From Naegleria gruberi (Eukaryota), in the NCBI GenBank assembly GCA_000004985.1, contig GG738871.1: DNA of 64,000 bases; one strand, given 5' to 3'. The notes below the pieces were generated by a model. The model saw nothing but the letters and a program-made list of their open reading frames with translations. It was not told where the DNA came from and did not search any database. Below, piece by piece: positions 1 through 64,000 of the stretch. The position numbers and the translations under genes were made by a program. Numbering within the stretch: position 1 is the first letter of the stretch; the number at the start of each line of letters is the position of its first letter.

Positions 1-5
1 CAAGC

Positions 6-542
6 ATGGCCACTTTGACAATTAATAATCCTCTCTTCGGTCAATATTATTTGAGAAGAAGTGTTCAAGTTGTTGTTTCATTTGAAATTAATTCACAATT
101 CAGTTATTCTGAAACACTTTATATTGAAAATGGAGTTTCATCTGTTTCATTAATGGTGAAATCGTTGAGTCAAACTGGTACATTGAAAGCATCTGCTCAA
201 TTAATTGATAATAGTACATTAATTTCCATTTCAGATAGCATTCAATCTTCAAATAGCATTACAATTCAAAATAGACCTATTGTTGTTCCATCCACAACGA
301 CATCCACAATCAAACCAACAACCTCTGCACAAACAAGTAGAGCTGTTATCGATACAGGAAGTAATGGTGGAGCCATTGCAGCTGGTATCATTGTTCCAGT
401 GGCAGTTATTGGAATTGGAGGTGGTGTCACTGCAGCCATTGTCACAGCAGTTGTTTTGTTAAAGAAGAAGGCTGCTGCAGCTGCTGCCAAAGAAATTACA
501 CATGCTCAACACGTCAATGTTGAACTAGCTGAAGGTTTCTAA
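6..542 (+). CDS. 3' terminal part (partial, runs off window edge) of a paralogous NHL/EGF-repeat type-I membrane protein: Ser/Thr-rich stalk, TM helix, short KKKAAAAAAKE cytoplasmic tail
   Basis: ORF 6..542 has no start within the window. Nt 1..542 are ~97% identical to 17175..17716, the C-terminus of the 12914..17716 gene, with only a few amino-acid differences. Confidence 0.6.
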   Translation: MATLTINNPLFGQYYLRRSVQVVVSFEINSQFSYSETLYIENGVSSVSLMVKSLSQTGTLKASAQLIDNSTLISISDSIQSSNSITIQNRPIVVPSTTTSTIKPTTSAQTSRAVIDTGSNGGAIAAGIIVPVAVIGIGGGVTAAIVTAVVLLKKKAAAAAAKEITHAQHVNVELAEGF

Positions 543-1198
543 TCTTGTTGATAAAAATTCATTACTGCTTTCTCCAAAATATTTTCAATGAAGTCATAAA
601 GTTGATTTCCAAAACCAATAACTTACATCTTGTATTAAACCTTTATCTTGTTAGAGTTGGCAACATAATGATTTTTCATATTTATTTGGATGTTGTTTTG
701 TAAACACACTTGTCGAATCAATCCATTGATTTTTGACAAGATCAACACAGTAGTAGCCCGATTAGTCCCTCCATTTTCCATTATAAAAAAAATGCAACAA
801 CAACAACCTCGCTCAATGATGACATTCATCTTCCATTTCATAATGACAATATGTGTCGTCGTCGTATCATTGATGTTGAATCAAAGTGGTGGTGTAAACG
901 GAGCAGTGTATCAAGTGAGTGATGCGGTTACTTTGTGGAATACCTTTTCTAAACTACAGGCTGGTATGTACAAGACTCATGACCTATTACATATTATTTA
1001 ACATGGAATGTGCTTGATGATCGGTTATTATTATGGTTGGTGTTGTTTCACATATTGTGTGTGTGGCGCTTGTAATCTTTGTTACTTACATGATTTGCAT
1101 GCTTTTCATAATATCCATGATTGTGTATTTTAAATTTGACTGTGCTCCATATGTTTGGCCAACTTGACAATACTTTTGTGTGAAATTGTGTGTGTGAA

Positions 1199-2560
1199 AT
1201 GGATGGGTTGTTTGGTGTTTTGATGCTTTTGGTGTTGGTTTTTTTTGCAGGTGATGAAATGGTTATTAGACAAGGAACTTATTCTACATCAACTGGTGGA
1301 TCCTATTATAGACAATTTACATTGAAAGGAACTGAAAGTCAACCAATTAGAGTTTATGCTTTGAAAAACGAAACTGTGGAAATTAAGGGAGATGCAGCTG
1401 GTAGTCAAAATATTCTCAATTTTGATGTTGAATATTTTGTGATGGATAATATTGGGTTCTCACAAGGTAGTCGTGGATTGAGATTTTTAAATTCGAAACA
1501 TTCAGTTTATTCTAATTTGAGAGTTAAAAACACAGGAGATGTTGGTATTGCCATGAATGACGGAAATGCTATTTATCAAAACAATACTTTAAGATATAAT
1601 GAAGTTTCGTATACTGGAGGAACTGGTGAATGTTTCTATTTGGGTTGTAACAATGCTGATTGCAAATTCATTTTCAATTTATTGGAAAATAACTATTGCC
1701 ACCACACATCTACCACCTCCCAAGGAGATGGTATTGAAATCAAAGCTGGAAGTTATGGAAATCTTGTCAGAAACAATGTCATTCATGATGGAAAGTATCC
1801 AGGCATTACCTTGTACAGCACTTATGTGTCTGGTGGTGATGCAGCTGTTGGTATTGCTAATCCAAATATTATTGAAGGAAATATCATTTGGACAGTCGTT
1901 GATAATGGTATACAAGTGACAGGTAATGCAATTATTAGAAATAACATTATTTATAATGCAGGTGCTAGTGGAATTGCCATTCAAGTCAATCAAGGAACTG
2001 TCGAAAATGTCAAAGTATTGCACAATACAGTTGTCAAAGCAGGTGCTGCTTGTATTAGAGTGACAAATTCAGGACCAGGAATTGTCATTGCTAATAATGC
2101 TGCCTATTGTGAAGCTACCAATTCAATTTATATTGCTGCTGCATTGCCTGCTGATGGTGTCATTTCAAGAAATGTCATTCAGGGATCGACTAATGTTCAA
2201 GTTGCGAATGGAACTCTCAATATTGGTAAATTCACAACTGATTTCCAAAGTACTAGCGCCTTGCCATATAATGTTTTCCCAGTTACTTCCAGTAATGTGC
2301 TTGGAAAGGCAGATTCAAAGTATGCAACCACTTATGATTTCAATTTTAATACTAGAAATGGACCAACTTATGACTGTGGTGCTTATCAAGCTAATGGAGC
2401 TACTTCAAATCCTGGTTGGATTCCAAAAGCTGGATTCAAGACAACCACAGCTCCTACACCTAATACATCTACTAAGACTAATGGTGCTGCTGTTGGAAGC
2501 TTTGTGTCAACTCTTGCACTTGTTTTCGTTGCACTTGTGGTAATGTTTACTTTGAATTAA
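1199..2560 (+). CDS. Secreted right-handed parallel beta-helix (pectin-lyase-fold-like) protein with C-terminal Ser/Thr-rich region and hydrophobic GPI-anchor-like tail
   Basis: ORF 1190..2560. ATG at 1199 gives signal-peptide-like MDGLFGVLMLLVLVFFA. Repeated beta-helix-like segments (NNVIHDG, GNIIWTVVDNGIQVTGNAIIRNNIIYNAGASGIAIQV) and C-terminal hydrophobic end VSTLALVFVALVVMFTLN. Alternative model: an upstream exon 791..960 encodes a signal peptide (MQQQQPRSMMTFIFHFIMTICVVVVSLML) spliced GTATGT...TGCAG to 1251 in phase. Confidence 0.55.
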   Translation: MDGLFGVLMLLVLVFFAGDEMVIRQGTYSTSTGGSYYRQFTLKGTESQPIRVYALKNETVEIKGDAAGSQNILNFDVEYFVMDNIGFSQGSRGLRFLNSKHSVYSNLRVKNTGDVGIAMNDGNAIYQNNTLRYNEVSYTGGTGECFYLGCNNADCKFIFNLLENNYCHHTSTTSQGDGIEIKAGSYGNLVRNNVIHDGKYPGITLYSTYVSGGDAAVGIANPNIIEGNIIWTVVDNGIQVTGNAIIRNNIIYNAGASGIAIQVNQGTVENVKVLHNTVVKAGAACIRVTNSGPGIVIANNAAYCEATNSIYIAAALPADGVISRNVIQGSTNVQVANGTLNIGKFTTDFQSTSALPYNVFPVTSSNVLGKADSKYATTYDFNFNTRNGPTYDCGAYQANGATSNPGWIPKAGFKTTTAPTPNTSTKTNGAAVGSFVSTLALVFVALVVMFTLN

Positions 2561-2798
2561 TTGAATAAAAATGTTTAAACAAATCTGTTTCTGTTCTTTT
2601 TATCTTTTATTTCTTTTTACATTAAATTTTCAACACCACACCGATTTAAACACTGTTGAAAGGCCAAAGTCCTTCTCTGATATTATCCAGTACCATTGTT
2701 ATTTTAATGGTTGAGGGCATTACAACAATAACATATATATAAGAACTTGTGGTTCATTATGTAATTCGGAATTTAAATAGTTTACTGTATTTACAAAT

Positions 2799-4712
2799 CT
2801 AATGTTGCAGGTAATCATGATGAACACGACCAGCAGGCATGATCATGTCAACCTTAAAGTTAAAGGCACCAACAACTTGCTTGACAGGGAGATCACTAAT
2901 TGGAGCGTTAACGTGAGGAATGAGTGCAAGCTTAGCATCTCCCTTATAGGCACTAGTTACATTTAGGTTGGCATGTTCCATTCTAACCAATTGAACAATA
3001 GCTGGATCACCACGAACGTCAGGAATATGCTTTAAGAATAATTGAGGAGTGGACAAGTAGGAAACGACATCTTCGAAAGCCATTCTTTCATACTTGTAGG
3101 ACATTGTACCAGTTGCAACTCTGCAACCATTGCAATCCAATGTACCCTTCAAAGTATCTTGAGTTGGAGCGAATGTAATACCATCACAGAACTTTTGAGG
3201 TAAACCAAGACATTCTCTACCATATGTAATTGGAGATGAAGAATCCAAGAAACTCATAGTGTTAAAGTGGATAGAGTTACCTTCGTTATCAGTACATGGA
3301 ACAATCAAGTCAACCTTGTAATAACTACCAATACCAGTACCATGAGTATTGACGAATTGAAGAATTACAATATTGTCTTCATTTGGAGTGAGTTGATCTG
3401 GAATCTTTTCCAACAAAGATTCTCTATCTGTTACATATTTGATAACCATGTATTCTCTGTCTTGGAGCTTTGAAGCAGATGGCTTATAGGATGGACATGT
3501 TACTGGCATTGCCAATGACTCTTCTGTAATTTTCTTTTCGGTAAAGATTGATCTGTATTGACCTGGTTGGACAAACATTTGGTGGAATTTTTGAGAAACA
3601 GCCTTATTTTCTTCAGTTGGTTCGAGATAATCATGCAAAACATTACCGTATGGCAACAAGATATCAGCCATCATGTGTTTACCTTGAATAACCTTCTTGA
3701 CAGGCAAATCAGCAACTGGTGCATTAACATTTTCAACCAAGTGCAATCTAGCTGGACCTTCAAAGGCAAAATGCAACTTTTTAACTTGCAAGTTATATGA
3801 AACAATTTGGGCAATCTTTGGCTTGAAATCAACATCAGGAATAATCTTCAAATTAATATTGGTCTTTCCCATTGATTTCAAAACAGTATCATGATCAAGT
3901 TCAGTGTGTTTGTAAGCCATTGTACCTTGAGCAACAGTTTCTCCCTTATATTTCATAACACCAACAACTGTATCTTGAATACATTTCATGGATGGGTGAG
4001 CATGTTTTTTCTAATTATATGACACAATTAATATTTCCATTTTGCTTCCGAGATTTAAAACTTACAGGAAAACCCCAAATTTCACGACCTTAATATTTAC
4101 AAGTTATTGACACAAATTAGATAATTGTTGAAATACTACTTACCAGCAGCAATTGGTGGTTCAATATCCAAATACATTTGGAGAGTAAGATTAACTGATT
4201 CTCCATTATAAGTGCAAGGAATGACAATACCTGATTCGGAATACTAACAATTAATTCATCATATATATTAAATTCTCAAAATCATTAATATCACTTACAG
4301 ATCCGAAACCAGAAGAGTCTGGCATGTTAATCCTTTAAAGAAGTTAATATCATTTCTGTAATTAAAAACACATACCATTCATACAATACATGACTATTTT
4401 CATTAGGGACAAGTGGTTCTGGAACCAAAGCACGAAGAGCTTCGGCATCAGTTTCATACGTAACAATAAAGTATTCTCTGTTCTTGAAAAAGTATGGTCC
4501 TAATATCAATATTATTGTAACCGATGAAAATATATGAAATAACAATGATGAATGATAACAAAGATGACAAACTTACCTCTCGGATAAGAAGGAGACATAA
4601 TAGGAGTAGAAGGTAATCCCAAAATCATATCCTTGGTAAATTTACCCTTCTCTTTACCTGGTTTAATAATTGATTTGAATGCTCTAGCAAAAACTGAAGG
4701 TGAAACTCTCAT
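2799..4712 (-). CDS. Protein with two tandem acetoacetate decarboxylase (ADC)-like domains, 5 exons, ~522 aa
   Basis: Exons (minus strand) approx 4712..4577, 4499..4376, 4332..4299, 4243..4144, 3973..2799; phases consistent and total length is a multiple of 3. Introns of 77, 43, 55 and 170 nt with GTAAGT/GTATGT donors. Domain 1 starts MSPSYPRG...[23 protein letters not shown]. Domain 2 starts [13 protein letters not shown]...[24 protein letters not shown]. Both match the ADC-family N-terminal signature from memory; no search was run. Confidence 0.5.
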
Positions 4713-4907
4713 TGTGTTTACTTGTTCGTTTTTTTTTTCAGTGTGTTGGAAATTAAGAAAACTAGTCCTCACTTAGTTTTTGATCTCGGAGGTTGCAGCC
4801 TGGTGGTGAGGTGGTTAAATGATTCGTTGTTATTATTGCAAGAGTTGGATATTATGCACTGCAGTAGAATTTGCCTGATAAGGAACAGTGGAAACATTTG
4901 AAAAAAA

Positions 4908-4941
4908 GCGAGAATTTTTCGCGTTTTTTTGTGATTCTCGC
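4908..4941. other. Perfect 8-bp inverted repeat (GCGAGAAT...ATTCTCGC) with 18-nt T-rich loop, in intergenic region
   Basis: gcgagaatttttcgcgtttttttgtgattctcgc lies between the 3' end of the Ubl-F-box gene and the 5' end of the ADC-like gene. Function unknown. Confidence 0.3.
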
Positions 4942-5176
4942 CATTTACAGTAGAACTTACTAAGAGGGTGTTGAATAATTCAATGTTCGTTGTAATTGTT
5001 ATGGTGATTGACCTCCATTAATTCAATATCATCTTTCAGATAGACTCTCACATTTTATTTTACGTATCCACTCTGGTTGGCTTAAAGAAGAATCTAACCA
5101 TCTATTATAAAATTCATTAATGTCAAATTTTAAAAACACATTAAGCTAACTTAAAATAACACAATTTAAAACGAAT

Positions 5177-5213
5177 GGGGACCAGTGGGAATCATACCAC
5201 TAGACCATGGTCC
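5177..5213 (-). other. tRNA-derived mini-helix: acceptor stem + D-arm of a tRNA-Pro-like gene joined directly to the 3' acceptor strand (anticodon and T arms absent)
   Basis: Minus strand reads GGGACCA-T-G-GTCT-AGTGGTA-TGAT-T-CCCAC-TGGTCCC. The first 26 nt parallel the tRNA-Pro 5' half (GGCTCGT-T-G-GTCT-AGGGGTA-TGAT-T-CTCGC). The terminal TGGTCCC is the exact complement of the 5' GGGACCA. Confidence 0.25.
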
Positions 5214-5517
5214 CTTACATCAATAATGTGACTGTAAGACATGTAATCTGTTTCCATTTTTGTTTGAAACAAACAAGGGTGTTGTGGGGTTAATTAATTT
5301 TTTGGCTGGCAAGTTGATGTACAATCATGTTGACATTTTGTTATGAAATTGAAAAGCTTAAATAAAATTTGTTGTTTGTTGCAGATGGGATTCATTGAAG
5401 AATGGATTTTTTGCTGTTTTTTTAACTTATTGGAAGAGGTTGAACATTTAATGATACAATGATTGAGTTTATTATTCACATTTGTTTTAATATAAATAGA
5501 GATACAATGATATATAA

Positions 5518-7612
5518 TTAGTGTTCATATAAAGTGGCGAGATTAGAAATAACTTGTTGCTTAACTTGTTCACTTTCAACTGCGAGGACAATCTTTCTAA
5601 AGACCTTCTTTTTCTTCTTCTTTTGATTGTTGAGGGATTTCAAATTTTCTTCAACTGAAACTTCTTCATCTTCTGTTGGAGCTGATGAAGCAGCTTGTTG
5701 ACGAGTCTTTTCAGTTTCGGCCAAATACTTGGTGAGAGCTTTACCAAAAGCAACACCCAATTTAGAGGAGGAAACTTCATCGTCCTTCTTTAACTTTTTA
5801 AAGAATAATTCTTCACACAATGGAAGACCTAGACTACCAACAGTATCTTGTTTCAAAGCTTGAATCAATGCAGAAACATAGGTTTCAACCAATGAATCCA
5901 AACTAGCATCAATACCTTCTTCTTCCTTATAGGCAACAGCAGTAGCATTGAAGAGATATCTATCAAATTCAGGATCAGCCTTTTCTTCTTCAGTCAATTC
6001 AACTGTAGAGACAGAGTGTTGAAGAGCTCCCTTTCCTTGATTGGCTTGTTGGAGTTTCTTTTCAGTGGACTTTTCAGGTTCCTTGACTTCAATACGTGGT
6101 CTTTCAGCAGATTGCAATCCTTCAAATTTACGAAGAGTAATCAATACATCGAGAATGGCATCAACAAAGAGGCCCTTAACACCTTGTGGATTAACAACAA
6201 TGTTAACCAACTTCTTTTCTTCAATGTGCTTAGTGGAACATAATCCTAAATATTGGAAGAATTCCTTAGCAATTTCCAAGTTTGCCTTTGGATTGGCTCC
6301 ATCAGAAAGAATGTGAGCAATCTTGAACTTGTCACCAACAACTTCCAATTCACCAACATAGAGCAATTTCTTGCCCTCTTTTTGAACAATAAAGTATTGA
6401 CCTCTATCATTATAGAATCCATAAACTGAATCAGTATCAAAAGAGAAGCTATGTTTCATCAATTCTTCATAGGATAACATGAGTAAATTTTCTGGAACTA
6501 CTTGCCAAGCACCTTGTTCCATTTCTTCCTTTCTCTTTTGTAACTTTTTAAATCTGGAATATCTTTCCAAATCAGCTTCTCTTTCTTCCTTTGTCTTTTT
6601 ACCTCTTGAACGAACATCAAGTTTAAGCTTTTTCAAATCATTAGCTTTGAGGAATTGTTCATCATCTTCAGTCAATTCTTTTGGCTTTCTTCTAACCTTA
6701 ATTTGTCTAACATTAGACAATTTTGAAACCAATTCCTTCTCCGATTCCAAACTAGCAACTTGCTTATTTTGATTTGGAGTCAATTGTTTAATATGTTCCC
6801 AAACCTTCTCAATCACAATGGTTTGTTTGTACAATTTTCTACAATCAATACCACGAGATTTGAACAAGACTTTTTCAGAGGCTGTTGTTGGTTGATCTTC
6901 TTCATTATTGGCGCCAGAATTTGATGCCTGTTGATTGAGTGCGTAGGTAGCTGAATTGGCTCCGTGTGTAGAGGCATCGTGACGAGCGTACAATTGATTC
7001 AACAAGGCTTCCCATACCACTTCGTGATGGACAATGGTAGAGATACGGAATCGACGACATGTAAGTTCAATGCTCAGGGCAATGTCACGTGCTGAGAGGA
7101 AGGAGAAGATGTTGGCGAGAACGTGATCATTGGATCCACTTTCTGTGATTGGACTTTAAAAGTTGGATCGAATTGAATAATCAATATAATTATTTTGTTG
7201 TTTATATATTATTATTATTATTATCATCATCATCATTAAACAATTAATAATAATAACAAATAAAAATTATATTATTAATATTAATTAGTTAATTAGTTAA
7301 TGATTATTATAAAACTCACGTAAAAACACCCAAATCTTTAGGTTTCGAAACTTTAAACTTTTCTTCACCTGCATCTCTTTCAATGACCATAGTAATGGTT
7401 TGATTATTCTTTACTGATAAATCCCACAAGGAAATCTCATTGGATGTTAATTCTACATTGTTAAAATAACAAATCACTTTATCTGTTGGTGTCAAGTTGG
7501 TATGTTGATGGACAAGACGTTTAATGTCAGCGATTGAGGTTGAGTTTTCAACATCATCAAATTTTAGTGAATCTGCAATGTTGGCACCTAAGAGTCTGAT
7601 GAAGAGTCTCAT
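5518..7612 (-). CDS. Ubiquitin-like domain + F-box protein, 2 exons, ~642 aa, long charged/coiled-coil C-terminal region
   Basis: Exon 1 is 7612..7320 and encodes the Ubl-like fold MRLFIRLL...TITMVIERD. The 166-nt AT-rich intron runs 7319..7154, with GTGAGT donor and TTTTAAAG acceptor. Exon 2 is 7153..5518 and begins in phase with an F-box-like motif DHVLANIFSFLSARDIALSIELTCRRFRISTIVHHEVVWEALL. There is no in-frame ATG upstream of the F-box within exon 2; a stop lies immediately upstream, which supports the spliced model. Confidence 0.55.
7190..7312. repeat. AT-rich microsatellite-like tract (ATT/ATC/TAA repeats) inside the intron of the Ubl-F-box gene
   Basis: ttattattattatcatcatcatcattaaacaattaataataataacaaataaaaattatattattaatattaattagttaattagttaatgattattat. 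Confidence 0.6.
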
Positions 7613-7935
7613 TTTGTGTGGAGTATATTGCAGGTTGTTGTTGTGGATTTTTTTTTTGTGTAAAGTCGTTACAGTTTGTCGAGTTGAAAGATGACAGCGA
7701 AATGATGGTTGTCAAAAGAGGAATTTTTTGATTACAGAAGAACTTTTTGATGCTTGAAGAACCTGAATGGCAACACCTCATTTGACTCTCAATTTTTATG
7801 TATTTAATATTAATAGGTGATTATTCTAAATGTTTATTCGAAAGTGGGTGTGAAAACTATGAGAGAAAGGTCAATAACAATTTCTGATTCCAACAATCAA
7901 GTTTCACATATATTCCAAGTTCTTTCGATTACTTT

Positions 7936-7944
7936 ATTCGAAAC
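7936..7944. promoter_or_regulatory. ATTCGAAAC motif ~85 bp upstream of the 8023 ATG
   Basis: actttattcgaaaccaatc at 7931..7949. Confidence 0.2.
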
Positions 7945-8022
7945 CAATCAACAAACAAGCTCAACTGGAAGATTTTGAAATTCAACTTTCCGCTGCTTTC
8001 ACCCATCACCACTCAACAAAAA

Positions 8023-9446
8023 ATGACTCGATTCAAAAGATTTTCAATCTTTGGCTCAGGATCAAAGAGAAACACAACCCGAGGTTCGTATATCACTAAT
8101 TTCCATTCGCTCATGACGAATTAATTGCTTCATCTCTATTCATCATCATTAATTTCTCAACAATATTTCATTCCGATGATGATAATATATTTTTTATGAT
8201 GAAATAATATTTTGCTGATTCTGATTTTTTTAATGATGATGAATAATATTAATAATAATAATTAATTACAGATTTGTTGTCGGATGAAGAAAGATGGGCA
8301 CAAGAAGAGGAAGAAAAGAAGAAACTCCTTCAAGTATCATTAATACAAAACGAAGAGATGAAGAAGGATGTTGAAACATTGTTGGACAACAAGATGAGAA
8401 ATTGGGTGAATGCAACTGAAAAGAATAGATTGTATCAATCGATAGTGGTCGATAGTTTGAGTGAGGAAGAAAAGAATCATGTCAATTATTGTCGATCCAA
8501 GTATTTGAAATTGAAAAATCAGATACAAATTGGAAATGAAACAATTACAATACTGACACAGAATAGGACTGTGAGTGAGAGATTTTTCTACATGTTTTTC
8601 AATCCAAGTATTTTAGAGATACCTGTAGATTGGAAGGTTGGATTAAAACCATTCATGAAGATTAGATTATTGTTCACACCAGTTCAGGTTGGAGAGGTGA
8701 CTAATTTTCATGCCTTGCTGTTGGTTGGATGTTGGTGTTTGGAGTGGGATAAATCATCTTCTCTGGTGATTGTTAAACAGTTGGATATTACTAGAGTGTA
8801 TTTTGCTATTGATTTGGAGAGATTGACAAGTGAACAAGCTATTCATGAGTGCTTTAATAAGATTTCACAAGAGTGTTGTTTGTGGAATGGATCTAAGGAG
8901 TTCAATGCTAAATCTTGTAATAATCAACATTGTAAGTATATTGTGATGAACTTGTTTTAAAATGAATGAATATCTAATATGAATATATTCATAGTCATTC
9001 TTGCCTTGTTGGATAAATTGAAAATTTCACACAACTTGAAAGGATTATCAAAGATTTATTTTGACACATTGCTGGAAAATGGATCAAGTGCAATGACATT
9101 GAAATTATCGGATGAACTGAAAGAACTACTCAAGATTGATTCAATTACATTTAATACACATCAAGAATTGGACCAATTTACAAAAACAATACACGATTCG
9201 AATCCGTACTATTTTTCACAATACATTTCTGATGAATTGTTGTTGAAATGCTTTGATGAACAATTTTGGTATCTGAGAGATGCCAATGCCAACAATACAA
9301 ATGCTCCACTGATGGAAAATGAAGAATGTCAATGCTACTTTAACAAGAATCAAACTAATTATAACGAGTATGTCAATAAGGGAAAGACTGTAAATAATGT
9401 CTTTTGTTCAAGAAGTTTAATTCCACCAATGCCACTCAGATTTTAA
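8023..9446 (+). CDS. Hypothetical protein, 3 exons (8023..8083, 8272..8931, 8995..9446), ~391 aa
   Basis: ATG at 8023 followed by GTTCGT donor. A 188-nt AT-rich intron ends AATTACAG. A second intron is 63 nt (GTAAGT..TTCATAG). Phases are consistent and join ORFs 8274..8960 and 8979..9446. No recognisable domain; a Cys/His-containing segment FHALLLVGCWCLEWD. Confidence 0.4.
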
Positions 9447-9574
9447 TAAATTATTATTATTAACTAAAACATTCTTTGTGATAGAGATCAATAAATATAT
9501 TGAGAAATATTCATCATAACAGACTCACAAGTTTTATTTCATTGACAAAATTGGTTTCAAAATTGTTCCTTCAC

Positions 9575-10765
9575 TTATTGCTTGTAGGTATCAACTGGCT
9601 TCTTATAGGTATCGACTGGCTTCTTGTAAGTGTCAACCTTCTTTGGTGGCTTATAAGTATCGGTCTTCTTTGGTGGCTTGTAGGTATCAACCTTAGTACA
9701 AACTCTCTTCTTCTTAGCACAGACACTCTTATCAGCGTGCTTTCTACAGACTCTCTTACCTCCAACAAAGTTGTACTTGACACAGATCTTTTGACCTGGT
9801 GACTTCTTGACACAATGCTTCTTGAATGATCTCTTAATACATCTTGGCTTCAATGTCTTGTATTGAGTACAATATGGCTTGGCAACATAGTCACAACAGA
9901 ACTTATCTTCTTTGTAAGCCTTACAAACTCTAACCTTTTCTTTGAGATCACAGAATTTGCTTGGAGTCCACTTGGTACAGAACTTGGTCTTTTGCTTGGC
10001 AACGCAATACTTTCTTTGGACAACCTTAACACATTTCTTTTCATAACCAATCTTCTTGGCAAACTTGACGTTTTCATATTTGGTACAGGTCTTCTTCTTG
10101 GCATATTCAACACAAATGGTACGATGCTTCTTTTCCAAAACTTGCTTATAGTAATGATCGATCCAACCCTTGTAATGTTTCTTACTGACTGGAACCCATT
10201 TAGCAACAGTTCTTGAGAGTTTCTTATATTTGGCACAATATTGATGAACAGAGTATTTGGCACATCTCTTCTTATGGAAATACTTAATCTTTGGAACGTA
10301 GGTTTCAGCAGCACATCTTGATGACTTGTCATACTTGGTACAAATGAAATGATAAGCATATTCATCACAAGCATTATTCTTTCCGTGGTGTTTGCACAAT
10401 TCCTTCCATTCATATTTGGCACAAATCTTGTGCTTAGTAACCTTTGAACAGAATTGCTTATAACCGTGACCCAAACAAATCTTTTCAGCTTTGCTGTACT
10501 TGTCACACTTGTGAGTCTTCTTATATTCCAAACATTTACCCTTTCCAACAGTCTTCCAATCGCAGCACTCTTTCTTGGTACCAACCCATTCATAATCAAC
10601 ACATTTACCTTGGATAGTCTTGTAGTGAGTACACTTGTTGTAGCAATACTCTTGATGATCAGAATAGGTATCAACCTTCTTGGAAGGAGCAGGAGCTGGG
10701 TTTGCAAGAACCATACTTGCTGCCAATACACTCAAAACGATTGCAATGATTATACTTGTTTTCAT
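9575..10765 (-). CDS. Secreted, extremely Lys- and Cys-rich repeat protein (396 aa) with ~30 CxKY-type units and C-terminal VDTYKKP tandem repeats
   Basis: ORF with N-terminal signal peptide MKTSIIIAIVLSVLAASMVLA. Regular spacing of Cys and KY/KF/KW residues. C-terminus reads TKVDTYKPPKKTDTYKPPKKVDTYKKPVDTYKKPVDTYKQ, encoded by visible DNA tandem repeats at 9575..9700. Confidence 0.55.
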   Translation of the reverse strand: MKTSIIIAIVLSVLAASMVLANPAPAPSKKVDTYSDHQEYCYNKCTHYKTIQGKCVDYEWVGTKKECCDWKTVGKGKCLEYKKTHKCDKYSKAEKICLGHGYKQFCSKVTKHKICAKYEWKELCKHHGKNNACDEYAYHFICTKYDKSSRCAAETYVPKIKYFHKKRCAKYSVHQYCAKYKKLSRTVAKWVPVSKKHYKGWIDHYYKQVLEKKHRTICVEYAKKKTCTKYENVKFAKKIGYEKKCVKVVQRKYCVAKQKTKFCTKWTPSKFCDLKEKVRVCKAYKEDKFCCDYVAKPYCTQYKTLKPRCIKRSFKKHCVKKSPGQKICVKYNFVGGKRVCRKHADKSVCAKKKRVCTKVDTYKPPKKTDTYKPPKKVDTYKKPVDTYKKPVDTYKQ

Positions 10766-11146
10766 TTTGTTTTTTTGATGTTTGTTCTGGATGAGTTGGT
10801 GTTTGACTTTTTATACGAAATTCAATGAAAGAATGAAGAAGCAAACAAGTGTCGACTATCAATACAAATACGTGTTTTGTGAAATTATGCTATTGATTCA
10901 TATTTGTAACTTTTCGTGAATGTTTGAGTTATTCCCTAAAATGGTTAGAAAGGTGAAGTACAATATTAAAATATTAATTTTCTAAAAATTTCTAAAATCC
11001 TCCATAATTCGTTTGAACCGTTTCCTCCAATCATTCCCATCATTAAATTACAAAATCTACTCTCAATAATCTTAATAAATAGATGAACTTTAAATTTCTA
11101 ATATGGCCATATTAATTGTCAATAAAAACGAAATAGAAATTACCTA

Positions 11147-11596
11147 CTATTCAAAGTTTTTTCTATCACAGTGTACCAACTTTTCCACAGCATCGGGTCT
11201 TTCTCTACAGTAGAGTCCTAACTTGAAAATTTCATTAGAGGCTCTTAATAAACCATCTGAGTGAAATTGATCTCTAGTTAAAGTATTTCGTTCCATTACA
11301 TAATTCTTCATTGGCTTGTAATATTCGAGCTTGTGTACTTGGAGTCTACAAATTGGACAAGAATTATTTACAAGAATCTTATCAAATGAGAAAATTTCAG
11401 GTTTTTGAGTGAAAAATCCAGAGTCATCCTCATCTCCAATCATCTCTTCGTCTTCCATCTTCTCTGCAAATTCTGAAACACAACCAGAACAAAAGCAGAC
11501 GTGATGACAAGGAATACATCTGTATTCACATGGATTATCTCTACAAATGACACAATTTTCACTAGCAAGATTGAAATCATCCTCTAAAATGGTCAC
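11147..11596 (-). CDS. Small RING-finger (C3HC4-like) protein, 149 aa
   Basis: CVICRDNPCEYRCIPCHHVCFCSGC ... CPICR fits C-x2-C-x11-C-x-H-x3-C-x2-C-x(~40)-C-x2-C. Acidic linker between the two halves. Confidence 0.5.
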   Translation of the reverse strand: MTILEDDFNLASENCVICRDNPCEYRCIPCHHVCFCSGCVSEFAEKMEDEEMIGDEDDSGFFTQKPEIFSFDKILVNNSCPICRLQVHKLEYYKPMKNYVMERNTLTRDQFHSDGLLRASNEIFKLGLYCRERPDAVEKLVHCDRKNFE

Positions 11597-11697
11597 TGCT
11601 CTAGTACTGCTATCATTTTCAACTTGTGAATTATTTCCTTGATTCGTTAATGAGGGTAATAGCTATGGTTGAATTGTTCCAATTATTATTTGATATT

Positions 11698-12483
11698 TCA
11701 TTTCAAAATCATTCCAAAACATACATTTACAACTTTTGCCAATTCATTTTCCAAATATTCCTTATACTTTTTCAATTGTGAAAGATTCATTCGTGATATA
11801 TTATTGGCCACTCGTGTGATCCTCTGATTTCCCAATGTAGTAATTAATAGTTCAATACTATTCATTGTTCTCCTCTCTCTATCAATCTGATCCAATGTCT
11901 TGTACAAATGAATTAGGTGATATCTAACCTGATAGCAAGAGACAATCATCAGAATGGCATACAGAGTATTTCGGAGGGAATCTTCAAAATAAATTCCATT
12001 AATTGCAATATAATACACAATAAACCAAGTATGTGGAACCACAAAGTACAAGCAACAGGCAGTCAGTGGCGTAATCAATTTATAAAAGGCCATTCCCACA
12101 TATCCCATCAATCCATAAATTACAACTCTATCCAATGCAACTTCCGATAATCTCTTACCCATTTGCTCACTCATAAACAGAACATTAGCACCACCATTAA
12201 TTGATTGATAATTATCATCAGCAGCAGCACCACTACTACCACTACTACTATTACCAACACTACCATTCATCATTAAATTATTTTCCAATGATGTCGACGG
12301 TGGTGAGGATGATGTAAGAAAAAGCGAGGGAACATTAAAAAAATATACAGCAATCATGTAGAACAAGATGGAACGCACTACTGGATTGGTGAGGAAGGTT
12401 ATTGTGGGGATTGCTACTCGAAGTATACTTCTAGAAGATTCCGATCGATTTGATGCAACTATGCGTCCTAATAATTGATCCAT
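11698..12483 (-). CDS. Hypothetical multi-pass membrane protein, 261 aa
   Basis: ORF with several hydrophobic helices (ILFYMIAVYFFNV, VIYGLMGYVGMAFY, CCLYFVVPHTWFIVYYIAI, YAILMIVSCY). Its stop lies 101 bp upstream of the RING gene start. Confidence 0.4.
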   Translation of the reverse strand: MDQLLGRIVASNRSESSRSILRVAIPTITFLTNPVVRSILFYMIAVYFFNVPSLFLTSSSPPSTSLENNLMMNGSVGNSSSGSSGAAADDNYQSINGGANVLFMSEQMGKRLSEVALDRVVIYGLMGYVGMAFYKLITPLTACCLYFVVPHTWFIVYYIAINGIYFEDSLRNTLYAILMIVSCYQVRYHLIHLYKTLDQIDRERRTMNSIELLITTLGNQRITRVANNISRMNLSQLKKYKEYLENELAKVVNVCFGMILK

Positions 12484-12913
12484 TTTTTAATTAGATAATA
12501 TATTATTGTGCTGAAATAATTGAATTATATATTATTATTAATTTATTATATTTAATATGCTATATAATTGAGTTTAGTTCGAATAATTTATTGCTCAGTT
12601 ATAATTTGCTGTGAATCCAATAATCAAAATTTTTATGGTATGACTTCTTCATAAGGAGTTTGTGTTAAATCATAATAACACATGATGATTGTAAAATTCA
12701 TCTTTCCAAAAGATCAATTTTTAACTGAAGGATCTCCAAATCCTCCATGACTGGAGTACATGCGCATTTTCAAGAGTGACACTTGTCATGCACTAAAAAC
12801 CAAGAGGAAAAACCCTTTCTTTATTGAGAATGCTAAGGTGTTAGTGCATTTAACCAGAGCAATAGGGCAAAGAAAGAAACGGTTCATAGGATAAGCACAC
12901 AAAAAAAAACAAT

Positions 12914-15900
12914 ATGAAACTAGTGAGCTTTCCCTATCATTTGTTGATTGCTGCTTGTGTAGTGTTACTTCTTGGCAAAGTTAGTGCATGGAGATATTCT
13001 GTGAAAACTCTTGCTACAGGTCTAGGCAGTATTTCTCAAATTGTTGGCTCTCCAAAATATATTTATGTTACACTTGGCTCCAGTTCAAAGAAGATTTATG
13101 CCTACGATAGACAATTATTGGCCACTCAGTCTGTACAAACATTGCAACAAGTCCACGATATAACAGCATCATCAAACAATATTGGTTATATTGCTTATCA
13201 TGGCAATGATTCGAATGACGCTGAAGTGATATCAGTAGCTGGCAATAATTTTCCAAACAATGTGGGTTTGTACTGGTTTACATGCTCATCAACCTGTTCC
13301 ACTCCAACACCCTTCTCTTATAATATAAGGGTCTCAGGAATTAGATCCCTAGGAATTGAGAACTCAACTCCCAAACTTTACATAACAAGACAAACAGCAA
13401 TTTACACTGGCACTCCTTCAGCAAATGCTATTGTATCAACAACTGGAACAATCAATTTTAAAGCTTTCAATGATGTTGATTATATTGGCAATACAGTAAG
13501 TTTTAATTATTTTGCAAATAGGTAACATTGGTTTAGGTTTATTTTACTGACTCAGGTGGAAACCTAAAAATTGCAACAAGTTCAACACCATTAATCAGTG
13601 TAGGCACATTTAGTGATGGTGCCAGTGGTACTGCTCGTTTATCTTCAGGCACAACATTCATCTCTGCACAGTTCAATAAGGTATGTAGTTATGAACAATA
13701 TGTTGTTGGAATAATTTTAAAAGATTTTTATCTCAGACACTGGAAACAGTAGAATTAGACTTTATGATATTGCTACAGGAATTACAACTACAATAGCTGG
13801 TGATCCTTCTAAATCAACAGCTGGAACAACAACTTTCAGTTTATCCGACGTACCAACTAATTACAAATTCACACCAACAGGTATTTGGATTGATAACTCT
13901 AATGGTATCATTTATTTTGCAGACACCAGTACCTTGAGAGCTTTAGTTCCAACTTGTAACAGTACTACAGAAGATCAATCTTCAACTTACCCTTTCTGTA
14001 CTTGTAAAACTGGATATTCATTGGTAAATGGAGATTGTGTTGCATCCACTAGTTGTTCTCCAGGATTGTGTAATGACAATCAAACATGTACTGGCCCAGA
14101 AACTTGTTCTTGTAAGAGTGGATATTATGGAACAAATTGTGATAATTATGACTGTTATGGAACTCAGAAGGATAATCTTTCTGTATGTAATGGAAAAGGT
14201 GTTTGCGTTTCTCCAAACACGTGTATTTGCACCAATGCAAACTATGATGGCTTTAATTGTAATATTACAACTTGTAATTCTATTCCATCAACGAGTGGTA
14301 GTGTTTGTTCTGGACATGGAAGTTGTACTGATTATAATACTTGTGCTTGTAGTGATACCAATTCATGGACAGGATCTGATTGTGGAACACCTGTATGTGC
14401 AGCTGTGAGTGGAGGTGTTTGTTCTGGAAGAGGTAGTTGTACAGCTCCAAATATTTGTACTTGTAATGAACCATCAAAATATGGTGGATCTTCATGTGAA
14501 ATTCCAAAATGTAATGGAACACTTCAAGGCAATTCTGGTGTTTGCAATGGAAGAGGTTCTTGTATTGATGTTGATACTTGTCAATGCACTGTTCCAACCT
14601 CTTGGGGTGGTTCATTCTGTGAAAAACCATACTGCTCTGGAATTTTACAAGGTGCAGCTGGTGTTTGTTCAAATAGAGGTGTTTGTTCATCTCCTGATTC
14701 TTGTGTTTGTAATGAACAAACAAAGTATGGTGGTTCAAATTGTCAACTTGTTAAATGTGGAGGTTATTTAGAAACAGACTCTGCTGTTTGTAACAAGAAT
14801 GGTTCATGTATTGCTGTTGATACTTGTTCCTGTAATTCAAATTATGATGGCCAATTTTGTCAATATCCAAAATGTAATGGCATTGCTTCAAATAGTGGTA
14901 GTGTTTGTAATTCACAAGGATCATGTGTTGCACCAAATGTCTGCTCTTGTTTCACAAATTATGCTGGACCATTATGCGAATATCCAAAATGTAATGGCGT
15001 AGCTTCCAATGATGCAAGTGTTTGTAGCTCGAATGGTACCTGTACTGGTGTTAATACTTGTGTTTGTAATGTTAACTATACAGGATCATATTGTCAATAT
15101 CCAAAATGTAATGGAATATCTTCAAACGATGCAAGTGTCTGTAATAACAAAGGTGGTAATTGTATTGCACCAAATGTTTGTTCATGTAATTCAAGTTATA
15201 CTGGTCAATTCTGTCAATTCCCAAAGTGTAATGGTATTGGATCCAATGATGCAAGTGTTTGTAGTGCAAATGGTACTTGTATTGGAATTAATATTTGTTC
15301 ATGCAATTCAAATTATGCTGGTCCATATTGTCAGTATCCAAAATGTAATGGCATTGCTTCAAATAGTGGTAGTGTTTGTAATTCACAAGGATCATGTGTT
15401 GCACCAAATGTTTGCGCCTGTAATTCAAATTATGGTGGTACATATTGTGATAAACCAAGATGTGGAACCTTTTACAAGGGAGATGCTTCTGTTTGTAATT
15501 CGAGAGGTAGTTGTGATGCTGTTGATAGTTGTACTTGTAGTGATACTTCTTCTTGGGGTGGCAATTTGTGTCAATATCCAAAATGTAATGGTGTTCTTTC
15601 AAATATTGGAACTGTTTGTAGCAGTAGAGGTACTTGTCAATCTCCAAACAATTGTTCATGCACTGATCCAAATTCATATGGTGGTTCATATTGTGAAAAA
15701 GCAAAATGTTATGGAATTCTTCAAGGAGATTCAAATGTTTGTAGTGGACATGGTACTTGTAGTGGTGTGAATCAATGTTCATGTAGTGCTGGATATGGAG
15801 GTGAACAATGTCAATATCCAAAATGTTTCAATATTTTGAGTAATGAAACAACAGTTTGTAACAATAGAAACGGTACTTGTACTGCTCCTGACACTTGTTC

Positions 15901-17716
15901 ATGTAAAAATGGATGGACTGGAAGCAAGTGTGATGTTGCCATTTGTTATTCAATTCTCTCCAATTCAACAAGTGTTTGTTCAAACAAGAGAGGTAATTGT
16001 GTCACACCAGATAATTGTGTTTGTAAAAGTCAATATTCAGGTTCTCAATGTGAATATACCACTTGTTCTGGAATAAGATCAGATCAAACATCGACAGTAT
16101 GTTATGGAAATGGTCAATGTATTGATTATAATACTTGTAATTGTACAACTGGTTATGGACCATCCAATGTATGTCAATATCCAATTTGTGGTGGTTATTT
16201 AGCAAATGATGCCAGAGTTTGTAACAATTCAAGAGGTGTTTGTTCCAAACCAAATACATGTAGACCATTAGATCCCGTATGTTATGGTAAAGCTCAGAAT
16301 AATTCAATGGTTTGCAGTGGAAATGGAGCATGCGTTGATTGGGATTATTGTGAATGTAAAACTGGTTTCAATGGAAATGAATGTCAAAATTGGGAATGTT
16401 ATGGAAAGAATTATACCAACTCAAATGTCTGTAACAATGGAAATGGTACCTGTTCATCTGTGAATAATTGTGTTTGTAACAGTGGATGGTATGGAAACGA
16501 ATGTACAGTTCCAATGTGTAATGGAATTCTTGGCAATTCATCTCTCGTTTGTAACAATAGAAATGGTACCTGCTCCAAACCAGGTGCATGTCAATGTAAT
16601 ACTGGATACACAGGACCTGATTGCTCCATTCCAATTTGTTATGGAAAATTAGGCACTGATACAAGTAATGTTTGTTCAGGAAGAGCAGAATGTATTGGTT
16701 ATAACAAGTGTAATTGTGACACTTCCAAGTATAGTGGTTCACAATGTGAATATTTCAAATGTTTTGGTATTCCATCAAATGATGCTTCAGTTTGCAGCAG
16801 AAACGGAACATGCTCTGGAGTGAATCAATGTTCTTGTAATTATGGTTATGGTTCTTCAAATTGTGACACTTTCACATGTTCAAATGTTCTTGCCACCAAT
16901 TCAAGTGTTTGCAGTGGAAAGGGTGTATGTTATGGAATTGACAAGTGTTCATGTGATTCAGGATATTTCAGTACCAATTGCGAGCTATTTTCTTGTTATG
17001 GAATTCCAAAGTCCAACAATACTGTATGTGGAGGAGTTGGTGAATGTTCACAACTTGATACATGTGTTTGTGGAAGCAATTATAGAGGATCAATGTGTGA
17101 ATTATCTTACACCTCTTCATCTCAAGCAACACTTCAATTCAATAATACGAATGAATATGTGAATGAACAATTCACAAGCATGGCCACTTTGACAATTAAT
17201 AATCCTCTCTTCGGTCAATATTATTTGAGAAGAAGTGTTCAAGTTGTTGTTTCATTCCAAATTAATTCACAATTCAGTTATTCTGAAACACTTTATATTG
17301 AAAATGGAGTTTCATCTGTTTCATTAATGGTGAAATCATTGAGTCAAACTGGTACATTGAAAGCATCTGCTCAATTAATTGATAATAGTACATTGATTTC
17401 CATTTCAGATAGTATTCAATCTTCAAATAGCATTACAATTCAAAATAGACCTATTGTTGTTCCATCCACAAAGACATCCACAACCAAACCAACAACCTCT
17501 GCACAAACAAGTAGAGCTGTTATCGATACAGGAAGTAATGGTGGAGCCATTGCAGCTGGTATCATTGTTCCAGTGGCAGTTATTGGAATTGGAGGTGGTG
17601 TCACTGCAGCCATTGTCACAGCAGTTGTTTTATTAAAGAAGAAGGCTGCTGCAGCTGCTGCCAAAGAAATTGCACATGCCCAACACGTCAATGTTGAACT
17701 AGCTGAAGGTTTCTAA
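12914..17716 (+). CDS. Large type-I membrane protein: signal peptide, NHL-repeat-like beta-propeller region, ~35 tenascin-type EGF-like repeats, Ser/Thr stalk, TM, short tail (~1572 aa; exons 12914..13495, 13537..13680, 13724..17716)
   Basis: Signal peptide MKLVSFPYHLLIAACVVLLLG. NHL-like motifs VYFTDSGGN, IFISDTGNSRIRLYD, GIWIDNSNGIIYFADTS. Two tiny in-phase introns of 41 and 43 nt (GTAAGT..TTTAG, GTATGT..AAAAG) bypass in-frame stops. Six-Cys EGF units ~32 aa each, of the form YPKCNGIxSNxxSVCxxxGxCxxxNxCxC. C-terminal TM AIAAGIIVPVAVIGIGGGVTAAIVTAVVLL. Confidence 0.65.
14864..15411 (+). repeat. Intragenic exact ~77-bp repeat (copies ~14864..14940 and ~15335..15411) within the EGF array; part of ~96-bp periodic coding tandem repeats spanning ~14000..17100
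   Basis: The identical string tatccaaaatgtaatggcattgcttcaaatagtggtagtgtttgtaattcacaaggatcatgtgttgcaccaaatgt occurs twice 471 bp apart (five EGF units). The motif ccaaaatgtaatgg (YPKCNG) recurs throughout. Confidence 0.7.
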
Positions 17717-17863
17717 TTGTTCATTATGATAGTTTGTCAATAATAAACTTTAAATTTTGATGTTTAGTGAAATGATGCTCAATTATTTAAATGGTTCGTA
17801 ATTGTCTCTCCTAACAAAATAGAAACTACAACCAAATCACAGGGCATCACAACACAAAATAAA

Positions 17864-20411
17864 ATGCAAGATGATAACATTGAGGGCTTTACTCTAGATT
17901 CGTCCCTCATCGACGATTCTCCTCTCATTGAAGAATACCTTTCAAACTTTAGTTCAACAACCATCGTTTCAGAAGAAGATCACTCTCCACCTACATTATC
18001 TTATTATTCCTCCTTCCAGAAACAAACACCTTCACCTGCTCTGATAACAGCAACCAATATTCCAACAACCAATACTACAATAAGCTCTTCAACCGATCCA
18101 ACTTCTCCAAAGAGGATTCCCTCACTCCGAGAAAAACTTCAAGTACTCGTCGATAAGGCTCATGAAAAGAAAAAGTCGAGCAACAATCTTCTCGAAGAAG
18201 AAGATGGTGCCATCCCCTCCTCTCCTCCATCACAGATGATTTCAACAGTTCCTTCTAAAGTTGAGCCATTAATTGTTGCCTCGAATTTATCAATTGAAAA
18301 AACAACCGACACTATCATTGAGGCTAATAATATTGAGAGGGAAAATGATTTGATGGCTGAACAAGTTGAAGACCCAACAACTGCAAACACTAAGCAAGAT
18401 AATACTCAAAAGCCTCTGTATAATAGAAAAAGCAACAAACAAGACTATGAGCTGCAACAAGCCATTCAGAAGGAACTAGCCACATCAGCAGCAAAAATGG
18501 CGGCAAACCTCCCTCCAAAATCAAAGCCTGAATTAAATAGAGCAAAAGAATTGAAAAAAATGGATGAACAATATCACTTTGAAGGATACAAAAATATTGA
18601 GGAATCACAACACTATCATAATGATGATGATGAGGAGGAACAAGAAGATTTAAATGATAGCATCCATAGGGATGAAGATGAGGAGTTTCATAATCAATTA
18701 AATGCTGATATTTCCCTTATTGAGGAAGATAAGAAGGACGATACACAATATAATTCATTTACTGTAGAAGAGGAAAAGCTTGAATTGAGCGATGAAGAAG
18801 GGGATTTAACAGGAAGAGCAATGGAAGACTTGACAGTCTCGAAATTAGAAGCCTCCACAACTTCGGTCGATCAATCTCTCACCTTATCCTCCTTAACAAC
18901 ACCAGTAAGAACATCTTCTCCACTAAACCAAAGAGCCCGACCAAATTCTTCAATGAGAAGCAGTACTCCTAGTTATATGAACTCCACAAGAGCTTCAATC
19001 TCTAAGGAGATTTCGAGAGCATCAGTAGATTTGAGATGTAAGTAGTGTTGACCATTCATTAACAATGTTCTTCTTTCTAAATAGCCTCGGCATCAGACAT
19101 GAGGATGAGATTCGGAATGATTAACTATCAACAAAGACCACCACCAGCCAACAGATCACCTTCTCCAAATATTGTGCAAAAGAGAAGAGTTACACCAAGA
19201 AAAGAAAGAATTTATAATATAGTACCAGCATTACATTTTGAAGACATTTCGGTAACAACAGGTTTGGGAGTAAGTACATGAATTCTTTGAAAATGATAAT
19301 TATCATTTAGACAATATCTGTTCCGAACTATAGACTCACCTCTCTTAAAGGCTTGGGAGTTAAAAGAGATTTGAAAATCTTGTACCTTCAAAACAATTAC
19401 CTTGCCTCATTCAATCACCTCGAAACTCAACCTAATTTAGAAGTACTTTATGTGGCAAACAATTGTATTAGCTCTTTCTTTGGATTCAAAACTCAACCAA
19501 AATTGACCTTAATCAGTCTCGAAGGAAATCCTATTACCAAACACCCTCATTACAGACTGATGACTTTAATTGTTTGTGGAAGCCAATTAAAAAAGATCGA
19601 TGGTGAAATGGTTCAATACAAAGAAAGAGAATTCGTGAAACACTATCTTTCAGCTAATGAAAGGGCTGTAGAAGCCATACGTTCTGGATGGCTAATGGAT
19701 CCAAAACCAAGAACAAACGAAGAATTCCAAGATATAATCCGAGGTCTCTTACTTCAAAACTTTGATGACAGAGAAAGCATCAGAAACACTCAATCATTTA
19801 AAGATTTAGTAAGTGGAGCACTAGCAAAAACTACACCAGCTGTAGATTTGAACGATTTTGAAGAGAAGAAAAAGATTCAACACAAAGAAGAAATCCAATC
19901 ACCAGATTTATCCCATGGAAGTAGTGGAGGATTCAATTCAGCTTTCCTAACAAATTATATCAACGAAATTAAGCAACTTAAAGGACAACTGGAGAAGAAG
20001 GCAGAGGAATTGAAAGAAGAGAAACAAAAATATAAGGACTTGAAAGAGAGCAGCATAGGAATTGATGAATTGAATCTCCTAGACAAAACAATCATATCAA
20101 ATATCGCAGTCTCTCTCAATTCGACAGAAGAAATTGTGGAAAATGTGACCATTGCTTTCACCTTGGATACAATGGAAATTTCAACAACTGAGGAAATTTT
20201 GAGAGATATTGAGTACGAGGCAGTTACACGAACAAGCTTATTGGTTGATGAACAAAAGCTTTTCAGAGTACACATCAGAATGAACACCAGTGAATTGTTG
20301 GATATCATAACATCAGATAAGAAACAATCACTCTCGATATACAAGATACTTCACATGAAAGTTGCTCATGCCAATAAGCAAAAGAAGCTGAGACAACAGG
20401 CAAACAAATAA
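17864..20411 (+). CDS. Low-complexity N-terminus + leucine-rich repeat + C-terminal coiled-coil protein, 3 exons (17864..19037, 19085..19269, 19311..20411)
   Basis: Introns of 47 and 41 nt (GTAAGT..AAATAG; GTAAGT..TTTAG) join ORFs 17864.., 19099.. and 19353.. in phase. LRR segment LTSLKGLGVKRDLKILYLQNNYLASFNHLETQPNLEVLYVANNCISSFFGFKTQPKLTLISLEGNPI (SDS22-like). Lys/Glu-rich coiled coil near the C-terminus. Confidence 0.5.
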
Positions 20412-20420
20412 ATATTCAAG

Positions 20421-22297
20421 CTACTGCTGTTTATCTGTAATGACAATATTCTCAGAAACTCTCAAAATCGATTTGGCTATTTCAATAGCATTCTCTAAAA
20501 TGGCCATTTTGGTGAAAACAGAATCAAATATTCCAAGTTTTAGCATATCATCTTCGTCAGGATTGTTGTTAGAAATTAAATCCTCGAAATCTTCCAAACT
20601 AATGACTTGTCTTGCTGGAATACCAATATGAGGAGATTTTGTGTTCCTTTGCTTTTTGGTGATAAGCTGTAGAGTTTTTTCAATTGGTAAATTTGAATTC
20701 AAGCACAAAGTTTCTGGAACTATCCTCAAAGCCTTTATAAAGGCATCCACTCCAGAGTGGTTCAAACTAACATTGAGAAACTCTTTAGAATAGAGTTCTT
20801 CGAGTTTCCACATTGTGTAAATTTCAAACGATCCTCCACCAGTTAGAAAGATTGGATCATCCTTCAAATCCTTTGCTCTCAACTCCTCAAATGTTACCAT
20901 TGCTGTGAATAGGGCATCTTGGGCATGTCTGACAAACTCCTCACACTGCTCACTCGTACTTGCCCTTATAATAGCTGTGCAGGTTGTTTGCATGTTGGTA
21001 AAGAATTCCTCACTTGCCTTTATCATTGTACATTTGGAATAAGAAGAGTTCACACCACCACTAATATGAAAAGTATTCACACTCTCAATCATACCCAGAT
21101 AAAGTTTCTCGTCCAATTTAAAATATTCAAAATCACTCTGCAATTCCTCAATAGATTGTAAATACCGAATGTTAAATGTTTTACAAGCAAAATCACAAAC
21201 TTCATGTCCTGAATTTGCCAAGCATAAAATTCCAAAATTTTGCAAGTAATGCGAAACTAAATCGTGCACATGGCCCGAGCATAGAACTATATTAGCACCA
21301 AAATTTTTAATGCATTCTGCCATACTTTTGAATACCATTTCTTCATCAATCTGTGGTGCTCAATAATTCCATATTGTCCAATTAACATACCTTCCAATTT
21401 TCCAATGCCTCAATTGTATCCAAAATAGCATAATGCTTTGTTTTAGTCCTTTGCCTTTGCAGTGAATTTTTAATAACCAGTAATTTGTAAGGTGTATCTT
21501 TTTTCAATTCCTCTATATTTGTAGTCGAAACTTGTGAAAGAATCAAAGTTTTGGGCAGATATTCCACTTTTCCAAATAATCCAGGAATTTGTATTAATTT
21601 AATATCATCCATATTGAAAAGATAATTATCTTTCATGACACTATCAAAATTTCAAAAACATCCACAATCAAAAAACACTAACCTCTTGATAGATCCTGTC
21701 AATAAATCTGACAAGTAATGTCCATTAATATGTACCGATGTTTTTGAAGATAAAGCACAATTCACAACACTCTTCACCAACATTTCCTGTTCATTTTCCA
21801 ATTTTACTAAGGCTTCCTTCATTATCACAGATTTAATAATTTCCAAACATGTATCGTATCCATCCAATATATTTCCAATCGGAAAGCCTTCCTTAACATG
21901 TTTCATATATCCATTCTCACTATGAACATTAATATTCTAATTATATTCTTCTCCTTACATTAATGAACATGCAATCAAGGCTGTTGAAGTTGTTCCATCT
22001 CCAATCAAGCGATCCAAAGATAGTACCGATTCAACAAGTAATTTAGCAGCAGGCTGTTGAACACTCAATTGTTTTAATATAAAAGCTCCATCCTGACTCA
22101 CAACCACTCTAAAAAATCATCATCATCGGAATCATCAATAATTATTCGGAATTTAAATTTTACCTTTTTTGTGGAGTGACTATCAACTTGGATCTTGCGT
22201 TAGGTCCTAGTGATGATGTAAGAATGTCCTTCAGGGCTACAATGGCCATCACATTTTCATGGAGAGATGAAATTTCTCTTCCCAGTTGTCGATTCAT
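20421..22297 (-). CDS. Divergent group-II chaperonin (TCP-1/CCT family) protein, 5 exons, ~566 aa
   Basis: Exons (minus) 22297..22164, 22108..21959, 21919..21683, 21640..21391, 21350..20421; introns of 55, 39, 42 and 40 nt. N-terminus reads SLHENVMAIVALKDILTSSLGPNARSKLIV, then the chaperonin ATP-binding signature LIGDGTTSTALIA, then MVFKSMAECIKNFGANIVLCSG. Clearly CCT-like but well diverged from the canonical subunits I recall. Confidence 0.6.
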
Positions 22298-22404
22298 TTT
22301 TTTTTTAAATGTTTTTTACAAAAAGTTGTTTATTATTATGATTAAGTTTAGAATTGAAAATTTAAATATATTTGAATGGAATGCAGAAGAAATATGTGGA
22401 TAAA

Positions 22405-23544
22405 TTAATATTCATCATCTTCGTTTTGAGTTGATTTGTGAATATTTAAATTTCCATTTCTGCTGAATGTGAAATTTTGTTGTTCTCCTCTTATGGTAGG
22501 TTTGGAATGTGTTTCCAACAAAATGTCATCTGATTTAATTTCATTTTTTGATTCTTCCTGTTCTTTTTGTAATTTTTCTAAGAATTCCAAATGTTTTCTT
22601 TGTCTTGGATTAAGTGGGAGGGGTCTTGAGATTCGTTCAACTTTTCTTTCCTCATTCGAAAGGTCATTTCTTCTACTTTTCTTTGAAACGAGCCCTTCAC
22701 CATCACTCTCTGAAAAGTGTTCATTCGAAACAACTTCTTCTTCGTTTCTTTCCTCTGTTTCGTCCTCTTTCTCTTTCGATTCGTCTTCATCACTGGAAAA
22801 GAATGGAGCTCCTTCCAATGCCTTCTTCTTTTCCTTCAATTTCTTCAATCGTTTGCTTCTCTCCTTCTCCACCTTCTTCTCATACAATTTCATAAAATGT
22901 TTATCTTTCAACATTTCCTCTTCCAGAACTGAAATTTCAGTTTTGGAAATTTTAATCTTGTAACAATCAATGAAAAGTCCAACAATGGTCGATACGAAAA
23001 ATAAAACCATCGAAACAATCAGTACAATACTAGTAATGTCCTTCTTGAATACCAAATCAGTATAATTCTCAAAGAAAGAGCTCGATCTCTCAAATCTCCA
23101 CTGATTTCCCAGACAAATCATTCCATTCGAAAAGTTTCTGCTCCCCTCTTCGCATTGATAACAGTGGTGATGAATGCACTCCAGGTCTCCTTCCAGCCAC
23201 AGGGAATTACCCAAATCACTGGTTGTTTCCATTGTTTCCTCATTGGAATTATCGGCACAGACCCATTTAGAGAGGAGAATATTTCTGGAACAGTTGGCAG
23301 CCCATTTTGGATGCTCTGTGATGAGAACACATTGTTTCAAACTCTCGGAGCAATACTCACCCACAGAGCAATCGGGATGAATTGGAAAATTTGGATATTG
23401 ATGTGGAGGAATCGAACGACATGAAGAAGAGCTTGCTAATGTTGGTGTGAATGAATTTACAATTGTGATGAAGAAGAAAATAATGATGTATAAGAGGGGT
23501 GATGATTGGTTGGTTTTCCGTACGGAATTATCTGTTGAAAACAT
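22405..23544 (-). CDS. Hypothetical type-I membrane protein: signal peptide, Cys-rich ectodomain, one TM, highly charged (KE-rich) cytoplasmic tail
   Basis: ORF 22405..23649. Likely start at internal Met (MFSTDNS..., ~23544) so as not to overlap the upstream gene's 3' end. Hydrophobic LLYIIIFFFITIVNSF near the N-terminus. TM ITSIVLIVSMVLFFVSTIVGLFI. Tail rich in E/K/S. Confidence 0.4.
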   Translation of the reverse strand: MFSTDNSVRKTNQSSPLLYIIIFFFITIVNSFTPTLASSSSCRSIPPHQYPNFPIHPDCSVGEYCSESLKQCVLITEHPKWAANCSRNILLSKWVCADNSNEETMETTSDLGNSLWLEGDLECIHHHCYQCEEGSRNFSNGMICLGNQWRFERSSSFFENYTDLVFKKDITSIVLIVSMVLFFVSTIVGLFIDCYKIKISKTEISVLEEEMLKDKHFMKLYEKKVEKERSKRLKKLKEKKKALEGAPFFSSDEDESKEKEDETEERNEEEVVSNEHFSESDGEGLVSKKSRRNDLSNEERKVERISRPLPLNPRQRKHLEFLEKLQKEQEESKNEIKSDDILLETHSKPTIRGEQQNFTFSRNGNLNIHKSTQNEDDEY

Positions 23545-23635
23545 GGTTGATACTATGGAATGATTAAGGTACAATTTTTTTTTAAGGAAATTTCCTATTT
23601 TGTAAATTTTTAGTTTACAAATAAATGAATGTATT

Positions 23636-25157
23636 TTATAGAAAATCATTTTCCTCTAAGGCACAAGGTGCTGCGTCTTCGGCAATGTGAATATGAGACT
23701 TTCCTCCAGGTCCATTCAGTTGCATCTTATTTCCACAAATTGTTGATGTCTTGGTTGATTCCAAAACAATGGCATTTCTGGTGTGTCCACTAAAGACACT
23801 TCTCTCAATTCTCATAGAGGCCTCACCTTTGCAGAGAATGGCATTTCCATCATTCTTTTGAAAGAGACTTTTGGTTACTTCACACAGAGTGTCATCTTCG
23901 AGTCGCATTCCATGAAGTTTGTTAAATTCCACGTGGCACTCGGTCATGATTAATTTGGGAGGATCACAAATTGGTTTCTTACTACCAGTCGATGGCAGTG
24001 GCGGTGGAGGTGGTTGAGTGTTTGATTCAATTGATGCTGTCGAAGGAGTTGTAGAAACTGCTGCATCAGTTGTGTTTTTCACAGGTGGAATGTATAATCT
24101 ATTCTTTACAGTAACACCAACTCCATAACTTGCTCTCAAATGGACATGTTGCAGAGTGCATGATCCTGAAACAATTTCCAAACACGACGCCGATTCATAA
24201 AATAAAATACTATCCCTAGCAGCATTCTGTGTGAGTGTGACATGTTCAAATTTGACACTTCCCCCACCATCCAATAAACGTTGTTTTTCCAATTGTTGAA
24301 TTGTTAAATTCTCATTAAAAGAGTCCACTCTCAAAATTGATTTTGAGCTATCCGAAGAGGCAATATGTACAAGTGATGAATCTGGATAAACTCCACGAAT
24401 GGTGAGTGGTTTCTTAATGACAACTGTTTCAGGAACTTTGTAAATTCCACTTCTCAAAACAACATGGTCTCCCTCCTTTGCAAAATCAACAGCTCTCTGT
24501 ATATCATGAAAAGTACAATCTTCACTAAAATCTGGATCAACTACATGAAGTCTGTAATCTGAATTCCTAACAGATGAATCATTAATTTCCTTTATCCAAT
24601 TGCTTTGGTCATTTTCATCCTCACAAGCAAGATAATAAGTACGATGAGGTGAAATGATTTTAATACCAAATTTCTTTTTGTAATTCAATTCGGCTGCTTG
24701 ACAAGTTAATCCCTGAACATTAATCATTCCTTTGGGTTTGGTATCTTTCTGTGATACATAGTAATATAATTTTCCTCTATTTTTTAAATTATTAATAAGT
24801 ATTGTAGGTTAAAGATGAGAATATAGTATTCGAAACACATACTGATGCAAAATACATAATCTCTCGTGCCATGTTTTAATGGAACCTCCTCGTTTGGTCT
24901 ATTCATTTCAAATATATTATGAAAATGTATAACGGTTATTATTATTGAAATTGTTCCGAATACAAATTGTTTCGAATAAAACCTACCAGTGTTCCTACAA
25001 AGTCGTGGTCTCTCATCAATTCAGAAGCAGATACTTTGGGTGGTTCCTCCACTATCTCCTTCCACTTCTTACCAGCCTTCTTTACTTTATCTTGTGATGA
25101 CATTTTTTTATTGTTATAACTTTGATGGATGACATTTGCAAAAAGATTGCTAAACAA
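23636..25157 (-). CDS. PH-domain protein with C-terminal parallel beta-helix-like repeats, 3 exons (25157/25103..24987, 24898..24843, 24776..23636)
   Basis: The spliced product gives a textbook PH N-terminus, FVGTL-TKRGGSIKTWHERLCILH-Q-GKLYYYVSQKDTKPKGMINVQGL...NWIKEIN. Introns of 88 and 66 nt (GTAGGT..AATAG; GTATGT..AAATAG); phases consistent. C-terminal part has PbH1-like repeats and a PPPPPLP linker. Confidence 0.5.
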
Positions 25158-25449
25158 GTAAACAAGTTGATGAATTAGGTTGTATTATGTTCTGTAGATT
25201 TTTAATTCGTTTACTCTGAACTCAAATTTAACTGTAAAAATTCAATCAAACTTTTGTTTTTAAAAAGACTTTGTTGTGGAGACAATTTTTTTACTTTGGT
25301 GCGCTCAAAGTGTTCGTTACATTTATATAAAATATTCAAAAAAAATTCATCAAAACAAATGGGAGTATTATATGTAAAATTAATTAAACCTGCTTTTTAA
25401 TCCCCAGGATTGTAATAGCATATGAAGATGAATACTGGTACCAGGACGA

Positions 25450-26140
25450 TGGGTAACTTAAATGCCATCTAAGTTGAAAGTATCCACGGAACTCTTTTCA
25501 TATCCATGACCACACAAGAAATCTCGATGAAAGATCTCTTCACATTTTCCGAACAAATTATTCACCCTCTAGAATCAATAATTTTCTGTTTAGCATTATG
25601 TAATTTTACAAAGAATTAAATACAAATAAGTGAAAGGAAGGAATGGAAGAAACTTGGATCCCCTCAAAAATATGTGGATCGAGTTGATTGTTTGAAAATT
25701 AGAAATTGTTTGTTGAGTTATCAAATTTTTGAGAAGCAATTTCATAATTTGAGAGAATTGGATATTGGAGCTCAATATATTGGAGAGGGAAATGATTCGA
25801 TAATACTTGGAAATGTTATTAAGTATATTGGAACGATTGAAAATTTGACAAGTTTGAATATTTCAAGAGTTGATTTAGGGAGTAGAAGTGTGACTTTTTT
25901 AAAATGTTTGAGAAAATTGACTAGTTTGAATGTAAATAGTTGTAATTTGTCATATCGAATGGCTTAGTAGGTTGCCAAATTTGAGACATCTAGACTTGAG
26001 TTATAATAACGAGCTGACCGATGATTGTATTCAACACTTGTTGAGCATGAAACAATTGAAATATTTGTCATTAACAGCGAATGAAATTTCAGATAAGAAA
26101 ATCAAACAAATGGAGAAACATCTCAAACAACTTTCACAAA
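25450..26140 (+). pseudogene. F-box/LRR gene fragment with frame disruptions (probable pseudogene or unresolved gene model)
   Basis: LRR ORF 25674..25967 (…LTSLNVNSCNLS) continues in the +1 frame as EWLSRLPNLRHLDLSYNNELTDDCIQHLLSMKQLKYLSLTANEISDKK to 26140, with no room for an intron. There is no in-frame ATG upstream. An F-box-like stretch (LKVSTELFSY.. / ..NLDERSLHIF) lies at ~25450..25560 and is itself split between frames. Confidence 0.35.
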
Positions 26141-26168
26141 ATTGACAGACACAGATACAATTAGTAGT

Positions 26169-27831
26169 TTAATGGTGAGTGGTACGTGCTGTTCTACACA
26201 TTTCATGATAATAAAGAAATTTCATCGTATTCACATTACCTTCCTTTTCAAAGTTAAAAGCGATGGCCTTTCCTGAGTTATTGGATGAAGGAGAGTTGCC
26301 AATCATGTATGATTGTTGATTATTCACTGATACTGGACTATTTACAATAACATCCTTGAAGAAGACATGATTGAGAGCTTGTGAGAAGGAAATTCTCTTC
26401 TCTGGATTCCACTGTAAAAATTGATGCAGTAAATCCAGAGCTTCCTTACTTGCTGATGGGAAGACTAAATCGAATGAAATTCCCTCCTCGGCATGATCTA
26501 TGAATTGTTGAGCGTACCAATCTCTGCATCCATCTGATCCCATAATATCCTCTGGTTTGGCCTTTCCTAGTAAGCTAGTGATGAGATTCAAGTGTTCACT
26601 AATTCCACTAATCTCTCTTCCTGTAGAGTTGACTGCAAACAATGGTCTTCTCATTGGTTTAGGTGGTAACATGTACAATAATTCTGCCATGATACATCCC
26701 AATCCCCACGAGTCAATACTCGATGATTGAACATTGTATTGCAATATTACTTCTGGAGGTCTGTAATATCTAGTTATTACATATAAAGATTTTGAATTCT
26801 TTCCCGGATTATCACTCTCAATATTCGACAAACCAAAATCTGAAATTCTGACATTGACATTATCTCCCTGATAGCTCAATAAAACATTTGCTGGTTTCAT
26901 ATCCCTGTGCAAAACTCCAAATGATTGCATATATTGCATTCCATTCAATAATTGATACATGATTGTTTTTACAAAATCCAAATTAATGGCCTTCTTCTTT
27001 TTGTGTAAACTATTCAAAAAAACTTTCAAATCTCCATCTTGCATTAATCCCATTACAATATACAATTCTTTAAAATTATTTAAACAATATTCTCTTTCTC
27101 CAGTTCCAACAAACACATCAATCAACTCTACTATATTTGGATGAGGTCTCAGAAATCTCATAATTTTAATTTCTCTCAACATTCTGTATGGAGCTCCATT
27201 ATTAAAGACATTCTTGATCATTTTAATGGCAACCATCTTGTTTAATTCTTTATCATGACATGCCTTGATAAATTCCAATTAAAAAAACATCAATTAACAA
27301 ATTAAATATTCGAAACTATTCGAAACTACGTACCACCACAACTCCATATCCACCCTGACCCAAAATCCTCACACATCCAGTCAACTCATCAATTGCTGGT
27401 TCATACCTCGTTGGCAGTGTCATTTCAAACTCCAAATCTCCACTTGCCGATTTAATTACATGTCTTGCCACATGTCTGTGATGTTCCGATGGATAATCGA
27501 GAATTTTAAAAGGATCTGGTACTGCATTGGAAGATGATATATCAACATCACCTTCATCATCATCAAAATTAAAAACAAATGAATCATCTTCTTCATCTTG
27601 CATCATCATACTTTCGTATATGTTTTTTTGAGTGGCATGAGATGATTGTTGTTGTTCATTGACAGAAAGTGAAAGAGGAGGTTGTGGAAAATGATTTTGA
27701 TGTTGGTTTTGGTTTTGGTTTTGTTGATTGTCTTGCATTTTGGTTGTTTGTTGTTTTTGTGTATTTTCTTTTGGTTGTGTAAATGATGGAAAGGGAGAAG
27801 GAGATGGATGGGAACAGAAAATTCGTTTCAT
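26169..27831 (-). CDS. Ser/Thr protein kinase, CMGC group (MAPK/CDK-like), 2 exons (27831..27334, 27263..26169), ~531 aa
   Basis: Exon 1 ends with the glycine loop LGQGGYGVVVV followed by a GTACGT donor. A 70-nt intron precedes exon 2, which begins ACHDKELNKMVAIKMI. Exon 2 carries HRDMKPANVLL, DFGLS, the activation loop SLYVITRYYRPPEVIL and SIDSWGLGCIMAELL. The N-terminus is Q/N-rich low complexity. Confidence 0.7.
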
Positions 27832-27927
27832 TTTTTTTTGAACTTGGAAATTGGCTTATTGATGGGGAAAGTTTTAATTTTTGGAAAGATCTATTTTTGA
27901 GAATATAATTTATTTTGGATTTTTTTA

Positions 27928-27946
27928 TTCGAAACTTGGTCGAAAC
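27928..27946. promoter_or_regulatory. ATTCGAAAC(n3)TCGAAAC motif ~100 bp upstream of the kinase gene ATG (27831, minus strand)
   Basis: ttattcgaaacttggtcgaaactg. This is one instance of a recurrent motif; see findings. Confidence 0.2.
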
Positions 27947-28108
27947 TGTGAACTAGAGTGTACTAGTTCTGTAAATTGGATTGAGGGTTTTCTTCTCTGA
28001 TATTTTGAAAATTATTTGAATTAAAAAAAAATAAAGGGATGTATTTATTAAATTAGAAAGACTATTCCGATTTAGTAAATTTGTAATTACTCTTGTTCTA
28101 TCGCACAG

Positions 28109-28504
28109 TTAGTCAGATAGGTTTGAATTGTTTTCTGTGTTTGGGGATAGAGAAGAGCTTGCAGGCTGAGTGGAGACATTGCTCAAGTCCCAAGCTGTAG
28201 AAAATTTGGCAGTCTTGGGCTTGATCATATATCCTCTTTTGTTTCTTAATTGGGAGCAACTATTCCACGTGCTGTTTTTATAGCAGCTTCCAACATATGA
28301 GGCAAAAGCACAATATATATCAGTGCTCCATTCAGTCAAGAGTTTGTTGAATTGAAAGTTTGGGTTGTTATGGATTACTCCATTCCAATCCATGTTGATC
28401 GTGAGTGGAGAGTGGTCAGGTGGGAGTTTGACTTCAGCAGTGTTGTGTTTGGCGGATGATTCGTTCCATTTCTTGTACAAGAGGGAGAGTTCAGATTTGC
28501 ACAT
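28109..28504 (-). CDS. Hypothetical small protein (131 aa), Cys/Trp-containing, Ser-rich C-terminus
   Basis: ORF only; no recognisable domain. The ATTCGAAACTATTCGAAAC motif sits ~50 bp upstream of its ATG. Confidence 0.3.
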   Translation of the reverse strand: MCKSELSLLYKKWNESSAKHNTAEVKLPPDHSPLTINMDWNGVIHNNPNFQFNKLLTEWSTDIYCAFASYVGSCYKNSTWNSCSQLRNKRGYMIKPKTAKFSTAWDLSNVSTQPASSSLSPNTENNSNLSD

Positions 28505-28547
28505 TATGCATTCGGAGAAGACATGTTCCCATTTGAATTAAAAAAAA

Positions 28548-30010
28548 ATGATTCATTCGAAACTATTCGAAACAAGTGTCACCCTCATTCTCGATCAACA
28601 AAATATCGGAAACACTTTATTAAAACAAAAATACCAATTTACAAAATTCAAAAAACTCCAAGAAAACTACATTCCAATAGAATTTCACAATGATCGAGAG
28701 TTTATTACAATTTGCATCAGAGAATTGCAGAAATGACAAACAAATTGTCTTGACAGCTGTCAAACAAGATTGTTCCACTTACAAATTCGCTTCTCCTAAA
28801 TTAAAACTGGATTTTGAGATTTTACTTTCATATCTTGAGAAAAATAGACATTCATTTAAGATGATTGTACCAAATTCAAATAGATGACAAGGAATTTATA
28901 ATGTCAGCAATCAAAATGGGATTTTCTTTGAAATATGCTTCTGATAGATTGAGGGATGATAAAGAGGTGGTTATGGAAGCAGTTTCGAATGGATATGAAT
29001 TGTTTAATGTATCTGATAGGTTGAAATCTGACAAGGATGTCGTGTTAAAAGCACAACAAACTTTTGAAAAGGCATATTTGTTAGCACCACAACATTTAAA
29101 ATATGACTTTGATATTAAGGCAGCAAGATATGAATTTAACACAAGAGGAATTGCCAAATGTCATGACAGAAATCAAATTTTAAGATTAATTGAAACAAAA
29201 GGATATTTATTTAGTTATGCCAAACCGAAATTCAAAAATGATAAGGAAATTATTTTAAAATTCATTGAAATTAATGCGTGGCAAGCTGTAGAAAATGCAT
29301 CACCTCAATTAAAAGATGATTCGGATATAATTAGGAAATCAGTGGAGAACTGTGGATTAACTATTCGATTGGCATCCGAAAGATTGAAAAATAATAAGGA
29401 AATTGCACTCATAGCAATGAAGACGAGTGCTTGTAAGGCAATAATGGATATTTCTGATAATCTTAGACAAGACAGAGAGTTTTTAATAGAGGTTGTTTCG
29501 TATGGATCTATTCTAAATGAACATTCCTCAATCGAGTTGAAAAGTGACAGGGAATTAAGGAATCGGTAAAATATAGAGGAGTTGATATACAGTTTGCATC
29601 CAATGAGTTGAAAAATGATAAGGAGCTAATATTACTTGCTGTCAAAACTCATGCATATGTTGTCAGTTTCATTTCCCGTAATTTCCTCTTTAATTCGGAT
29701 TTTCTATTGGAATTATTGAAGCTTAATCCAAATATTGTGAAATTCTTGGATGGCCACCATCGAGATTCAGAATTTGTACATTTAGCTACGAAAGGAGATT
29801 CTCTAATTTATGCCTCGAATAGATTGAGAAATTTAAAGGAATTTGTTTTCGAATGAATGGTTGTGCACTGAAAGGAATAGGAAGTACCTTGGAGAATGAT
29901 TCAGAACTTGTCATTGAGGCAGTCAAGCAAAATGGATATTTCACAAACTTTAATTTGTTCAGCTTAAGAATGGAATTGGAATATCCAGAATTACAAAACA
30001 TTACAAAGTT
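28548..30010 (+). pseudogene. DUF4116-repeat gene disrupted by at least four frameshifts (probable pseudogene)
   Basis: Consecutive ORFs 28548.., 28690.., 28865.., 29608.. and ~29859..30010 lie in three different frames. All encode DUF4116-type units (e.g. ASDRLRDDKEVVMEAVSNGYELFNVSDRLKSDKDVVLKA). The frame changes occur within <30 nt windows (~28730, ~28870, ~29580, ~29857), too short for introns. An intact paralog is at 61765..62883. Confidence 0.45.
28553..28571. promoter_or_regulatory. Tandem ATTCGAAACT-ATTCGAAAC motif ~50 bp upstream of the 28504 ATG (minus-strand gene)
   Basis: attcattcgaaactattcgaaacaagtg. The same dimer occurs inside the kinase intron at 27308..27326. Confidence 0.2.
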
Positions 30011-30085
30011 TTAATTGCCTATTGTTTCAAAATCTTTTTAAATTAAATTGTTAGTGCTGTGTTTCATCTTTGTATTTTGATGATT

Positions 30086-30601
30086 TTAAATTTGATTTTT
30101 TAATATTATTTTTAAATGCTCGTTCATTTGATTGATTCTTAATTGAGCTTTTGGATAAGAAACATAATGATCAGATATTTGAATTCTTTGAACACTATCC
30201 AAATTCGCAAGAATGTTAATAAATATTTTACCAGATGGCACTCCATTAACCTTAGTTGAACAATCCAATTCACATTCGAAAGATCGAATATCTCTATAAT
30301 GAAACGTACTATTCGAAATAAGTTTTCCATTAATTGCTCTCTTTGTTCTCACCACAAATATGCGACTGTTGTCATTGAAAATAAAATCCGTACTTTTCTG
30401 TAAAAATCCAAATATAGGAAATAAAGAAAAGAATGCTATCAGGGCAATTAATATTCCAATTGAAAATTCCTGTTGTTCCCCAGATATAAAGATAAACAGC
30501 AATACTCCAATAAATAACGATCCAACGAATATAAATATGAGAGGAAATGTTAAATCATCATCTTTGATCATGTAAATTCCCGGCACTTTATCAACTCTCA
30601 T
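30086..30601 (-). CDS. Hypothetical small membrane protein (171 aa, two hydrophobic helices)
   Basis: ORF with TM-like segments LTFPLIFIFVGSLFIGVLLFIFI and FSIGILIALIAFFSLFPIFGFL. No recognisable domain. Confidence 0.35.
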   Translation of the reverse strand: MRVDKVPGIYMIKDDDLTFPLIFIFVGSLFIGVLLFIFISGEQQEFSIGILIALIAFFSLFPIFGFLQKSTDFIFNDNSRIFVVRTKRAINGKLISNSTFHYRDIRSFECELDCSTKVNGVPSGKIFINILANLDSVQRIQISDHYVSYPKAQLRINQMNEHLKIILKNQI

Positions 30602-30747
30602 CCATGTAGGGTGGAATGGGTGCTGCTTGCGACATTTTTTTTATATTTTGAAATTGAAAAAACACGTGTTTAAAATTCTTAAATATTGTAAACAAGTTCA
30701 TTATTTAAATTTTACAATGAAATTTCTAATATAATACAGTTGATTGG

Positions 30748-32613
30748 TTATACAGTTTCATAAAAAGTTTCAATGTTGGTGAGTGGAATGAATTCAATGG
30801 TTGGAAATTGAGAAAATATTTCCATAAATTCAGGACATGAATCTGGATTATAGTAGAACTTTTCCAAACTTGGAGGGAATGAAAATCCACCATAATCTCT
30901 ATAACAACTCATGAAATAGTCAGTAAAGGAATATGCAATTGTCAAAGCCTTCAAGTTTGGGAATTTAACAAAGGAAGAAGGAATAGAATACTCAAAACAT
31001 GCTGTTTCGTCATCTCTGAGAACGAGATCTTTCAAGTCTGGACTAATACCTGAAAGGATATCAAAGCAATTTGCATAGGTTTGAGCATTCATGTCTACAT
31101 ATACCAAATCTTTCATAAATGGAAAGCAAATCTCATTTGCATAGAATGATTTGTAATAGTTTTCATAAATGATTGGAATGATAACTCTCTTTTCCTTCTT
31201 TTCAATATAGTACTTGAAGAAGGATGATTTCAACACGTCTTCCATGAAATTCATTGTGGTTTTTGCTTCTTGGACAGGTAGGAATATTTTCTCTCTTAAA
31301 GATCTCATTTCCAATTTCTTTTTTTGATTGGCCAAATTATTGACAAGATTTCTTATCGACATTTCAAATATTGGATCATCGAGAACACTTCTCATGAGTA
31401 ACTCTCTCCAATATTTGTTGGTAGAGGAGATATTAACACGAGTGTAAGTCGGCAAGTAGGAGAATACCAGCTTAGTACAATCTTCATTCAAAAGTCTGTA
31501 ATTGAATGCTGTAATTAACTTGGTTTTAGGGTCTAACTCTGTAGCTTTTTTGAGGTATTCTTGTTTTAGCTCAAGTTCACCTTTTCTTCCATAGGTTTGA
31601 GAGATCATTTGAGCAGTCTCGGCATTTTCTTCCAACTTCATTGCTTGTGAGAAAGCTTCAAGAGCTTCATCAAGCTCGTGGTTGTAGAAGTAGCATAATC
31701 CCTTATTGTAAATGTAGTGTCTGAGATTTGGTGAATCTTTTCCATACTGAGCAGCTGTTTCAAAATTCTTTATAGCATCATGATAACAAGCTGCAAAGTA
31801 GTATGAACAACCAGCTCTATAATTCAATTCTTCCAATGAAATCAATGAAACTGTTGTCTTTTCTTCCTTTTGAGCAGCCAAATCAACCTTTTCCCCTTTC
31901 AGCAAGGACTTGAAATTATTGAAATAAGTTTTGGTATTCTCTGAAAATTCGGTAAATTGTTCCTTCACTTTTTCATGGGAGTGTTTCATTTCAAAATTAA
32001 TATCAAGAATGTTCTTTTCCAATTCTACTGATTTCTTATCACAATTACCACTTCCAGTCATTGCCTCCTTCAATTCAATACCTTTCTTGAAAGCATGAGC
32101 AGATTCTAAATAATCCCCACAATGATACAATGCCACACCATAAACAAAATTCCACACATAGGTCGCATCCAAACTTTCATCCAAATGCAATGCAAGTTTG
32201 ATATCCTCCAAAGCTCCCTCATATTTCATAGCAGCCAATCTCACCACAGCTCTCTGCACATGCAATCTGGCAACTTGTGGATCTTGTGTAGTGTCGGCCT
32301 TGATCTTTCCTTCCAATTTACTCTCGGCAATTAATTGTTTTCGGAATAAAATCTTCTCCTTCAAGTCCTTTGAAATATGACTCACTCCACTCTCAATCTT
32401 TTCATTATTCTTTCTGATGCTAACATCAATGGAATGAACCAAATTGATGACCCGAGAAACAGCTAAAATTCCCACTCCTAAAGGAAAGAAGAGAATGAGA
32501 AGAGGTCCTGAAATTGGTGAGCCACACATGTTGTTTCTTGACTTTGGATAACGATGATGAATTTGGTGTTTATAATAAACAGGTGTGATAGATATCAAAA
32601 TCCTGGTTTTCAA
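30748..32613 (-). CDS. Membrane-anchored TPR-repeat protein with F-box-like motif (up to 621 aa)
   Basis: N-terminal hydrophobic anchor GPLLILFFPLGVGILAVS. TPR-like helical repeats (e.g. YYFAACYHDAIKNFETAAQYGKDSPNLRHYIYNKGLCYFYNHELDEALEAFSQAMKL). F-box-like EDCTKLVFSYLPTYTRVNISSTNKYWRELL. The true start may be an internal Met (MCGSP...). Confidence 0.5.
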   Translation of the reverse strand: MKTRILISITPVYYKHQIHHRYPKSRNNMCGSPISGPLLILFFPLGVGILAVSRVINLVHSIDVSIRKNNEKIESGVSHISKDLKEKILFRKQLIAESKLEGKIKADTTQDPQVARLHVQRAVVRLAAMKYEGALEDIKLALHLDESLDATYVWNFVYGVALYHCGDYLESAHAFKKGIELKEAMTGSGNCDKKSVELEKNILDINFEMKHSHEKVKEQFTEFSENTKTYFNNFKSLLKGEKVDLAAQKEEKTTVSLISLEELNYRAGCSYYFAACYHDAIKNFETAAQYGKDSPNLRHYIYNKGLCYFYNHELDEALEAFSQAMKLEENAETAQMISQTYGRKGELELKQEYLKKATELDPKTKLITAFNYRLLNEDCTKLVFSYLPTYTRVNISSTNKYWRELLMRSVLDDPIFEMSIRNLVNNLANQKKKLEMRSLREKIFLPVQEAKTTMNFMEDVLKSSFFKYYIEKKEKRVIIPIIYENYYKSFYANEICFPFMKDLVYVDMNAQTYANCFDILSGISPDLKDLVLRDDETACFEYSIPSSFVKFPNLKALTIAYSFTDYFMSCYRDYGGFSFPPSLEKFYYNPDSCPEFMEIFSQFPTIEFIPLTNIETFYETV

Positions 32614-33001
32614 CGTTTTTTTTTGAAGAAATACTGGAACTATGCATCACCAAGTTCATCACAGTAAAAATTCTGCAAATTAGCATCATATGTACTGTTG
32701 TAAATCCAACGTATACATTCACATTACCTCTTTCTTAAATGACCAAAATGGAGAATGCTCAAGGTCTTTTCTTATTGATTGCACTCAAGTAAATCCCTAA
32801 TACAATTCAGTTTTGAGAAAGGATATGAAGATGAAACATGAAGGATTGTATTGTGGTTGATTAATAAATTTTAATTGAGAGGTAGCTCAATATGAACTTT
32901 ATCCTTAATAATGAAATATTGAGCAACTTGGAACTTGAGCATCTACTAAACCAAAGTGAGTCTGTTATCACCAGACATATGTGAACAATTTAGTTTAAAT
33001 C

Positions 33002-34580
33002 TCAAACAATGAAAGAAAATATTAATCCCATATTCGAACCTATACTAATACCAAAGAGCAAGAAAAAGGTCATCATTGTTCCAGCAATTTCCTTCTCGTT
33101 ATTCTCTACACACTGAGGAGCAAACATCATCAATAATGAGCACAAGTAACCATTCGAAATTGAGACAAGGAAAATTGAAAAGAGTGGGAAGGCGTCGTAA
33201 ACATAATCATTATAACCAAATAGGCTAGGTCTATAATAAAATAAAAAGAGTGGTACGAAAAATACTCTCAATAACACTGGAATGGCAATGGTCTTCTTGT
33301 TGAAAGCAATAATCCAGTTTGGCATGGTTCTGCCAACAAATTCAAAAATGTTATTACTAGCTGCCATCAAAATTGGAAGCCAATATCTCATTGGTGTAGA
33401 GGAATACCAAGTTCTAACTCCAAGAGCTAAACCAGGGAAGAGTGAAATGGTCACCACAAACAGGAGCATTACCAGCAAGCACAAATACCAAATCTTTTTG
33501 AAAACAGTCAAAATAGATGCACTATTAGCATTTGAATTGTTACCATCTTCTAATTGTTTCTTCTTTGATAAATTAATATAATATTTACAATATGGATGCC
33601 TCACAACATAGATAAAACTCAAAATGCACAACAGGATTATAATAGAGCACACAATAAAGTAACTAGCAGTACTGTGAGTCATTCTCATTAGAGAGACATG
33701 CACTCTGTTCTGTTCAATAGTCAACTTGGTAACAATTCTCAAAAAAGAACACAACAATCCAGCAAGACCAGCACCTACCATGACAGCTTGGACGTACATG
33801 GAGGGAAGCATAGAGGCCAATCCAAAAATTCCAGATTGTAAAAAGCAATTACACAACGCACAAAACACTATAAAAGTTATTGTAATTATAAATCCAGAAG
33901 TTGATTCAGCATTTGAATATCCAATTATAGGAATGCTCAATAAAATCAATAATGTCACAACGTAGGCAGGAAATACTCTAAAATTAAGTGGAATTTTGCC
34001 TCCAAATTTAGTAAATACCAACAATCCCAATAAATTAGGAACACTATAAGCCACACTAAAGTACATCATTGCACTTTCTCCATAAATTTTAGTGAAATAA
34101 TCAGGTGCAGAAATAAAACTATTCCAAGGAAACAATACTCCACATCCTTCAAATTTAATTTTGTATCCAATTATTCCAATTTCAATATCAATCCGAAATA
34201 TATGCGTGATATAATTCAATTAAAACAAAATAATACAAAATTAATATTAAAACCAATATTCTTATTTTGACAAACAACATACCCTGCAAAACAAATATGA
34301 AATACAACAATTTTCCATTCACTTGTGGTTCCGAATCCAAAATAATACTCTTAGCCTGTTCCTTCCTTCTCTCTTCATTCAAATGACCTTCATCATCCAT
34401 ATCCTCCGAATAAGCCATCGAATCCACACTCTGCCCACCATGATGTAATCCCATCATCTTGTTGTTACTCATCAAATGAGGAGCATTATGTTGTTGCTGG
34501 TGGTGTTGTATGAGATGATTACTCTCTTCCTCACCTCCTTTTGTATTTGGCGCGAAATTCACAGAGCCTTTGGAAAACAT
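33002..34580 (-). CDS. Equilibrative nucleoside transporter (ENT/SLC29 family), 2 exons (34580..34283, 34146..33002), ~480 aa
   Basis: A 136-nt intron (GTATGT..TTTGAAG) joins ...LLYFIFVLQ-G-CGVLFPWNSF. The C-terminal region SNGYLCSLLMMFAPQCVENNEKEIAGTMMTFFLLFGISIGS closely parallels the ENT1 C-terminus (SNGYLASLCMCFGPKKV...AGAIMAFFLCLG). ~11 TM helices. Confidence 0.7.
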
Positions 34581-35053
34581 TTTTTCTTCACAGATTCAAA
34601 AGAACACACTCTTATTGACCAAGAAGTTTGTTGTTTGTATGATGATGAGGTATTAGACTTCTTCTTTATCCGCTGCTCTTGCTCTTGGAAGAAAAGGATG
34701 AAGTTCTGTTTGTTAACGTTGTTGCTTGTTGGGGTTCATGTTTGAGGGAAGAAGTACATTAAAAAATTGGACCCTTTGCTTTTCTGGGATTTGGGTAGCA
34801 ATGGTGCTTATTTGGGTTACAGTAATTGGTTTATTTACAGTGAATATTTGAAAAGGTCAATTAAATAGTTAAGTGTTTTATGAGCTCTATTGTTGACAAT
34901 TTATTGTAATGCAGTGAGAGAATTATTCTTGCTTGAGAATACGAAGGAATTAGTGAGAGAAGAAATGAGAAGTACTCCAAATTGACTTCCTTTTTCCCAA
35001 TAAAACAATTGGGTAGGACATAATAATAGCTGTTAACCATCATCATTAACTTT

Positions 35054-35062
35054 ATTCGAAAC
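35054..35062. promoter_or_regulatory. ATTCGAAAC motif ~60 bp upstream of the UGDH start codon
   Basis: tttattcgaaacaaactaaa at 35051..35070. ATG at 35120. Confidence 0.2.
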
Positions 35063-35119
35063 AAACTAAATGTTGTAATAAAACTAAAAAAAAAATTCAC
35101 ATCAACAACAAAATACACA

Positions 35120-36577
35120 ATGCAAACATCAAGCACACCTCTGATAGTCAGTAAAATCGCTTGTATTGGTGCCGGGTACGTCGGTGGACCAACAATGACA
35201 GTCATTGCCAACAAATGTCATGATATTCAAGTTGTCATCTATGACATGAATCAACACAGAATTGATGAATGGAATAGTGATCATTTGCCAATCTATGAAC
35301 CTGGCTTGGAAGAATTAGTATTCGAAAGAAGAGGTAAAAATCTTCATTTTACAACTGATTATGCTCAAGTTGTTGATGCTGACATTATTTTCCTTTCGGT
35401 TAACACACCAACTAAATATTATGGTGTTGGAAAGGGTAGAGCAGCTGATTTAAAGTATATTGAATCATGTGCTAGACAATTGAGAGATACTATTAAATCA
35501 GGAAGAAAGATTATTGTTGAAAAGTCAACTGTACCAATTAGAACATCAATTGCTGTAAAGAGAATTTTGGAGAGTGGTGACAGTCAAGCTCAATTTGATA
35601 TCTTGTCTAATCCAGAGTTTCTTGCTGAAGGAACTGCTATTTCCGATTTGAATGCTCCTGATAGAGTTTTAATTGGTGGTGAATCTGATTATGCTATTCA
35701 AGCATTGTCAAGTGTTTATGCCAGATGGGTTCCAAAGGAAAATATCATTACTACTAATTTGTGGTCTAGTGAATTGAGTAAATTGGTTGCTAATTGCATG
35801 CTTGCTCAAAGAATTTCATCAATGAATGCCATTTCTGCATTGTGTGAAAAGACTGGTGCTGATGTTCAACAAGTTTCATATGCAGTTGGTAAGGATACAA
35901 GAATTGGTGCTAAATTCTTGCAAGCTTCTGTTGGTTTTGGTGGAAGTTGTTTCCAAAAGGACATTTTGAATTTAGTTTACTTGGCAGAACATTACAATTT
36001 ACCAGAAGTTGCCAAATACTTTTATGGAATTATTGAAATTAACGATTATCAAAGAGATAGATTTGCCAAGAAGGTCATTCACAAGTTATTTAACACTGTT
36101 TCAAATAAGAAGATTTGTATCTTGGGTTTTGCCTTCAAGAAGAATACATCAGACACTAGAGAATCATCAACCATTTACATTTGTAAATCATTGTTGGAAG
36201 AAAGAGCTCAAATTTGTATCTATGATCCAAAAGTTACTGAAAATCAAATGAGATACGATTTGAAGAGTTTGATGAATGATTCCTATGGAGGTGATTTCAG
36301 TGCCATTTCTGAAACTTCACCAGAAAGTGAACTCGTCTCTAAGAATGTCAAAGTCTTCTCTGATCCATATGAAGCCATGGCTGATGCTCATGCTATTCTC
36401 GTTTTAACTGAATGGGATGAATTCAAGACTTATGATTATCAGCGTGTCTTTGATTCCATGAAGAAACCAGCTAATTTGTTTGATGGTAGAAATATTCTCG
36501 ATAGAGAACAATTGGAACAAATTGGATTTGAAGTTTATCAAATTGGTAAACAAGAAAAGAATCTTGCCGATTGGTAA
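35120..36577 (+). CDS. UGDH: UDP-glucose 6-dehydrogenase
   Basis: Single-exon ORF, 485 aa. N-terminal Rossmann motif [14 protein letters not shown]. Conserved [23 protein letters not shown] with catalytic Cys. The C-terminal UDP-binding domain has the eukaryotic UGDH motif [18 protein letters not shown]. Overall it closely resembles eukaryotic UGDH. Confidence 0.9.
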
Positions 36578-36655
36578 TTTCTCAATAAATTATAATTTTA
36601 TACTCAAGAATTATTTCAAAATTTTACAAAATTGGAAATTCCAGAATTGGCAAAA

Positions 36656-37072
36656 TTATTTACGCTTGTAAACGTCAACCTTTCTATTCTTTTTGTGATG
36701 TTTTCTATTCTTTCTATTCTTTCTGTTCTTTCTGTTCTTTCTATTCTTCTTTCCATAAGTATCAATTCTTCTCTTCTTGTTACTTCTCTTCTTCTTTCCA
36801 TAAACGTCAATCTTCTTTCTGATAATTCTCTTCTTTCCATGTCTCTTCAAACCTCTTCTCTTTCCATAGGTATCCAAATACTTGTTGAGTTTTCTGTGAT
36901 TTCTTCTCTTTTTGTGATTTTTAACTCGTTTGAGCTTTCTTTGCTTGTTATTGGTTTTGGCAATGTACAAGGACATGGTTTCTGCTTCCTCTGCTTGAAC
37001 ATTGGAAGTCATGGACAAGGCAATGATAGCCAAGGTTAAGGCAATTAATAGAATTGAAACGAATCTTTTCAT
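36656..37072 (-). CDS. Small secreted, extremely basic tandem-repeat protein (138 aa) with IDTYGKK/VDVYGKK/NRKNRK repeats
   Basis: Signal peptide MKRFVSILLIALTLAIIALSMTSNVQA. The rest is >50% K/R/N with repeats LDTYGKRRGLKRHGKKRIIRKKIDVYGKKKRSNKKRRIDTYGKKNRKNRKNRKNRK. The underlying DNA is a TTCT-rich tandem repeat at 36690..36760. Confidence 0.45.
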   Translation of the reverse strand: MKRFVSILLIALTLAIIALSMTSNVQAEEAETMSLYIAKTNNKQRKLKRVKNHKKRRNHRKLNKYLDTYGKRRGLKRHGKKRIIRKKIDVYGKKKRSNKKRRIDTYGKKNRKNRKNRKNRKNRKHHKKNRKVDVYKRK

Positions 37073-37307
37073 TTTTTGTTTTGAGAAGTTTGTTATTATT
37101 GATGTTTTGAATTTATACCTTTCGAATGGGTTTTTGAAATTAGTTCTTAATCTTTTTTGGAAAGAAAGCAGACGAGTGAATTAAACATTTTCAGAGTATG
37201 TATTGGTTAAAGATATGGATTTAAAAGAGCAATGCATAATATTGTATAAAATCAAGTTCAAAGAAAGAACTCTAAGATTTATCAAAAATTGCAAGTTGCA
37301 AAATTCC

Positions 37308-38555
37308 TTATTTCCCTTCTTCTATGTTTCTAAAAATGCAACATTTAACAATCATGGAATAGAGTGCTACTTTGTGTGCGTGTTTGATATCTGAATTTGT
37401 TGTTTCCACATAGAGTGCACCATCCATAATATCAAAGGCCACTTTCTGAGCTTGCTCCTTATTAACACGTCTTCCATTGATGAGATCTGTCTTATTTCCA
37501 ATAAGGACCACTTCACTATGGTGAGCGTCATAATTCTTTAATTCATTATACCACAATGGGATGTGTTCGAAACTAGTCTCATTGGTCAAATCGAATAATA
37601 GAAAGACAACATGAACATTTCGGTAATGCATCCTAGTTAGAGGAGTAAATCTCTCTGGACCATAAACATCCCATATCTGAAAGTCATATCTTTTATCCTG
37701 TGAAAATTGATAAGTCTTACTGAAGAAATTTGATCCAATCGTTGGAATATCCACATATTTTCCAAAAGTCTTATTGAAAATGATACAATTAATAAAAGAT
37801 GTCTTTCCTGAAAAACTGTCTCCACTCATGGAACATTTGAAAGAGTACTGATCATTTCCAAACTTTTGAGGCGTATAAGGATATAGACTTTTCGAAGGAT
37901 TTGAACTCTGTGTTGATTGACCACTCGGTGCTCCAAAATATGAACCCAAAAATTGAAATATTCCTTTAAAAACTGAATTTCCACATGTAGAGCTTGATTT
38001 CTCTTCCTTCTTTGTTTCAACATTCTCCTTCTTTTCATTCGAATGCTCGTCCTTCTTCTTCAAATCTGAAAAGTTTGAAAAGTATCGAGTGATCAATTCC
38101 AATTCACTCATCAATTGTTTTACAATTTTTTCATCCAAATCACCATTAACATTGGCCAAGTCAATAACTCCAGGAATATCCAACTTCTCTAAATTAGCTT
38201 CAATCCATCGATCAGCCACTTGATAAATGAATTTTCTCAACATTGTTTTTCTGAATTTTCTATTAGAATGGAGAAAATCATCATCATCATGATCGGAATT
38301 AATTTTCTCTACTATTTCATTATGATCTGATTTAGTGGATGATTTAAAGGGTGAGGAATTGGATGATTCATATGAATTGAAAGTAAATTCTAGTTCATAT
38401 TGTTTTGTAATAATTGGCAAGATTAACCTTCGCCAAGATTTACAAACATTTGAGTGGGAAAATATTAAATCTACAGATGGCAGATAGGAAAAAATTTCGT
38501 TATTAATTTCCTCTGGTAAAATTTCAAAGAGGTTATGTACTTTGTTAATGATCAT
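37308..38555 (-). CDS. F-box protein fused to a C-terminal degenerate Ras-superfamily (Rab-like) GTPase domain, 415 aa
   Basis: N-terminal F-box LPEEINNEIFSYLPSVDLIFSHSNVCKSWRRLILP. C-terminal small-GTPase fold with G1 GDSFSGKTS and G4 GNKTDL; G3 is WDVYGPE in place of WDTAGQE, so it lacks the catalytic Gln. Single ORF, no intron apparent. Confidence 0.6.
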   Translation of the reverse strand: MIINKVHNLFEILPEEINNEIFSYLPSVDLIFSHSNVCKSWRRLILPIITKQYELEFTFNSYESSNSSPFKSSTKSDHNEIVEKINSDHDDDDFLHSNRKFRKTMLRKFIYQVADRWIEANLEKLDIPGVIDLANVNGDLDEKIVKQLMSELELITRYFSNFSDLKKKDEHSNEKKENVETKKEEKSSSTCGNSVFKGIFQFLGSYFGAPSGQSTQSSNPSKSLYPYTPQKFGNDQYSFKCSMSGDSFSGKTSFINCIIFNKTFGKYVDIPTIGSNFFSKTYQFSQDKRYDFQIWDVYGPERFTPLTRMHYRNVHVVFLLFDLTNETSFEHIPLWYNELKNYDAHHSEVVLIGNKTDLINGRRVNKEQAQKVAFDIMDGALYVETTNSDIKHAHKVALYSMIVKCCIFRNIEEGK

Positions 38556-38623
38556 TTTTTTTGTAATGATAATATATTAATTAAATATATTTAATATTTA
38601 ATTGTAAATAATTTAAAAAAAAA

Positions 38624-39490
38624 ATGAATAGAGTCATCATTCGATTGTATGATTTTTTAGACTACTCCAACGAAACATCAAATCCATGCCACTACTATTA
38701 TACAATGCTAACTGATAAATTAAGGGAGAAAATTCCCTCCTACCACATTGTCCGCTCCCTGCAAGATATTAAACATGAATTAATTTCATATTCACCATCA
38801 ATGGGACAATTAATATACAATAATATTTTGGAACGTTATTTTAATAATAGAAGTAACATGGATCCACAGAAGAAATCGATGAGATTTTCCTCCATTCAAA
38901 GCCATGCATTTGGAATTTTATTTAATAATCGACATGTTGATATCATGAAGCATGATTTGATACTATTCTCGTTCAATGGAACGGGAAAGACGTGGCTTAC
39001 TTGTTTGTATTGTTTGCAACAAATATTGGCGGGAAAAGTTAGGAGAGTCATTGTAGTTTGTCCAATATTGGAATATTGTCATCAATATGAAGAAAACTTA
39101 AAGACAATGATTGGATCTACTACTGATTCACAAGATGTTTTCTCATTCAAAATATTGAATAGTGCAACAGAAACGAAGGAATCAACGAAACATGTTAATA
39201 TTATCATTAGTAGTTTATCGAGATTGTTGGGATTCATTAGAAGAGGAATTATTGATACAACAGATGTGGATTTAGTTATTGTGGATGATTTCGAATATTC
39301 AAAATCGTTGAATTCATTGCAAGATTTCAAATATTTCTTTTCAAGATTTAACAACGCAAGAGCGATTGTTTCAACTGAAGGTGATAAGAAGATAATTCCA
39401 CCAGTATTGAATAATCCTGCAATACTTTGTAGTATTCCTTTCAGTAATGAAAGTTATTACAATTACATCAATTTTGTTGGAAATCATTGA
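38624..39490 (+). CDS. Divergent eIF4A/DEAD-box-like protein comprising only the first RecA-like domain, with DEAD degenerated to VDDF (288 aa)
   Basis: FSSIQSHAFGILFNNRHVDIMKHDLILFSFNGTGKTWLTCLYCLQQI parallels the eIF4A Q-motif and Walker A (PSAIQQRAI...[20 protein letters not shown]). Motif Ia-like VVCPILEY. Walker B position reads VDLVIVDDFE. SAT present (ILNSAT). No second helicase domain before the stop. Confidence 0.5.
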   Translation: MNRVIIRLYDFLDYSNETSNPCHYYYTMLTDKLREKIPSYHIVRSLQDIKHELISYSPSMGQLIYNNILERYFNNRSNMDPQKKSMRFSSIQSHAFGILFNNRHVDIMKHDLILFSFNGTGKTWLTCLYCLQQILAGKVRRVIVVCPILEYCHQYEENLKTMIGSTTDSQDVFSFKILNSATETKESTKHVNIIISSLSRLLGFIRRGIIDTTDVDLVIVDDFEYSKSLNSLQDFKYFFSRFNNARAIVSTEGDKKIIPPVLNNPAILCSIPFSNESYYNYINFVGNH

Positions 39491-39549
39491 GCATATCAAT
39501 ATCACTAATCTTTTGATATCTCAAAAATTGGATTTGAAGAACCATTGAT

Positions 39550-40375
39550 TTGTACCTAAAACGAGTATTGGAGTATTGGCATACAGTTATTAGTTTGGTA
39601 AGTCTCTCCCTTGTATGCAAGGAGTGGAATCGGATAGCAAGTTGCAATGATTTGTGGGAATTTTACTTTCATTTACTTTCGAATAATCGGAAGGGAAAAA
39701 CAAAAGTTTCTTCCGATACTATTTCACAAGATGAAAATTTCTGGAAACACAAAATGAGAGATAATTTCACTCAATATGCTTGCAGAGTTTCTAACAAGAT
39801 TACACTTTATCAAAATTATTTACAAATTTGTGAATTGAAAGGAAATTTCCCTGACAAGTTTTCATCACAATTGACCAGAATGATTCTAGCAAGAATGATG
39901 ATCAATTCCATTCAATATACAGATGATTTAAACCTTAAACCATTCCAAAAATATTTGGGGTTTAAAGAGCACTTTCATGCAACTACATTTCAAGTTGACT
40001 GTGAAAATTAGTGGAATTGATGAGCCACTAATTGTAAGAACCAACTCGTATATTTACAAAGGAGATCTACCCTATTTTAGTTATCATTATTTAGACAATT
40101 ATTACTTGTACTTTGCTAAGGAAAGTGATGACAAATTAAGGAATGAAATATTTATGAATAATGGAAATTTTACACAAGTTTTGGAAAATAATTGTTCATT
40201 CCTTTACATTTTTAATGGAAAGGATAATGAGCCAACAGTTCATGGCCATAATTATCTTGTAGATTCATTTTTAGATTCATTGATTCCCTCTCTGAATCAA
40301 TTTCAAATTTCACCACTCAAAATAATTCCATTTTGGTGTTTTTTATTTGTCAAAATGATGAATAACCATTGCTGA
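39550..40375 (+). pseudogene. F-box protein gene with an apparent +1 frameshift near 39990 (possible pseudogene); no in-frame ATG at 5' end
   Basis: F-box-like LEYWHTVISLVSLSLVCKEWNRIASCNDLWEFYF in ORF 39550..40011. The sequence continues in another frame as ORF 39977..40375. A stop lies immediately upstream of the first ORF, and no ATG follows before the F-box. Confidence 0.3.
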
Positions 40376-40439
40376 CGGAAAAGAGAAAACATTTAAGGAA
40401 TTTTACAAATTTTATCCTAATCTAATTTCAAATCCTATA

Positions 40440-40823
40440 TTGTACCACTATTTCTATAAGAAATACTTGGCAAGAGTTGAGTCTGTTCCCAAGCTTATTC
40501 TTGCTCGTTTTCGTAACTTTCTTCCAATAAGCAAAAGTGAGGCTAAAGCTGTTGAGATAATTAAATCCAACAATGTGGATTCTATGGTAGTATTGGATAA
40601 TGGCATGAAGAATGCAATCAAATCTCTCTTTGATTCTTTTAAAAATCTAAAACAGGACAAACCAATTCCAATACCACCACAGATAAATCGTGAAAGAATT
40701 GAAGATGAGCAATATTTGAGCATGGCAAGATATTTGGCTGAACTGCATAGAATGGGAAAGTCAAAGGAATATATGAATTGGTATTTGGCACGCAAGTTTA
40801 AATATCAAAATTCAGTTTATTGA
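40440..40823 (+). CDS. Hypothetical protein (127 aa), basic, no recognisable domain
   Basis: ORF only. It could alternatively be a 3' exon of the preceding F-box locus. Confidence 0.25.
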   Translation: MYHYFYKKYLARVESVPKLILARFRNFLPISKSEAKAVEIIKSNNVDSMVVLDNGMKNAIKSLFDSFKNLKQDKPIPIPPQINRERIEDEQYLSMARYLAELHRMGKSKEYMNWYLARKFKYQNSVY

Positions 40824-42094
40824 ATGTAAACAAATTCGATTTGAGTTTTACCATTGTTGCTTGTAATCAATGCAAATCTTCCCAAAGTACCATAAACTTG
40901 AGTATCATGGGCAACATCAATGTGAATTTCTCTTCTTGGAACAAGAATGTTATCTTGATGGAAACCAATCAAACCAACATCACATGCCATACCATAAAAA
41001 GCAGTCTTTCCGTAGGCAGCAATTTGAGATGAACAAACTTTTGGTGGAATACCAAACAATGAATTGGCGTTAATTTCATAACCCAATGTAACTGTGGTAT
41101 TGGTTACATCGAATCTCAAAGCAGACAATGAACTATCAGCATTCATGCATGAAAGGAAGAATGAGTTAGTATCTCTTGAAATAAGATTTGAGCACTTATC
41201 TAATTGGAAATAAATACCATTTTTTCCAACCAATTTGACTGTTGCAATGATACCTCTTTGCAAATTACGTTTTTCAACAATAGAAACAGAATTTCCATAA
41301 CTCTTATCTGGAATGGCCAAGAAATCCTTTCCTACAGTCAAGAATGCATGTTGTGGAGCAAAGTTAATGTAAAAGTTACTTGGAGTGGCCAATAAAGTAG
41401 CACCAGTTTGAGGATGGATTGCAGTAATTCCACTACTGTACAAAATGTACAAAGTTGGTACAGATTGAGAAAGATCATACAAGAATTGACATCCACTTTG
41501 AATTCCTGAAAGGTTAATAATCCAATTACCAATACCACTCTTTCTATCAACATTGACAATGAAATTTCCAGAAGCAATAATCAAACCATAATCAGTAAGT
41601 ACCATTGCATGGATATTGTTATTGGTTTTAGTATCGAATAAAACTTGACTGTTTTGATCATTAGATAAAATAGAAGATCTCAAAACGAATGAAACTCCAT
41701 TAGTAGTGTTTCTTCTAACAGTATAGTATCCAAAGTTTTCATCCATCACTGGCAAGACATCCATCAATTCATATTCCTTTGGAATTTTAACCTTACTACT
41801 ACTCATTCCACCATCACGTTCAATACAAACAATAACTTGTCCACCACTTGCTTGATCAACACTCAAACCACAGAAATTCAAAGCATAGACAGGCATTACA
41901 ATAGAATTTGGGATTAACTTGAGACCATCATACATCTTGATTACATCTCTTTGTAAATCATAGGTTCCGAGATCAGAATTTCTCGATCTACCAGTATTAG
42001 CATTGGTTTGAATCCAGCCATCAATTCTACCGAAAACAAGAGCGCTATTCAATAAAACAAAGCAGCACAAGAGGAGTAACTTGGTTCTTATCAT
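40817..42094 (-). CDS. Hypothetical secreted protein (~425 aa) with N-terminal signal peptide
   Basis: ORF 40817..42157. The likely start is the internal Met giving MIRTKLLLLCCFVLLNSALVFG (signal peptide). Ser/Asn/Gly-rich, predicted beta-rich; no recognised domain. Confidence 0.45.
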   Translation of the reverse strand: MIRTKLLLLCCFVLLNSALVFGRIDGWIQTNANTGRSRNSDLGTYDLQRDVIKMYDGLKLIPNSIVMPVYALNFCGLSVDQASGGQVIVCIERDGGMSSSKVKIPKEYELMDVLPVMDENFGYYTVRRNTTNGVSFVLRSSILSNDQNSQVLFDTKTNNNIHAMVLTDYGLIIASGNFIVNVDRKSGIGNWIINLSGIQSGCQFLYDLSQSVPTLYILYSSGITAIHPQTGATLLATPSNFYINFAPQHAFLTVGKDFLAIPDKSYGNSVSIVEKRNLQRGIIATVKLVGKNGIYFQLDKCSNLISRDTNSFFLSCMNADSSLSALRFDVTNTTVTLGYEINANSLFGIPPKVCSSQIAAYGKTAFYGMACDVGLIGFHQDNILVPRREIHIDVAHDTQVYGTLGRFALITSNNGKTQIEFVYIQ

Positions 42095-42430
42095 GTTCGT
42101 TGTGTCGCTTTTTTTTTGAAATTCAAGATTGAACTGGATAAAAGATAACTCACACAAATACTGGATTGTTGGCGCGTTATTTTTTAATTGAATGGTAACC
42201 TTCTAAATGAAGTTTGGTTTGTGTAACCGTCATTGTATTGTATTCTTCACCTAGGGTTACCGATATTCCCTCCAAATTACTCCTTCTGCATATTTAATCT
42301 TTAACTGTTCTTTAATTTGTAACCCTGAATCAATGTCATTTTTCTTTCTGCTTGTATTGAGTCCGTTTGGCACCATCAAAGGGGTAATTTTATTAAGGCT
42401 ATGTAAGGAATTAATTCATAATGAATGTGA

Positions 42431-42490
42431 TCGGGTGTGGTATAGTGGTAGCATTCCAGACTGTCACAGACTGGCGACCCGGGTTCAATT
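42431..42490 (+). pseudogene. 3'-truncated tRNA-Asp(GUC)-like pseudogene/relic
   Basis: TCGGGTG-T-G-GTAT-AGTGGTAG-CATT-C-CAGACTGTCACAGACTGG-CGAC-CCGGG-TTCAATT parallels a eukaryotic tRNA-Asp: acceptor, D-arm with AGTGGTAG, anticodon loop CTGTCAC, T-stem and T-loop. The anticodon stem is disrupted by a direct duplication of CAGACTG, and the 3' T-stem/acceptor strand are missing. Confidence 0.35.
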
Positions 42491-42769
42491 TGTTTTGTTA
42501 GTGTGTGTTAGTAATAGATGAATGATATCGGTCAATCCTTATTTGGAAATTTCATTCCCGGCATTCGAGATTAATTTTTGACTCTGTCACAATGTATCTG
42601 AGTTTTTCTTTTTTCATTACATAAAGATAGACACGTGGTCTACCTTTGATTCAAATTTCAAAGATTCATTTATTAAAACCATCGAGAAAATAATCTCGGA
42701 TTTTTTAAGATTAAAATTTTCGCAGCTTTATTTAGTGAGCTTAAATGATTATTGATCTAGAGAAGTGTT

Positions 42770-45700
42770 TCAATAAAAGACAACGCCAACAACCAACACG
42801 GTTGATATAAGAGCTACATTGCTAAACAGTGATATTGCTGAGGATAGACGTTCAGATCTGGAAGGTTCTGAAAGAGATTTGAGCACTGGAGGAGGTACAG
42901 AACTTGAACTTTTAGGGCTTGCAGATGGTTTGATTCTTTCCTTAATTGAGAGTGGATTCATTGTTTCGAAAGTGGTTGAAATTTGAGTGGAATTGTAATG
43001 CAAAGTTGTTTTGGCTGTTAGTGAACCCTTAGGAATTGAAGAAGGAATATTAAATATCATCTTGGAAAGCAATTCATATTGGAATATTTGGGAGGAAATT
43101 GATTGACCATTCAATAAGAAATCAACATTAATGTCAATTGTCTTATTCTTATAAAAATCAATGAATTGAGAGTCTTGAATGTTGATGGTTAAAGTTGTGG
43201 AGATTTCTCCTACGAAATCATTGGTACTATTGAATGAAATGGTCACGTCTGATTGATTAAAATATCTAAATTGACATTGATTACCAATATAATTTGTTCT
43301 GCATTGACAAGTGTCATAATTAACGCAATCTCCATGTGAATTACACACATTGGAATGATCTACAGATGATAAACCAAAGCAATAGGTCAAATTACATGCC
43401 AACCCATACCATCTACTCTCATCAAGACATTTGCAATTATCAAATGATTGACAAGTTCCATTTCTAAAATTGCAAACTTGTGAGCTAGCTTGTTCTATTC
43501 CAAAACATGATGTGAATTGGCAATCTGATCCATAATAACCATGAACACAATCGCAGCTGTTCACATCTGTGCAATTTCCTTTCCCGCTACATACAGAACT
43601 GTCATTTTGCAATATTCCACTACATTTGACAAGCTCACAATTGCTTCCACCATATCCATCACTGCAAGAACAATAATTTACCGCATCACAAGAACCATGT
43701 GAGCTACAAACTGTTGTAGAATTAAAAGCTACATGATTACATTTCCAATATTGACATTTCTCTCCAAAATAATTCGAATCACAAATACAATTATCAGTTG
43801 ACAAGCAAATTCCATTTCCAGAACATGATCTATTATTCATTTTCTCAATTCCAAAGCATAGTGGATTCTTTGGCTTGCAATCATTAGGTGCATAGCAAAA
43901 TTGGTCTGTATCATTGCATGCATTCGATTCATTGGCAAGAATTCCAAAACAAATTGGAAATTGACAAGTCGTGGCAGGTCCATATCCAGCAGAACAATTA
44001 CAATTATTATACGAAGGGCAAGATCCATGTCCAAAGCAAACATTTGCATTATCTGAAGCTATGGAATTGCAAGTGGTCTTTTCACAATTGGCTCCAAAAT
44101 AATCAGTTGAGCATTTACAATTATTTGGAGTCAAGCATTGACCTTTTGAAGAGCAGACTTGAGTATCATTCGAATATTTTCCATGGCAAATAGGAATTTC
44201 ACATTTAGAACCTATCCATCCAGGGTTACATTGACATGAATCTGGAGAAATACATGTTCCATTTCCATTATTACAAATGGCATTAGTTTGATTCGTAAAA
44301 ATTCCAAAACATTGAATGAGTTCACATTCTGCACCTCCATACCCATTATTGCAGTGACAGGTATCTACATTTGAACATGTACCTCTTCCTTTACATACTG
44401 AACTTGTTTCATTTTGAAGAATTCCAAAACATTTGACAAGTTCACAATTTGATCCTCCATAGTTAGCTTCACATTCACATAAATTCAATGATTTACAAAT
44501 ACCCCTTTTAGAACAAACATGTGTAGTGTTTGTTGACATAATTCCTGCACATTTGAAAATCTGACAATCATTTCCTCCATAACTATTCGAATCATAACAT
44601 TGACAAGTGTCAGGTGATAGACAGTCACCTCTTCCTAAACACTGGCTAGAATTACCGGCTAGAATACCATTACACTTTGGGATTGAACAAAATCTTCCTC
44701 CCCAATGAGTTTCATCATTACATTTGCAAATGTCATCTGCCAAACAATTTCCTCTTCCATTACAAACATTTTCCATGGTCGACAAAGTGCCATTACACTT
44801 CAAGATTTGACAGTCATTACCACCAAATGCATACGTATCGAAACATTGACATTGATTTGGGGAAATGCATTGACCTCTGGAATTGCAAACTGTTGGATCT
44901 GATGCTGATGTCAAATTACATTTTGGAACGTCACATTTCAATCCATTCCATTGAGATTGATCTCTACAGACACATGTATCATGAGATACACAATCACCTC
45001 TTCCTGAACAAACACTGCTTGTTTGATTTGCTATTATTCCAAAACATACTGGAATTTCACATTTCTCACCAACATATCTTGACGTGTTGAAGCATTGACA
45101 GGTATTAAGTGCAATACAAGAGCCATTTCCTGAACAAACTGTTTCATCATTTGCTAAAGTACCATTACATTTTGGAATTTCACAATTTTCACCTCCATAA
45201 TTAGAATTACATTTACAATAATTGTAACGTTCACAAATTCCATTACCATTACATGCAGTAGATGAGTTTGAAAACTTTCCAAAACATGTTGTTACTGTAC
45301 ACTCAGGTCCATAATAATTTTCATTACACATGCATGTATTCACATCAACACATGTTCCATTTCCATGACATGCTAAAAAAGGATATTTGCTTTCAGATGA
45401 TTTCCCATAACATTCAGGAAGACATGTTCTTCCATCACCACTCAACACATAACCAACACCATCACAATATGGATAAACCTTCTTAATCAATCCAGCAACA
45501 TCATCAGCAATATAAATCTCATTCTTATTCTCCCTCACAAAAACATTAAAAGGAGAATCCAAGTAACAATTCACTGGATCAGAATTGTCTGGACATCCAC
45601 TCGAGGAATTTGTACTTCCAGCAATGATTTCCACTTGTCTATTTTGAATCTTTTTAACCTGCTTCAATCCAGGATCAGCAACAAACAATTCATCATGTGC

Positions 45701-46504
45701 TGTGTAATATAATCCCATTGGATTATTCCATGGAGTGGCTGTGAAATTTGCATCATTGAATGGTGGATACTCTGGATAAGGATTCCAATCTGGAGTGCTA
45801 GCACTGAATATGGTGTATGTTTCAGGAAGAACTAATCTCATAATTTTCCCATAATAAATATAGTAAATGTCACCTGTTAGTGGTGATGCAACTATTCCAC
45901 CATCGGTAGGTGATAAACCACAATTAGTGAACCAGTTAAATGAATTATAATTTGCCAAACTATAGTAACCCACGCAATTGTTACCAACATCCATGAAAAG
46001 CAACCAATTGTGAAATTTATCGATGGAAAGCATCTTTCCAAAGTACATGACATCTAGAGGATCCCCTTGTAATAGTTGTTTTTCCATAGTTGAGTGCTCT
46101 TATTTTCATACTAAAATATTCAGATAGGTAGACTTTCTCTTGTGCTTCATCAACAGCAATAAAAGGTTGATCTATAAATCTTTCGTTTCGACTAGTTTAG
46201 AATAGTTTACTTACTGCCAAGAGGAGCCATAAAAACGCTCAAAGTTCCATTAAAAACAGTTCTAATTAATTTAAATAATTAGTAAACTGTGAAAAATCAC
46301 TTACAATATCCTATTTTTGTAATAGTTGTTTTCATTGTTGTGTTCTGCAATGAACATGTCTCCATTGGCCAACACATGTACTGCTCGTGGCATGTTCAAC
46401 GAGCTGACAGCTGTCGTGATTTTGAACTTGACATTTAATGCACTGCACATGCCCAACAAAAGCACGAGGACAAATGCAAATAAAAACGTAAGGTTATTAT
46501 GCAT
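42770..46504 (-). CDS. Second large type-I membrane protein: signal peptide, NHL-like region, ~22 tenascin-type EGF-like repeats, Ser-rich stalk, C-terminal TM (~1191 aa; exons 46504..46305, 46261..46215, 46098..42770)
   Basis: Exon 1 carries the signal peptide MHNNLTFLFAFVLVLLLGMCSA and FIAEHNNENNYYKNRI, followed by a 43-nt intron (GTAAGT..AATTAG). Exon 2 is 47 nt, followed by a 116-nt intron. Exon 3 enters the long ORF in phase at ...HSTMEKQLLQGDPLD. The C-terminal hydrophobic tail ISTVLVVGVVFY is likely a TM. Confidence 0.6.
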
Positions 46505-46736
46505 TTTTTTGTGGAGTCATGAAGATGCAACAACTATTTCACAAGTGCAAAAAAGAATGACATCTGAATGAATACTATCAATTTTAGAGAGTGAAAGTAA
46601 TGAACTAACGGTTCAATGTTCCATTTCAGACAATATTACAATAATATCACATATTATTCTCATGATTATTGGTTATACAATAGATTATGATTCAGCTTTG
46701 GATGAACTTTAAATTATACAATTAGATTAGATCTAA

Positions 46737-47198
46737 TTGGTTTGTTCCATTTGGATTTTGCATATTTTTCTATACGTTTACCAATTGAAATGTTACAAAT
46801 ATCACATACAACAAAACTTTTATCAATTAATAGAACATTATCAACAACACTTTCTTGTTATTAGTCAACATGTTACCACAGTGGAAGGACAGAAGAAGTT
46901 TTATGGTTTAGTTTATGTGGATTTTAATAAAAGGTATGTGTTGTATGATAATTTTCTATTATACGATAAACAGTTTAAGGTACCAATCTGCATGTTCACA
47001 AATCCCCCATTCACAAACCATGGCTGGTCAGGAATGCCGCAATCATCTATGAACGAGGAAACCTACAACGAAGCATGTTTCCAGTTCGATATCATGCTCA
47101 AGATATGTGACTACAGAGTCTTCATCTTGGTTAACCTCAAAGGTCAGATTGACTCAAAAAAGTCGAGTTTATGTAGTCCTACAGAAAAGATCCTGTAG
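46737..47198 (+). CDS. Hypothetical ORF (153 aa) containing an NPPF motif (FKVPICMFTNPPFTNHGW) reminiscent of N6-adenine methyltransferase motif IV; possibly a gene remnant
   Basis: ORF only. NPPF followed by MPQSSMNEETY...FILVN weakly resembles the MT-A70-like DPPW...FLWVTN arrangement, but the ORF ends soon after. No continuation found. Confidence 0.25.
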   Translation: MVCSIWILHIFLYVYQLKCYKYHIQQNFYQLIEHYQQHFLVISQHVTTVEGQKKFYGLVYVDFNKRYVLYDNFLLYDKQFKVPICMFTNPPFTNHGWSGMPQSSMNEETYNEACFQFDIMLKICDYRVFILVNLKGQIDSKKSSLCSPTEKIL

Positions 47199-47566
47199 AA
47201 GTACAGTCAATGGTTTTATCCAATTTGTTAGAGTGAGGGGATGATATTGGCTTGGAAAGTGTGTCGGGTGGTGAGGGAAAGTTATGGTTCAATTTATGAA
47301 GGTGAGAAAAATAGAGAAAAACTAAATTCAAGAAAAAGTTTGAGGTTTGAAGAAGGAGAATTTTAAGATTGAAGAAGGTGTGGTATTAGCTAATATTTGC
47401 CATGCATGCTAAGTTACATATAGATAATAGATTACACACAAATTTTACAAATATTGGGTTTGTAACAATTTAAAAGAGTTTATATGTATGAATCAAACTG
47501 TGAAGCAGGGGCTTATCAGCCGAATGAAATATGATAAATTTAGTGTATTTTCATTATGAATGTGAA

Positions 47567-47647
47567 GCAGGGGTTCCCGAGTGGTCAAAGGGGGTAGACT
47601 CAAGTTCTACTGCGCAAGCTTCGTGGGTTCAAATCTCACCTTCTGCA
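47567..47647 (+). tRNA. tRNA-Leu (anticodon CAA), class II with long variable arm
   Basis: GCAGGGG-TT-CCCGAGTGGTCAAAGGGG-GTAGA-CTCAAGT-TCTAC-TGCGCAAGCTTCG-TGGGT(GTGGG)-TTCAAAT-CTCAC-CTTCTGC-A. A 7-bp acceptor stem with two G·U pairs. Anticodon loop CTCAAGT. T-loop TTCAAAT. Long variable arm. Confidence 0.8.
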
Positions 47648-47906
47648 GCTTTTATTTCTTTTTCTTTTGCCTTAATGACTTTTCCTTATTTTTAAATTGA
47701 AAGATATTTCCCAATATGTCAAGTTCTTGATCTGAAAAAATTGTTTTCTTATCTCTTCTATTTAAAAAGATAATCAACAATGATGACCACTACCAATATT
47801 TCCTTTAAAAAATATGTGCTAAAATTCCATTTCGCTTGAAGTCAATCCATGATTGTCATGCACAAGATTTGAGAAAAAGGCAATTTATTACTAAATGTTA
47901 AAACTC

Positions 47907-50471
47907 TTATTGTTTAGGCATTGTATCACAGTAATCTGTATAGAGTGGTATGTCTTCCTTGAGGCCCTTTCTCTTTCTGATAGATTTGATGAGCTTGTGA
48001 ACTTTAGATTGAGGATCATAAACATTGTCTTCCATAACTTTCCAATGACTGAAACTACATTGAGGGAAAGCTTGTCCTTGAGTCACACCTCTCAACTCTT
48101 CTGTTAAACCGAAACTTTCCAGCACAGGTAAAGAACCTGTAATACTAACGAGAGGAGTACCAATTACCATTTCAGTAGATTTGATAACACCTCTCCTATT
48201 AGAAATGACACTATAGACAGAACCCATTACTGATTGAGGACATTGAACTTCAACAAGATACATTGGTTCAACTAACTTTGGATCAGCTCTCAATTGACTA
48301 GCAGTCATGACACGTGATGTTGCTTGGAGAATTTGACCAGCTCCACGATGGATAGAATCTGCATGAAGATTACAATCATTAAATTTGAATAATACACCTC
48401 TCATTGCTTCATCACACAAACCTCCCGAAGAACTGCTTTGTTGGAAACTAGTGACAACATATTGTTGAATTTCATTAATATAGTCAACTGATTTGGTTGC
48501 ATTAACCAAAATGTTGCTACCCTTGTCAGCTTCAGGCCCAAAGCTCCAAATTCTCTTTGTTATGCTAGGATCCCATTCAAAGTCAATTTCTAAAATCTTG
48601 GCTCTCTTATTTTGATCATCCATTGGCAATTGACCTTCCTTAATCATTTCAATTAATTCCTCACTGATTGGTTCAGCTTGCATGTATAAACGATTGTGAC
48701 CGTTAGCACTTCTGGCCATGACCATATCACCATTCTTATTTGAAACTGTTTCGTGGAAAGTGACAACAGGAGGAGATTTTTTAATTTGAATTCCTCTGGC
48801 ATATTCTTCTTCTAAATTCTTTAAACAAATTTCCAAATGCAATTCACCTGCTGTTCCTAGAATATGTTGACCACTATCATTTTGCTTACATTCCAATAGA
48901 GGATCACTTTGAACGAGACGTTTCAAACCTTCAACAAATCGAGATAAATCAGCTGGATTGGCTGGTTCAACTCCCATTTGAACTACAGGACTCACAGAGT
49001 ATTTCATATTCTTAATTGGCATACATGCAACTTGTCCTTCTTCTGTCAATGTACATGATTTGATAATGTACTTGTCAAGACCAACAATACCGACGATGGC
49101 ACCACAAGAAGCTTGAGTTATGCTTTCAGTATTTTTACCAACCATTACTAACAATCTTTGAATGCTTGTATGGAAAACATCTTTCTTAGCAATTGGATCA
49201 TAGTTAGGACCTAGAATTCTCACCTTAGTTGATTGAGTCAAACTACCAGAGAAAATACGGGCTAAAGCAATAAAACGACCAACATTATTACTCATACTAG
49301 AGCTAGTATTAGAGTGCATAGGTACCATCTTACTGACATAAACAACTAGTGGTGCATTCGGATCACATTCCTTAATACCAGTAGCGTATGGATCTGTCAA
49401 ATCTTCACCGGTGTAGAGATTATCATACCTTACCTTTTGAGCTTCCTTAGGAGAAGGTAAATGGTTGATAATCATTTGAACTAGAGGTTTGTGAGCTGGG
49501 AGGAACTTTCTCATGATTGATTTAGCTAAAAGTTTCGGCTCTTTTCTCTTTTCTTCTTTCGTCAGAGGTATAGACAATGCGCTGATGATATTTTCCAAAT
49601 CTGTTGACAAAATACCTTCACTAGAAATTTCATGTTCTCTAACCAACTTGAAAATCTTGAAAATAGGTTCTAAAATGAATTCACAGAAAGTGTGCTTCAA
49701 TTGTTCACCACTTGTCGATGAATAAGGTTCAGTGGTAAACTTCTTAGTTGAGTGATCATAATAATTTTCACCCCATAATTTGTTAATAACCTTCTCAACA
49801 GGAAGTTTAAACTTCTTGCTATATAATTGAGCGAATTGCTCCAAAGTGAAAGCCCAACCCATCTTACCTGATCCAAAAGCAATGTTACAGTCAACTGGAT
49901 CAACAGAAACTGACTCATCAGAGTAAGTTGATAATAGAGCATTCACAGACTCGATAATTCTTAAAAAGTTTTGATAACTTTCTTCTTCAGTAAATTGCAT
50001 TTCTTCAATCAAACGGTCAACCTTGTTAATGAAGAGAACAGGACGAATTCTTTCTTGAAGAGATTGTCTAATTACTGTTTCAGTTTGACCTCTACAACCT
50101 TCAGCAGCGTCAACAATCAACACTGCACCATCAGTAATTCTCAAAGCTGTACTAACTTCAGATGAGAAATCAATATGACCTGGACAATCGATCAAATTAA
50201 CCAAGTGGTGATCATTCTCCTTGTCTGGATTTTCTAATACCATACTCAAACTTGTTGATTTAATGGTAATACCCTTTTCAATTTCATTCTTATCTACGTC
50301 GCAAACTCTCTTCTCACCTGCAGCATCTTCATCCACTAAACCAGCTGCTAAAGCCAATTGATCAGTGAGTGTTGATTTACCATGATCAACGTGAGCAATA
50401 ATACTAATGTTACGAATCTTGTTACTGTCGAGTAAGAGCCTTTCGAGTATTTCTTTACTGAACTTGACCAT
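47907..50471 (-). CDS. Elongation factor 2 (EF-2/EF-G family) GTPase, divergent; 854 aa, single exon
   Basis: G-domain NIRNISIIAHVDHGKSTLTD, GITIKST, NLIDCPGHIDF and INKVDR. Domain IV diphthamide-region HADSIHRGAGQILQAT (EF-2 has HADAIHRGGGQIIPT). C-terminal GQAFPQCSFSHW...RKRKGLKEDIP closely parallels EF-2 (GQAFPQCVFDHW...RKRKGLKEGIP). Confidence 0.85.
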   Translation of the reverse strand: MVKFSKEILERLLLDSNKIRNISIIAHVDHGKSTLTDQLALAAGLVDEDAAGEKRVCDVDKNEIEKGITIKSTSLSMVLENPDKENDHHLVNLIDCPGHIDFSSEVSTALRITDGAVLIVDAAEGCRGQTETVIRQSLQERIRPVLFINKVDRLIEEMQFTEEESYQNFLRIIESVNALLSTYSDESVSVDPVDCNIAFGSGKMGWAFTLEQFAQLYSKKFKLPVEKVINKLWGENYYDHSTKKFTTEPYSSTSGEQLKHTFCEFILEPIFKIFKLVREHEISSEGILSTDLENIISALSIPLTKEEKRKEPKLLAKSIMRKFLPAHKPLVQMIINHLPSPKEAQKVRYDNLYTGEDLTDPYATGIKECDPNAPLVVYVSKMVPMHSNTSSSMSNNVGRFIALARIFSGSLTQSTKVRILGPNYDPIAKKDVFHTSIQRLLVMVGKNTESITQASCGAIVGIVGLDKYIIKSCTLTEEGQVACMPIKNMKYSVSPVVQMGVEPANPADLSRFVEGLKRLVQSDPLLECKQNDSGQHILGTAGELHLEICLKNLEEEYARGIQIKKSPPVVTFHETVSNKNGDMVMARSANGHNRLYMQAEPISEELIEMIKEGQLPMDDQNKRAKILEIDFEWDPSITKRIWSFGPEADKGSNILVNATKSVDYINEIQQYVVTSFQQSSSSGGLCDEAMRGVLFKFNDCNLHADSIHRGAGQILQATSRVMTASQLRADPKLVEPMYLVEVQCPQSVMGSVYSVISNRRGVIKSTEMVIGTPLVSITGSLPVLESFGLTEELRGVTQGQAFPQCSFSHWKVMEDNVYDPQSKVHKLIKSIRKRKGLKEDIPLYTDYCDTMPKQ

Positions 50472-51058
50472 ATTTTAAATCTGTATTTGAATATTGTGCT
50501 GAATGAGCTGTTTGTTAATTTGTTTTTTTTGTTTGGTTTGATGGAGTGAGAATACCTTGAGAGCTGTTTAAATAGCTAAATTTGCTTGTTTTCAATTTGA
50601 ACCTCCACCACAGCTTCACTTTCAGACTTGTGTGTGTTTGAATTTGAACCTGATTCACTTACGAAAATGAACCTCTTCTTCAATTTCAAATATGCACATT
50701 CATTTTCATATTCTTGTGTGCTGTTGCTTTGTATAATTTAAAAATAGAGTGGTTCAAATTCGCAAATTCAAGTTAAAATTGATCATGATTGCAATATTAA
50801 TATTCTTCTTTTTTACAATTAATTAAATATTATTTAATTCTCCTCCGAATCAGAGCCAGAAAACGTTGCAATTTTTTAGTTTATTAATTTTTTCTCGAGA
50901 AGCGTGGTGGAAATTAAGCTTTGATCGGAATGACAACAAACTAACACCTTCATCAAAGCATGAATATTTATGATATTATTATTCGCAGTTAACTGCAATT
51001 TCAAAATCTCTGAGAATAAGAATCTCATCCACACCAATGAAACTAACGATTTAAAAAA

Positions 51059-51553
51059 ATGTCAAACTTTGTTGATCTGCCATCCGAGTTGCAAATTGAA
51101 ATATTTTCCATTCTCTCTGTTAAACATTTGAGAAATATTCTTTCAATTAACAAATCAATTCATGAGCAATTGATTCAATCAGAAACATTTTGGAGAACCT
51201 TGATCAAGAATTATTCGAAAGTGATCGGAGAAAGTGCTTATGGAGTTGAACAAGCATCACAAGAATTATTCGAAATTGAAAATGTCAAGAAACAGTTAAT
51301 TGAAATGATAGAAATAAAAAAGAGAAAAACTAAACAATTCCAACAGATGTCTATGGAATTAGAATACATGTTAAGAGAATTAGAAATGGTTCAGAGAGAA
51401 ATGAATGCACGAAATGAAAGTACTTTGCTATTGGGAGGAAACATCAGTGATCAATTCAAAAATCGAATTGAAAGTTTGAAGCAAAAAGGTGAAAGTGTGA
51501 AAAAGGAAAAGGAAGAAATTGCAGAAAAGTTAAAGAAAACGATTATTGATTAA
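51059..51553 (+). CDS. F-box + coiled-coil protein, 164 aa
   Basis: N-terminal F-box LPSELQIEIFSILSVKHLRNILSINKSIHEQLIQSETFWRTL. C-terminal heptad-rich, Lys/Glu-rich region. Confidence 0.5.
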   Translation: MSNFVDLPSELQIEIFSILSVKHLRNILSINKSIHEQLIQSETFWRTLIKNYSKVIGESAYGVEQASQELFEIENVKKQLIEMIEIKKRKTKQFQQMSMELEYMLRELEMVQREMNARNESTLLLGGNISDQFKNRIESLKQKGESVKKEKEEIAEKLKKTIID

Positions 51554-51607
51554 ATCCAAGCTCTGCAAATAAAGAAATCTGTGAATAATATGGCAAACAA
51601 AACTATC

Positions 51608-51679
51608 CTCCCATGCCGGGAATTGAACCCGGACCTCCTGGGTGAAAGCCAGGTATCCTAGCCATTGGACTACACGGGA
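51608..51679 (-). tRNA. tRNA-Glu (anticodon UUC)
   Basis: Reverse complement reads TCCCGTG-TAGTCCAATGGCTAGGATA-CCTGG-CTTTCAC-CCAGG-AGGT-CCGGG-TTCAATT-CCCGG-CATGGGA-G (72 nt). It is near-identical in layout to eukaryotic tRNA-Glu(UUC). Confidence 0.85.
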
Positions 51680-52159
51680 ATATATTCAACAGGTAAATGT
51701 ACCCTTAATGGACTAAAAGGAAAATGCTGTGAGCAAAAAGATTGCTGCTCTACTTAGTTTTTTTTTCACTTAATGATTTAGACGGGAAGCCTGCCGGGAA
51801 TATGGCGACTGTCCCGCTACAGTCTTTGACTGTATGAACTGTGAGGTACGTCGTCTTTCGAGTCAGTAAGAGAGAGTGATTGGAGGAAGAGGCACTGAGT
51901 AAGTTTATTCATTGATTTTTAAATTGATCACCTAGATAAAAAGTATTTTGGTTAAAAAAATTCATAATTGCTTTGATCTCTATGTTTAACAAGTATTACA
52001 ATCGAATCTAAAGTTACAAGGAAAAGTTTCAGCCACGTTAAAACTCAACTGTTAAATTGATGAACATTGTCTAAACTTTATGAGATAGTCAACAATGAAA
52101 ATAAGCAATATTGGAATTCCACTGAAATGAAGATTATTTACATGTTAGTTTTTTAATAT

Positions 52160-52696
52160 TTACAATTTGTTGGATAACCAATCCAATCCCTCGAATAAAC
52201 CAGAACCATTCAAAGCACTACATGGCTGTATGTACCAATCTTGCTTGATTGAATTTAATTGTAGATTCTTTGCAATATCTGTGACATTAGCAGCTCTCGG
52301 TAAATCTTGCTTATTAGCCCACACCAATAACTTGGCATTTGACAATGATGGATCCTCCATCACTTTATGCAATGTTTCTGACACTTCTTCAAATCTCTCT
52401 CTATCATTCGAATCTACAATGAAAATCACAGCATCTGTTCCATTGTAATAGTGTCTCCACAAGGTTCTAATCATATCCTGACCACCAATGTCAAAAACTC
52501 TGAATTGAACTCTCTTGTATTGAATCACTTCGGCATTGAAACCAATGGTAGGTATAGTACTGACATTCTCATCTAATTGTATCTTGTACAGAGTTGAGGT
52601 TTTACCAGCTGCATCCAAACCTAGGAAGAGAATTTTGGCTTCCTTTTGTTCGAATAAGGACAAGCCCTTGATCATGTTAGAAAGTAATTGACCCAT
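52160..52696 (-). CDS. ARF-family small GTPase (ARF-like), 178 aa
   Basis: N-terminal MG (myristoylation site). G1 [15 protein letters not shown] switch region. WDIGGQ-type FDIGGQD. NKQDL. CSA. Single exon. Confidence 0.85.
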
Positions 52697-53671
52697 TTTT
52701 GAATTAATTATTGAAGAATGATATAATTGAAGTTTTGTTGTTTTTTTTCAAATTGTTGTTGAGTAATTTTCAGTAATATTCTGCAGTTTTAAAGTGAAAT
52801 CCACGCAATTCTGTCGTCATCATTTTTTTGTAAACTTGAAAAATGTCGTCAGCAGCAGATAAATATAGATTGTCTTGTAAATTTACCATAGTAGTGTTTG
52901 GTGTAGTGACAAAGCTCAAAAAGCTATTGACTCGACAATCACGTGATTATGTGTTAATGTTTCAATTGAAAACATGAAAGAATAAAAGCAAAAGTTAATT
53001 TTGTAAAAAGACTACAGCACCACAGGTTCCCAAGTTGTCTCCAACCTCAGTACTGATGTGGCTCGACGATGTTTAACTTCTCAAATCGGACGGGATGAGG
53101 TGCATTCATCGTGATATGGCCGTAGCCATCAACAACCATAATTTCTGAAATATAAATCTACTACTAAAAGAAGCTCTACTGTGAATCACAAACATCAATT
53201 CCAATAGCTAATATATAAGGTGACTACCAAGAGTTTTTTGGAGTGTATCAATTTATTTCTCACTCCATTTAGACAAGTACTACAAGTCTTCATTGCATAA
53301 TTTAACTTTAATCAAATTATCATTCAATATCCTTTAGGCTTTAACCAATCTCCGGAGGTTCAATTCATTCAAATCTTCATCAATGTATTTGGTACCAATG
53401 ATGACAACAACTCAGTAATCATTATCTATGTCCGCAGAAAATAAATGGCTTACATCAGCCATGACTCTTATGTTGCGTTCTTGTTGTTCGCTCCTTCTTG
53501 CTGCGGTTCTCTTCCTGTGTGACTCAACAACGATAAATTGTAAATCGAAAAAGACTTTAAAAAAAAATCAAGCCTAGGAGAAGCTACTCACTTTCTATCA
53601 ACATAGCTTGTAAATTCACACACCCTCTGCTTGTCTGTTCAAACTAGTAATTTTCGTGCGATCAAATCGAA

Positions 53672-54977
53672 ATGCTGATTTATTTGATACTTCCTGTAGC
53701 CTTGGCTGCGGTTGTCTTTTTCTACTTGAATTCCAACTCTAAACGTATGTTTTTAATCTCATCGTAGAAGAGAAAAATTAATCTTTTTGTCATCAATAGA
53801 TCAAAATGTTGTTATCAAGTCTGATTTATTAACAACAAAACCTGTTGCTCCAAAGAAGAAGGATGATAAGAAAAAGGTTGCCAAAGTTGTTCTTGCTGAG
53901 GATGATATTGTTGAAGCATCAAATGCCGAAATGACTGAAATTGATGTTGCCGAAATGTATGGATTAAACAAGAAGAAGAAGAAGCCTGTTGTTGAAGTTA
54001 CCAAGAAGAAGCCTGCTGCCAAGAAGGATACCAAGAAGCAACAACAACAACAAGCTCAACCTGAAACCACTGAAGGTGCTGAAGGTTTTCTCCTTGTTAA
54101 AAAGCCAGAATTAACTGGTCGTAAGAAGGAAGACAAGCCAAAGAAGGTTGAAAAGCCAAAGAAGAAGGATGAAAACAAGTCCATCTTTAGAAAGCTTGTT
54201 ACTGACGATTCTGCTAAACCTGCTGGTGAAAAGAAGGAAGAAGTCGAAGCTGAACCACAAGAAGAAAAGAAGACTGAAAAGAAGGATAAGAAGTCTGAAA
54301 AGGTTGAAAAATCTGAAGATAAGAAATCCGAAAAGAAGTCAAAGGAAGAAAAGAGTGGTAAGGACAAGAAGAAGGCTGAAACAAGTGCATCAGTCGATGA
54401 AACTGAAAGCCCAGTCACTCCTGTTGTTGTTGAAGAAAAGAAACCAGAAAGAAAGCCAGTCACTGTTGTCAAGGATCCATATGAAACTGTTGATGATTTC
54501 TGGGGTGATAATGTTAAACAAGTTCAACCAAAGCCTCCAAGAGAACCAAGAGAAAATAAGGAAAAGAAGGAACCAAGAGAACCAAGAGAACCAAAAGAAA
54601 ATAAGGAACCAAGAGAACAAAAGGAACCAAAGGAAAAGAAGGCTAGAGAACCAAGAGAACAAAAGGAACAAAGAGAACCAAAGAAGAAGGATATTGTTTT
54701 GACAAAGGAAAAGAAGGAACCAAAGGAACAAAAGGCCTCAGTTAAGATCTTTAACCAAGTTGAATCTTCTGCCACATGGAACATTGCCTCTTCTGAATCT
54801 CCAGTTTCTGCACCAGAATCTGGAAATTCTGACTTCCCAAAGTTTGGTGAAAAGGTTAAGAAGGTTAAGCCTGCTAAACAACCTGTTGCTTCATCATCAA
54901 CTGATGTTGCCACTCCAACTGAAGTTGTTGAATCAACTCCAACTGAGGAAGTTAAATCAGAAGAAGAACAACAATAA
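53672..54977 (+). CDS. Lys/Glu-rich low-complexity protein with N-terminal signal-anchor and PREPKE-type tandem repeats, 2 exons (53672..53744, 53800..54977)
   Basis: Exon 1 MLIYLILPVALAAVVFFYLNSNSK ends with a GTATGT donor. A 55-nt intron with acceptor CAATAG joins the long ORF 53787..54977 in phase. Repeats of EPREPKE/KEKKEPRE lie at 54540..54720. Confidence 0.4.
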
Positions 54978-55139
54978 GGAATTTTAGTTTAAAACTAAGC
55001 AATTTTTAATTTTTCACACCACATGTAAATTTATAAATTATATAAATAATTTTGTTAAATATTAAATAATAATAATTATTCAATTTATTTTAATATTTAC
55101 ACAACTGATTGATTGGCTATTAATAAATTGTAAGAAAAA

Positions 55140-56787
55140 ATGAATTCAAATAGTAATACACAATTAATTTCTTCATCGGTTAGAGATCGGGAAATCTACA
55201 TCAACAATGGTATGCAAATAGCAACTCCAACAGCTATACAACAATTTTCATCATCAGTTCCGAATGATTACTATTTTGAAAAACGATCCTTCTACTCACA
55301 AAACAATTCCTCTTCTTCAACACCAACATCGTTAAAAACTGGAGAATTTATTTCAAATGCAGAAGTATTCATTAGTGATTGTCCTCTCATCAATCAAGTA
55401 GTCTTTGAAAAGTGGCTTCAGGGAGCTTCTATTGAACAAACATCAAATTTCCTCTTTGAAAAACAACGAGCATCTAGACAAGAATATTTTGCTAAATATT
55501 CATTCTTTATTGAAAATTATTTCAAATTAATTATTCATGAAGTTACCTATCAGTACAGAATATTTACAGATTTTCAACCTTATTTACAAAATCCTTCCCT
55601 TTTTATGAGTTGTAATACAATTTTACAAGTTGCTCCGAGTGTCAAACAATCACTCATTCAACAATATTTTGATTTTGATGAAAGAGTTTATAGAGAATTG
55701 ATGGGAAAGAAATTAACTTCAAAACTCAGAAGAGATTTGGAAGAAATTAGTGAAAGATGTAATATTGAAATTATTTCAGTGAGGAGACAATTTGACAATT
55801 TGAAAACAATATTTAAATTTATCAAAGCAGCTGCTTCCTCTTCATTGAGTGAATTTATTACTCTTCACAAACACGACAATGGTCAATCAATAATTGCAAG
55901 AATCATTCAGGAAAAATTCATGCTTTCTGAAAAGTTAGCAGAGTATGTATTATTAACTTTAAACATTTCAAATATTCACGTTATCTATTCGATAATTTAT
56001 AACAATAGGAAATATGCAACATTAGTTTTCATGATTTATCAAAGATTTGAACTCAATAAGAAGGTGATGAAGGATTTCAAATTCCAAGATATTTACTTTT
56101 TATGTTCACAAATTTTCAAACATTGGACCTATCATACTAAGGGAACTTCTGTCTCCTCTTCTATACCCAATGCCATTCTCAACCATACAAACACATCAAG
56201 TGTTGAAGTTTCTACAAGTCCAATAACAATAACTACAAGTATGAATGCTACAGGTGAGGAAGTACAAATTACAATATTCGATTCTCATCAAATAGCAATT
56301 GATTTTATGAAATTTAGAGATATCAAGACAATAATATTTTCAGATAAAATCAGACTGAATGAATATATTAAGAGTATAAAGAAGGAATTAGCAGATGATA
56401 AGGCATTTACTACTGATGTATTAGAAAGAATTGTAAGTCATTTCAATTTAACCATCTTGTAATCAATATAATAATTATTATAATTGTCTTTATAAATAGG
56501 ATGAAATTATAATCAACTCTTTAAAATCACTACTACAAATTGGCCAAGGATTAACAAAAGAAATGAGAGACATTTTCACAGATCTGTACGATAAATTCAT
56601 TGAACCTATTGAGGAGATTAATCTATCAGGTCACCAATTATTCCAATTGTTGGAAGCTGCACGTGAAAGTTTCTTAAAGATCTCAACAGCTAAACCACAG
56701 CATATTCAAAAGTATTACCCAACTTTCTCTTTGTACATGATGGTCATTAGGGATATCGTTGTGTACATGTACAAAAAGTTGCATTGA
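55140..56787 (+). CDS. Hypothetical protein, 2 exons (55140..56432, 56500..56787), ~526 aa
   Basis: GTAAGT donor after ...FTTDVLERI. A 67-nt intron ending ATAAATAG joins in phase to DEIIINSLKSLLQIGQGLTKEMRDIF.... No recognised domain. Confidence 0.45.
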
Positions 56788-56843
56788 AAACTTTGACAAG
56801 TCACAAGTCAACACAAGCTCAGAAAGGTATGAATAACTGGTAA

Positions 56844-59800
56844 ATGTCACCATCACACAACAAAAAAATGCTTGGAAGGCATTTGTTCAGCAAACGCAGT
56901 GGCAGTTTTGGAAGAGAGGATGGTGTCATTCTTTCGGGATATCTAGTAAGTTGTCAAATGCCACTTTAAAACCAATAAATTTCTTTAGCACAAGGTAACG
57001 TTCAATATTATTATTAAACTTCATCATCCCAACACACTCAACAACATTCTAGACTGGAAATGTGAATAAAATATGGAAAAAGGTATGTGTCCACAACAAT
57101 ATTTATTCACCAATTTTCGAATTCATATTCGAATGTGAACCAATCATGAACAGAGGTATTTTGAACTCAATAACGATCATACACTCTCCTACTACAAGAA
57201 CAAGGTAACAGGAGGTTCACCCAATAAGAAGGAGGAATTAAAACTTGGCACTTTAACTTTGGATCCAACCAACACGATTGTGGAAATATTTCATGAAAAG
57301 GAAAATTCGGAGGAGGTTTCATCACCTTCCACTTCTTCCTCTTTTAATAATTATTCATCATCACCATCGAATGGTTCAATGATGCTTGGAAATGGTTCAT
57401 TCTTTAGTTCAGCATCATCATCTTCTAGTTCATTGGCAACTTCACAAAATGGAAAGTCGAGTGAAATTGTCGTTTCTCCACAAATTTACGATGTGAAAAA
57501 GTTGAAAGAGGAGAAGGAATACATGCTAAACTCTAAAATGATTCAATGTATTTATAGGGAAAGGCAGAGGAAGCAGAGATCATTCAGGAAGGACAGAAAA
57601 CAAAGTGCATTTTCTAGAATTTCAACGAGATATCAACAAACACCAATTTCAAACTCACAAAATGAAATTCCAGGATCTGTTTCTTATTTAACATCTTCCC
57701 AATTGACTACAATGACAACCACTTCATCTACATCTTATTTCTTTTTGAAAAAAGTGAAAAAGTACAAATTTTCAATTACAGTAGGTAATAGTCAGAGTGG
57801 AGGAAAGGTCTATAAGGACAGGAAGTATACATTCTATTGTGAAACTGAAGAGGAAAGGGATATGTGGATTAAAGGAATTATTTCATCGATTGAGAAACAA
57901 GTTAAAGCTCAAATTAGAAAACCATATACATTCGAATCGATAAGACTTTATTCCAATTTCTTGGCATTTATTGGAGATGAGTCACAGGAAATGATTATTC
58001 ATGCCTTGAATAATATCAGATCACCAGTTCAAGAATCATTTTTGGTTGCTTGGATGGTTGTTATGGATTGCTTTTCATTTCACAAGGTTTGTACATTAGT
58101 TTTGATGATTACAATGATTTGTAATTTACAATAGTCATGTATTGGACTAGTTAAAGCAGCAATTAAGGTCGAACTGGAGCTGACAAAGCATCCAGAAACT
58201 CTTTTCAGAAGGTTTGTGTTGTTGGAAATATTAGCATTTCACTAATTGATCAATTAGAAATTCTATATCTACCAAATTAGTTCAATTGTTTTTCAAAATA
58301 CATGGTCAAGCTTTCCTAAAATCAACACTTCAACAACTCATTGCCAAAATTTGCATTGCCGATGAGTATTTGGAAATAGAGGAGAGTCGTCTGAGAGAAT
58401 TTTTAAAAAAGGAACTCGATGACATTGATCATCCAGAGAAACCAAATGGAGAAATTATTAATCAAATCATTTCATCGAGACAACAACGTAACAAGACAAG
58501 AATTGTTGACATTTCAAAACAATTTTTGAATAGAATCATTTCGAATACAATTAATGAGGGACCATTTGAAATTTGTGAAATATTGGAATTTACCTACGAG
58601 GAGAGTAAGAGATTATTCCCAGAGAGTGCAGAAATCGCAGTTGGTGGTTTATTCTTTTTGAGATTTGTCTGTCCTGCAATTATTTCACCCCATTTACAGG
58701 GAATTCTCTCATTCCAACCTCAAAGCAACTCCCAGAGAACTCTCACACTCATTACTAAAATCATTCAAAATATTGCCAATCAAGTTTATGAGAATAATAC
58801 CAAGGAAGAGTACATGGCACTGGTTTCAGAGTTTATTACTCAACACATTGAAAGTACGAAGGAATTTATCAGAGATATCAGTAGCTTGGATCAAGATGCT
58901 AAAAAGTTTGAAAAGAATAAGAGACTTACAATGAGGTTTGGTCAGTCCAATTCTGATTTGGAGTTGAATTGTTATCATGTCATTCACGAGTTTTTCAGAA
59001 CCACTGAGGATGGAAAGAAATTCAACACTCAAAATCCAGAACTTTTCAAATTTTACACCCGAATGTTGGACTCACTCAATGAGGATGTGAAGAGTGAGCT
59101 CAATGTAAACAAACCTCAAGAAAAACAACCTCCATCTACACCTCCACCAGAAGTCAAACCTAAAATTCCAAAAGAAACTTCACCTATCGATGCCAGTAAG
59201 AGAAGAAGAGGCGCTACCAAGCTGAATCAGGAACCTGCAATGATACCAAGTGAACCAAATATTCCTCGTGTGTTACCAACAACAGCTCCAATAGTTATCA
59301 ATTTTGATAGAATGAGCATTTCAGAGTCAAGATCGCCAATCGATACACGTAAGAGTGTTTCGAGCAGCTCAGAAGCACTTTCAACCTCTCGAAGAAGAAG
59401 AGGCGTTGTACACAATGTGAATGTCTTGAGTCCAGCAGATGATCATTCCAGTAGTCATAGAGAGAGTTTCAGTGTGACAATCGCTCATGAAATTGAAAGT
59501 GCAATCTCTCAACAAATTGATTCACCAAGAAAGGTTGACTCACCAAGAAAAGATACTCCAGTAATAACTCAAACGGAGAAAGAACCTACTCAAGAAACTA
59601 TTGCACAGGAATCACCAAAGAGTGAATCAGAATCAGACGATGATTTCAGTAACACTGGAGATGTTTCACTCCTTCAACAAATGAATAATTCAACCAGGTT
59701 GACCACTACTAAAACACAAGATGATGAACTAGAAAAGATTGTAATTCTAACCTCTTTGAATGGAGAAAATACTCCAATGAATGAAAGTGATGAAGCATTC

Positions 59801-60619
59801 ACGGCTGACACTCCAAACGATGCAGATGATAGAGAACTACTTGAACAAATTGTAAACACAACACGAATTACAACAAGTTCAATAGATATCGATTACATTA
59901 TTAATATGGAAGAAAAGAAGGAATCGGACTCTATTTCAGAATCGTCCAGTGATGATGAAGAGGAAGAAGTTTCTTACAACTTGTTAGAAATATTTGGAAA
60001 GGGAGAGGAATTATCTGAGGAAGAGTTTGTCAATCTCATCATTAAATATATTGACGAAAGTGGAAAGGAAATTATGTCTGAATGCCAAAGGGGCTCAGAT
60101 AGAATTCAATACCTCATTAAGAACAAGTTCATTATTGCCTTAATTGCCTTATTTTCACTTAGATTGAAAACTGATAAGGGTGTTTGGCAATTAGCTTCTA
60201 ACTTGTGTTCACTTTCTGAAAATGAGAGTTTAATTGAAGTTTCTAATGAATTAATTGGCTCATTTGAACTATTCAAGCAAAGACACTCTGAATTGGATCC
60301 TCACCAACAAGAGTACATTTGCTTCTGCTCATTCATTTGTAGAATTATCAATAAGGGAACACTATTCGAAACTCTGACCTATCTACTCAACGTTCAAGAA
60401 TTGGATTTGATTCTCTCCGAATATTATTCACACGAAAGCGATTACGATAGTGATGGTTATGAATTGGATAATATCGATTTACTTTCATTCCCAATTATTC
60501 ATACAAAAACTTCACTAATTTCCATTTGTGAACAATTATCATCCTGTTTACAAAAGACAATTTCACACAATTTTGAATTGGACTCTTCATTTGAATCGTG
60601 TAATCTTTCTTTCATGTAA
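56844..60619 (+). CDS. Ras GTPase-activating protein with N-terminal split PH domain, 5 exons (56844..56945, 57053..57082, 57154..58086, 58135..58211, 58258..60619)
   Basis: Exon 1 is ...EDGVILSGYL, exon 2 is TGNVNKIWKK and exon 3 starts RYFELNNDHTLSYYKNK, together forming a PH domain. RasGAP motifs TLFRR-NSISTKLVQLFFKIHGQAFLK and FLRFVCPAIISP. Introns of 107, 71, 48 and 46 nt with GTAAGT/GTATGT/GTTTGT donors; all phases consistent. The Ser/acidic-rich C-terminus is low complexity. Confidence 0.65.
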
Positions 60620-60651
60620 AATAAAAAACAAAAATTTATTTGAGAAGCAAG

Positions 60652-61200
60652 TTAACTTTCGTCTGGTTTAGCCTCAGATCCTGTTAAATATCTTCTGAAG
60701 AGAGTGAAAATTCCACATTCCACTCCAACTGCCAACACAACGAAAAGAATCGACCAAAGAAGAAACCTTTCCAGTTGATCCCTTATTTCATTATGCATAC
60801 AATAAAGACCCATATAGAGAGCTAGCGAATAAAACACAATAAATGAAATATGAAACGTGAGCGCAACAATATTCGAATTCAACAAACTCAACAATTTCTT
60901 TCCGTACGGATTTGAAATTCTGCACTCATCCAAGAAGGACATTTGTGCTATTAGAAACTTCATCACACCATGAATTGTAAAGAAGGAGAAGGAGAATAAT
61001 CGAACCGAATGTATGATTATCCAACTGAGGAGGACCATTAAATTGAATTCTTCGTATTTTCCATTTTTACAATCCAATTTTTTAGTGCACTTTCCACAAT
61101 CTCTAAATTTGGTTATGCTAATCCATCCCGAAAAATGCATTAATGAAAGAAGAAACAGAAACCAGACTAATCTTTGGAAATGCTCATAGAGTAGAGTCAT
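60652..61200 (-). CDS. Hypothetical multi-pass membrane protein, 182 aa
   Basis: ORF with 4-5 hydrophobic helices (LVWFLFLLSLMHF, LMVLLSWIIIHSVRLFSF, IVALTFHISFIVFYSLALYMGLY, LWSILFVVLAVGVECGIF). No recognisable domain. Confidence 0.35.
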   Translation of the reverse strand: MTLLYEHFQRLVWFLFLLSLMHFSGWISITKFRDCGKCTKKLDCKNGKYEEFNLMVLLSWIIIHSVRLFSFSFFTIHGVMKFLIAQMSFLDECRISNPYGKKLLSLLNSNIVALTFHISFIVFYSLALYMGLYCMHNEIRDQLERFLLWSILFVVLAVGVECGIFTLFRRYLTGSEAKPDES

Positions 61201-61764
61201 TTTTTATATTTTGTTTATTTTCATTTTGGAGGAGTTTTGTTAAATTTCCATTTTTGGAGGATTACTTTTTTTGATTGCATTTTCATTCTGCTTTCTCTTT
61301 GAGAATAAAAATCAACACCAAATGATACTTTTCAGATTTATTCCTCACAATCTGAATCCAATCTATTGCTTTTATCCTAAACTCAGTTGAAAGTTTAAAA
61401 AAAGTTGAAGGGGAAAGTGGCTTCGATCCACTGCCTCAGCATCATCATTGTAGGTGAAGAAACATCGTCCACATGCATGCGTTCTCCCATCTGAACTATT
61501 CACCTCCAACCATGAGTACAACCTTCCCAATACTTTGAACTCTGTCTTCTAAATGACCATGGTTTCAGATTGTGGTTTTAGAATTTTCAAAAAAAACTTC
61601 CATGTTCACACAACGTCATACCTAATGAATCAAAATCAAGAGCTCAAGAATAAAGAACATTCTTAGGATGAATAAATAGAACCCTATTTGAATGATATGA
61701 TTAGCAACCAATCAATTGAACTAACAGGATTTATGTACATGGTTGAGATTTCCACAATTTCTTC

Positions 61765-62883
61765 TTAATATCTATCCATCAAAAAATACTTTCCCTTGAT
61801 ATTAGAAACTCTCTTCTTGACCTCTTTTTTAATATTGGGATCTTTTATCAATGAAAACGATTCTGGATTGCTGCAAACAGCATAGGTCATTAGTTCAACA
61901 TTGGATAGAAATGATTCGTTCAAAAATTCTAAAACCATTCCATCTTTCTTAATAGCCATTGTTACAATTTCAATATTGTTCTTAATCTTGTCAGATGCAT
62001 ACTGTATAGAAAGTGGTGTATTCGAAATGGCTTCACTCACAACAAGTGGATTTCTTCTGAGCTGTTTCTTCATCTTCTCTAACATGTATCCATCGTGTTT
62101 TACAGTTACGAGGGCTATATCAATATCCTTCTTTAAACTGTCGTCAATGTAGATGTAACAACTTGGACTGATGGACATGGCTTGCAACACAAATTGCTTA
62201 TCCTTTCTAAACTCTTGGTAGGAGTTTTCAAAATGAAATGTATCTCCTTTTTTCATCATTTCTAATATTTGTGATTTTGAGTACATTCTAAACACCATTA
62301 ATCGGGAATAGAGTTTAGGCAAATGTGTAGATGTGTACAATGCAAGAAGGTATAGACCATCTACTGTTAAATAATCAATTCTACTGGTTGATTCATCTTC
62401 GGATTCTTCATCATCACTCAACTCTTCAGCACCAAAGATGGAAACTACAAATTGAACCATATAATCGTTCAATCCAGTAGTCTTTGGAGCAATAAAGTCA
62501 TTCAGATATGGTTCAAACACTTTATAGTTATGGTTGTTCAAATTATCAAAAATCCATCTGAATTGTTCACTTATTAATTGGTTTTTCTCTTTCAAAAGTT
62601 CGGATCCACAATTTCTGTCCAACAGACAAACAACCCCTCCATCACGATCATCAATATTAGCATCAGTAGATTTTCTTTTTAACAAGCTAGTTGGTGATTT
62701 GCAAAAGAAAGAAAAAAAGCAACCGGAAAAATCCTGGCTCTGGTTGAGCATTGAAAGATTAGTGTCGGCATTAGAACGTCCATGATCTGTAGAATTTTGT
62801 GAAGATTCTACGTTGGATTGGCGCTCTGATTGTTTTATCCTCTTGTTGCAACACACAGGTTCCTCCTTCCCTTGTCTTTTCAT
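61765..62883 (-). CDS. DUF4116-repeat protein (intact), 372 aa
   Basis: The C-terminal half has DUF4116-type units (QFVLQAMSISPSCYIYIDDSLKKDIDIALVTVKHDGYMLEKM...LSIQYASDKIKNNIEIVTMAIKKDGMVLEFL...VELMTYAVCSNPESFSLIKD). Single uninterrupted ORF. Confidence 0.55.
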   Translation of the reverse strand: MKRQGKEEPVCCNKRIKQSERQSNVESSQNSTDHGRSNADTNLSMLNQSQDFSGCFFSFFCKSPTSLLKRKSTDANIDDRDGGVVCLLDRNCGSELLKEKNQLISEQFRWIFDNLNNHNYKVFEPYLNDFIAPKTTGLNDYMVQFVVSIFGAEELSDDEESEDESTSRIDYLTVDGLYLLALYTSTHLPKLYSRLMVFRMYSKSQILEMMKKGDTFHFENSYQEFRKDKQFVLQAMSISPSCYIYIDDSLKKDIDIALVTVKHDGYMLEKMKKQLRRNPLVVSEAISNTPLSIQYASDKIKNNIEIVTMAIKKDGMVLEFLNESFLSNVELMTYAVCSNPESFSLIKDPNIKKEVKKRVSNIKGKYFLMDRY

Positions 62884-64000
62884 ATTTTTTTCAAATCAAT
62901 TGCAAACAATAAAACATGTCATTTTTCAACTTCTTTTCACCAAGAAACCAAAAAAATTTGTTCCTATTATTGAATAACACAAAACCAGTAGCAACACCAC
63001 ACCAATGATAAATCAGCTTCTAACTTTTGAGATGTTAATTGCTTCATTTCACTGATGAATTTGATTCCTTCATCACTAATTTGATTGTCAGCAATATCAA
63101 GTAATGTTAATTGTTTCATTTCTCTTATTAATTTGGCTCATTTTTTTACAAATTCGAAATGGGGACTATCAATAATGATTTCGGAAACAATTTTACAAAT
63201 CAAACTTGTGCTTTACAGCCACAAAACCTATCAAGCCATTGATGATGTTTGTATTGATGGCTTCCAATCTTGCTTTGGGCCGTTTCGAAGGACCTTGTGC
63301 AGTTGATTTTTTTATTTTTTCAAAAGTAAAAAAAGCGCGCCACTGCTTCCCTCAAAGGCTTCCATTCTCTCAACAACATGTTATTGTTGTGATGCTTATG
63401 TTGTGGCAATAAGCCTTCTCGGAACTGTAAAGTGGTATTTTAAATAATCGTTGGACGAATGAAAAACTGTAATGGATGGAAGTGAACAGATCAAATCACA
63501 ATCACACAATGAAGAGTTTATCTGTGAAAGAGGGATGGAAAAAGACAAATAGGGTTTGTTGCCTTTTCGCCTCGGTGCACTTTTTCATATGTGACATAGC
63601 CTATCTGCCTTGTAGTACGATGATATTAAAATCACATATGAAGCTTTATTGATTCTCGAGTCACTGCGTAGAGCACTTTATTCAATATATTTACAAGGCA
63701 AGTGGATGATTCATGTTTGATACCAATTGGTTAAGAGCTTGACAATTAGCTAACCACCTTTGAAAAACGTTCAACAATCATCTAAAAGCCTGACACCCTT
63801 AGAGTTTACCAGCTCGGTAATTTGGCTATTTCGGTTAATGCTTATACAAAATTGAAAGTGCCAAAATTAATATGTGAAAAATAATTGGATACCGCTTGCC
63901 AGTTGATTGTGATATGCCAAGTTTGAAGTTTGATTGTTGTCTTGACCCTCCACATTGAAAAAAACAAAACACATAGCACCTTGGTAGTAGATAACAATGA

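Follow-up and report, generated by a model that had tools for sequence, protein, structure and literature searches.

Two nearly identical gene ends in the nuclear genome of Naegleria gruberi NEG-M raise the question of what kind of duplication relates them and to which family of proteins the genes belong. The stretch of DNA analyzed here (64,000 nt of a 417,575-bp scaffold, hereafter the window) opens with the 3′ end of a gene, copy A, which recurs at the 3′ end of a complete gene, gene B; a diverged relative, gene C, lies on the opposite strand (Table 1). The preliminary description of this DNA read the repeat as a recent segmental duplication of a giant receptor gene. In our opinion, copy A and gene B are probably paralogues in direct orientation, 17.2 kb apart, which constitute a gene-size duplication or a conversion pair and belong to a family of NHL-EGF surface receptors.

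The two 3′ ends align without gaps on the same strand at an offset of 17,174 nt (17175–17716 versus 1–542), with 10 of 542 nucleotides substituted. The near-identity reported previously thus stands, although the figure is 98.2% rather than ~97%. In the frame that ends at TAA 540–542, six of the differences are synonymous and four are non-synonymous (E/Q, T/K, I/T, and T/A), one more than the three amino acid changes counted before; Ks is 0.047 and Ka 0.0099, which corresponds to a Ka/Ks of 0.21 (Fisher p = 0.017). The differences are evenly distributed, and identity reaches the left edge of the window undiminished, at 98%. Chance cannot account for a 542-nt match of this quality, and the repeat is therefore confirmed as genuine. 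The window sequence contains no N, and a third copy of the shared tail was not found within it.

Similarity is lost within ~10 nt past the TAA. The flanks do differ, as had been claimed. A word-7 blastn comparison of the flanks 543–6000 and 17717–23000 gave a best match of only E = 0.08, and a repeat search found no copy of 543–12913 on the 3′ side of 17716 within the window. At least seven unrelated ORFs occupy the 12.4 kb separating the copies, and the pair is therefore not a simple tandem unit. Segmental duplications are usually defined as tracts that span 1 kb or more with an identity of no less than 90%, non-coding flanks included. High identity was found over the 542 nt available, whereas the tract does not extend into the flank on the 3′ side. 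With unrelated 3′ flanks and unrelated ORFs in between, a 17-kb segmental duplication is not supported; copy A and gene B are more probably a gene-scale duplicate or a gene-conversion pair. A duplication with a simple, random breakpoint does not account for similarity that ends at a stop codon. As for the second, upstream copy in the same orientation, its near-identical 3′ end is observed, while its full length is an extrapolation from the last 180 codons.

Table 1. Coordinates of features of copy A, gene B, and gene C in the window
Feature	Position	Strand	Remarks
Copy A, 3′ end	1..542	+	180 codons open + TAA 540–542; gene extends upstream of window
Copy A, most of Ig-like β-sandwich	about 1–291	+	transferred from gene B, 17,174-nt offset
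Copy A, Thr/Ser stalk	about 292–371	+	transferred from gene B, 17,174-nt offset
Copy A, TM helix	about 372–458	+	transferred from gene B, 17,174-nt offset
Copy A, cytoplasmic tail, 27 aa	459–539	+	transferred from gene B, 17,174-nt offset
Gene B, complete	12914..17716	+	product 1572 aa
Gene B, exons	12914–13495, 13537–13680, 13724–17716	+	spliced CDS 4719 nt, in frame, one stop
Gene B, intron 1	13496–13536	+	41 nt, GTAAGT..TTTAG
Gene B, intron 2	13681–13723	+	43 nt, GTATGT..AAAAG
Gene B, signal peptide	aa 1–25	+	hydropathy
Gene B, N-terminal ectodomain, putative divergent NHL-type β-propeller	12989..13993	+	aa 26–332
Gene B, EGF array	14054..17098	+	25 complete six-Cys units, aa 353–1367 (regex count)
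Gene B, younger EGF sub-array	14824..15448	+	TRF period 117 nt ×5.3 or 237 nt ×2.5
Gene B, degenerate 4-Cys EGF unit	aa 1064–1090	+	one unit, inside array
Gene B, membrane-proximal part	17099..17716	+	17175–17716 is the portion duplicated in copy A
Gene B, Ig/FN3-like β-sandwich	about 17099–17467	+	AF2 pLDDT 85.4; >94 over residues 11–120
Gene B, TM helix	17546–17632	+	hydropathy; followed by 27-aa cytoplasmic tail and TAA
Gene C, diverged paralogue	46504–42770	−	ATG at 46504; long ORF 46087–42770
Gene C, introns	46304–46262, 46214–46172	−	43 nt each
Gene C, A5 run at frame break	46079..46083	−	exons 1–3 out of frame with 1105-codon ORF

The layout proposed earlier for gene B is borne out: the complete gene encodes, in order, a signal peptide, a putative divergent NHL-type β-propeller, EGF units, an Ig-like β-sandwich, a Thr/Ser-rich stalk, a TM helix, and a 27-aa tail. 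Splicing restores the NHL-type motifs VYFTDSGGN and IFISDTGNSRIRLYD. By hydropathy the topology is type I, with a signal peptide at the N-terminus and one TM helix that lies 27 residues before the C-terminus, and 28 NxS/T sequons are present; as predicted from the sequence, the product is a heavily N-glycosylatable type-I surface protein. Foldseek returned generic β-sandwich matches only for the β-sandwich (E about 1e-4 to 1e-3). No TIG domain, which the preliminary description had suggested searching for, was detected; the membrane-proximal domain is a generic Ig/FN3-like β-sandwich without sequence-family assignment. Four ORFs of the window are identical to N. gruberi NEG-M proteins. For gene B, an identical or near-identical N. 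gruberi protein was not found in public protein collections, and the public gene catalogue seems to lack one of the two copies. The 5′ end of gene B is ~99% identical to an environmental contig, L001.

The N-terminal domain of gene B had been called an NHL-like β-propeller, which sequence similarity supports and family thresholds do not. Membership was judged against Pfam PF01436 and the related PF25021 and PF08450. Pfam NHL reaches only 13.0 bits in gene B (cutoff 20, E = 0.11), the corresponding domain of gene C has no Pfam NHL match, and that of the N. lovaniensis counterpart described below scores 20.2 bits for TEN_NHL against a cutoff of 27.1. By contrast, a phmmer search of 1.84 billion representatives gave 6175 matches at E ≤ 1e-3, 26 of them at E ≤ 1e-30, each of the listed matches with many matched stretches. 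NHL or TEN_NHL was recognized by Pfam in five of the six best matches scanned (E down to 1e-160). The domain thus shows significant similarity to genuine NHL proteins, with the repeats in register. In all but one of the listed matches the best alignment falls within mature residues 135–305, mostly ~195–290; only about two blades, the last two, are recognizable, and the first 170 residues match a single environmental ORF (P0162). The AF2 model, built from an NHL-seeded alignment, is of low confidence, with a mean pLDDT of 54.7, a pTM of 0.61, and residues 62–158 below 50; Pizza6 and the PknD NHL propeller are the PDB structures that it matches best (E ~1e-7, TMq 0.39–0.56); it should be noted that the model leans to the NHL fold because its input alignment contained NHL proteins.

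The EGF assignment is clear of the Pfam cutoffs in both genes. Gene B scores 199.7 bits for EGF_2 (6e-60), 169.7 for EGF_TEN (1e-49; cutoff 65), and 125.1 for EGF_Teneurin (1e-36), and gene C scores 169.7, 137.1, and 139.6 bits, respectively; with their C-x-C spacing, the arrays of both genes are of teneurin/tenascin type. The range of 20–35 units given previously accommodates gene B (25 complete and one degenerate) and not gene C (17 and one). Intragenic duplication, also proposed earlier, is evident in gene B: the 117-nt period of its younger sub-array equals one EGF unit, the closest pair of units (14821–14909 and 15292–15380) is 91% identical, a repeat search found the repeat families D1–D3 in this sub-array, and the gene has 25 units versus 16 in the N. 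lovaniensis counterpart.

Gene C is indeed present as the diverged, convergent relative described before. It encodes a signal peptide, a degenerate NHL-like domain, the EGF array, a β-sandwich, a Ser/Pro-rich stalk, and a C-terminal hydrophobic segment that ends the protein, and its EGF array matches that of gene B at 44% identity along 708 aa; between the N-domains hardly any alignment is possible (22% over 89 aa, E = 0.02). The claim that all three genes encode type-I proteins fails here, as gene C has no cytoplasmic tail and its signal-peptide exons are out of frame as assembled. Deletion of one A from the A5 run yields a continuous 1215-aa protein; read against the alignment, its corrected stretch PFIAVDEAQEKVYLSEYFSMKIRALNYGKQLLQGDP retains both the NHL motif and the ~43-aa blade period. 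An alternative 46-nt intron (GTATGA..ACAAG) also mends the frame, but a blade strand is lost. The public model (NAEGRDRAFT_49505, XP_002676640.1, D2VH00) comprises the 1105-aa ORF alone and is N-terminally truncated because of this frame break.

The closest counterpart of gene B is N. lovaniensis C9374_011222 (P0124), a 1239-aa “EGF-like domain-containing protein” with the same order of parts: signal peptide, a degenerate NHL-like domain of ~330 aa, six-Cys EGF array, β-sandwich, TM helix, and a KKKAAAA...VEL tail. Identity to gene B is 48% over 901 aa reaching the C-terminus; the protein has 16 EGF units and lacks the Thr-rich stalk insert. The N-domains of the two proteins align end to end at only 24% identity (E = 5e-12), against the strongly conserved TM helix and tail. 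The N. lovaniensis proteins C9374_003885 (P0133) and C9374_013349 (P0143) and N. fowleri P0138 likewise carry an N-terminal NHL propeller ahead of a teneurin-type EGF array, with a membrane-proximal stretch and a TM helix after it, and P0133 shares the β-sandwich module with gene B. Unlike gene B, these other Naegleria NHL-EGF proteins have canonical NHL repeats above the Pfam threshold. Naegleria proteins combining NHL and EGF occur with and without a kinase domain; the receptor kinases have, in addition, a further large region in the ectodomain and a protein kinase domain in the cytoplasm, whereas gene B has its short tail only. A search of the literature found no paper on this family.

The abrupt loss of similarity past the stop codon bears on an explanation that we consider possible, though doubtful, namely that copy A and gene B are an older pair whose coding regions were homogenized by repeated gene conversion (concerted evolution) rather than the products of a recent duplication. 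The sharp boundary would then mark the edge of the homology usable for conversion, in agreement with flanks that retain no trace of homology and with the unrelated ORFs between the copies; repeat-rich coding sequence is, moreover, a good substrate for conversion. However, the 10 evenly spaced differences form no visible patchy tracts, and one recent duplication with a breakpoint by chance near the stop codon fits equally well. What is seen of copy A, beginning at position 1, would also suit a partial 3′ fragment or a chimera, in which the membrane-proximal module alone was duplicated or shuffled onto another ectodomain. This module of β-sandwich, stalk, and TM helix does recur behind different N-terminal domains (gene B, gene C, P0124, and P0133), and neither copy was found in the public proteome. 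Such an origin is nevertheless unlikely, given that the frame of copy A is open to the window edge, that its Ka/Ks points to translated, constrained sequence, and that identity shows no decay toward position 1.

We regard it as very improbable that the repeat was created by the assembly, either from an allelic haplotype of gene B or from a repeat that was collapsed or joined wrongly, with the product set 17 kb upstream. The absence of both copies from the public gene set may reflect repeat masking or a problematic region, and contig L001 indicates that variants at such divergence occur in nature; but the window is continuous, and the sequence 3′ of copy A is unique and runs straight into other genes, whereas shared flanks would be expected of an allelic haplotig. 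The synonymous excess is that of diverging functional genes, although alleles would give the same.

The reading we prefer is thus that of two paralogues, derived either from a recent duplication of approximately gene size or from older duplicates with converted coding sequence; purifying selection has acted on both ever since they last had sequence in common. The pair would be part of a family of NHL-EGF surface proteins found throughout Naegleria, receptor kinases included, with gene C as a distant member, and the family probably grows also by duplication of EGF units within genes. In gene B, a divergent, six-bladed propeller would form the presumed ligand-binding head at the distal tip, and the 25–26 teneurin/tenascin-type EGF units would form a long rod between this head and the Ig-like β-sandwich. 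Such a protein may serve the amoeba as a surface receptor for adhesion or recognition, in contacts with substrate, prey, or other cells. The finding itself is an ordinary gene-family expansion of some annotation value. A more far-reaching reading, to which we give little credence, is that copy A and gene B belong to a set of multiple near-identical NHL-EGF receptors that the annotation hides, kept alike by conversion and with very fast diverging heads. If true, this would be a fast-evolving system by which a free-living heterolobosean recognizes prey, self/non-self, or partners in mating, and an independent, non-metazoan combination of NHL propeller and teneurin-type EGF units within an ectodomain, which bears on the origin of teneurin-like architectures.

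The resemblance to teneurins and tenascins noted in the preliminary description holds for the subtype of the EGF units and for a probable NHL propeller and does not extend to topology or to the YD/RHS, FN3, and fibrinogen domains. Tenascins are defined by FN3 repeats, a fibrinogen globe, and an N-terminal oligomerization region. Arrays of short six-Cys EGF units are common to them and to gene B; tenascins are secreted, however, whereas the gene B protein is membrane-anchored, and Pfam matched no FN3 or fibrinogen domain in gene B or C. Tenascin identity was rejected, as neither FN3 repeats, a C-terminal fibrinogen globe, nor an oligomerization region was found by Pfam.

With teneurins, gene B shares six-Cys EGF units of the EGF_TEN/EGF_Teneurin subtype and would share a six-bladed NHL propeller within one ectodomain. 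Teneurins are metazoan adhesion proteins of type II, with an N-terminal cytoplasmic domain and a TM helix before the EGF units; about eight such units precede the propeller, and a YD-repeat barrel, an RHS core, and an end of GHH-toxin/TCAP type are further parts (PMC6297184). Gene B, in contrast, is type I and has its putative propeller ahead of 25 EGF units. Pfam found no YD, RHS, or toxin parts in genes B and C (EGF families only in the ORFs, nothing of the kind in the N-domains), and with the topology opposite, teneurin identity was likewise rejected. The best structural matches to the N-domain, the Mycobacterium tuberculosis PknD sensor and the designed Pizza6, are bounded by a TMq of only ~0.4–0.56 for a model of pLDDT 54.7. 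Neither has an EGF rod, and PknD is bacterial, with its kinase inside the cell; the likeness would lie in a six-bladed NHL-type propeller held outside the cell by a protein that crosses the membrane once.

Genes A and B, of which A shows only its 3′ end in the window (nt 1-542) and B is complete (1572 aa), end in a repeat that is 98.2% identical between 1-542 and 17175-17716, with 10 differing positions in a gap-free alignment. The repeat finder likewise pairs these two stretches (offset 17,174 nt), a sensitive blastn search revealed no third copy of the tail within the window, and the window contains no N. The repeat is real and lies far past chance expectation. In the reading frame ending with TAA (540-542 and 17714-17716), the differences comprise six synonymous changes and four amino-acid replacements (E/Q, T/K, I/T and T/A). 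The near-identity reported in the preliminary description thus stands, although its figures of ~97% and three replacements were slightly off. By the Nei-Gojobori method, the 542-nt tail has Ks = 0.047 and Ka = 0.0099, a Ka/Ks ratio of 0.21, and the synonymous excess is significant (p = 0.017). These estimates apply to the 542 nt in view; the 5′ limit of the repeat falls beyond the window edge. The two N. gruberi genes form a genuine and recent pair (Ks ~0.05) of paralogues under constraint, coding for a giant surface glycoprotein. The pair represents ordinary protist gene-family expansion, and its annotation value is modest.

The preliminary description regarded the pair as the product of a segmental duplication, which overstates its extent. 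At least seven unrelated ORFs separate A from B. They include ORFs for a beta-helix protein and an acetoacetate-decarboxylase-like protein, together with four that have no family and are characterized from sequence: a protein rich in Lys/Glu, a secreted protein rich in Cys/Lys, a Cys-rich ORF whose CxxC/CxH pattern resembles that of RING domains, and a protein with multiple TM segments. None of the interval ORFs recurs downstream of gene B within the window; therefore, the event was gene-sized rather than a 17-kb segmental duplication. The flanks are also unlike: the A/B likeness is gone at most ~10 nt past the stop codon, and blastn finds no resemblance between 543-6000 and 17717-23000 (best E = 0.08). 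That this homology edge falls at the stop codon may reflect a breakpoint placed there by chance, or else gene conversion limited to coding homology.

Gene B appears in the ORF list as two pieces, 12914-13525 and 13934-17716. Two GT..AG introns, 13496-13536 and 13681-13723, can be read from the sequence between ORFs, and splicing them yields a CDS of 4719 nt whose sole stop is the terminal one. NHL-like motifs, VYFTDSGGN and IFISDTGNSRIRLYD, are formed across the splice junctions. The architecture proposed initially (NHL-like head, EGF array and TM helix) is broadly right for this gene (see table). The EGF_2, EGF_TEN and EGF_Teneurin models score far over the Pfam cutoffs, PDB sequence matches to the EGF region are generic only (WIF-1, DLL4; E ~1e-6), and the product carries 28 N-glycosylation sequons. 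The 542 nt present twice code for the membrane-proximal module, which AlphaFold2 models confidently as a beta-sandwich (pLDDT 85.4, core above 94). Foldseek returns generic Ig, FN3, macroglobulin and CBM-like matches only, and TIG, a family earlier named for checking, has no Pfam match. The module is common to gene C, a diverged paralogue on the minus strand, and to the N. lovaniensis proteins C9374_011222 and C9374_003885.

Principal features of the window and of the gene B product (aa, residues of the 1572-aa protein)
Feature	Position	Strand	Remarks
Gene A, 3′ end	1-542	+	
Gene B	12914-17716	+	
Gene B signal peptide	aa 1-25		hydrophobic
Gene B N-terminal domain			~307 aa
Gene B EGF array	aa 353-1367		25 regular six-Cys units + 1 degenerate
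Gene B non-Cys region			~125 aa, then Thr/Ser-rich stalk
Gene B TM helix	aa 1517-1545		then 27-aa tail
Gene C	46504-42770	-	
Right-handed beta-helix (pectate-lyase-like) protein	1190-2560	+	C-terminal hydrophobic anchor
Two tandem acetoacetate-decarboxylase-like (PF06314) halves in one ORF	2799-3989	-	
Secreted, extremely Lys/Cys-rich 396-aa protein	9575-10765	-	C-terminal (K)(P)VDTYK(P)PKK repeat run; no family
Right-handed beta-helix (pectate-lyase-like) protein	23636-24727	-	partial PH-domain match
U3 snoRNA	46982-47210	-	
tRNA-Leu(CAA)	47567-47647	+	
Translation elongation factor 2 (EF2) ORF	47907-50471	-	intron-free
tRNA-Glu(TTC)	51607-51680	-	
5S rRNA gene	53009-53127	-	
9-nt coding tandem repeat, KEPREP-like	54522-54690	+	12 overlapping copies; inside ORF 53787-54977

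The assignment of the gene B head to the NHL propellers requires more care, as Pfam NHL reaches 13 bits, below the cutoff of 20. With phmmer, an exhaustive search against 1.84 billion representatives gave 6175 matches at E<=1e-3, nearly all of them best at mature residues ~195-290 and with many matched stretches in each target. Five of the six top matches scanned are multi-NHL/TEN_NHL proteins by Pfam. The sixth is a 181-aa environmental ORF from Logan with no Pfam family, which matches the first 170 head residues at 56% identity and is the sole phmmer match to that part. From a 10-row alignment, AlphaFold2 gives a weak model of the head (pLDDT 54.7, pTM 0.61, residues 62-158 unmodelled). It consists of four-stranded blades, and its best PDB matches are the designed Pizza6 propellers and the PknD sensor (E ~1e-7, TMq up to 0.56), both NHL-type six-blade propellers and the nearest folds to the model. 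This fold evidence is supportive yet not independent, because the input alignment contained NHL proteins. From sequence and model we conclude that the head is probably a diverged propeller of the NHL type, in which two blades can be clearly recognised.

Gene C opens with an ATG at 46504, encodes a signal peptide and contains two 43-nt introns (46304-46262 and 46214-46172). Its third exon and the 1105-codon ORF starting at 46087 are in different frames. If the A5 run at 46083-46079 is shortened by one A, a continuous 1215-aa protein results, and the corrected sequence (...PFIAVDEAQEKVYLSEYFSMKIRALNYGKQLLQGDP...), read against the alignment, retains the NHL motif and the ~43-aa blade period. A one-base insertion gave the wrong frame. 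A 46-nt GTATGA..CAAG intron would restore the frame, but it deletes the conserved KIRALN strand and seems less likely to us; for this reason, we favour a 1-nt frameshift, introduced either in the assembly or by a lesion of very recent origin. NAEGRDRAFT_49505 (XP_002676640.1), the gene C model in public databases, corresponds exactly to the 1105-aa ORF from the internal ATG at 46087. It is thus devoid of the three upstream exons, in which the signal peptide and the first blades of the propeller are encoded. The protein ends inside a hydrophobic segment, with no cytoplasmic tail, and could be GPI-anchored or tail-less. Its EGF array is 44% identical to that of gene B, the heads are 22% identical over 89 aa only, and gene C has no tandem-repeat signal. 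Gene C belongs to the family as a distant relative and does not amount to a third copy. The range of 20-35 EGF units originally ascribed to these proteins accommodates gene B, while the 17+1 units of gene C fall short of it.

Gene B appears to be absent from the public NEG-M protein set, and its twin A is presumably absent likewise. Neither of two homology searches, with the N-domain and full-length queries, returned a close N. gruberi protein, hence both genes appear unannotated; the full-length search was word-indexed rather than exhaustive and failed to return even the annotated model of gene C. An exact look-up of the 1572-aa model found no identical public protein. Genes neighbouring A and B are annotated, and the missing models may, among other causes, stem from the masking of repeats at the annotation step. 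The tail and exon-1 peptides found no relatives in JGI metagenomes. The only environmental DNA match is a 1359-nt contig of ENA ERZ929261, ~99% identical to 12629-13987, which covers 285 nt of the gene B promoter (with two small indels), exon 1, both introns and exon 2. This contig could derive from copy A or from a strain variant of gene B. It differs from gene B at 6 positions in the 1068 nt from the ATG, compared with 10 in 542 between A and B (p = 0.03); being less diverged, it is more likely a strain variant of B. Its presence indicates, by sequence, a N. gruberi-like amoeba in the sample.

The closest database relative of gene B, N. lovaniensis C9374_011222, shares its domain order and aligns with 48% identity across 901 aa that reach the final residues. 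It differs in having only 16 EGF units, nine fewer than gene B. Intragenic duplication, as proposed initially, is evident in gene B: the sub-array 14824-15448 repeats every 117 nt, the length of one EGF unit, in 5.3 copies, is also readable with a two-unit period of 237 nt, and includes one unit pair that is 91% identical. Such duplication fits with the nine-unit surplus. The TM helix and the KKKAAAA..EIA..V.VEL tail are kept much better than the ectodomain between the two species, a pattern that could reflect a conserved partner within the membrane or the cytosol. The conserved stretch spans residues 1513-1572 of B and 1182-1239 of its counterpart (GAIAAG..VP..IG..GVTA.IV..VV..KKKAAAA.A.EIA.A..V.VEL).

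The window has ~34% G+C, standard stop codons and introns of 41-43 nt. Its EF2 ORF is 100% identical to an NCBI N. gruberi EF2. Three ORFs exactly match NAEGRDRAFT_58202, NAEGRDRAFT_49505 and NAEGRDRAFT_49511, from the same contig as the EF2 protein, and a further ORF exactly matches a NEG-M Rab-family GTPase. This gene is an EF2-like paralogue that has diverged: its identity to two other EF2 proteins of N. gruberi (P0010 and P0085) is only 59% and 47%, and to the counterparts in N. lovaniensis and N. fowleri 63-65%. Just past gene C, small RNA genes form a cluster (see table). The exact acetoacetate-decarboxylase-like ORF has no entry in the public protein collection, and the public model probably differs from our reading. 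The ORF carrying the KEPREP-like repeat has no Pfam family.

The main value of these results is, in our opinion, curation: the apparent absence of gene B, and presumably of A, from the NEG-M set, and the loss of the signal peptide and first propeller blades from NAEGRDRAFT_49505 owing to the frame break. The pair also documents growth of the large NHL-EGF surface-protein family of Naegleria by gene-scale duplication and by EGF units added within genes. Searches for Naegleria with NHL and EGF, Naegleria with teneurin, and PRJEB11402 found no relevant literature. Canonical NHL propellers with the same EGF type occur in other Naegleria proteins, some with a cytoplasmic kinase, and related receptor kinases are present in N. 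fowleri, a human pathogen. The contrast between a fast-evolving head and a conserved TM helix and tail is unsurprising in a protist surface-protein family, and is useful background for studies of amoeba adhesion or prey recognition.

The proper class of these proteins is a Naegleria NHL-EGF surface-protein family, whose members are deposited as hypothetical proteins. Tenascins feature FN3 repeats and a fibrinogen globe, both of which are absent, by Pfam, from genes B and C. Gene B resembles teneurins in its EGF subtype and in having an NHL propeller. Teneurins are type II proteins in which ~8 EGF units precede the propeller, and their defining parts are a YD barrel, an RHS core and a toxin-like end (PMC6297184). 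Gene B has the reverse topology and none of these three parts; thus, the teneurin analogy drawn in the preliminary description goes too far.

Follow-up and report, generated by a model that had tools for sequence, protein, structure and literature searches.

Acetoacetate decarboxylase (ADC) is the textbook enzyme for the perturbation of a lysine pKa. Studies have treated it as a homo-oligomer, and the bacterial enzyme is reportedly a large assembly of this kind, a dodecamer. The solved true ADCs, from Clostridium acetobutylicum (3BH2), Chromobacterium violaceum (3BGT, 3BH3) and Legionella pneumophila (3C8W), are bacterial proteins and consist of single-domain chains of ~245 amino acids, each encoded by one gene. 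Other proteins of the same overall fold, namely MppR, Sbi00515 and Swit_4259, keep the catalytic lysine and are engaged in aldolase, dehydratase or cyclase chemistry. In eukaryotes, acetone formation is usually treated as spontaneous, and we know of no human counterpart of the enzyme. Here, we describe a eukaryotic, mitochondrial protein of Naegleria gruberi, encoded within a window of 64,000 nucleotides (the whole stretch of DNA that was analyzed), which shares the fold and the family (PF06314/NF002614) of the true ADCs, but adds a probable N-terminal targeting extension and a second, lysine-less domain. With a rough probability of 0.65, this protein is a nuclear-encoded mitochondrial acetoacetate decarboxylase built as a covalent pseudo-heterodimer, in which a catalytic N-terminal domain is joined to a conserved, non-catalytic C-terminal partner domain.

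The ADC gene is complete and lies on the minus strand, as do all features given below, reading from position 4712 to position 2799 of the window. It starts with the first ATG past an in-frame TGA (4712-4710) and ends with a TAG codon (2801-2799). Five introns of 43-77 nt, all GT-AG, were found and hence the gene has six exons, rather than the five proposed in the initial annotation. Exon 1 (4577-4712) encodes amino acids 1-45 and the first base of codon 46, including the start codon, a presequence-like N-terminus and the SPSYP motif. Exon 2 (4376-4499) carries R53 and E86 and is followed in the gene model by exon 3 (4299-4332), by exon 4 (4144-4243) with E101, and by exon 5 (4066-4088), which comprises 23 nt coding for GREIWGFP. 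Exon 6 (2799-4010) opens with the codons for K140 and K141 and extends without interruption to the TAG codon, thereby coding for the rest of domain 1 (its last 129 residues), the linker and the whole of domain 2; it contains the open reading frame 2799-3989. Because this exon is continuous across both domains, the two are fused in one gene. The spliced coding sequence of 1629 nt yields a product of 542 amino acids, which matches the deposited N. gruberi entry XP_002676628.1 (NAEGRDRAFT_79950) at 100% identity from end to end.

Both halves of the product belong to the ADC family. At a cutoff of 29.8 bits, the Pfam profile PF06314 matched amino acids 36-268 with 241 bits (E 1.5e-71) and amino acids ~307-540 with 159 bits (E 1.4e-46), covering each half in full length, and the N-terminal motifs quoted in the initial annotation were found in both. 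Its proposal of two tandem ADC-family domains in a single eukaryotic polypeptide, with a significant profile match for either half, is thus confirmed. The N-terminal domain (3624-4607, with introns 1-5 inside this span) is catalytically complete as judged by its residues. It is separated from the C-terminal ADC-like domain (amino acids 307-540, 2808-3509) by a linker of amino acids 269-306 (3510-3623), which is partly helical, is modeled with a pLDDT of ~80 and represents the fastest-evolving segment of the protein. In the AlphaFold2 model the second half repeats the strand and helix pattern of the first. Since the whole chain was modeled with a pLDDT of 93.8 and a pTM of 0.90, the two domains are predicted to hold a defined mutual arrangement, in line with the pseudo-dimer suggested earlier.

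The same annotation had placed the protein with the MppR/Swit_4259 type, which was not borne out: both halves pass the model NF002614 'acetoacetate decarboxylase' (320 bits for the N half and 205 bits for the C half, cutoff 150), and the nearest structures are true decarboxylases. In Foldseek searches the AlphaFold2 model matched 3BGT, 3BH2 and 3C8W with TM scores of 0.89-0.97 (target-normalised; 0.94-0.97 for 3BGT and 3BH2) and an rmsd of 0.9-1.0 A, the listing leaving the aligned half unstated. In phmmer searches the N half aligned in full length with 3BGT (E 5e-66) and 3BH2 (E 4e-62), and identity of the two halves to the solved Clostridium and Chromobacterium enzymes amounts to about 45-55%, the structural comparison giving 44-47% for the true decarboxylases. 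MppR (4JM3), Sbi00515 (4ZBO, 6EEJ) and Swit_4259 (5UPB) share the overall fold (TM 0.74-0.78), but are only 12-18% identical at an rmsd of 2.3-3.5 A, which speaks against that assignment. The phmmer match to Sbi00515 was marginal (E ~2e-4 over 80 residues) compared with that to 3BGT.

Named species with the two-domain form belong to Naegleria, Tetrahymena, Acanthamoeba, Arcella and the choanoflagellates, hence to Heterolobosea, ciliates, Amoebozoa and choanoflagellates. The fusion had been regarded as unusual in a protist; with four eukaryotic groups carrying it, and an unfused two-gene form present in bacteria, this view has to be revised. That the locus consists of two separate genes, or that the fusion is an artefact of the gene model, is extremely improbable. 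The existence of two-gene pairs in bacteria was all that could be found in favor of such an arrangement. However, a single stop-free exon starts midway through domain 1 and spans the linker and domain 2 up to its end, and the orthologues of N. fowleri and N. lovaniensis show the same domain architecture at differing intron positions. Moreover, other protists have complete two-domain open reading frames on single assembled transcripts (EukProt TRINITY entries), and the protein is contained in the published N. gruberi mitochondrial proteome, with 30 peptides covering 66% of the 60.8-kDa sequence.

This data set also bears on the localization of the protein. The mitochondrial location in N. gruberi is indicated by the co-fractionation reported there, rather than by imaging. 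The product extends ~25 amino acids past the bacterial start (4638-4712), and this extension contains seven Arg/Lys and one Asp/Glu, a composition which, together with the similar N-terminal extensions of most homologues, fits a mitochondrial presequence. Amino acids 1-14 are disordered in the AlphaFold2 model. The extension is therefore probably a mitochondrial presequence. For MultiLoc, one of the three predictors in the proteome table, the best hit is coded 'P74', which at a guess stands for peroxisome. The main text of a 2026 Acanthamoeba mitochondrial proteome paper contains no mention of acetoacetate. A 2014 table lists COG4689 among the eukaryotic genes that its authors trace to the mitochondrial ancestor. 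Beyond this table, nothing specific was found in the literature on eukaryotic, tandem or pseudoenzyme ADCs or on the accessions of this protein.

To compare the catalytic residues of the two halves, 102 domains were aligned to the Clostridium enzyme, among them 29 eukaryotic N halves and 41 C halves. R53, E86, E101, K140 and K141 of the N half correspond to Arg29, Glu61, Glu76, Lys115 and Lys116 of Clostridium, which is the full catalytic set. Arg29, Glu61 and Glu76 are active-site residues of the Clostridium enzyme. Lys115 is the Schiff-base lysine of low pKa, and Lys116 faces away from the active site (PMC11388336). The codon of K140 is located at 4008-4010, within the motif FPKKH, and all 29 N halves carry this lysine together with the equivalents of Arg29, Glu61 and Glu76; across the N halves, all five catalytic-site residues of the characterized enzyme show little or no variation. 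In the C half, LPQKF stands in place of FPKKH, with Q411 (3195-3197) at the position of the Schiff-base lysine, Q357 at that of Glu61 and the lysine K371 (3315-3317) at that of Glu76, while R324 and K412 are retained at the positions of Arg29 and Lys116. A lysine at the Lys115 position was found in none of the 41 C halves. Retention of the Schiff-base Lys/Glu pair, left undecided in the initial annotation, thus holds for the N half (K140, E86, E101) and fails for the C half (Q411, Q357, K371). Likewise, 'unknown chemistry' no longer describes a protein whose N half has every catalytic residue of a characterized enzyme and whose C half is without the Schiff-base lysine.

As the N domain shares five active-site residues with the true ADCs, the same mechanism of Schiff-base decarboxylation is expected: acetoacetate would be converted to acetone and CO2 through a Schiff base on K140. 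Acetoacetate is the presumed substrate because of the conservation of these residues and the 45-55% identity to characterized enzymes. Alternatively, the N domain could be active on another beta-keto acid, or in a different Schiff-base reaction, the name ADC being a mere annotation transfer. The ADC-like superfamily does include enzymes misannotated as decarboxylases, judging by PDB titles, and no biochemical paper on any eukaryotic member was found in the literature; nor was a published enzyme assay found there for any eukaryotic ADC member or any two-gene bacterial member. We consider this alternative rather unlikely in view of the near invariance of the five catalytic-site residues, the 320 bits against the true-ADC model, and the 44-47% identity and the rmsd of ~1 A to characterized enzymes. 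In addition, bacterial relatives adjoin, or are fused to, a short-chain dehydrogenase (SDR) and a patatin-like lipase, a context which also speaks against another substrate and which we read as catabolism of polyhydroxybutyrate or ketone bodies, the specificity of the SDR being putative.

The C domain has kept the fold and many structural motifs of the family. Since the Schiff-base lysine is absent, the C half should be unable to use the Schiff-base lysine mechanism of ADC. Judged by its sequence, it would be a member of the ADC family by descent, and not a decarboxylase of this mechanism. It is nevertheless under strong purifying selection: a comparison of N. fowleri with N. lovaniensis gave dN/dS values of 0.014 (N domain) and 0.040 (C domain). 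Across the family, pairs of N halves share 58% identity on average, and pairs of C halves 38%. The C domain was also considered as an MppR-like or aldolase-like unit, which was ruled out, as there is no lysine at the catalytic position; in this it differs from MppR, Sbi00515 and Swit_4259, and the N domain differs from them as a canonical decarboxylase.

A comparable division into an intact and a lysine-less copy was observed in bacteria. Adjacent pairs of ADC genes were found at 16 bacterial loci, with spacers of -4 to 30 nt and, in many pairs, a Shine-Dalgarno-like GGGAG. Examples are Sandarakinorhabdus sp. AAP62 (NZ_ANFY01000009.1, L030), Acidovorax delafieldii CCH4-A2 (L032), Blastomonas (L026, L028) and a metagenome contig (L004). 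All 16 pairs combine one gene with the full catalytic set and a partner without K115 and E76, and the active gene comes first in 14 of them. K115 is kept in 69 of 70 single-gene bacterial loci. In the partner genes, position 115 is occupied by Met or Gln, and position 76 by Ala, Gln, Gly or Ile. Lysine-less copies therefore always accompany an active one: the bacterial copies adjoin an intact gene in 16 of 16 cases, and all eukaryotic copies are fused to one. This two-cistron arrangement of an active and a lysine-less ADC is the unfused counterpart of the Naegleria gene and is present in many Proteobacteria. We found no paper in the literature describing such a pairing.

These pairs also help to judge whether the C domain has taken on a function of its own. 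K371 in the old pocket might be a relocated Schiff-base nucleophile, making the protein bifunctional, for example by adding to the decarboxylase an aldolase or hydratase activity towards a related keto acid. The strong purifying selection (dN/dS 0.04) and the equivalents of Arg29 and Lys116, which are mostly retained, would agree with this, and so would the lysine that occupies the Glu76 position in the majority of C halves from the main eukaryotic clade, all Naegleria sequences among them. Other ADC-like branches, moreover, perform Schiff-base chemistry other than decarboxylation (PDB titles of 4ZBT, 6EEJ, 4JMC). However, the Glu76 position is variable among the eukaryotic C halves: four have Arg, the second clade has Glu, and Leu or Val is found in two more. 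It varies further among the bacterial partners. Because positions 76 and 115 both vary, the lysine-less partners have no nucleophile in common, and all of them are still kept beside an active copy. A catalytic role of K371 is hence improbable. With R324 and K412 retained and K371 gained, the C domain may nonetheless possess a binding or even a catalytic pocket. The second eukaryote-like clade consists of the sequences P0025, P0026, P0031 and P0036; the neighbors of locus L001 look eukaryotic and include a gene for a phosphatidylinositol-transfer protein, whose matches in a sequence search were all metagenomic proteins.

In the preferred reading, that of a pseudo-heterodimeric ADC, the C domain would be a copy of the same fold that diverged long ago and has lost the nucleophilic lysine and both catalytic glutamates. 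It would not be catalytic itself, and we infer a partner or regulatory role: most likely it serves in the assembly, stabilization or regulation of the active domain, inside a larger oligomer.

The pairing of an active and a lysine-less ADC appears to have arisen several times. By neighbor-joining, the eukaryotic C half grouped with the main clade of bacterial partner genes in 95 of 200 bootstraps, a grouping to which long-branch attraction between fast-evolving copies may contribute. In profile scoring, the bacterial partners scored higher against the profile of the eukaryotic N half than against that of the C half. Common descent of the bacterial partner genes and the eukaryotic C half is thus weakly supported. 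Tentatively, and with some doubt, we propose that the ADC of eukaryotic mitochondria and of many Proteobacteria obligately consists of two components. On at least three or four separate occasions, a lysine-less paralogue would have been recruited, and in eukaryotes fused to the enzyme; like a prozyme, it would control how the catalytic unit assembles or how active it is. A two-gene operon of Proteobacteria may have given rise to the eukaryotic gene when the stop codon between its two cistrons was lost.

If the predicted activity applies, Naegleria and Acanthamoeba, which include free-living and pathogenic amoebae, as well as ciliates and choanoflagellates would have a well-conserved and abundantly detected mitochondrial enzyme for acetone formation. 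Such an enzyme is relevant to the question of how protists that burn lipids rid themselves of excess acetyl units. That the pairing recurs, with two genes in bacteria and one fused gene in eukaryotes, suggests a heteromeric form of ADC. For the study of evolution, it offers a clean natural case of a pseudoenzyme partner that evolved repeatedly and was then joined to its enzyme by gene fusion.

In organization, the bacterial two-gene pairs resemble the Naegleria protein: they too combine a complete ADC with a paralogue without Lys115 and Glu76. In bacteria, however, the two are separate cistrons with their own start codons, whereas in Naegleria they are fused, with Gln at position 115 and Lys at position 76. 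Two other systems follow a similar logic. The 'prozyme' of the trypanosomatid S-adenosylmethionine decarboxylase is a conserved paralogue without catalytic residues which is paired with the active enzyme, and in the 'double hot-dog' 2-enoyl-CoA hydratase 2 of eukaryotes, one chain unites two hot-dog domains that in bacteria are separate chains of a dimer. As in a prozyme pair, the ADC partner no longer has its catalytic residues, is nevertheless kept by purifying selection (dN/dS 0.040) and always accompanies an active copy. It may activate or stabilize the enzyme, or simply occupy a place in the oligomer. The prozyme and double hot-dog systems resemble the Naegleria protein in the logic of pairing and fusion, but their folds and chemistry are unrelated to ADC.

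The acetoacetate decarboxylase (ADC) gene lies on the minus strand at 4712-2799. The start codon at 4712 is the first ATG past an in-frame TGA, and the reading frame ends with a TAG stop codon at 2801-2799. Six exons (4712-4577, 4499-4376, 4332-4299, 4243-4144, 4088-4066 and 4010-2799, all minus strand) are separated by five GT-AG introns of 77, 43, 55, 55 and 55 nt, in this order, and splicing yields a coding sequence of 1629 nt and a protein of 542 aa. The initial annotation had placed both gene ends exactly, but counted five exons. A database search revealed 100% identity over 100% of the length to XP_002676628.1 (NAEGRDRAFT_79950, UniProt D2VGY2; 542 aa), deposited under the title 'predicted protein [Naegleria gruberi]'. 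Hence, the window belongs to the nuclear genome of N. gruberi, and the gene model obtained here is the deposited one. Exon 6 continues without a stop codon from K140 of the first domain across the linker to the end of the second, making the fusion of the two domains directly visible in the DNA. Introns number three in the N. fowleri orthologue (L088 1501-3380), four in that of N. lovaniensis (L089 1501-3370) and five in N. gruberi, and their positions differ; N. lovaniensis carries an intron within the C domain, a region that is a single long exon in N. gruberi.

Directly upstream of the ADC gene and on the same strand, a 500-aa Lys/Glu-rich ORF (5518-7020, minus strand) did not match any Pfam family at E ≤ 0.01. 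In a 456-aa ORF at 1190-2560 (plus strand), Pfam PF13229 marks a right-handed beta-helix region (64.5 bits), and the ORF ends with a Thr/Ser/Pro-rich stretch followed by a hydrophobic tail, as would suit a surface-anchored or GPI-type protein. Small RNA genes are clustered elsewhere in the window, namely U3 snoRNA (46982-47210, minus strand, 77 bits), tRNA-Leu(CAA) (47567-47647, plus strand), tRNA-Glu(TTC) (51607-51680, minus strand) and 5S rRNA (53009-53127, minus strand, 104 bits).

The two tandem ADC domains proposed initially were borne out by a Pfam search, in which PF06314 (cutoff 29.8) matched end-to-end twice, at residues 36-268 (N half, 241 bits) and about 307-540 (C half, 159 bits). 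The NCBIfam model NF002614, 'acetoacetate decarboxylase', scored 320 bits for the N half and 205 bits for the C half (curated cutoff 150). Among solved structures, the N half aligned over its full length with three biochemically characterised decarboxylases, 3BGT (Chromobacterium violaceum, E 5e-66), 3BH2 (Clostridium acetobutylicum, E 4e-62) and 3C8W (Legionella), whereas the aldolase-dehydratase Sbi00515 was matched only across 80 residues (E about 2e-4). An AlphaFold2 model based on a 29-sequence family alignment reached a pLDDT of 93.8 and a pTM of 0.90, with disorder limited to residues 1-14; the two domains are held in a fixed mutual arrangement. Foldseek comparison of this model with true decarboxylases gave TM scores of 0.89-0.97, an rmsd of about 1 Å and 44-47% identity. 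In contrast, MppR, Sbi00515 and Swit_4259, superfamily enzymes with other chemistry, showed 12-18% identity and an rmsd of 2.3-3.5 Å. Given the NF002614 scores and the structure matches, the earlier assignment to the MppR/Swit_4259 type is wrong, and the Naegleria protein belongs to the canonical decarboxylase lineage.

Homologues (n = 87) were split into ADC domains, and 102 full-length domains were aligned with the Clostridium enzyme, the numbering of which is used here. Arg29, Glu61, Glu76 and Lys115 were kept in all N halves (29/29), corresponding to R53, E86, E101 and K140 in Naegleria, where K141 follows. Lys115 was absent from all 41 C halves; its place was most often taken by Gln, and elsewhere by His, Thr, Cys, Ala, Leu, Met, Phe, Ser or Asn. 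C halves mainly carried Gln or Ser at Glu61, and Lys in most cases at Glu76. The Naegleria C half has R324, Q357, K371, Q411 and K412 at the catalytic positions. Thus, the Schiff-base Lys/Glu pair, to which the initial annotation had drawn attention, is present in the N half and missing from the C half. Lys115 is the Schiff-base lysine with the famously lowered pKa, and Lys116 is directed away from the site (PMC11388336). Since Lys115 is kept in the N domain and lost from the C domain, the former has the residue set of a complete enzyme, and the latter cannot use the Schiff-base mechanism of the family.

For N. fowleri and N. lovaniensis, the spliced coding sequence of the orthologue was rebuilt (four and five exons, respectively). 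Comparing these two species, the N domain had a dN/dS (Nei-Gojobori) of 0.014 and the C domain one of 0.040, at a dS of about 1.1. Mean pairwise identity across the family was 58% for N halves and 38% for C halves, and the two halves within one protein are ~36% identical. These values indicate that the C domain evolves faster yet is clearly constrained. It is no decaying relic.

XP_002676628.1 is part of the 946-protein putative mitochondrial proteome (Horvathova et al. 2021, Supplementary Data 2 sheet 1; PMC8134430), where it is listed with 60.8 kDa, 30 unique peptides, 66.1% sequence coverage and a TargetP mitochondrial score of 48, and its intensities climb over three gradient fractions as those of mitochondrial markers do. 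Coverage of two-thirds is unattainable from one half, hence both halves are contained in the detected protein. Together with the continuity of exon 6, this coverage excludes a gene-model artefact as the source of the fusion. Naegleria ADC is one protein, expressed and, according to co-fractionation, mitochondrial. It extends 25 residues past the bacterial N-terminus, including seven Arg/Lys and one acidic residue, and similar Arg/Ser-rich extensions occur in most full-length homologues. In other protists, too, complete two-domain ORFs were found, each on a single assembled transcript (EukProt TRINITY entries).

A fused double domain had been considered unusual for a protist. However, two-domain homologues were found in N. 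fowleri, N. lovaniensis, Tetrahymena species, Acanthamoeba castellanii, Arcella intermedia and the choanoflagellates Monosiga brevicollis and Salpingoeca rosetta, and further in several EukProt transcriptomes and many environmental contigs. With several eukaryotic groups represented, the fusion is the usual eukaryotic form of ADC. Overall, the family is small: with the C half as query, 1.84 billion representative proteins yielded just 693 relatives (E up to 1e-3). A 2014 phylogenomic study lists COG4689, acetoacetate decarboxylase, among eukaryotic genes that its authors derive from the mitochondrial ancestor, with location 'unknown' (PMC4198247). Our literature search for the tandem architecture found no paper, and neither a description nor a biochemical study of an active ADC with a pseudoenzyme partner was found in the searchable literature. 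A second two-domain clade (P0031) is encoded on compact, intron-poor contigs (L001 1-9045, L002), with seven of seven called genes on the same strand and eukaryotic-type neighbours (a phosphatidylinositol transfer protein, a PAE/Notum-like esterase and a 1100-aa cNMP-binding protein); in its C half, Glu76 is retained and Lys115 replaced by Met. Another homologue, P0012 (505 aa), has two domains, no N-terminal extension and an Ala/Arg-rich, high-GC-looking sequence on contigs under 2 kb, and might be the fused form of a bacterium or a GC-rich eukaryote.

Tracing the single-domain hits without Lys115 uncovered L004, a bacterial contig from a metagenome, on which two ADC genes are separated by one nucleotide. 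In the first gene, the catalytic residues are complete (FPKK, YTETG); the second encodes Gln in place of both Lys115 and Glu76 (FPQK, YTQTG). A scan of bacteria and archaea, with one genome per species, returned 576 stretches encoding relatives. Adjacent, separately translated ADC ORFs were present in 15 of the best 80 loci, none of them fused (0/15). Among their carriers are isolates, namely Sandarakinorhabdus sp. AAP62 and Acidovorax delafieldii CCH4-A2, as well as MAGs with the labels Blastomonas, Sphingomonas and Azospirillum. Exactly one gene of each pair encodes R-E-E-K-K (16/16). Lys115 is retained at 69 of 70 single-gene loci; the sole exception (L005 247-1002, P0124) lies on a 1.2-kb contig on which neighbours are not visible. 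Further full-length single-domain homologues without Lys115 are P0154, P0137, P0163, P0201 and P0222. The active gene precedes the inactive one in 14/16 pairs and follows it in two, with spacers of -4 to 30 nt and, in many, a GGGAG-like ribosome-binding site. In several pairs both ORFs share the same frame and the short spacer starts at the stop codon, so that fusion would need little beyond losing that stop. On the unrelated contigs L007 (4169-6526) and L004 (200-4153), ADC genes lie downstream of MbnB/HvfC (DUF692/DUF2063-type) and DoxX genes. The neighbours of the L007 gene are a short-chain dehydrogenase (SDR) and a patatin-like lipase, and ADC-SDR or ADC-patatin fusions occur among the database hits (P0054, P0057, P0077, P0083); we read this neighbourhood as a context in which 3-hydroxybutyrate or polyhydroxybutyrate may be converted to acetoacetate.

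The main alternative to a non-catalytic C domain is a new activity using K371, the lysine at the former Glu76 position. However, Arg, Glu, Leu or Val takes this position in the remaining eukaryotic C halves, and the bacterial partners (16/16) combine Met or Gln at Lys115 with Ala, Gln, Gly or Ile at Glu76, making such an activity unlikely, if conceivable for the Naegleria clade.

In neighbour-joining trees (200 bootstraps), the main eukaryotic C halves formed one clade (179-180/200), as did the main bacterial partner genes (200/200). These two clades were joined in 95/200 replicates, and all C halves grouped together in 17/200; the main eukaryotic fusion may thus or may not derive from the main bacterial operon. 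Against profiles of the eukaryotic halves, the bacterial partner genes scored higher with the N-half than with the C-half profile. A second eukaryote-like group comprises P0025, P0026, P0031 and P0036; here, both halves clustered together, along with the single-domain P0052 (177-190/200). The pairs L004/L022 and L011/L016 were placed outside the main clade of bacterial pairs, a position that agrees with the higher identity within these pairs (57-69%, compared to about 50% in the main clade). Most simply read, these trees show that the active and inactive pair originated independently at least three or four times; alternatively, gene conversion between halves or long-branch effects may have caused the clustering.

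We propose that the N domain would convert acetoacetate to acetone and CO2 via a Schiff base at K140. It could possibly act physiologically on another substrate, an option that is unsupported. The C domain would be a non-catalytic partner replacing the second subunit in the oligomer, and may aid assembly, stability or regulation. Such a mixed oligomer is probably advantageous, since partners of this kind seem to have arisen repeatedly and independently, always beside an active copy. Mitochondrial acetoacetate derives from HMG-CoA lyase or acetoacetyl-CoA, and ADC might serve as an outlet for surplus acetyl units in a lipid-oxidising amoeba. The twin raises a testable question on a classic enzyme and on enzymatic acetone formation in eukaryotes. 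In Naegleria ADC, a known type of enzyme has a new and conserved layout, in which a catalytic domain is accompanied by a pseudoenzyme twin. Bacterial pairs and the Naegleria protein share the same composition of an active and a lysine-less domain, but whereas it is a fused chain in eukaryotic mitochondria, it is encoded by two genes in Proteobacteria.

What the first reader, a model, noticed from the sequence alone, without database searches (positions are those of the whole stretch)
7334..35062. Recurrent ATTCGAAAC / palindromic GTTTCGAAAC motif near 5' ends of genes
The 9-mer ATTCGAAAC or its palindromic extension occurs at least 9 times in a CpG-poor, AT-rich window. Sites: 7342, 7936, 24828, 24969, 27308, 27318, 27928, 28553, 28563 and 35054. 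Four copies lie 50-100 bp upstream of start codons, those of the 8023 gene, kinase, 28504 gene and UGDH. The rest lie inside the first or 5'-proximal short introns of the PH/beta-helix gene and the kinase. Twice it appears as a tandem dimer ATTCGAAACT-ATTCGAAAC. This positional bias suggests a core-promoter or 5'-proximal regulatory element.
Basis: seen in the sequence. Interest (0 to 1): 0.5.

Follow-up and report, generated by a model that had tools for sequence, protein, structure and literature searches.

The report
Gene-start DNA motif in Naegleria gruberi
A 10-base DNA word, TATTCGAAAC, recurs far more often than chance allows and sits close to the starts of about a quarter of the genes in this stretch of the amoeba Naegleria gruberi, so it is most likely the docking site of an unidentified gene-regulating protein, though no binding has been shown.

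Summary
ATTCGAAAC occurs 13 times (0.6 expected) and its extension TATTCGAAAC 9 times (0.12 expected). It is the only top-ranked 9-mer that is not a coding or low-complexity repeat.

The window is Naegleria gruberi. Nine of 12 site clusters lie within -200..+300 bp of a start codon (2.6 expected). They fall in two zones:
- -127..-63 upstream of the ATG.
- +138..+296 downstream, in short 5' introns and in early exons.

Orientation relative to the gene is mixed. Five clusters hold two copies 10-16 bp apart.

Removing it restores a 342-bp divergent kinase/DUF4116 promoter holding four motif copies.

The motif is absent from about 133 kb of N. fowleri, N. lovaniensis, an unnamed Naegleria relative and Willaertia, including the orthologous kinase and UGDH promoters. 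It therefore appears lineage-specific.

Best reading: a 5'-proximal, orientation-independent binding site for an unknown DNA-binding protein. It does not behave like a classical core-promoter element. It fails the tests for a tRNA B box, a heat-shock element and transposon ends. It only loosely resembles the LIN54 CHR element. Function is inferred, not shown.

The parts
7935..7944 (+). TATTCGAAAC, 84-87 bp upstream of the ATG of gene G5 (8023, +). It lies in the 410-bp divergent promoter shared with the ubiquitin-like gene G4 (ATG 7612, -).
7835..7844 (+). One-mismatch copy TATTCGAAAG, 100 bp upstream of the previous site in the same divergent promoter.
7342..7351 (.). Palindromic variant GTTTCGAAAC inside coding exon 1 of G4 (ubiquitin-like), +266 from its ATG and about 25 bp before the exon 1 5' splice site.
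1491..1499 (+). ATTCGAAAC in the coding sequence of the beta-helix gene G2, +295 from its first ATG (1199).
22723..22731 (+). ATTCGAAAC in the coding sequence of G13b (- strand gene), antisense, +923 from the ATG. Probably a bystander copy.
24969..24978 (-). TATTCGAAAC at positions +9..+18 of intron 1 (24986-24899) of the PH/beta-helix gene, sense, +138 from ATG 25103. A degenerate second copy, TATTCGGAAC, follows 16 bp downstream at 24953-24962.
24827..24836 (+). TATTCGAAAC, read as GTTTCGAATA in gene orientation, at +7..+16 of intron 2 (24842-24777) of the PH/beta-helix gene, +272 from the ATG.
27307..27326 (+). Tandem dimer TATTCGAAAC-TATTCGAAAC filling +8..+27 of the 70-bp kinase intron (27333-27264), antisense, +515 from ATG 27831. 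This intron is missing from the kinase genes of N. fowleri, N. lovaniensis and the unnamed relative.
27926..27946 (+). TATTCGAAAC followed 11 bp later by TGGTCGAAAC, 96-109 bp upstream of the kinase ATG, antisense to the kinase.
28555..28573 (+). Tandem dimer ATTCGAAACTATTCGAAAC, 117-135 bp upstream of the DUF4116 gene (ATG 28690), sense.
28033..28530 (-). Context only, not part of the motif system. It splits an ancestral 342-bp kinase/DUF4116 promoter that holds four motif copies.
28982..28990 (-). ATTCGAAAC in the coding sequence of the DUF4116 gene, antisense, +296 from the ATG.
35053..35062 (+). TATTCGAAAC 58-67 bp upstream of the UGDH ATG (35120), sense. A one-mismatch copy, TATTCGAAAG, lies at 35319, +203 in the coding sequence.
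46185..46204 (-). Degenerate tandem pair TATTCTAAAC-TAGTCGAAAC with 10-bp spacing, 98-117 bp upstream of the ATG (46087, -) of the EGF-repeat gene G25, sense.
60363..60372 (+). TATTCGAAAC deep in the coding sequence of the PH-RasGAP gene, about +2990 from the ATG. It does not fit the 5' pattern.

Best explanation
TATTCGAAAC has a palindromic TTCGAA core with asymmetric flanks. It is most likely a cis-regulatory DNA element of Naegleria gruberi: the binding site of a still unidentified sequence-specific DNA-binding protein that acts near the 5' ends of a subset of RNA polymerase II genes.

**Shown**
- The word is strongly over-represented.
- It clusters around start codons in two zones, about -130..-60 and about +130..+300.
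- It occurs in either orientation.
- It often comes as two copies one helical turn apart (10-11 bp), or as an upstream and a downstream site on the same gene.

**Inferred**
- A protein reads the double-stranded site, probably cooperatively on tandem copies.
- From these promoter-proximal, intronic or early-exon positions it influences transcription initiation or local chromatin. This would resemble a general regulatory factor or proximal activator/repressor site, not a start-site-positioning core element.
- The protein-motif pair, or its heavy use, arose in the N. gruberi lineage.
For: **Over-representation**
- 13 vs 0.6 and 9 vs 0.12.
- It is the top non-repeat k-mer in the window.

**More than a composition effect**
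- TTCGAA reaches 1.82 per kb in the 200 bp upstream of ATGs, against 0.64 per kb in coding and 0.80 per kb in other noncoding DNA.
- CpG observed/expected is the same in upstream and other noncoding DNA (0.58 vs 0.54).
- Within coding DNA the 9-mer still exceeds a synonymous-codon-shuffle null (4 vs 0.9, P=0.004).

**Position**
- 9 of 12 exact clusters lie within -200..+300 of an ATG (2.6 expected).
- 4 lie in -140..-60 (0.43 expected) and 5 in +130..+305 (0.92 expected, P=0.0015).
- The result holds with an earlier, cruder gene list.

**Copy arrangement and orientation**
- Paired copies 10-16 bp apart occur at 27307/27317, 28555/28565, 46195/46185, 27926/27937 and 24969/24953.
- Orientation is mixed, which argues for recognition of duplex DNA and against an RNA signal.

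**Not a dispersed repeat.** No similarity between sites extends beyond 11-14 bp, or 19 bp for the dimers.

**Hints of conservation**
- The two orthologous PH-gene introns are otherwise unalignable. Each carries a TTCGAA-core element in N. lovaniensis and in N. fowleri. My estimate of that happening by chance is about 0.006 and 0.014.
- N. fowleri UGDH has TATTTGAAAC at -146.

**Bidirectional promoter.** After removing the LINE insertion, four copies sit in one 342-bp divergent promoter.
Against: - No binding, expression or transcription-start data were available, so function is inferred from sequence statistics in one 64-kb window.
- The motif is absent (0 exact copies) from about 133 kb of other Heterolobosea. 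This includes the orthologous kinase and UGDH promoters of the closest available relative. Phylogenetic footprinting therefore mostly fails. The PH introns of that closest relative (L016) lack TTCGAA.
- Sites are regionally clumped: 7 of 12 clusters lie in 6.3 kb (P=0.003). They are also strand-biased, 11 of 13 on the + strand (P=0.02). A simple binding-site model predicts neither.
- One-mismatch copies show no significant positional bias.
- The positional zones were chosen after seeing the data.
- The motif-bearing genes share no obvious function: UGDH, a CMGC kinase, a PH/beta-helix protein, DUF4116, an EGF-repeat protein and a ubiquitin-like protein.
Confidence: 0.5

Rival explanations
1. 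A neutral by-product of a lineage-specific mutational or insertional process, without regulatory function. Candidates are slippage or duplication of a 10-bp unit, decayed subterminal repeats of a small mobile element that prefers 5' regions, or local gene conversion.
For: - It is lineage-specific: 0 copies in about 133 kb of relatives, and absent from orthologous promoters.
- No comparable word is enriched in 101 kb of N. fowleri and N. lovaniensis.
- Sites are regionally clumped and strand-biased.
- The excess extends to coding sequence.
- Exact tandem duplications occur.
- The kinase intron that carries a dimer is itself lineage-specific.
- A young retrotransposon sits in the same intergenic region.
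Against: - No flank similarity, terminal inverted repeats or target-site duplications surround the sites.
- The same 10-mer recurs at independent loci, where random duplicated targets would differ in sequence.
- The sites show a significant start-codon-proximal, bimodal placement.
- A CpG-containing word persists in a CpG-depleted genome with no CpG-island effect.
Confidence: 0.17
2. A true core-promoter element. In this reading it is a TATA- or initiator-like signal at a fixed distance from the transcription start site that directs RNA polymerase II initiation.
For: - Five promoters carry it 63-127 bp upstream of the ATG. Four of the five are in sense orientation.
- The single-copy sites share a T-rich 5' extension, TTTATTCGAAAC.
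Against: - Six of the 12 exact clusters are downstream of the ATG in introns or exons within 520 bp, and two more lie deeper in coding sequence.
- The kinase copies are antisense.
- Promoters carry two to four copies.
- About three quarters of the genes, including EF2 and Arf, lack it.
Confidence: 0.1
3. A B-box-like site bound by TFIIIC without RNA polymerase III, of the 'extra TFIIIC' type. It would act as a chromatin boundary between genes.
For: - ATTCGAAAC matches the B-box core GTTCRANNC at 8 of 9 positions (PMC5391098).
- Sites lie in divergent intergenic regions.
- A retrotransposon inserted 5 bp from a dimer. This recalls tRNA-gene-targeted elements in Dictyostelium, a comparison from my own knowledge and that paper.
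Against: - The first position is A in 13 of 13 copies, where a B box has G.
- The two tRNA genes in the window use GGTTCAAATCT and GGTTCAATTCC.
- No A-box-like sequence lies upstream of any site.
- No Rfam hit occurs in the motif-rich spacer.
- The retrotransposon's target is an A-tract, as expected for an L1-type endonuclease (inference).
Confidence: 0.06
4. An RNA-level signal, such as an intronic splicing element next to the 5' splice site or a 5'-UTR element.
For: - In three introns the motif starts 7-9 nt after the 5' splice site.
- The upstream copies could lie in 5' UTRs.
Against: - Orientation differs between introns: sense in PH intron 1, antisense in PH intron 2 and in the kinase intron.
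- About ten other introns in the window lack the motif and mostly start with GTAAGT.
- These introns are only 66-88 bp long, so little room remains apart from the stretch just after the splice site (inference).
Confidence: 0.04

Closest known systems
Promoter-proximal sites of general regulatory factors and homotypic transcription-factor site clusters in compact genomes (for example the Reb1, Abf1 and Rap1 type in yeasts; comparison from my own knowledge)
   Same: - A short, high-information word.
- Placement roughly 60-130 bp upstream of coding starts.
- Either orientation.
- Use in bidirectional promoters.
- A functionally mixed gene set.
- Multiple copies per promoter.
   Different: - No factor is known.
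- A second, equally strong zone lies 130-300 bp downstream of the ATG, inside introns and exons.
- The motif appears restricted to one Naegleria lineage.
CHR (cell cycle genes homology region) bound by the tandem CXC domains of LIN54/tesmin-type proteins
   Same: - The core TTCGAA fits the biochemically defined consensus TTYRAA.
- CHR elements sit close to transcription start sites of TATA-less promoters (PMC4974476).
   Different: - Human LIN54 prefers at least one central A-T pair, so TTCGAA is the weaker variant.
- There is no GC-rich CDE 4 nt upstream.
- The flanks TA..AC add specificity that CHR lacks.
- The CpG-to-TpG form, TATTTGAAAC, is not enriched here.
- The genes are not obvious cell-cycle genes.
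tRNA-gene B box and extra-TFIIIC sites
   Same: TTCGAAAC is identical to the 3' eight bases of a permitted B-box core, GTTCRANNC.
   Different: - The invariant first G is A in every copy.
- The tRNAs in the window use GTTCAA-type boxes.
- There is no A box.
Intron-mediated enhancement signals in plants (short motifs in promoter-proximal introns; from my own knowledge)
   Same: Copies lie in the first, very short introns within a few hundred bp of the gene start.
   Different: - Plant signals are degenerate, depend on position, and are thought to act on the transcribed strand.
- This motif is a sharp 10-mer, occurs in both orientations, and is also found upstream of genes and in exons.

Membership tests
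Promoter-proximal transcription-factor binding site | Statistical over-representation beyond base, dinucleotide and codon composition | tested here: met
   13 vs 0.6. 9 vs 0.12. Coding copies 4 vs 0.9 under synonymous shuffling.
Promoter-proximal transcription-factor binding site | Positional enrichment relative to gene starts | tested here: met
   9 of 12 clusters lie within -200..+300 of an ATG against 2.6 expected. This is measured against ATGs, not transcription start sites, and in one window only.
Promoter-proximal transcription-factor binding site | Works in either orientation, with homotypic clustering | tested here: met
   Both orientations occur. Five clusters hold paired copies 10-16 bp apart.
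Promoter-proximal transcription-factor binding site | Conservation at orthologous regulatory regions | tested here: inconclusive
   Absent upstream of the kinase and UGDH genes in N. fowleri, N. lovaniensis and the ERZ27315067 species. TTCGAA cores are present in the PH-gene introns of two species but not in L016.
Promoter-proximal transcription-factor binding site | Specific protein binding and an effect on transcription | not testable with these tools
   Needs EMSA or pull-down, ChIP or footprinting, and reporter assays.
RNA polymerase II core-promoter element | Fixed orientation relative to the direction of transcription | tested here: not met
   Among noncoding sites, 5 are sense and 4 antisense. 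The kinase promoter copies are antisense.
RNA polymerase II core-promoter element | A single, fixed position relative to the transcription start site | tested here: inconclusive
   No start-site data were available. Relative to ATGs the sites span -127..-63 and also +138..+515, which argues against a fixed position.
tRNA B box / extra-TFIIIC site | Consensus GTTCRANNC with an invariant first G | tested here: not met
   A in 13 of 13 copies. The only GTTCGAAAC in the window is at 37565, in coding sequence.
tRNA B box / extra-TFIIIC site | TFIIIC occupancy | not testable with these tools
   Needs ChIP.
CHR element (LIN54/CXC) | Core TTYRAA | tested here: met
   TTCGAA fits the IUPAC consensus, but it is the low-affinity variant for human LIN54 (PMC4974476).
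CHR element (LIN54/CXC) | Association with cell-cycle genes and/or a CDE 4 nt upstream | tested here: not met
   No GC-rich element lies next to any copy. The gene set is mixed.
Heat-shock element (HSF) | Alternating nGAAn pentamers in 5-bp register (TTCnnGAA) | tested here: not met
   TTC and GAA abut with no spacer. The tandem period is 10 bp (read directly from the sequence).
Transposon or MITE terminal/subterminal repeat | Shared flanking sequence, terminal inverted repeats and target-site duplications around copies | tested here: not met
   blastn-short of +/-90 bp flanks finds only the motif itself, 11-19 bp.

The most novel reading that the evidence does not exclude
N. gruberi may have evolved a lineage-specific promoter architecture. 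In this reading, one DNA-binding protein (possibly a domesticated transposase, or a CXC-type factor with altered specificity) binds pairs of TATTCGAAAC sites that bracket the first few hundred base pairs of a gene. One site would lie about 100 bp upstream and the other about 200-300 bp downstream of the ATG, even inside exons and newly gained introns. The pair would set the first nucleosome, form a loop, or define a special chromatin class such as the small set of 6mA-marked genes.
Probability: 0.1. Interest if true: 0.65.

Novelty: new member of a known kind. Interest (0 to 1): 0.4.

Why it matters
Very little is known about how transcription is controlled in Heterolobosea. Seven full-text searches on Naegleria promoters, motifs and related topics, and one on the word TTCGAAAC (827 papers, the 30 top-ranked inspected), turned up no described Naegleria promoter motif.

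If the pattern holds genome-wide, this sharp, abundant, start-proximal 10-mer would have three uses:
- It would be a first handle on a Naegleria regulatory factor. The dimer could serve as a pull-down probe.
- It would help define promoters for transgene design in an emerging model organism.
- It would be an example of rapid turnover of a regulatory word between Naegleria species.

It also corrects the local annotation. One apparent gene is a retrotransposon fragment, and one promoter is bidirectional.

Tried and rejected
- **More N. gruberi sequence.** N. gruberi proteins P0002 and P0127 could not be located on contigs, and the window's own UGDH is not on record. No genome-wide test was therefore possible.
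- **Metagenome scan for the 19-nt dimer.** It gave 12 unrelated contigs of varied GC content, none Naegleria-like. A dead end.
- **Orthologous loci.** I fetched UGDH, PH-gene and kinase loci from N. fowleri, N. lovaniensis, an unnamed ENA Naegleria and Willaertia. None holds an exact copy, so classical footprinting failed apart from the weak intron signal.
- **CpG-island or methylation explanation.** Rejected. CpG observed/expected is equal in upstream and other noncoding DNA. Published N. gruberi methylomes show only 0.28% 5mC with no CpG preference (PMC12344493).
- **Codon-usage explanation.** It accounts for most of the coding TTCGAA (29 vs 23.1) but not for the extended word.
- **Repeat or MITE explanation.** Rejected by flank comparison.
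- **Hidden RNA gene in the kinase/DUF4116 spacer.** No Rfam match at E<=1.
- **Second shared promoter motif next to the sites.** None found beyond A-rich tracts.
- **Heat-shock element and B box.** Rejected on spacing and on the first base.
- **Equivalent motif in N. fowleri and N. lovaniensis.** Only triplet repeats are enriched there. Their kinase promoters share a different conserved block, CTCAATGAACAAYGAACT.

Full report
**Identity of the window**

The sequence is eukaryotic. It contains spliceosomal introns, a 5S rRNA gene, a U3 snoRNA gene and two tRNA genes. GC is 34% and CpG observed/expected is 0.42.

The kinase ORF at 26172-27278(-) matches the NCBI Naegleria gruberi partial protein P0127 at every aligned residue. 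The NCBI model is missing only a 14-residue stretch. The window is therefore N. gruberi or something indistinguishable from it. The UGDH gene is 84% identical to the annotated N. gruberi UGDH, evenly along its length, so it is a second paralogue.

**The observation**

- ATTCGAAAC occurs 13 times on both strands, against 0.60 expected from dinucleotide-preserving shuffles (largest 3).
- The extension TATTCGAAAC occurs 9 times against 0.12 expected.
- Sites within one mismatch of the 10-mer number 36, against a mean of 5.1 (largest 11) in first-order simulations.
- In an unbiased scan of all 9-mers under a third-order model, TATTCGAAA (18 vs 1.8) and ATTCGAAAC (13 vs 1.2) rank with the top four.
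- The other top words map to the EGF-repeat genes or to triplet repeats. This motif is the only outstanding non-repeat word.
Four exact coding copies were missed (1491, 22723, 28982, 60364).
- Both 19-nt tandem dimers are confirmed.

**Not a repeat family**

Comparing +/-90 bp around every site against the window finds nothing shared beyond the motif itself. Matches are 11-14 bp, with consensus TTTATTCGAAAC for single sites, and 19 bp for the two dimers. No Rfam family matches the motif-rich spacer.

**Composition controls**

- The bare core TTCGAA is three-fold over-represented (49 vs 15.65).
- In coding DNA this excess is largely explained by codon usage: 29 observed against 23.1 under synonymous shuffling (P=0.09).
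- The extended word is not explained that way: 4 vs 0.9 (P=0.004).
- In the 200 bp upstream of start codons TTCGAA reaches 1.82 per kb. Coding DNA has 0.64 per kb and other noncoding DNA 0.80 per kb.
- CpG observed/expected is the same in the two noncoding classes (0.58 and 0.54).
- Published methylomes report only 0.28% cytosine methylation in N. gruberi, with no CpG preference (PMC12344493). CpG depletion occurs despite very low CpG methylation (PMC12695648).
- Retention of this CpG-containing word is therefore not a CpG-island or methylation effect.

**Gene context**

I built approximate gene models from coding-potential-scored ORFs, Pfam hits and splice junctions.

Upstream copies:

| Gene | Position relative to ATG (motif centre) | Orientation |
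|---|---|---|
| G5 (ATG 8023) | -84 | sense |
| Kinase (ATG 27831) | -99, with a second unit TGGTCGAAAC 11 bp away | antisense |
| DUF4116 gene (ATG 28690) | -127 (dimer) | sense |
| UGDH (ATG 35120) | -63 | sense |
| EGF-repeat gene G25 | -107 (degenerate tandem pair) | sense |

Downstream copies:

| Location | Position relative to ATG |
|---|---|
| PH/beta-helix gene, intron 1 | +138 |
| Ubiquitin-like gene G4, exon 1 | +266 |
| PH/beta-helix gene, intron 2 | +272 |
| Beta-helix gene G2, coding | +295 |
| DUF4116 gene, coding | +296 |
| Kinase intron | +515 |

Two exact copies, at 22723 and 60363, lie deep in coding sequence.

**Positional statistics**

- With a conservative list of 28 start codons, 9 of 12 exact clusters fall within -200..+300 (2.6 expected; none of 4000 random placements reached 9).
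- Four fall in -140..-60 (0.43 expected).
- Five fall in +130..+305 (0.92 expected; P=0.0015).
- An earlier, cruder gene list gave the same direction (P=0.001-0.009).
- The zones were defined after seeing the data. One-mismatch-only sites show no significant bias. The P values should be read as supportive, not definitive.

**Introns**

In all three motif-bearing introns the word starts 7-9 nt after the 5' splice site:
- GTAGGTTT-TATTCGAAAC
- GTATGT-GTTTCGAATA
- GTACGTA-GTTTCGAATA-GTTTCGAATA

The orientation differs between them. The introns are only 66-88 bp long. About ten other introns in the window lack the motif. I take the placement to reflect the limited free space in tiny introns, not a splicing role.

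The kinase intron is absent from N. fowleri, N. lovaniensis and the unnamed relative, whose ORFs run straight through the junction.

**The '28504 gene'**

- ORF 28109-28504(-) has a negative coding score and no Pfam domain.
- An exhaustive profile search found relatives whose upstream parts carry reverse-transcriptase motifs, including YADDILL.
- tblastn maps the homology to 28531 down to about 28034 on the - strand.
- The fragment is bounded by an exact 19-bp direct repeat, ATTTGAATTAAAAAAAAAT, at 28014-28032 and 28531-28549.

It is therefore a 5'-truncated LINE-like insertion with a target-site duplication. Removing it restores a 342-bp divergent promoter between the kinase and the DUF4116 gene. 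That promoter holds four motif copies, all on the + strand, within about 150 bp.

**Other species**

- No exact copy exists in 11 heterolobosean loci, about 133 kb non-redundant. At the window's density about 27 would be expected.
- The kinase and UGDH promoters of N. fowleri, N. lovaniensis and the closest available relative (ENA sample ERZ27315067) lack the motif.
- The N. fowleri and N. lovaniensis kinase promoters share a different block, CTCAATGAACAAYGAACT.
- No comparable non-repeat word is enriched in 101 kb of those two species.
- Two weak signs of deeper conservation exist. First, both orthologous PH-gene introns, otherwise unalignable, carry TTCGAA-core elements in N. lovaniensis and N. 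fowleri, though not in L016. Second, N. fowleri UGDH has TATTTGAAAC at -146.

**Unexplained features**

- Seven of 12 clusters lie within 6.3 kb, from 22.7 to 29.0 kb (P=0.003).
- Eleven of 13 copies are on the + strand (P=0.02).

**Interpretation**

Five features together are what a double-stranded binding site for a sequence-specific protein looks like:
- strong over-representation,
- placement close to gene starts,
- indifference to orientation,
- tandem copies one helical turn apart,
- paired upstream and downstream sites on the same genes.

I rate this reading at about 0.5. It is not a classical core-promoter element.

Tests against known families:
- **B box:** fails. A replaces the invariant G in all 13 copies, the tRNAs in the window use GGTTCAA-type boxes, and there is no A box (consensus from PMC5391098).
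- **Heat-shock element:** fails on spacing.
- **LIN54 CHR consensus TTYRAA:** fits only formally. TTCGAA is the weak variant for the human protein and no CDE accompanies it (PMC4974476).

The main rival, at about 0.17, is a neutral lineage-specific process. Its support comes from the lack of conservation, the clumping, the strand bias and the excess in coding sequence.

**Novelty**

Full-text searches found no description of this or any Naegleria promoter motif. I file it as a new member of a known kind, a candidate cis-regulatory word. Its interest is moderate until a genome-wide scan and a binding assay are done.

Noticed in passing
window 28014-28549: A 5'-truncated LINE-like (non-LTR) retrotransposon fragment on the - strand, flanked by an exact 19-bp target-site duplication, ATTTGAATTAAAAAAAAAT. 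Another copy in the databases is 98% identical over the matched C-terminal stretch (P0137), which suggests a young, possibly active family.
   Followed up: yes
window 27264-27333 (kinase intron): This 70-bp phase-0 intron lies between GYGVVV and ACHD. It is absent from the orthologous kinase genes of N. fowleri, N. lovaniensis and an unnamed ENA Naegleria. It is therefore either a gain in the N. gruberi lineage or was lost in the others. Nearly a third of it is the motif dimer.
   Followed up: partly
window 26172-27278 vs NCBI protein P0127: The public N. gruberi kinase model lacks 14 residues (LFAVNSTGREISGI) that are in frame and uninterrupted in the DNA. The orthologues have sequence at this point. 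It is probably a falsely predicted intron. The model also lacks the N-terminal exon.
   Followed up: partly
window 35120-36577: This UGDH is only 84% identical, evenly along its length, to the annotated N. gruberi UGDH. The neighbouring kinase, in contrast, is identical to its N. gruberi entry. N. gruberi therefore appears to have two UGDH paralogues, and this copy was not found as an annotated protein.
   Followed up: partly
window 46982-53127: A cluster of small RNA genes lies among protein-coding genes: U3 snoRNA (46982-47210, -), tRNA-Leu(CAA) (47567-47647, +), tRNA-Glu(TTC) (51607-51680, -) and a dispersed 5S rRNA gene (53009-53127, -). None has the motif nearby.
   Followed up: no
whole window: CpG is strongly depleted (observed/expected 0.42 overall, 0.37 in coding). 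Published data show almost no CpG methylation in N. gruberi. Synonymous shuffling raises coding CpG from 499 to about 773, so CpG is avoided across codon boundaries. The cause is unexplained.
   Followed up: partly
window sites 1491-60364: Eleven of the 13 exact motif copies are on the + strand whatever the gene orientation (P=0.02). Seven of 12 clusters lie within 22.7-29.0 kb (P=0.003). No model I considered predicts either.
   Followed up: partly
L019 9915-9940 and L020 9932-9957: The N. lovaniensis and N. fowleri kinase promoters share a nearly identical block, CTCAATGAACAAYGAACT, a tandem TGAAC-type repeat about 60-90 bp upstream of the ATG. The rest of the spacer has diverged. It may be their own regulatory element at the position where N. 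gruberi has the TCGAAAC pair.
   Followed up: partly
window 12914-17716 and 42770-46087: Two very large EGF/teneurin-like repeat genes account for most of the other over-represented 9-mers (ACTTGTCAA, GTTATGGAA, ATGTAATGG, GTGTTTGTA).
   Followed up: partly
window 9195-9205: GATTCGAATCC is a near-perfect tRNA T-arm/B-box-like string and is palindromic over ATTCGAAT. It sits inside the coding sequence of G5. No tRNA is predicted there.
   Followed up: no
L015+L019 (N. lovaniensis): AACATGTTG, part of the palindrome CAACATGTTG, is enriched 13 vs 1.9 in 43 kb of N. lovaniensis. I did not examine it further.
   Followed up: no

Follow-up and report, generated by a model that had tools for sequence, protein, structure and literature searches.

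A predicted cystine-ladder hairpin protein and a hyper-basic protein with a common φDxY motif in Naegleria gruberi

Cystine-ladder β-hairpin peptides (tachyplesin, polyphemusin, protegrin, gomesin and θ-defensin) are amphipathic molecules of 17-18 residues, with two to three rungs spaced 2-4 residues apart. Periodic cysteines are also found in the tandem domains of the Cryptosporidium and Toxoplasma COWPs and of the Giardia and Entamoeba cyst-wall proteins, which are not hyper-basic and lack the φDxY motif described below. Repeats combining tyrosine, lysine and proline occur in mussel Mfp-1 (AKPSYPPTYK), plant extensin (SPPPP..VYK) and insect resilin (GGRPSDSYGAPGGGN, DSYGAP).

The two genes described here, A and B, encode proteins that share some properties with each of these systems. 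Like the cystine-ladder peptides, protein A is apparently secreted, rich in Lys/Arg and Tyr/Trp, and predicted to form an antiparallel hairpin with cross-strand disulfides. However, its arms are about 137 residues long, the approximately 15 rungs are spaced by 9 residues, the chain is not amphipathic and there is no sequence relationship. The mature chain of 374 residues, which remains after removal of the signal peptide, thus lies outside a class of amphipathic peptides shorter than 30 residues with even spacings of 2-4. Protein A resembles the periodic-Cys wall proteins, whose walls are presumed to be insoluble and disulfide-stabilized, in being a secreted product of a multigene family with a Cys about every 9-12 residues. 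It differs from them in lacking any Pfam or sequence match, in its single palindromic hairpin, its hyper-basic composition and its φDxY motifs, and its cyst-wall location is only putative.

The tail of protein A has the tandem short repeats with Tyr beside Lys or Pro (VDTYKPPKK, VDTYKKP; five copies) that are typical of extensin, resilin and Mfp-1. In the VDTYKPPKK units and in the family variants DSYGEH, DPYAPPK and DSYVPKP, the Tyr-Lys/Pro context is that of Tyr cross-linking or DOPA sites; as in those basic, secreted proteins, the tandem copy number varies. Unlike them, protein A and its relatives carry an invariant Asp at position -2, have no more than 1-5 copies, which are joined to a Cys ladder, and are not homologous to these families. 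Protein B is closest to silaffin-type or protamine-like polycations, with which it shares a signal peptide, a short acidic stretch, repeated K/R-rich units and a probable interaction with polyanions. It lacks their Ser/phospho or polyamine-modified motifs, has a conserved φDxY motif not found in them, and shows no homology. To our knowledge, Naegleria does not biomineralize.

The genes and their products

Both open reading frames, proposed in a first-pass annotation of the window (the whole 64 kb stretch of DNA that was analyzed), were confirmed at exactly the coordinates listed in Table 1. The genes are nuclear, lie 26 kb apart and are surrounded by unrelated genes; no 8-10 nt k-mers common to the two were found upstream. 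Their coding on the minus strand had been overlooked.

Table 1. Positions of genes A and B and of the features of their products
Feature	Position	Strand	Description
Gene A	9575..10765	minus	single-exon CDS, 396 aa, secreted-type, Cys/Lys/Tyr-rich; stop codon 9575-9577
A, signal peptide (predicted)	10700..10765	minus	residues 1-22; cleavage between MKTSIIIAIVLSVLAASMVLA and N
A, N-terminal φDxY motif VDTY	10664..10675	minus	residues 31-34; open end of predicted hairpin
A, N-arm of ladder	10235..10645	minus	residues 41-177; 16 Cys
A, hairpin tip, central ~41-residue Cys-free loop	10115..10234	minus	residues 178-217; KHY-KGW-IDHYY
A, C-arm of ladder	9698..10114	minus	residues 218-356; 16 Cys; N-arm spacing mirrored (i+j≈395-396)
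A, C-terminal tail	9578..9697	minus	residues 359-395; five tandem [V/T]DTYK(PP)KK units
Gene B	36656..37072	minus	single-exon CDS, 138 aa, secreted-type, hyper-basic, Cys-free
B, signal peptide (predicted)	36992..37072	minus	residues 1-27; cleavage between ...SNVQA and EE
B, basic region	36668..36877	minus	four φDxY motifs; (KNR)n 9-bp repeat at 36702-36748
B, LDTY	36866-36877	minus	residues 66-69; context LDTYGKR
B, IDVY	36800-36811	minus	residues 88-91; context IDVYGKK
B, IDTY	36755-36766	minus	residues 103-106; context IDTYGKK
B, VDVY	36668-36679	minus	residues 132-135; context VDVYKRK

Protein A consists of 23% Lys, 8.6% Tyr and 8.1% Cys (32 Cys) and has a net charge of about +69 to +70 and a pI of 9.7. 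In protein B the net charge is +45, the pI of the mature chain is 11.7 and Lys and Arg make up 47%. The earlier figure of more than 50% K/R/N for protein B holds for the mature chain (58%) but not for the precursor (48%). Signal peptides had been proposed for both proteins, and the prediction stands. The 15-residue hydropathy reaches 2.93 in A and 3.01 in B, at the N-terminus only, no other part of either chain being comparable, and both peptides end in V-x-A cleavage-type sites. A signal peptide is present in all homologues of A, with an AF2 helix at residues 4-20, and is kept in the paralogues of B.

Gene A is an orthologue or co-orthologue of N. gruberi NAEGRDRAFT_74241 (88% identity), and gene B falls into a small Naegleria family that includes N. 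gruberi NAEGRDRAFT_71365, 71069, 68008 and 68479. Multigene families of both occur in N. gruberi, N. fowleri and N. lovaniensis, the N. fowleri orthologues being FDP41_004030 and FDP41_003065. Gene A has a dN/dS of 0.175 relative to locus L002 (0.12 in the Cys core) and gene B a dN/dS of 0.18 at a dS of 0.9 relative to the paralogous locus L004, showing that purifying selection acts on both. The low-complexity composition and the tandemly repeated DNA that encodes the A tail and part of B might suggest non-functional reading frames or simple-repeat artifacts lacking conservation in related species, as the first-pass annotation had allowed. This explanation is effectively refuted by the dN/dS values of 0.12-0.18 at dS up to 0.9, by approximately 13 Cys columns that are invariant across 15 homologues of A down to 30% identity, by orthologues in three named Naegleria species, and by gene-length metagenome contigs that look like transcripts.

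The proposal that the proteins belong to no known family has held. A Pfam search (E≤0.01) with A, B and seven divergent homologues gave zero families, PDB sequence searches with A and B gave no match, and neither these nor the fold searches revealed a catalytic or known binding domain in either protein. A literature search found the locus tags in no paper or supplement. The homologue P0030 has SAM/PB1 Pfam matches in its N-terminal part, which is suspected to be a gene-model fusion.

The palindromic cysteines and predicted ladder of protein A

The main Cys spacing in protein A is 9 residues, with a lag-9 autocorrelation of 17 as compared to 2.9 in shuffled sequences (shuffle maximum 9). The N-arm is built mostly of C-x8-C units with the consensus C-x-K-Y-x-K-x-K-φ. 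An earlier count of about 30 CxKY-like units is loosely right, although CxKY is exact at only 7 of the 32 Cys and the relaxed form Cxx[Y/W/F] occurs at 17.

The 32 Cys are arranged palindromically about residue ~198. Fourteen of the 16 possible pairs mirror each other within ±1 residue (P≈0.001), and the irregular gaps are mirrored too (12/12, 11/10, 10/10 and 17/18). The same property is found in six homologues; over these and protein A, 14-15 of 16-20 possible pairs mirror, as opposed to ~9-10 when the order of the gaps is permuted (P≤0.004). Furthermore, insertions and deletions in mirror segments co-vary between the arms across 15 homologues (Pearson r=0.80, P<0.0002; the fit was reached in 0 of 5000 permutations). 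Gaps change from 12/12 to 9/9, from 11/10 to 9/9, from 9/9 to 11/11, and from 9/9 to 17/24 and 15/21. Neither the 9-residue period nor the palindrome had been noticed in the first pass. The palindromic pattern implies a single giant, presumably disulfide-laddered hairpin and is the most interesting property of A.

With the alignment of 15 sequences, AF2 independently predicts one two-stranded antiparallel hairpin with strands 102-192 and 206-297 (pLDDT 75-87), the central part of which is already predicted with 9 sequences. The overall confidence of the model is modest (mean pLDDT 60.7, pTM 0.21), with pLDDT below 50 in the two outer thirds of the ladder. Taken together, the palindromic Cys, the co-varying indels and the AF2 hairpin indicate that protein A is most likely a cationic, Tyr-studded hairpin rod, ~45 nm long, with ~15 predicted cross-arm disulfides. 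The hairpin-ladder structure is well supported by sequence and model, the disulfides themselves being putative.

The mature chain would fold back once, bringing the N-arm (residues ~41-177) antiparallel to the C-arm (~218-356). The predicted disulfides are 177-218, 168-227, 151-245, 142-254, 133-263, 124-272, 115-281, 106-290, 97-299, 87-309, 78-318, 67/68-328, 55-340, 45-349 and 41-356. The result would be a stiff and highly cationic ribbon or rod made of two strands and up to ~45 nm long, in which about half of the 9-residue units carry an aromatic residue, the Y of C-x-K-Y (Y/W/F at position +3 of 17 of the 32 Cys). The second Cys of each CC doublet (residues 68 and 291) lacks a mirror partner and may be free to form intermolecular bonds. 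With an odd spacing of 9 residues, every second rung of a regular antiparallel ladder would fall on a hydrogen-bonded position, where a disulfide is unfavorable; bulges or twists must therefore be part of the real geometry. This architecture has no described relative and would represent a previously undescribed long cystine-ladder hairpin. If correct, a palindromic cystine ladder of 15 rungs, repeating every 9 residues, would be an unusual, design-friendly, rod-like fold without a solved analogue.

The only solved structures that the model of A resembles, at chance level in the fold searches, are the β-pore stems of lysenin, aerolysin and anthrax protective antigen, which are very long two-stranded hairpins. 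This likeness is also in line with the main rival to a matrix role. A might be a giant counterpart of cationic, disulfide-stapled β-hairpin peptides such as tachyplesin, protegrin and θ-defensin, and B a polycationic peptide, both secreted or sent to phagosomes as antimicrobial or prey-handling effectors that bind, agglutinate or permeabilize the negatively charged surfaces of bacterial prey. The predicted signal peptides, the extreme positive charge of both proteins, the cross-strand ladder with Tyr/Trp and the occurrence of a multigene family in a bacterivorous amoeba are in agreement with this role. However, A exceeds every known β-hairpin antimicrobial peptide in length about 20-fold, its rungs are spaced by 9 rather than 2-4 residues, it has no alternating hydrophobic/polar pattern (maximum hydropathy outside the signal peptide only 0.21) and B is almost devoid of hydrophobic residues. 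The selection on both genes is purifying, not diversifying. An antimicrobial function is thus considered rather unlikely.

The φDxY motif in proteins A and B

The repeated φD[T/V]Y(G)K motif noted earlier in both proteins is far beyond chance. The pattern [VILFT]D[TVS]Y occurs six times in A and four times in B, as against 0.06 and 0.003 expected from composition-matched shuffles, of which 0 of 20,000 reached the observed counts. A scan of every open segment of 40 residues or more in the six frames of the 64 kb window showed two or more copies in A and B only.

In protein A, five [V/T]DTYK(PP)K(K) units form the C-terminus, confirming the VDTYKKP-type ending described before, and a sixth copy, VDTY, follows the signal peptide. 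The tail units are DNA-level tandem repeats of 21/27 bp, and their number differs between homologues, the long subfamily having none and the short one 1-5. Every full-length homologue has [VTA]D[TS]Y at the position of the N-terminal motif, and D203 and Y205 of the tip are invariant or nearly so. Variants in the family include DxY[KAVQN]P, DSYGEH, DPYAPPK and DSYVPKP. The motifs lie outside the ladder rungs, at the termini, the tip and mirrored bulges. In the predicted rod they would thus occupy both ends: IDHY would mark the tip, and the open end would carry the N-terminal motif together with the five-copy tail. In the long subfamily, which has two mirrored inserts, there are three DxY on the N-arm side (two of them inside the insert itself) and two on the C-arm side, and the tip has one DxY on either side of the turn. 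The C-terminal tail of this subfamily (P0007, P0021) lacks DxY; therefore, judging from these sequences, paired sticky ends are not universal in the family.

The motif had been taken as a sign of common origin, which the profile comparison does not bear out: the hhalign alignment (probability 60%) is confined to residues 1-35, the signal peptides, and leaves the mature chains unaligned. The context of the motif also differs, being φDxYxP in the A family and φDxY[G/K/R][K/R] in B. The common element, as seen in the sequences, is a short linear motif of 4-6 residues, which is not proof of common origin. A single family of DTYKK-repeat proteins is not supported, the mature chains having no detectable homology and a 32-Cys scaffold in A being set against no Cys in B. 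Its conservation on a pair of unrelated, apparently secreted scaffolds points to a novel system of recognition, pairing or modification within the secretory pathway of heteroloboseans.

Protein B is proposed to be a 111-residue disordered polycation with four φDxY motifs spaced by K/R/N. Gly follows Tyr in three of the four motifs, although it makes up only 4.5% of mature B, and in the window copy a dibasic site follows at these three. Such Gly-extended units (IDTY-G-KK, IDVY-G-KKKR, LDTY-G-KRR), together with the basic residues flanking every motif and the predicted signal peptide, might indicate a pro-peptide precursor from which dibasic cleavage and C-terminal amidation release xDxY-amide tetrapeptides, the epitope being present in A for an unrelated reason. 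This is very improbable. Dibasic flanks are to be expected in a chain with so much Lys and Arg, four N. gruberi-type paralogues (P0010, P0012, P0013 and P0020) have Arg in place of Gly in motif 3, motif 4 has no Gly, and the A-family motifs are followed by K/A/V-P instead of Gly and basic residues. A literature search on amidated-peptide precursors of this kind returned nothing relevant.

Possible roles in the extracellular matrix or cyst wall

Gene B adjoins, and is convergent with, a gene for UDP-glucose 6-dehydrogenase, which supplies the precursor from which glucuronic-acid polymers are built. This position and the charge density of both proteins would fit a function in packaging, whereby A and B condense or neutralize polyphosphate, acidic mucopolysaccharide or extracellular nucleic acid in secretory vesicles or outside the cell, with φDxY being incidental or a sorting or processing signal. 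However, the adjacency is not conserved, a different neighbor being found at locus L004, and the rigid, length-conserved 15-rung ladder and the strict conservation of φDxY would be left unexplained, making such a function quite improbable.

The best overall explanation, although a tentative one, is that A is a structural rod and B its multivalent partner in an extracellular matrix or cyst wall, joined via φDxY/Tyr-Lys motifs. Protein A would be a building block of insoluble extracellular material, the likeliest candidates being the cyst wall and a matrix of surface or adhesive type, and B would act within the same material. The composition of the proteins would fit cross-linked extracellular structural proteins such as mussel Mfp-1, extensin (VYK/PP), resilin and the periodic-Cys oocyst-wall proteins. 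Wall glycans, acidic or neutral, would bind to their Lys-rich surfaces, and the exposed φDxY(K/P) motifs may link one molecule to the next, through homotypic β-pairing or through oxidative cross-linking of Tyr (or of Tyr with Lys), the latter idea being drawn from the likeness to other structural proteins with Tyr/Lys/Pro repeats. Against a matrix role, the strong positive charge of both A and B would drive them apart unless a polyanion or a covalent link bridged them. The 26 kb between the genes and the lack of common upstream k-mers likewise speak against it. A literature search found neither a report of dityrosine in Naegleria nor a study identifying its cyst-wall or extracellular-matrix proteins.

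A more specific and doubtful extension is that the rods polymerize through homotypic φDxY ends, the two unpaired Cys and the linker B into the protein framework of the cyst wall. A and B would then be the first constituents of that wall to be identified at the molecular level, and A would be a rod module of a new, self-assembling kind. The persistence of N. fowleri, the "brain-eating amoeba", in water systems is generally ascribed to its cyst wall; should A and B prove to belong to the wall or matrix, they would serve as lineage-specific markers or targets.

The two genes and their families

Genes A and B encode, respectively, a Cys-, Lys- and Tyr-rich product of 396 aa (protein A) and a hyper-basic product of 138 aa without Cys (protein B). 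Both intervals proposed in the first-pass annotation are real open reading frames with the coordinates assigned to them, but they are open on the minus strand only, and no reading frame exists on the plus strand. Protein A contains 23% K, 8.6% Y and 32 Cys; its mature form has a mass of 44 kDa, a pI of 9.7 and a net charge of +69. Mature B is 111 aa long, with a pI of 11.7 and 47% K+R, so that the earlier description of both products as hyper-basic stands. The signal peptides proposed for both were also recognised, by eye, from hydropathy and a V-x-A site that follows a hydrophobic N-terminal core of 15-20 residues. Neither chain has a second hydrophobic stretch anywhere. That A and B are secreted, as the predicted signal peptides indicate, and conserved is at the least well supported.

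Compared with close orthologues from a public metagenome (loci L002 and L004), A has a dN/dS of 0.175 (0.12 over the Cys core), and B one of 0.18 with dS at 0.9. The concern that the reading frames might be simple-repeat artefacts therefore has next to no chance of being justified. Family members are also carried by four environmental contigs whose length, 1.2-1.5 kb, is that of a gene. One of them, having a 6-nt leader and a trailer of about 95 nt, looks like an assembled mRNA; no poly(A) was seen in these contigs as evidence of transcription.

Protein A shares 88% identity with N. gruberi NAEGRDRAFT_74241. Its family includes N. gruberi 71888, 64508 and 48501, the divergent 67458 and 76199, N. 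fowleri FDP41_004030 and FDP41_003065, N. lovaniensis C9374_000273 and C9374_009239, and environmental members. A metagenome scan with a 6-sequence A alignment gave three loci, and no A-like genes were found on the viral contigs searched. There are two subfamilies: a short one, the type present in the window, and a long one (P0007 and P0021) having extra DxY-x-P inserts. Gene A and its N. gruberi-type relatives are intronless, whereas FDP41_004030 occupies 1343 bp for 379 codons and thus contains about 200 bp of intron sequence. In NAEGRDRAFT_76199 (P0030), SAM and PB1 domains are attached to an A-type ladder of which only the C-terminal half is present, probably two adjacent genes fused in the gene model and not a real architecture. 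B has four paralogues in N. gruberi and, at a greater distance, relatives in environmental sequence; the hydrophobic-Asp-x-Tyr (φDxY) motifs are conserved in them. The B-family member P0014 was extended by the gene caller; its true end is ...VDFYKKK and stop, as in other members.

The families of A and B are unannotated and undescribed, as had been suspected: neither the two proteins nor seven homologues have a Pfam match, and a PDB sequence search found no related sequence. Every named member is labelled "predicted" or "hypothetical". No paper or supplement mentioning the families was found for 12 locus tags and the UniProt ids, and searching an index of words for just the DTYK tail was uninformative, yielding three candidates and no matches.

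The predicted cysteine ladder of protein A

Cys recurs in A mostly at every ninth residue, the autocorrelation at lag 9 being 17, against 2.9 in shuffled sequences, and the consensus of the unit is C-x-K-Y-x-K-x-K-φ. Read in order, the gaps between Cys form a palindrome about a Cys-free centre of 41 residues. Fourteen of the 16 possible mirror pairs satisfy i+j = 395±1, whereas permuted gap orders give 9.3 (P≈0.001). The irregular gaps are likewise mirrored (12/12, 11/10, 10/10 and 17/18), and palindromic Cys spacing is also found in six homologues. In 15 homologues, the most divergent of them at 30% identity, a change in the length of one arm is accompanied by a corresponding change in the mirror segment. 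Thus 12/12 and 11/10 have each become 9/9 in P0031, 9/9 has become 11/11 in P0024, and in the long subfamily 9/9 has become 17/24 (P0007) and 15/21 (P0021). The covariation of mirror segments has a Pearson r of 0.80, and none of 5000 permutations of the mirror assignment fits as well. This pattern cannot be produced by tandem or inverted duplication of DNA and is the signature of antiparallel halves linked rung by rung.

As independent evidence, AlphaFold2, run with the 15-sequence alignment, predicts a single two-stranded antiparallel hairpin having strands 102-192 and 206-297 (pLDDT 75-87), the outer parts being of low confidence. The run with 9 sequences, which had a pLDDT of 43 and is too weak to be used alone, gave only the central part, 153-246. 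Taken together, the spacing and the model give good support to A being a long antiparallel ladder, with the mirrored Cys as predicted staples. The rungs predicted in this way are 177-218, 168-227, 151-245, 142-254, 133-263, 124-272, 115-281, 106-290, 97-299, 87-309, 78-318, 67/68-328, 55-340, 45-349 and 41-356. An arm of 137 residues at 0.33 nm per residue would give a rod up to about 45 nm long. Hydrogen-bonded positions of an ideal antiparallel ladder are unfavourable for disulfides; since the odd spacing of 9 places alternate rungs at such positions, bulges or twists must be present in the actual ribbon. In each CC doublet the second Cys (68 and 291) is left without a mirror partner and is missing from some divergent members, making both residues candidate sites of intermolecular bonds.

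Residues 55-67 (CVDYEWVGTKKEC, nt ~10565-10603, minus strand) and 328-340 (CVKYNFVGGKRVC, nt ~9746-9784, minus strand) are alike in direct sequence. They constitute mirror-paired 12-residue segments, and the pair is kept across homologues. Each has a central V-G, and the two may form matching mini-hairpin bulges.

A Foldseek search with the model of A found no meaningful neighbour among solved structures (best E 0.07, TM≤0.1). The chance-level matches were other long hairpins, namely the stems of pore toxins. A pore-forming toxin was rejected as a reading of A because these scores do not exceed chance and the sequence shows no amphipathic alternation. The charge and the ladder would suit antimicrobial or prey-binding effectors, in which case A would be a giant analogue of cystine-ladder hairpin peptides. 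However, the size, the spacing, the lack of amphipathicity and the purifying selection make such a role for A and B possible but unlikely.

Three further sequences, P0034 (2774 aa, ENA metagenome), P0037 and P0038, were rejected as relatives of A. They are unrelated lookalikes with Cys repeated every 9-10 residues, for example SSSTCFDYATLEAC, and include translated minisatellite or Alu-like sequence, the latter lying inside P0038. Their scores against the A profile, with E between 1e-6 and 4e-11, are due purely to Cys periodicity, so that profile matches need the palindromic pattern as a check.

The φDxY motif and the proposed assembly

The repeated DTY-type motif that A and B had been thought to share is well above expectation: [VILFT]D[TVS]Y occurs six times in A and four times in B, against 0.06 and 0.003 in composition-matched shuffles, and the observed counts were reached in none of 20,000 shuffles. 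When the window is translated in all six frames, A and B are the only open segments of 40 aa or more with at least two copies. The common origin proposed for the two proteins, on the other hand, found no support. Their signal peptides alone are aligned by hhalign (probability 60%), with nothing in the mature chains, so the element in common is a short linear motif; its flanks differ, being x-P in A and G/K/R then K/R in B. Such a motif is not evidence for common descent.

In the A family, φDxY is situated outside the rungs and is usually followed by x-P. Every full-length member has it directly behind the signal peptide, and it is also present at the hairpin tip, where D203 and Y205 are invariant or near-invariant. 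The C-terminal tail of the short subfamily carries 1-5 copies, encoded by DNA tandem repeats of 21/27 bp. In the long subfamily DxY is found in two mirrored inserts (three in the N-arm segment, two in the C-arm) and flanks the tip turn on either side; the C-tail has none. VDTY 31-34 of A is roughly opposite the first C-terminal VDTY, 359-362 (i+j of 393, versus 395-397 for the ladder). The placement of the motifs suggests that they face each other across the arms, while surplus tail copies may be free to engage other molecules. The pattern does not hold throughout the family, since the C-tail of the long subfamily lacks DxY.

On the preferred reading, A would be a stiff cationic rod in an extracellular, disulfide-stabilised material, in which φDxY(K/P) at both ends of the rod and the four copies in B would act as intermolecular joining sites. 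Joining might occur by homotypic β-pairing or by oxidative Tyr or Tyr-Lys cross-links. The VYK repeats of extensin, DSYGAP of resilin and YK/PP of mussel Mfp-1 are the analogues invoked for Tyr cross-links, and φDxY(K/P) of A and B is likened to them by analogy. The Lys surfaces may bind wall glycans, and the cyst wall would be the obvious candidate structure in Naegleria; a literature search on the Naegleria cyst wall, encystment, dityrosine and peptidylglycine found nothing relevant. Gly follows Tyr in three of the four motifs of B, as if B were a precursor of amidated xDxY peptides, but this Gly is not conserved in the paralogues and the idea is highly improbable.

As a secreted, Tyr/Lys-rich extracellular protein with periodic Cys, A is of a familiar kind. 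Searches by sequence, fold and literature found no described counterpart of a single palindromic hairpin of about 15 rungs that repeats every 9 residues and bears φDxY at its ends. This architecture stands a fair chance of being a truly new fold or principle of assembly.

Genomic surroundings

The window derives from the nuclear genome of a Naegleria species near N. gruberi; it is compact and has about 34% GC. A prokaryotic context was rejected in view of the U3 snoRNA and of the F-box/Ras, RING and EGF proteins. Its eukaryote-type proteins include F-box/Ras, RING, teneurin-type EGF, UDP-glucose dehydrogenase, kinase and nucleoside transporter proteins. Genes A and B lie 26 kb from each other, with more than 10 unrelated genes in between. 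Synteny and neighbourhood analysis found no functional gene cluster around either gene, and the N. fowleri and metagenome loci of the families have neighbours different from those in the window. No upstream 8-10-mer was common to at least 3 of the 5 upstream regions compared.

Features of the window and the N. fowleri locus
Feature	Position	Strand	Remarks
Acetoacetate decarboxylase-family protein, 396 aa	2799-3989	-	Pfam ADC, 2.8e-73
Gene A	9575-10765	-	
ORF, 1260 aa, nearly all teneurin/tenascin-type EGF repeats	13934-17716	+	Pfam EGF_2 6e-60, EGF_TEN 1e-49
UDP-glucose 6-dehydrogenase gene	35120-36577	+	convergent with gene B
Gene B	36656-37072	-	
F-box (N-terminal) + Ras/Roc-type small GTPase domain (C-terminal), 415 aa	37308-38555	-	
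U3 snoRNA	46982-47210	-	
tRNA-Leu(CAA)	47567-47647	+	
tRNA-Glu(TTC)	51607-51680	-	
5S rRNA gene, dispersed	53009-53127	-	
N. fowleri FDP41_004030, A orthologue	L001 10001-11343		

A distance of 79 bp separates the end of the UDP-glucose 6-dehydrogenase gene from the stop codon of gene B. The product of this enzyme, UDP-glucuronic acid, is a precursor of acidic polysaccharides. At the paralogous metagenome locus L004, the B-type gene adjoins a different, membrane-protein-like gene, and the adjacency is therefore probably coincidental. Packaging of polyanions by A and B is improbable, the adjacency not being conserved.

The EGF-repeat reading frame between genes A and B encodes a further large Cys-rich and probably extracellular protein. 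The acetoacetate decarboxylase-family protein is unrelated to A and has the same length by coincidence. The fusion of F-box and Ras/Roc domains is an unusual combination, and a protein with F-box and G-alpha domains is also found near the N. fowleri orthologue of A. No more than 6 kb separates the four RNA genes from one another.
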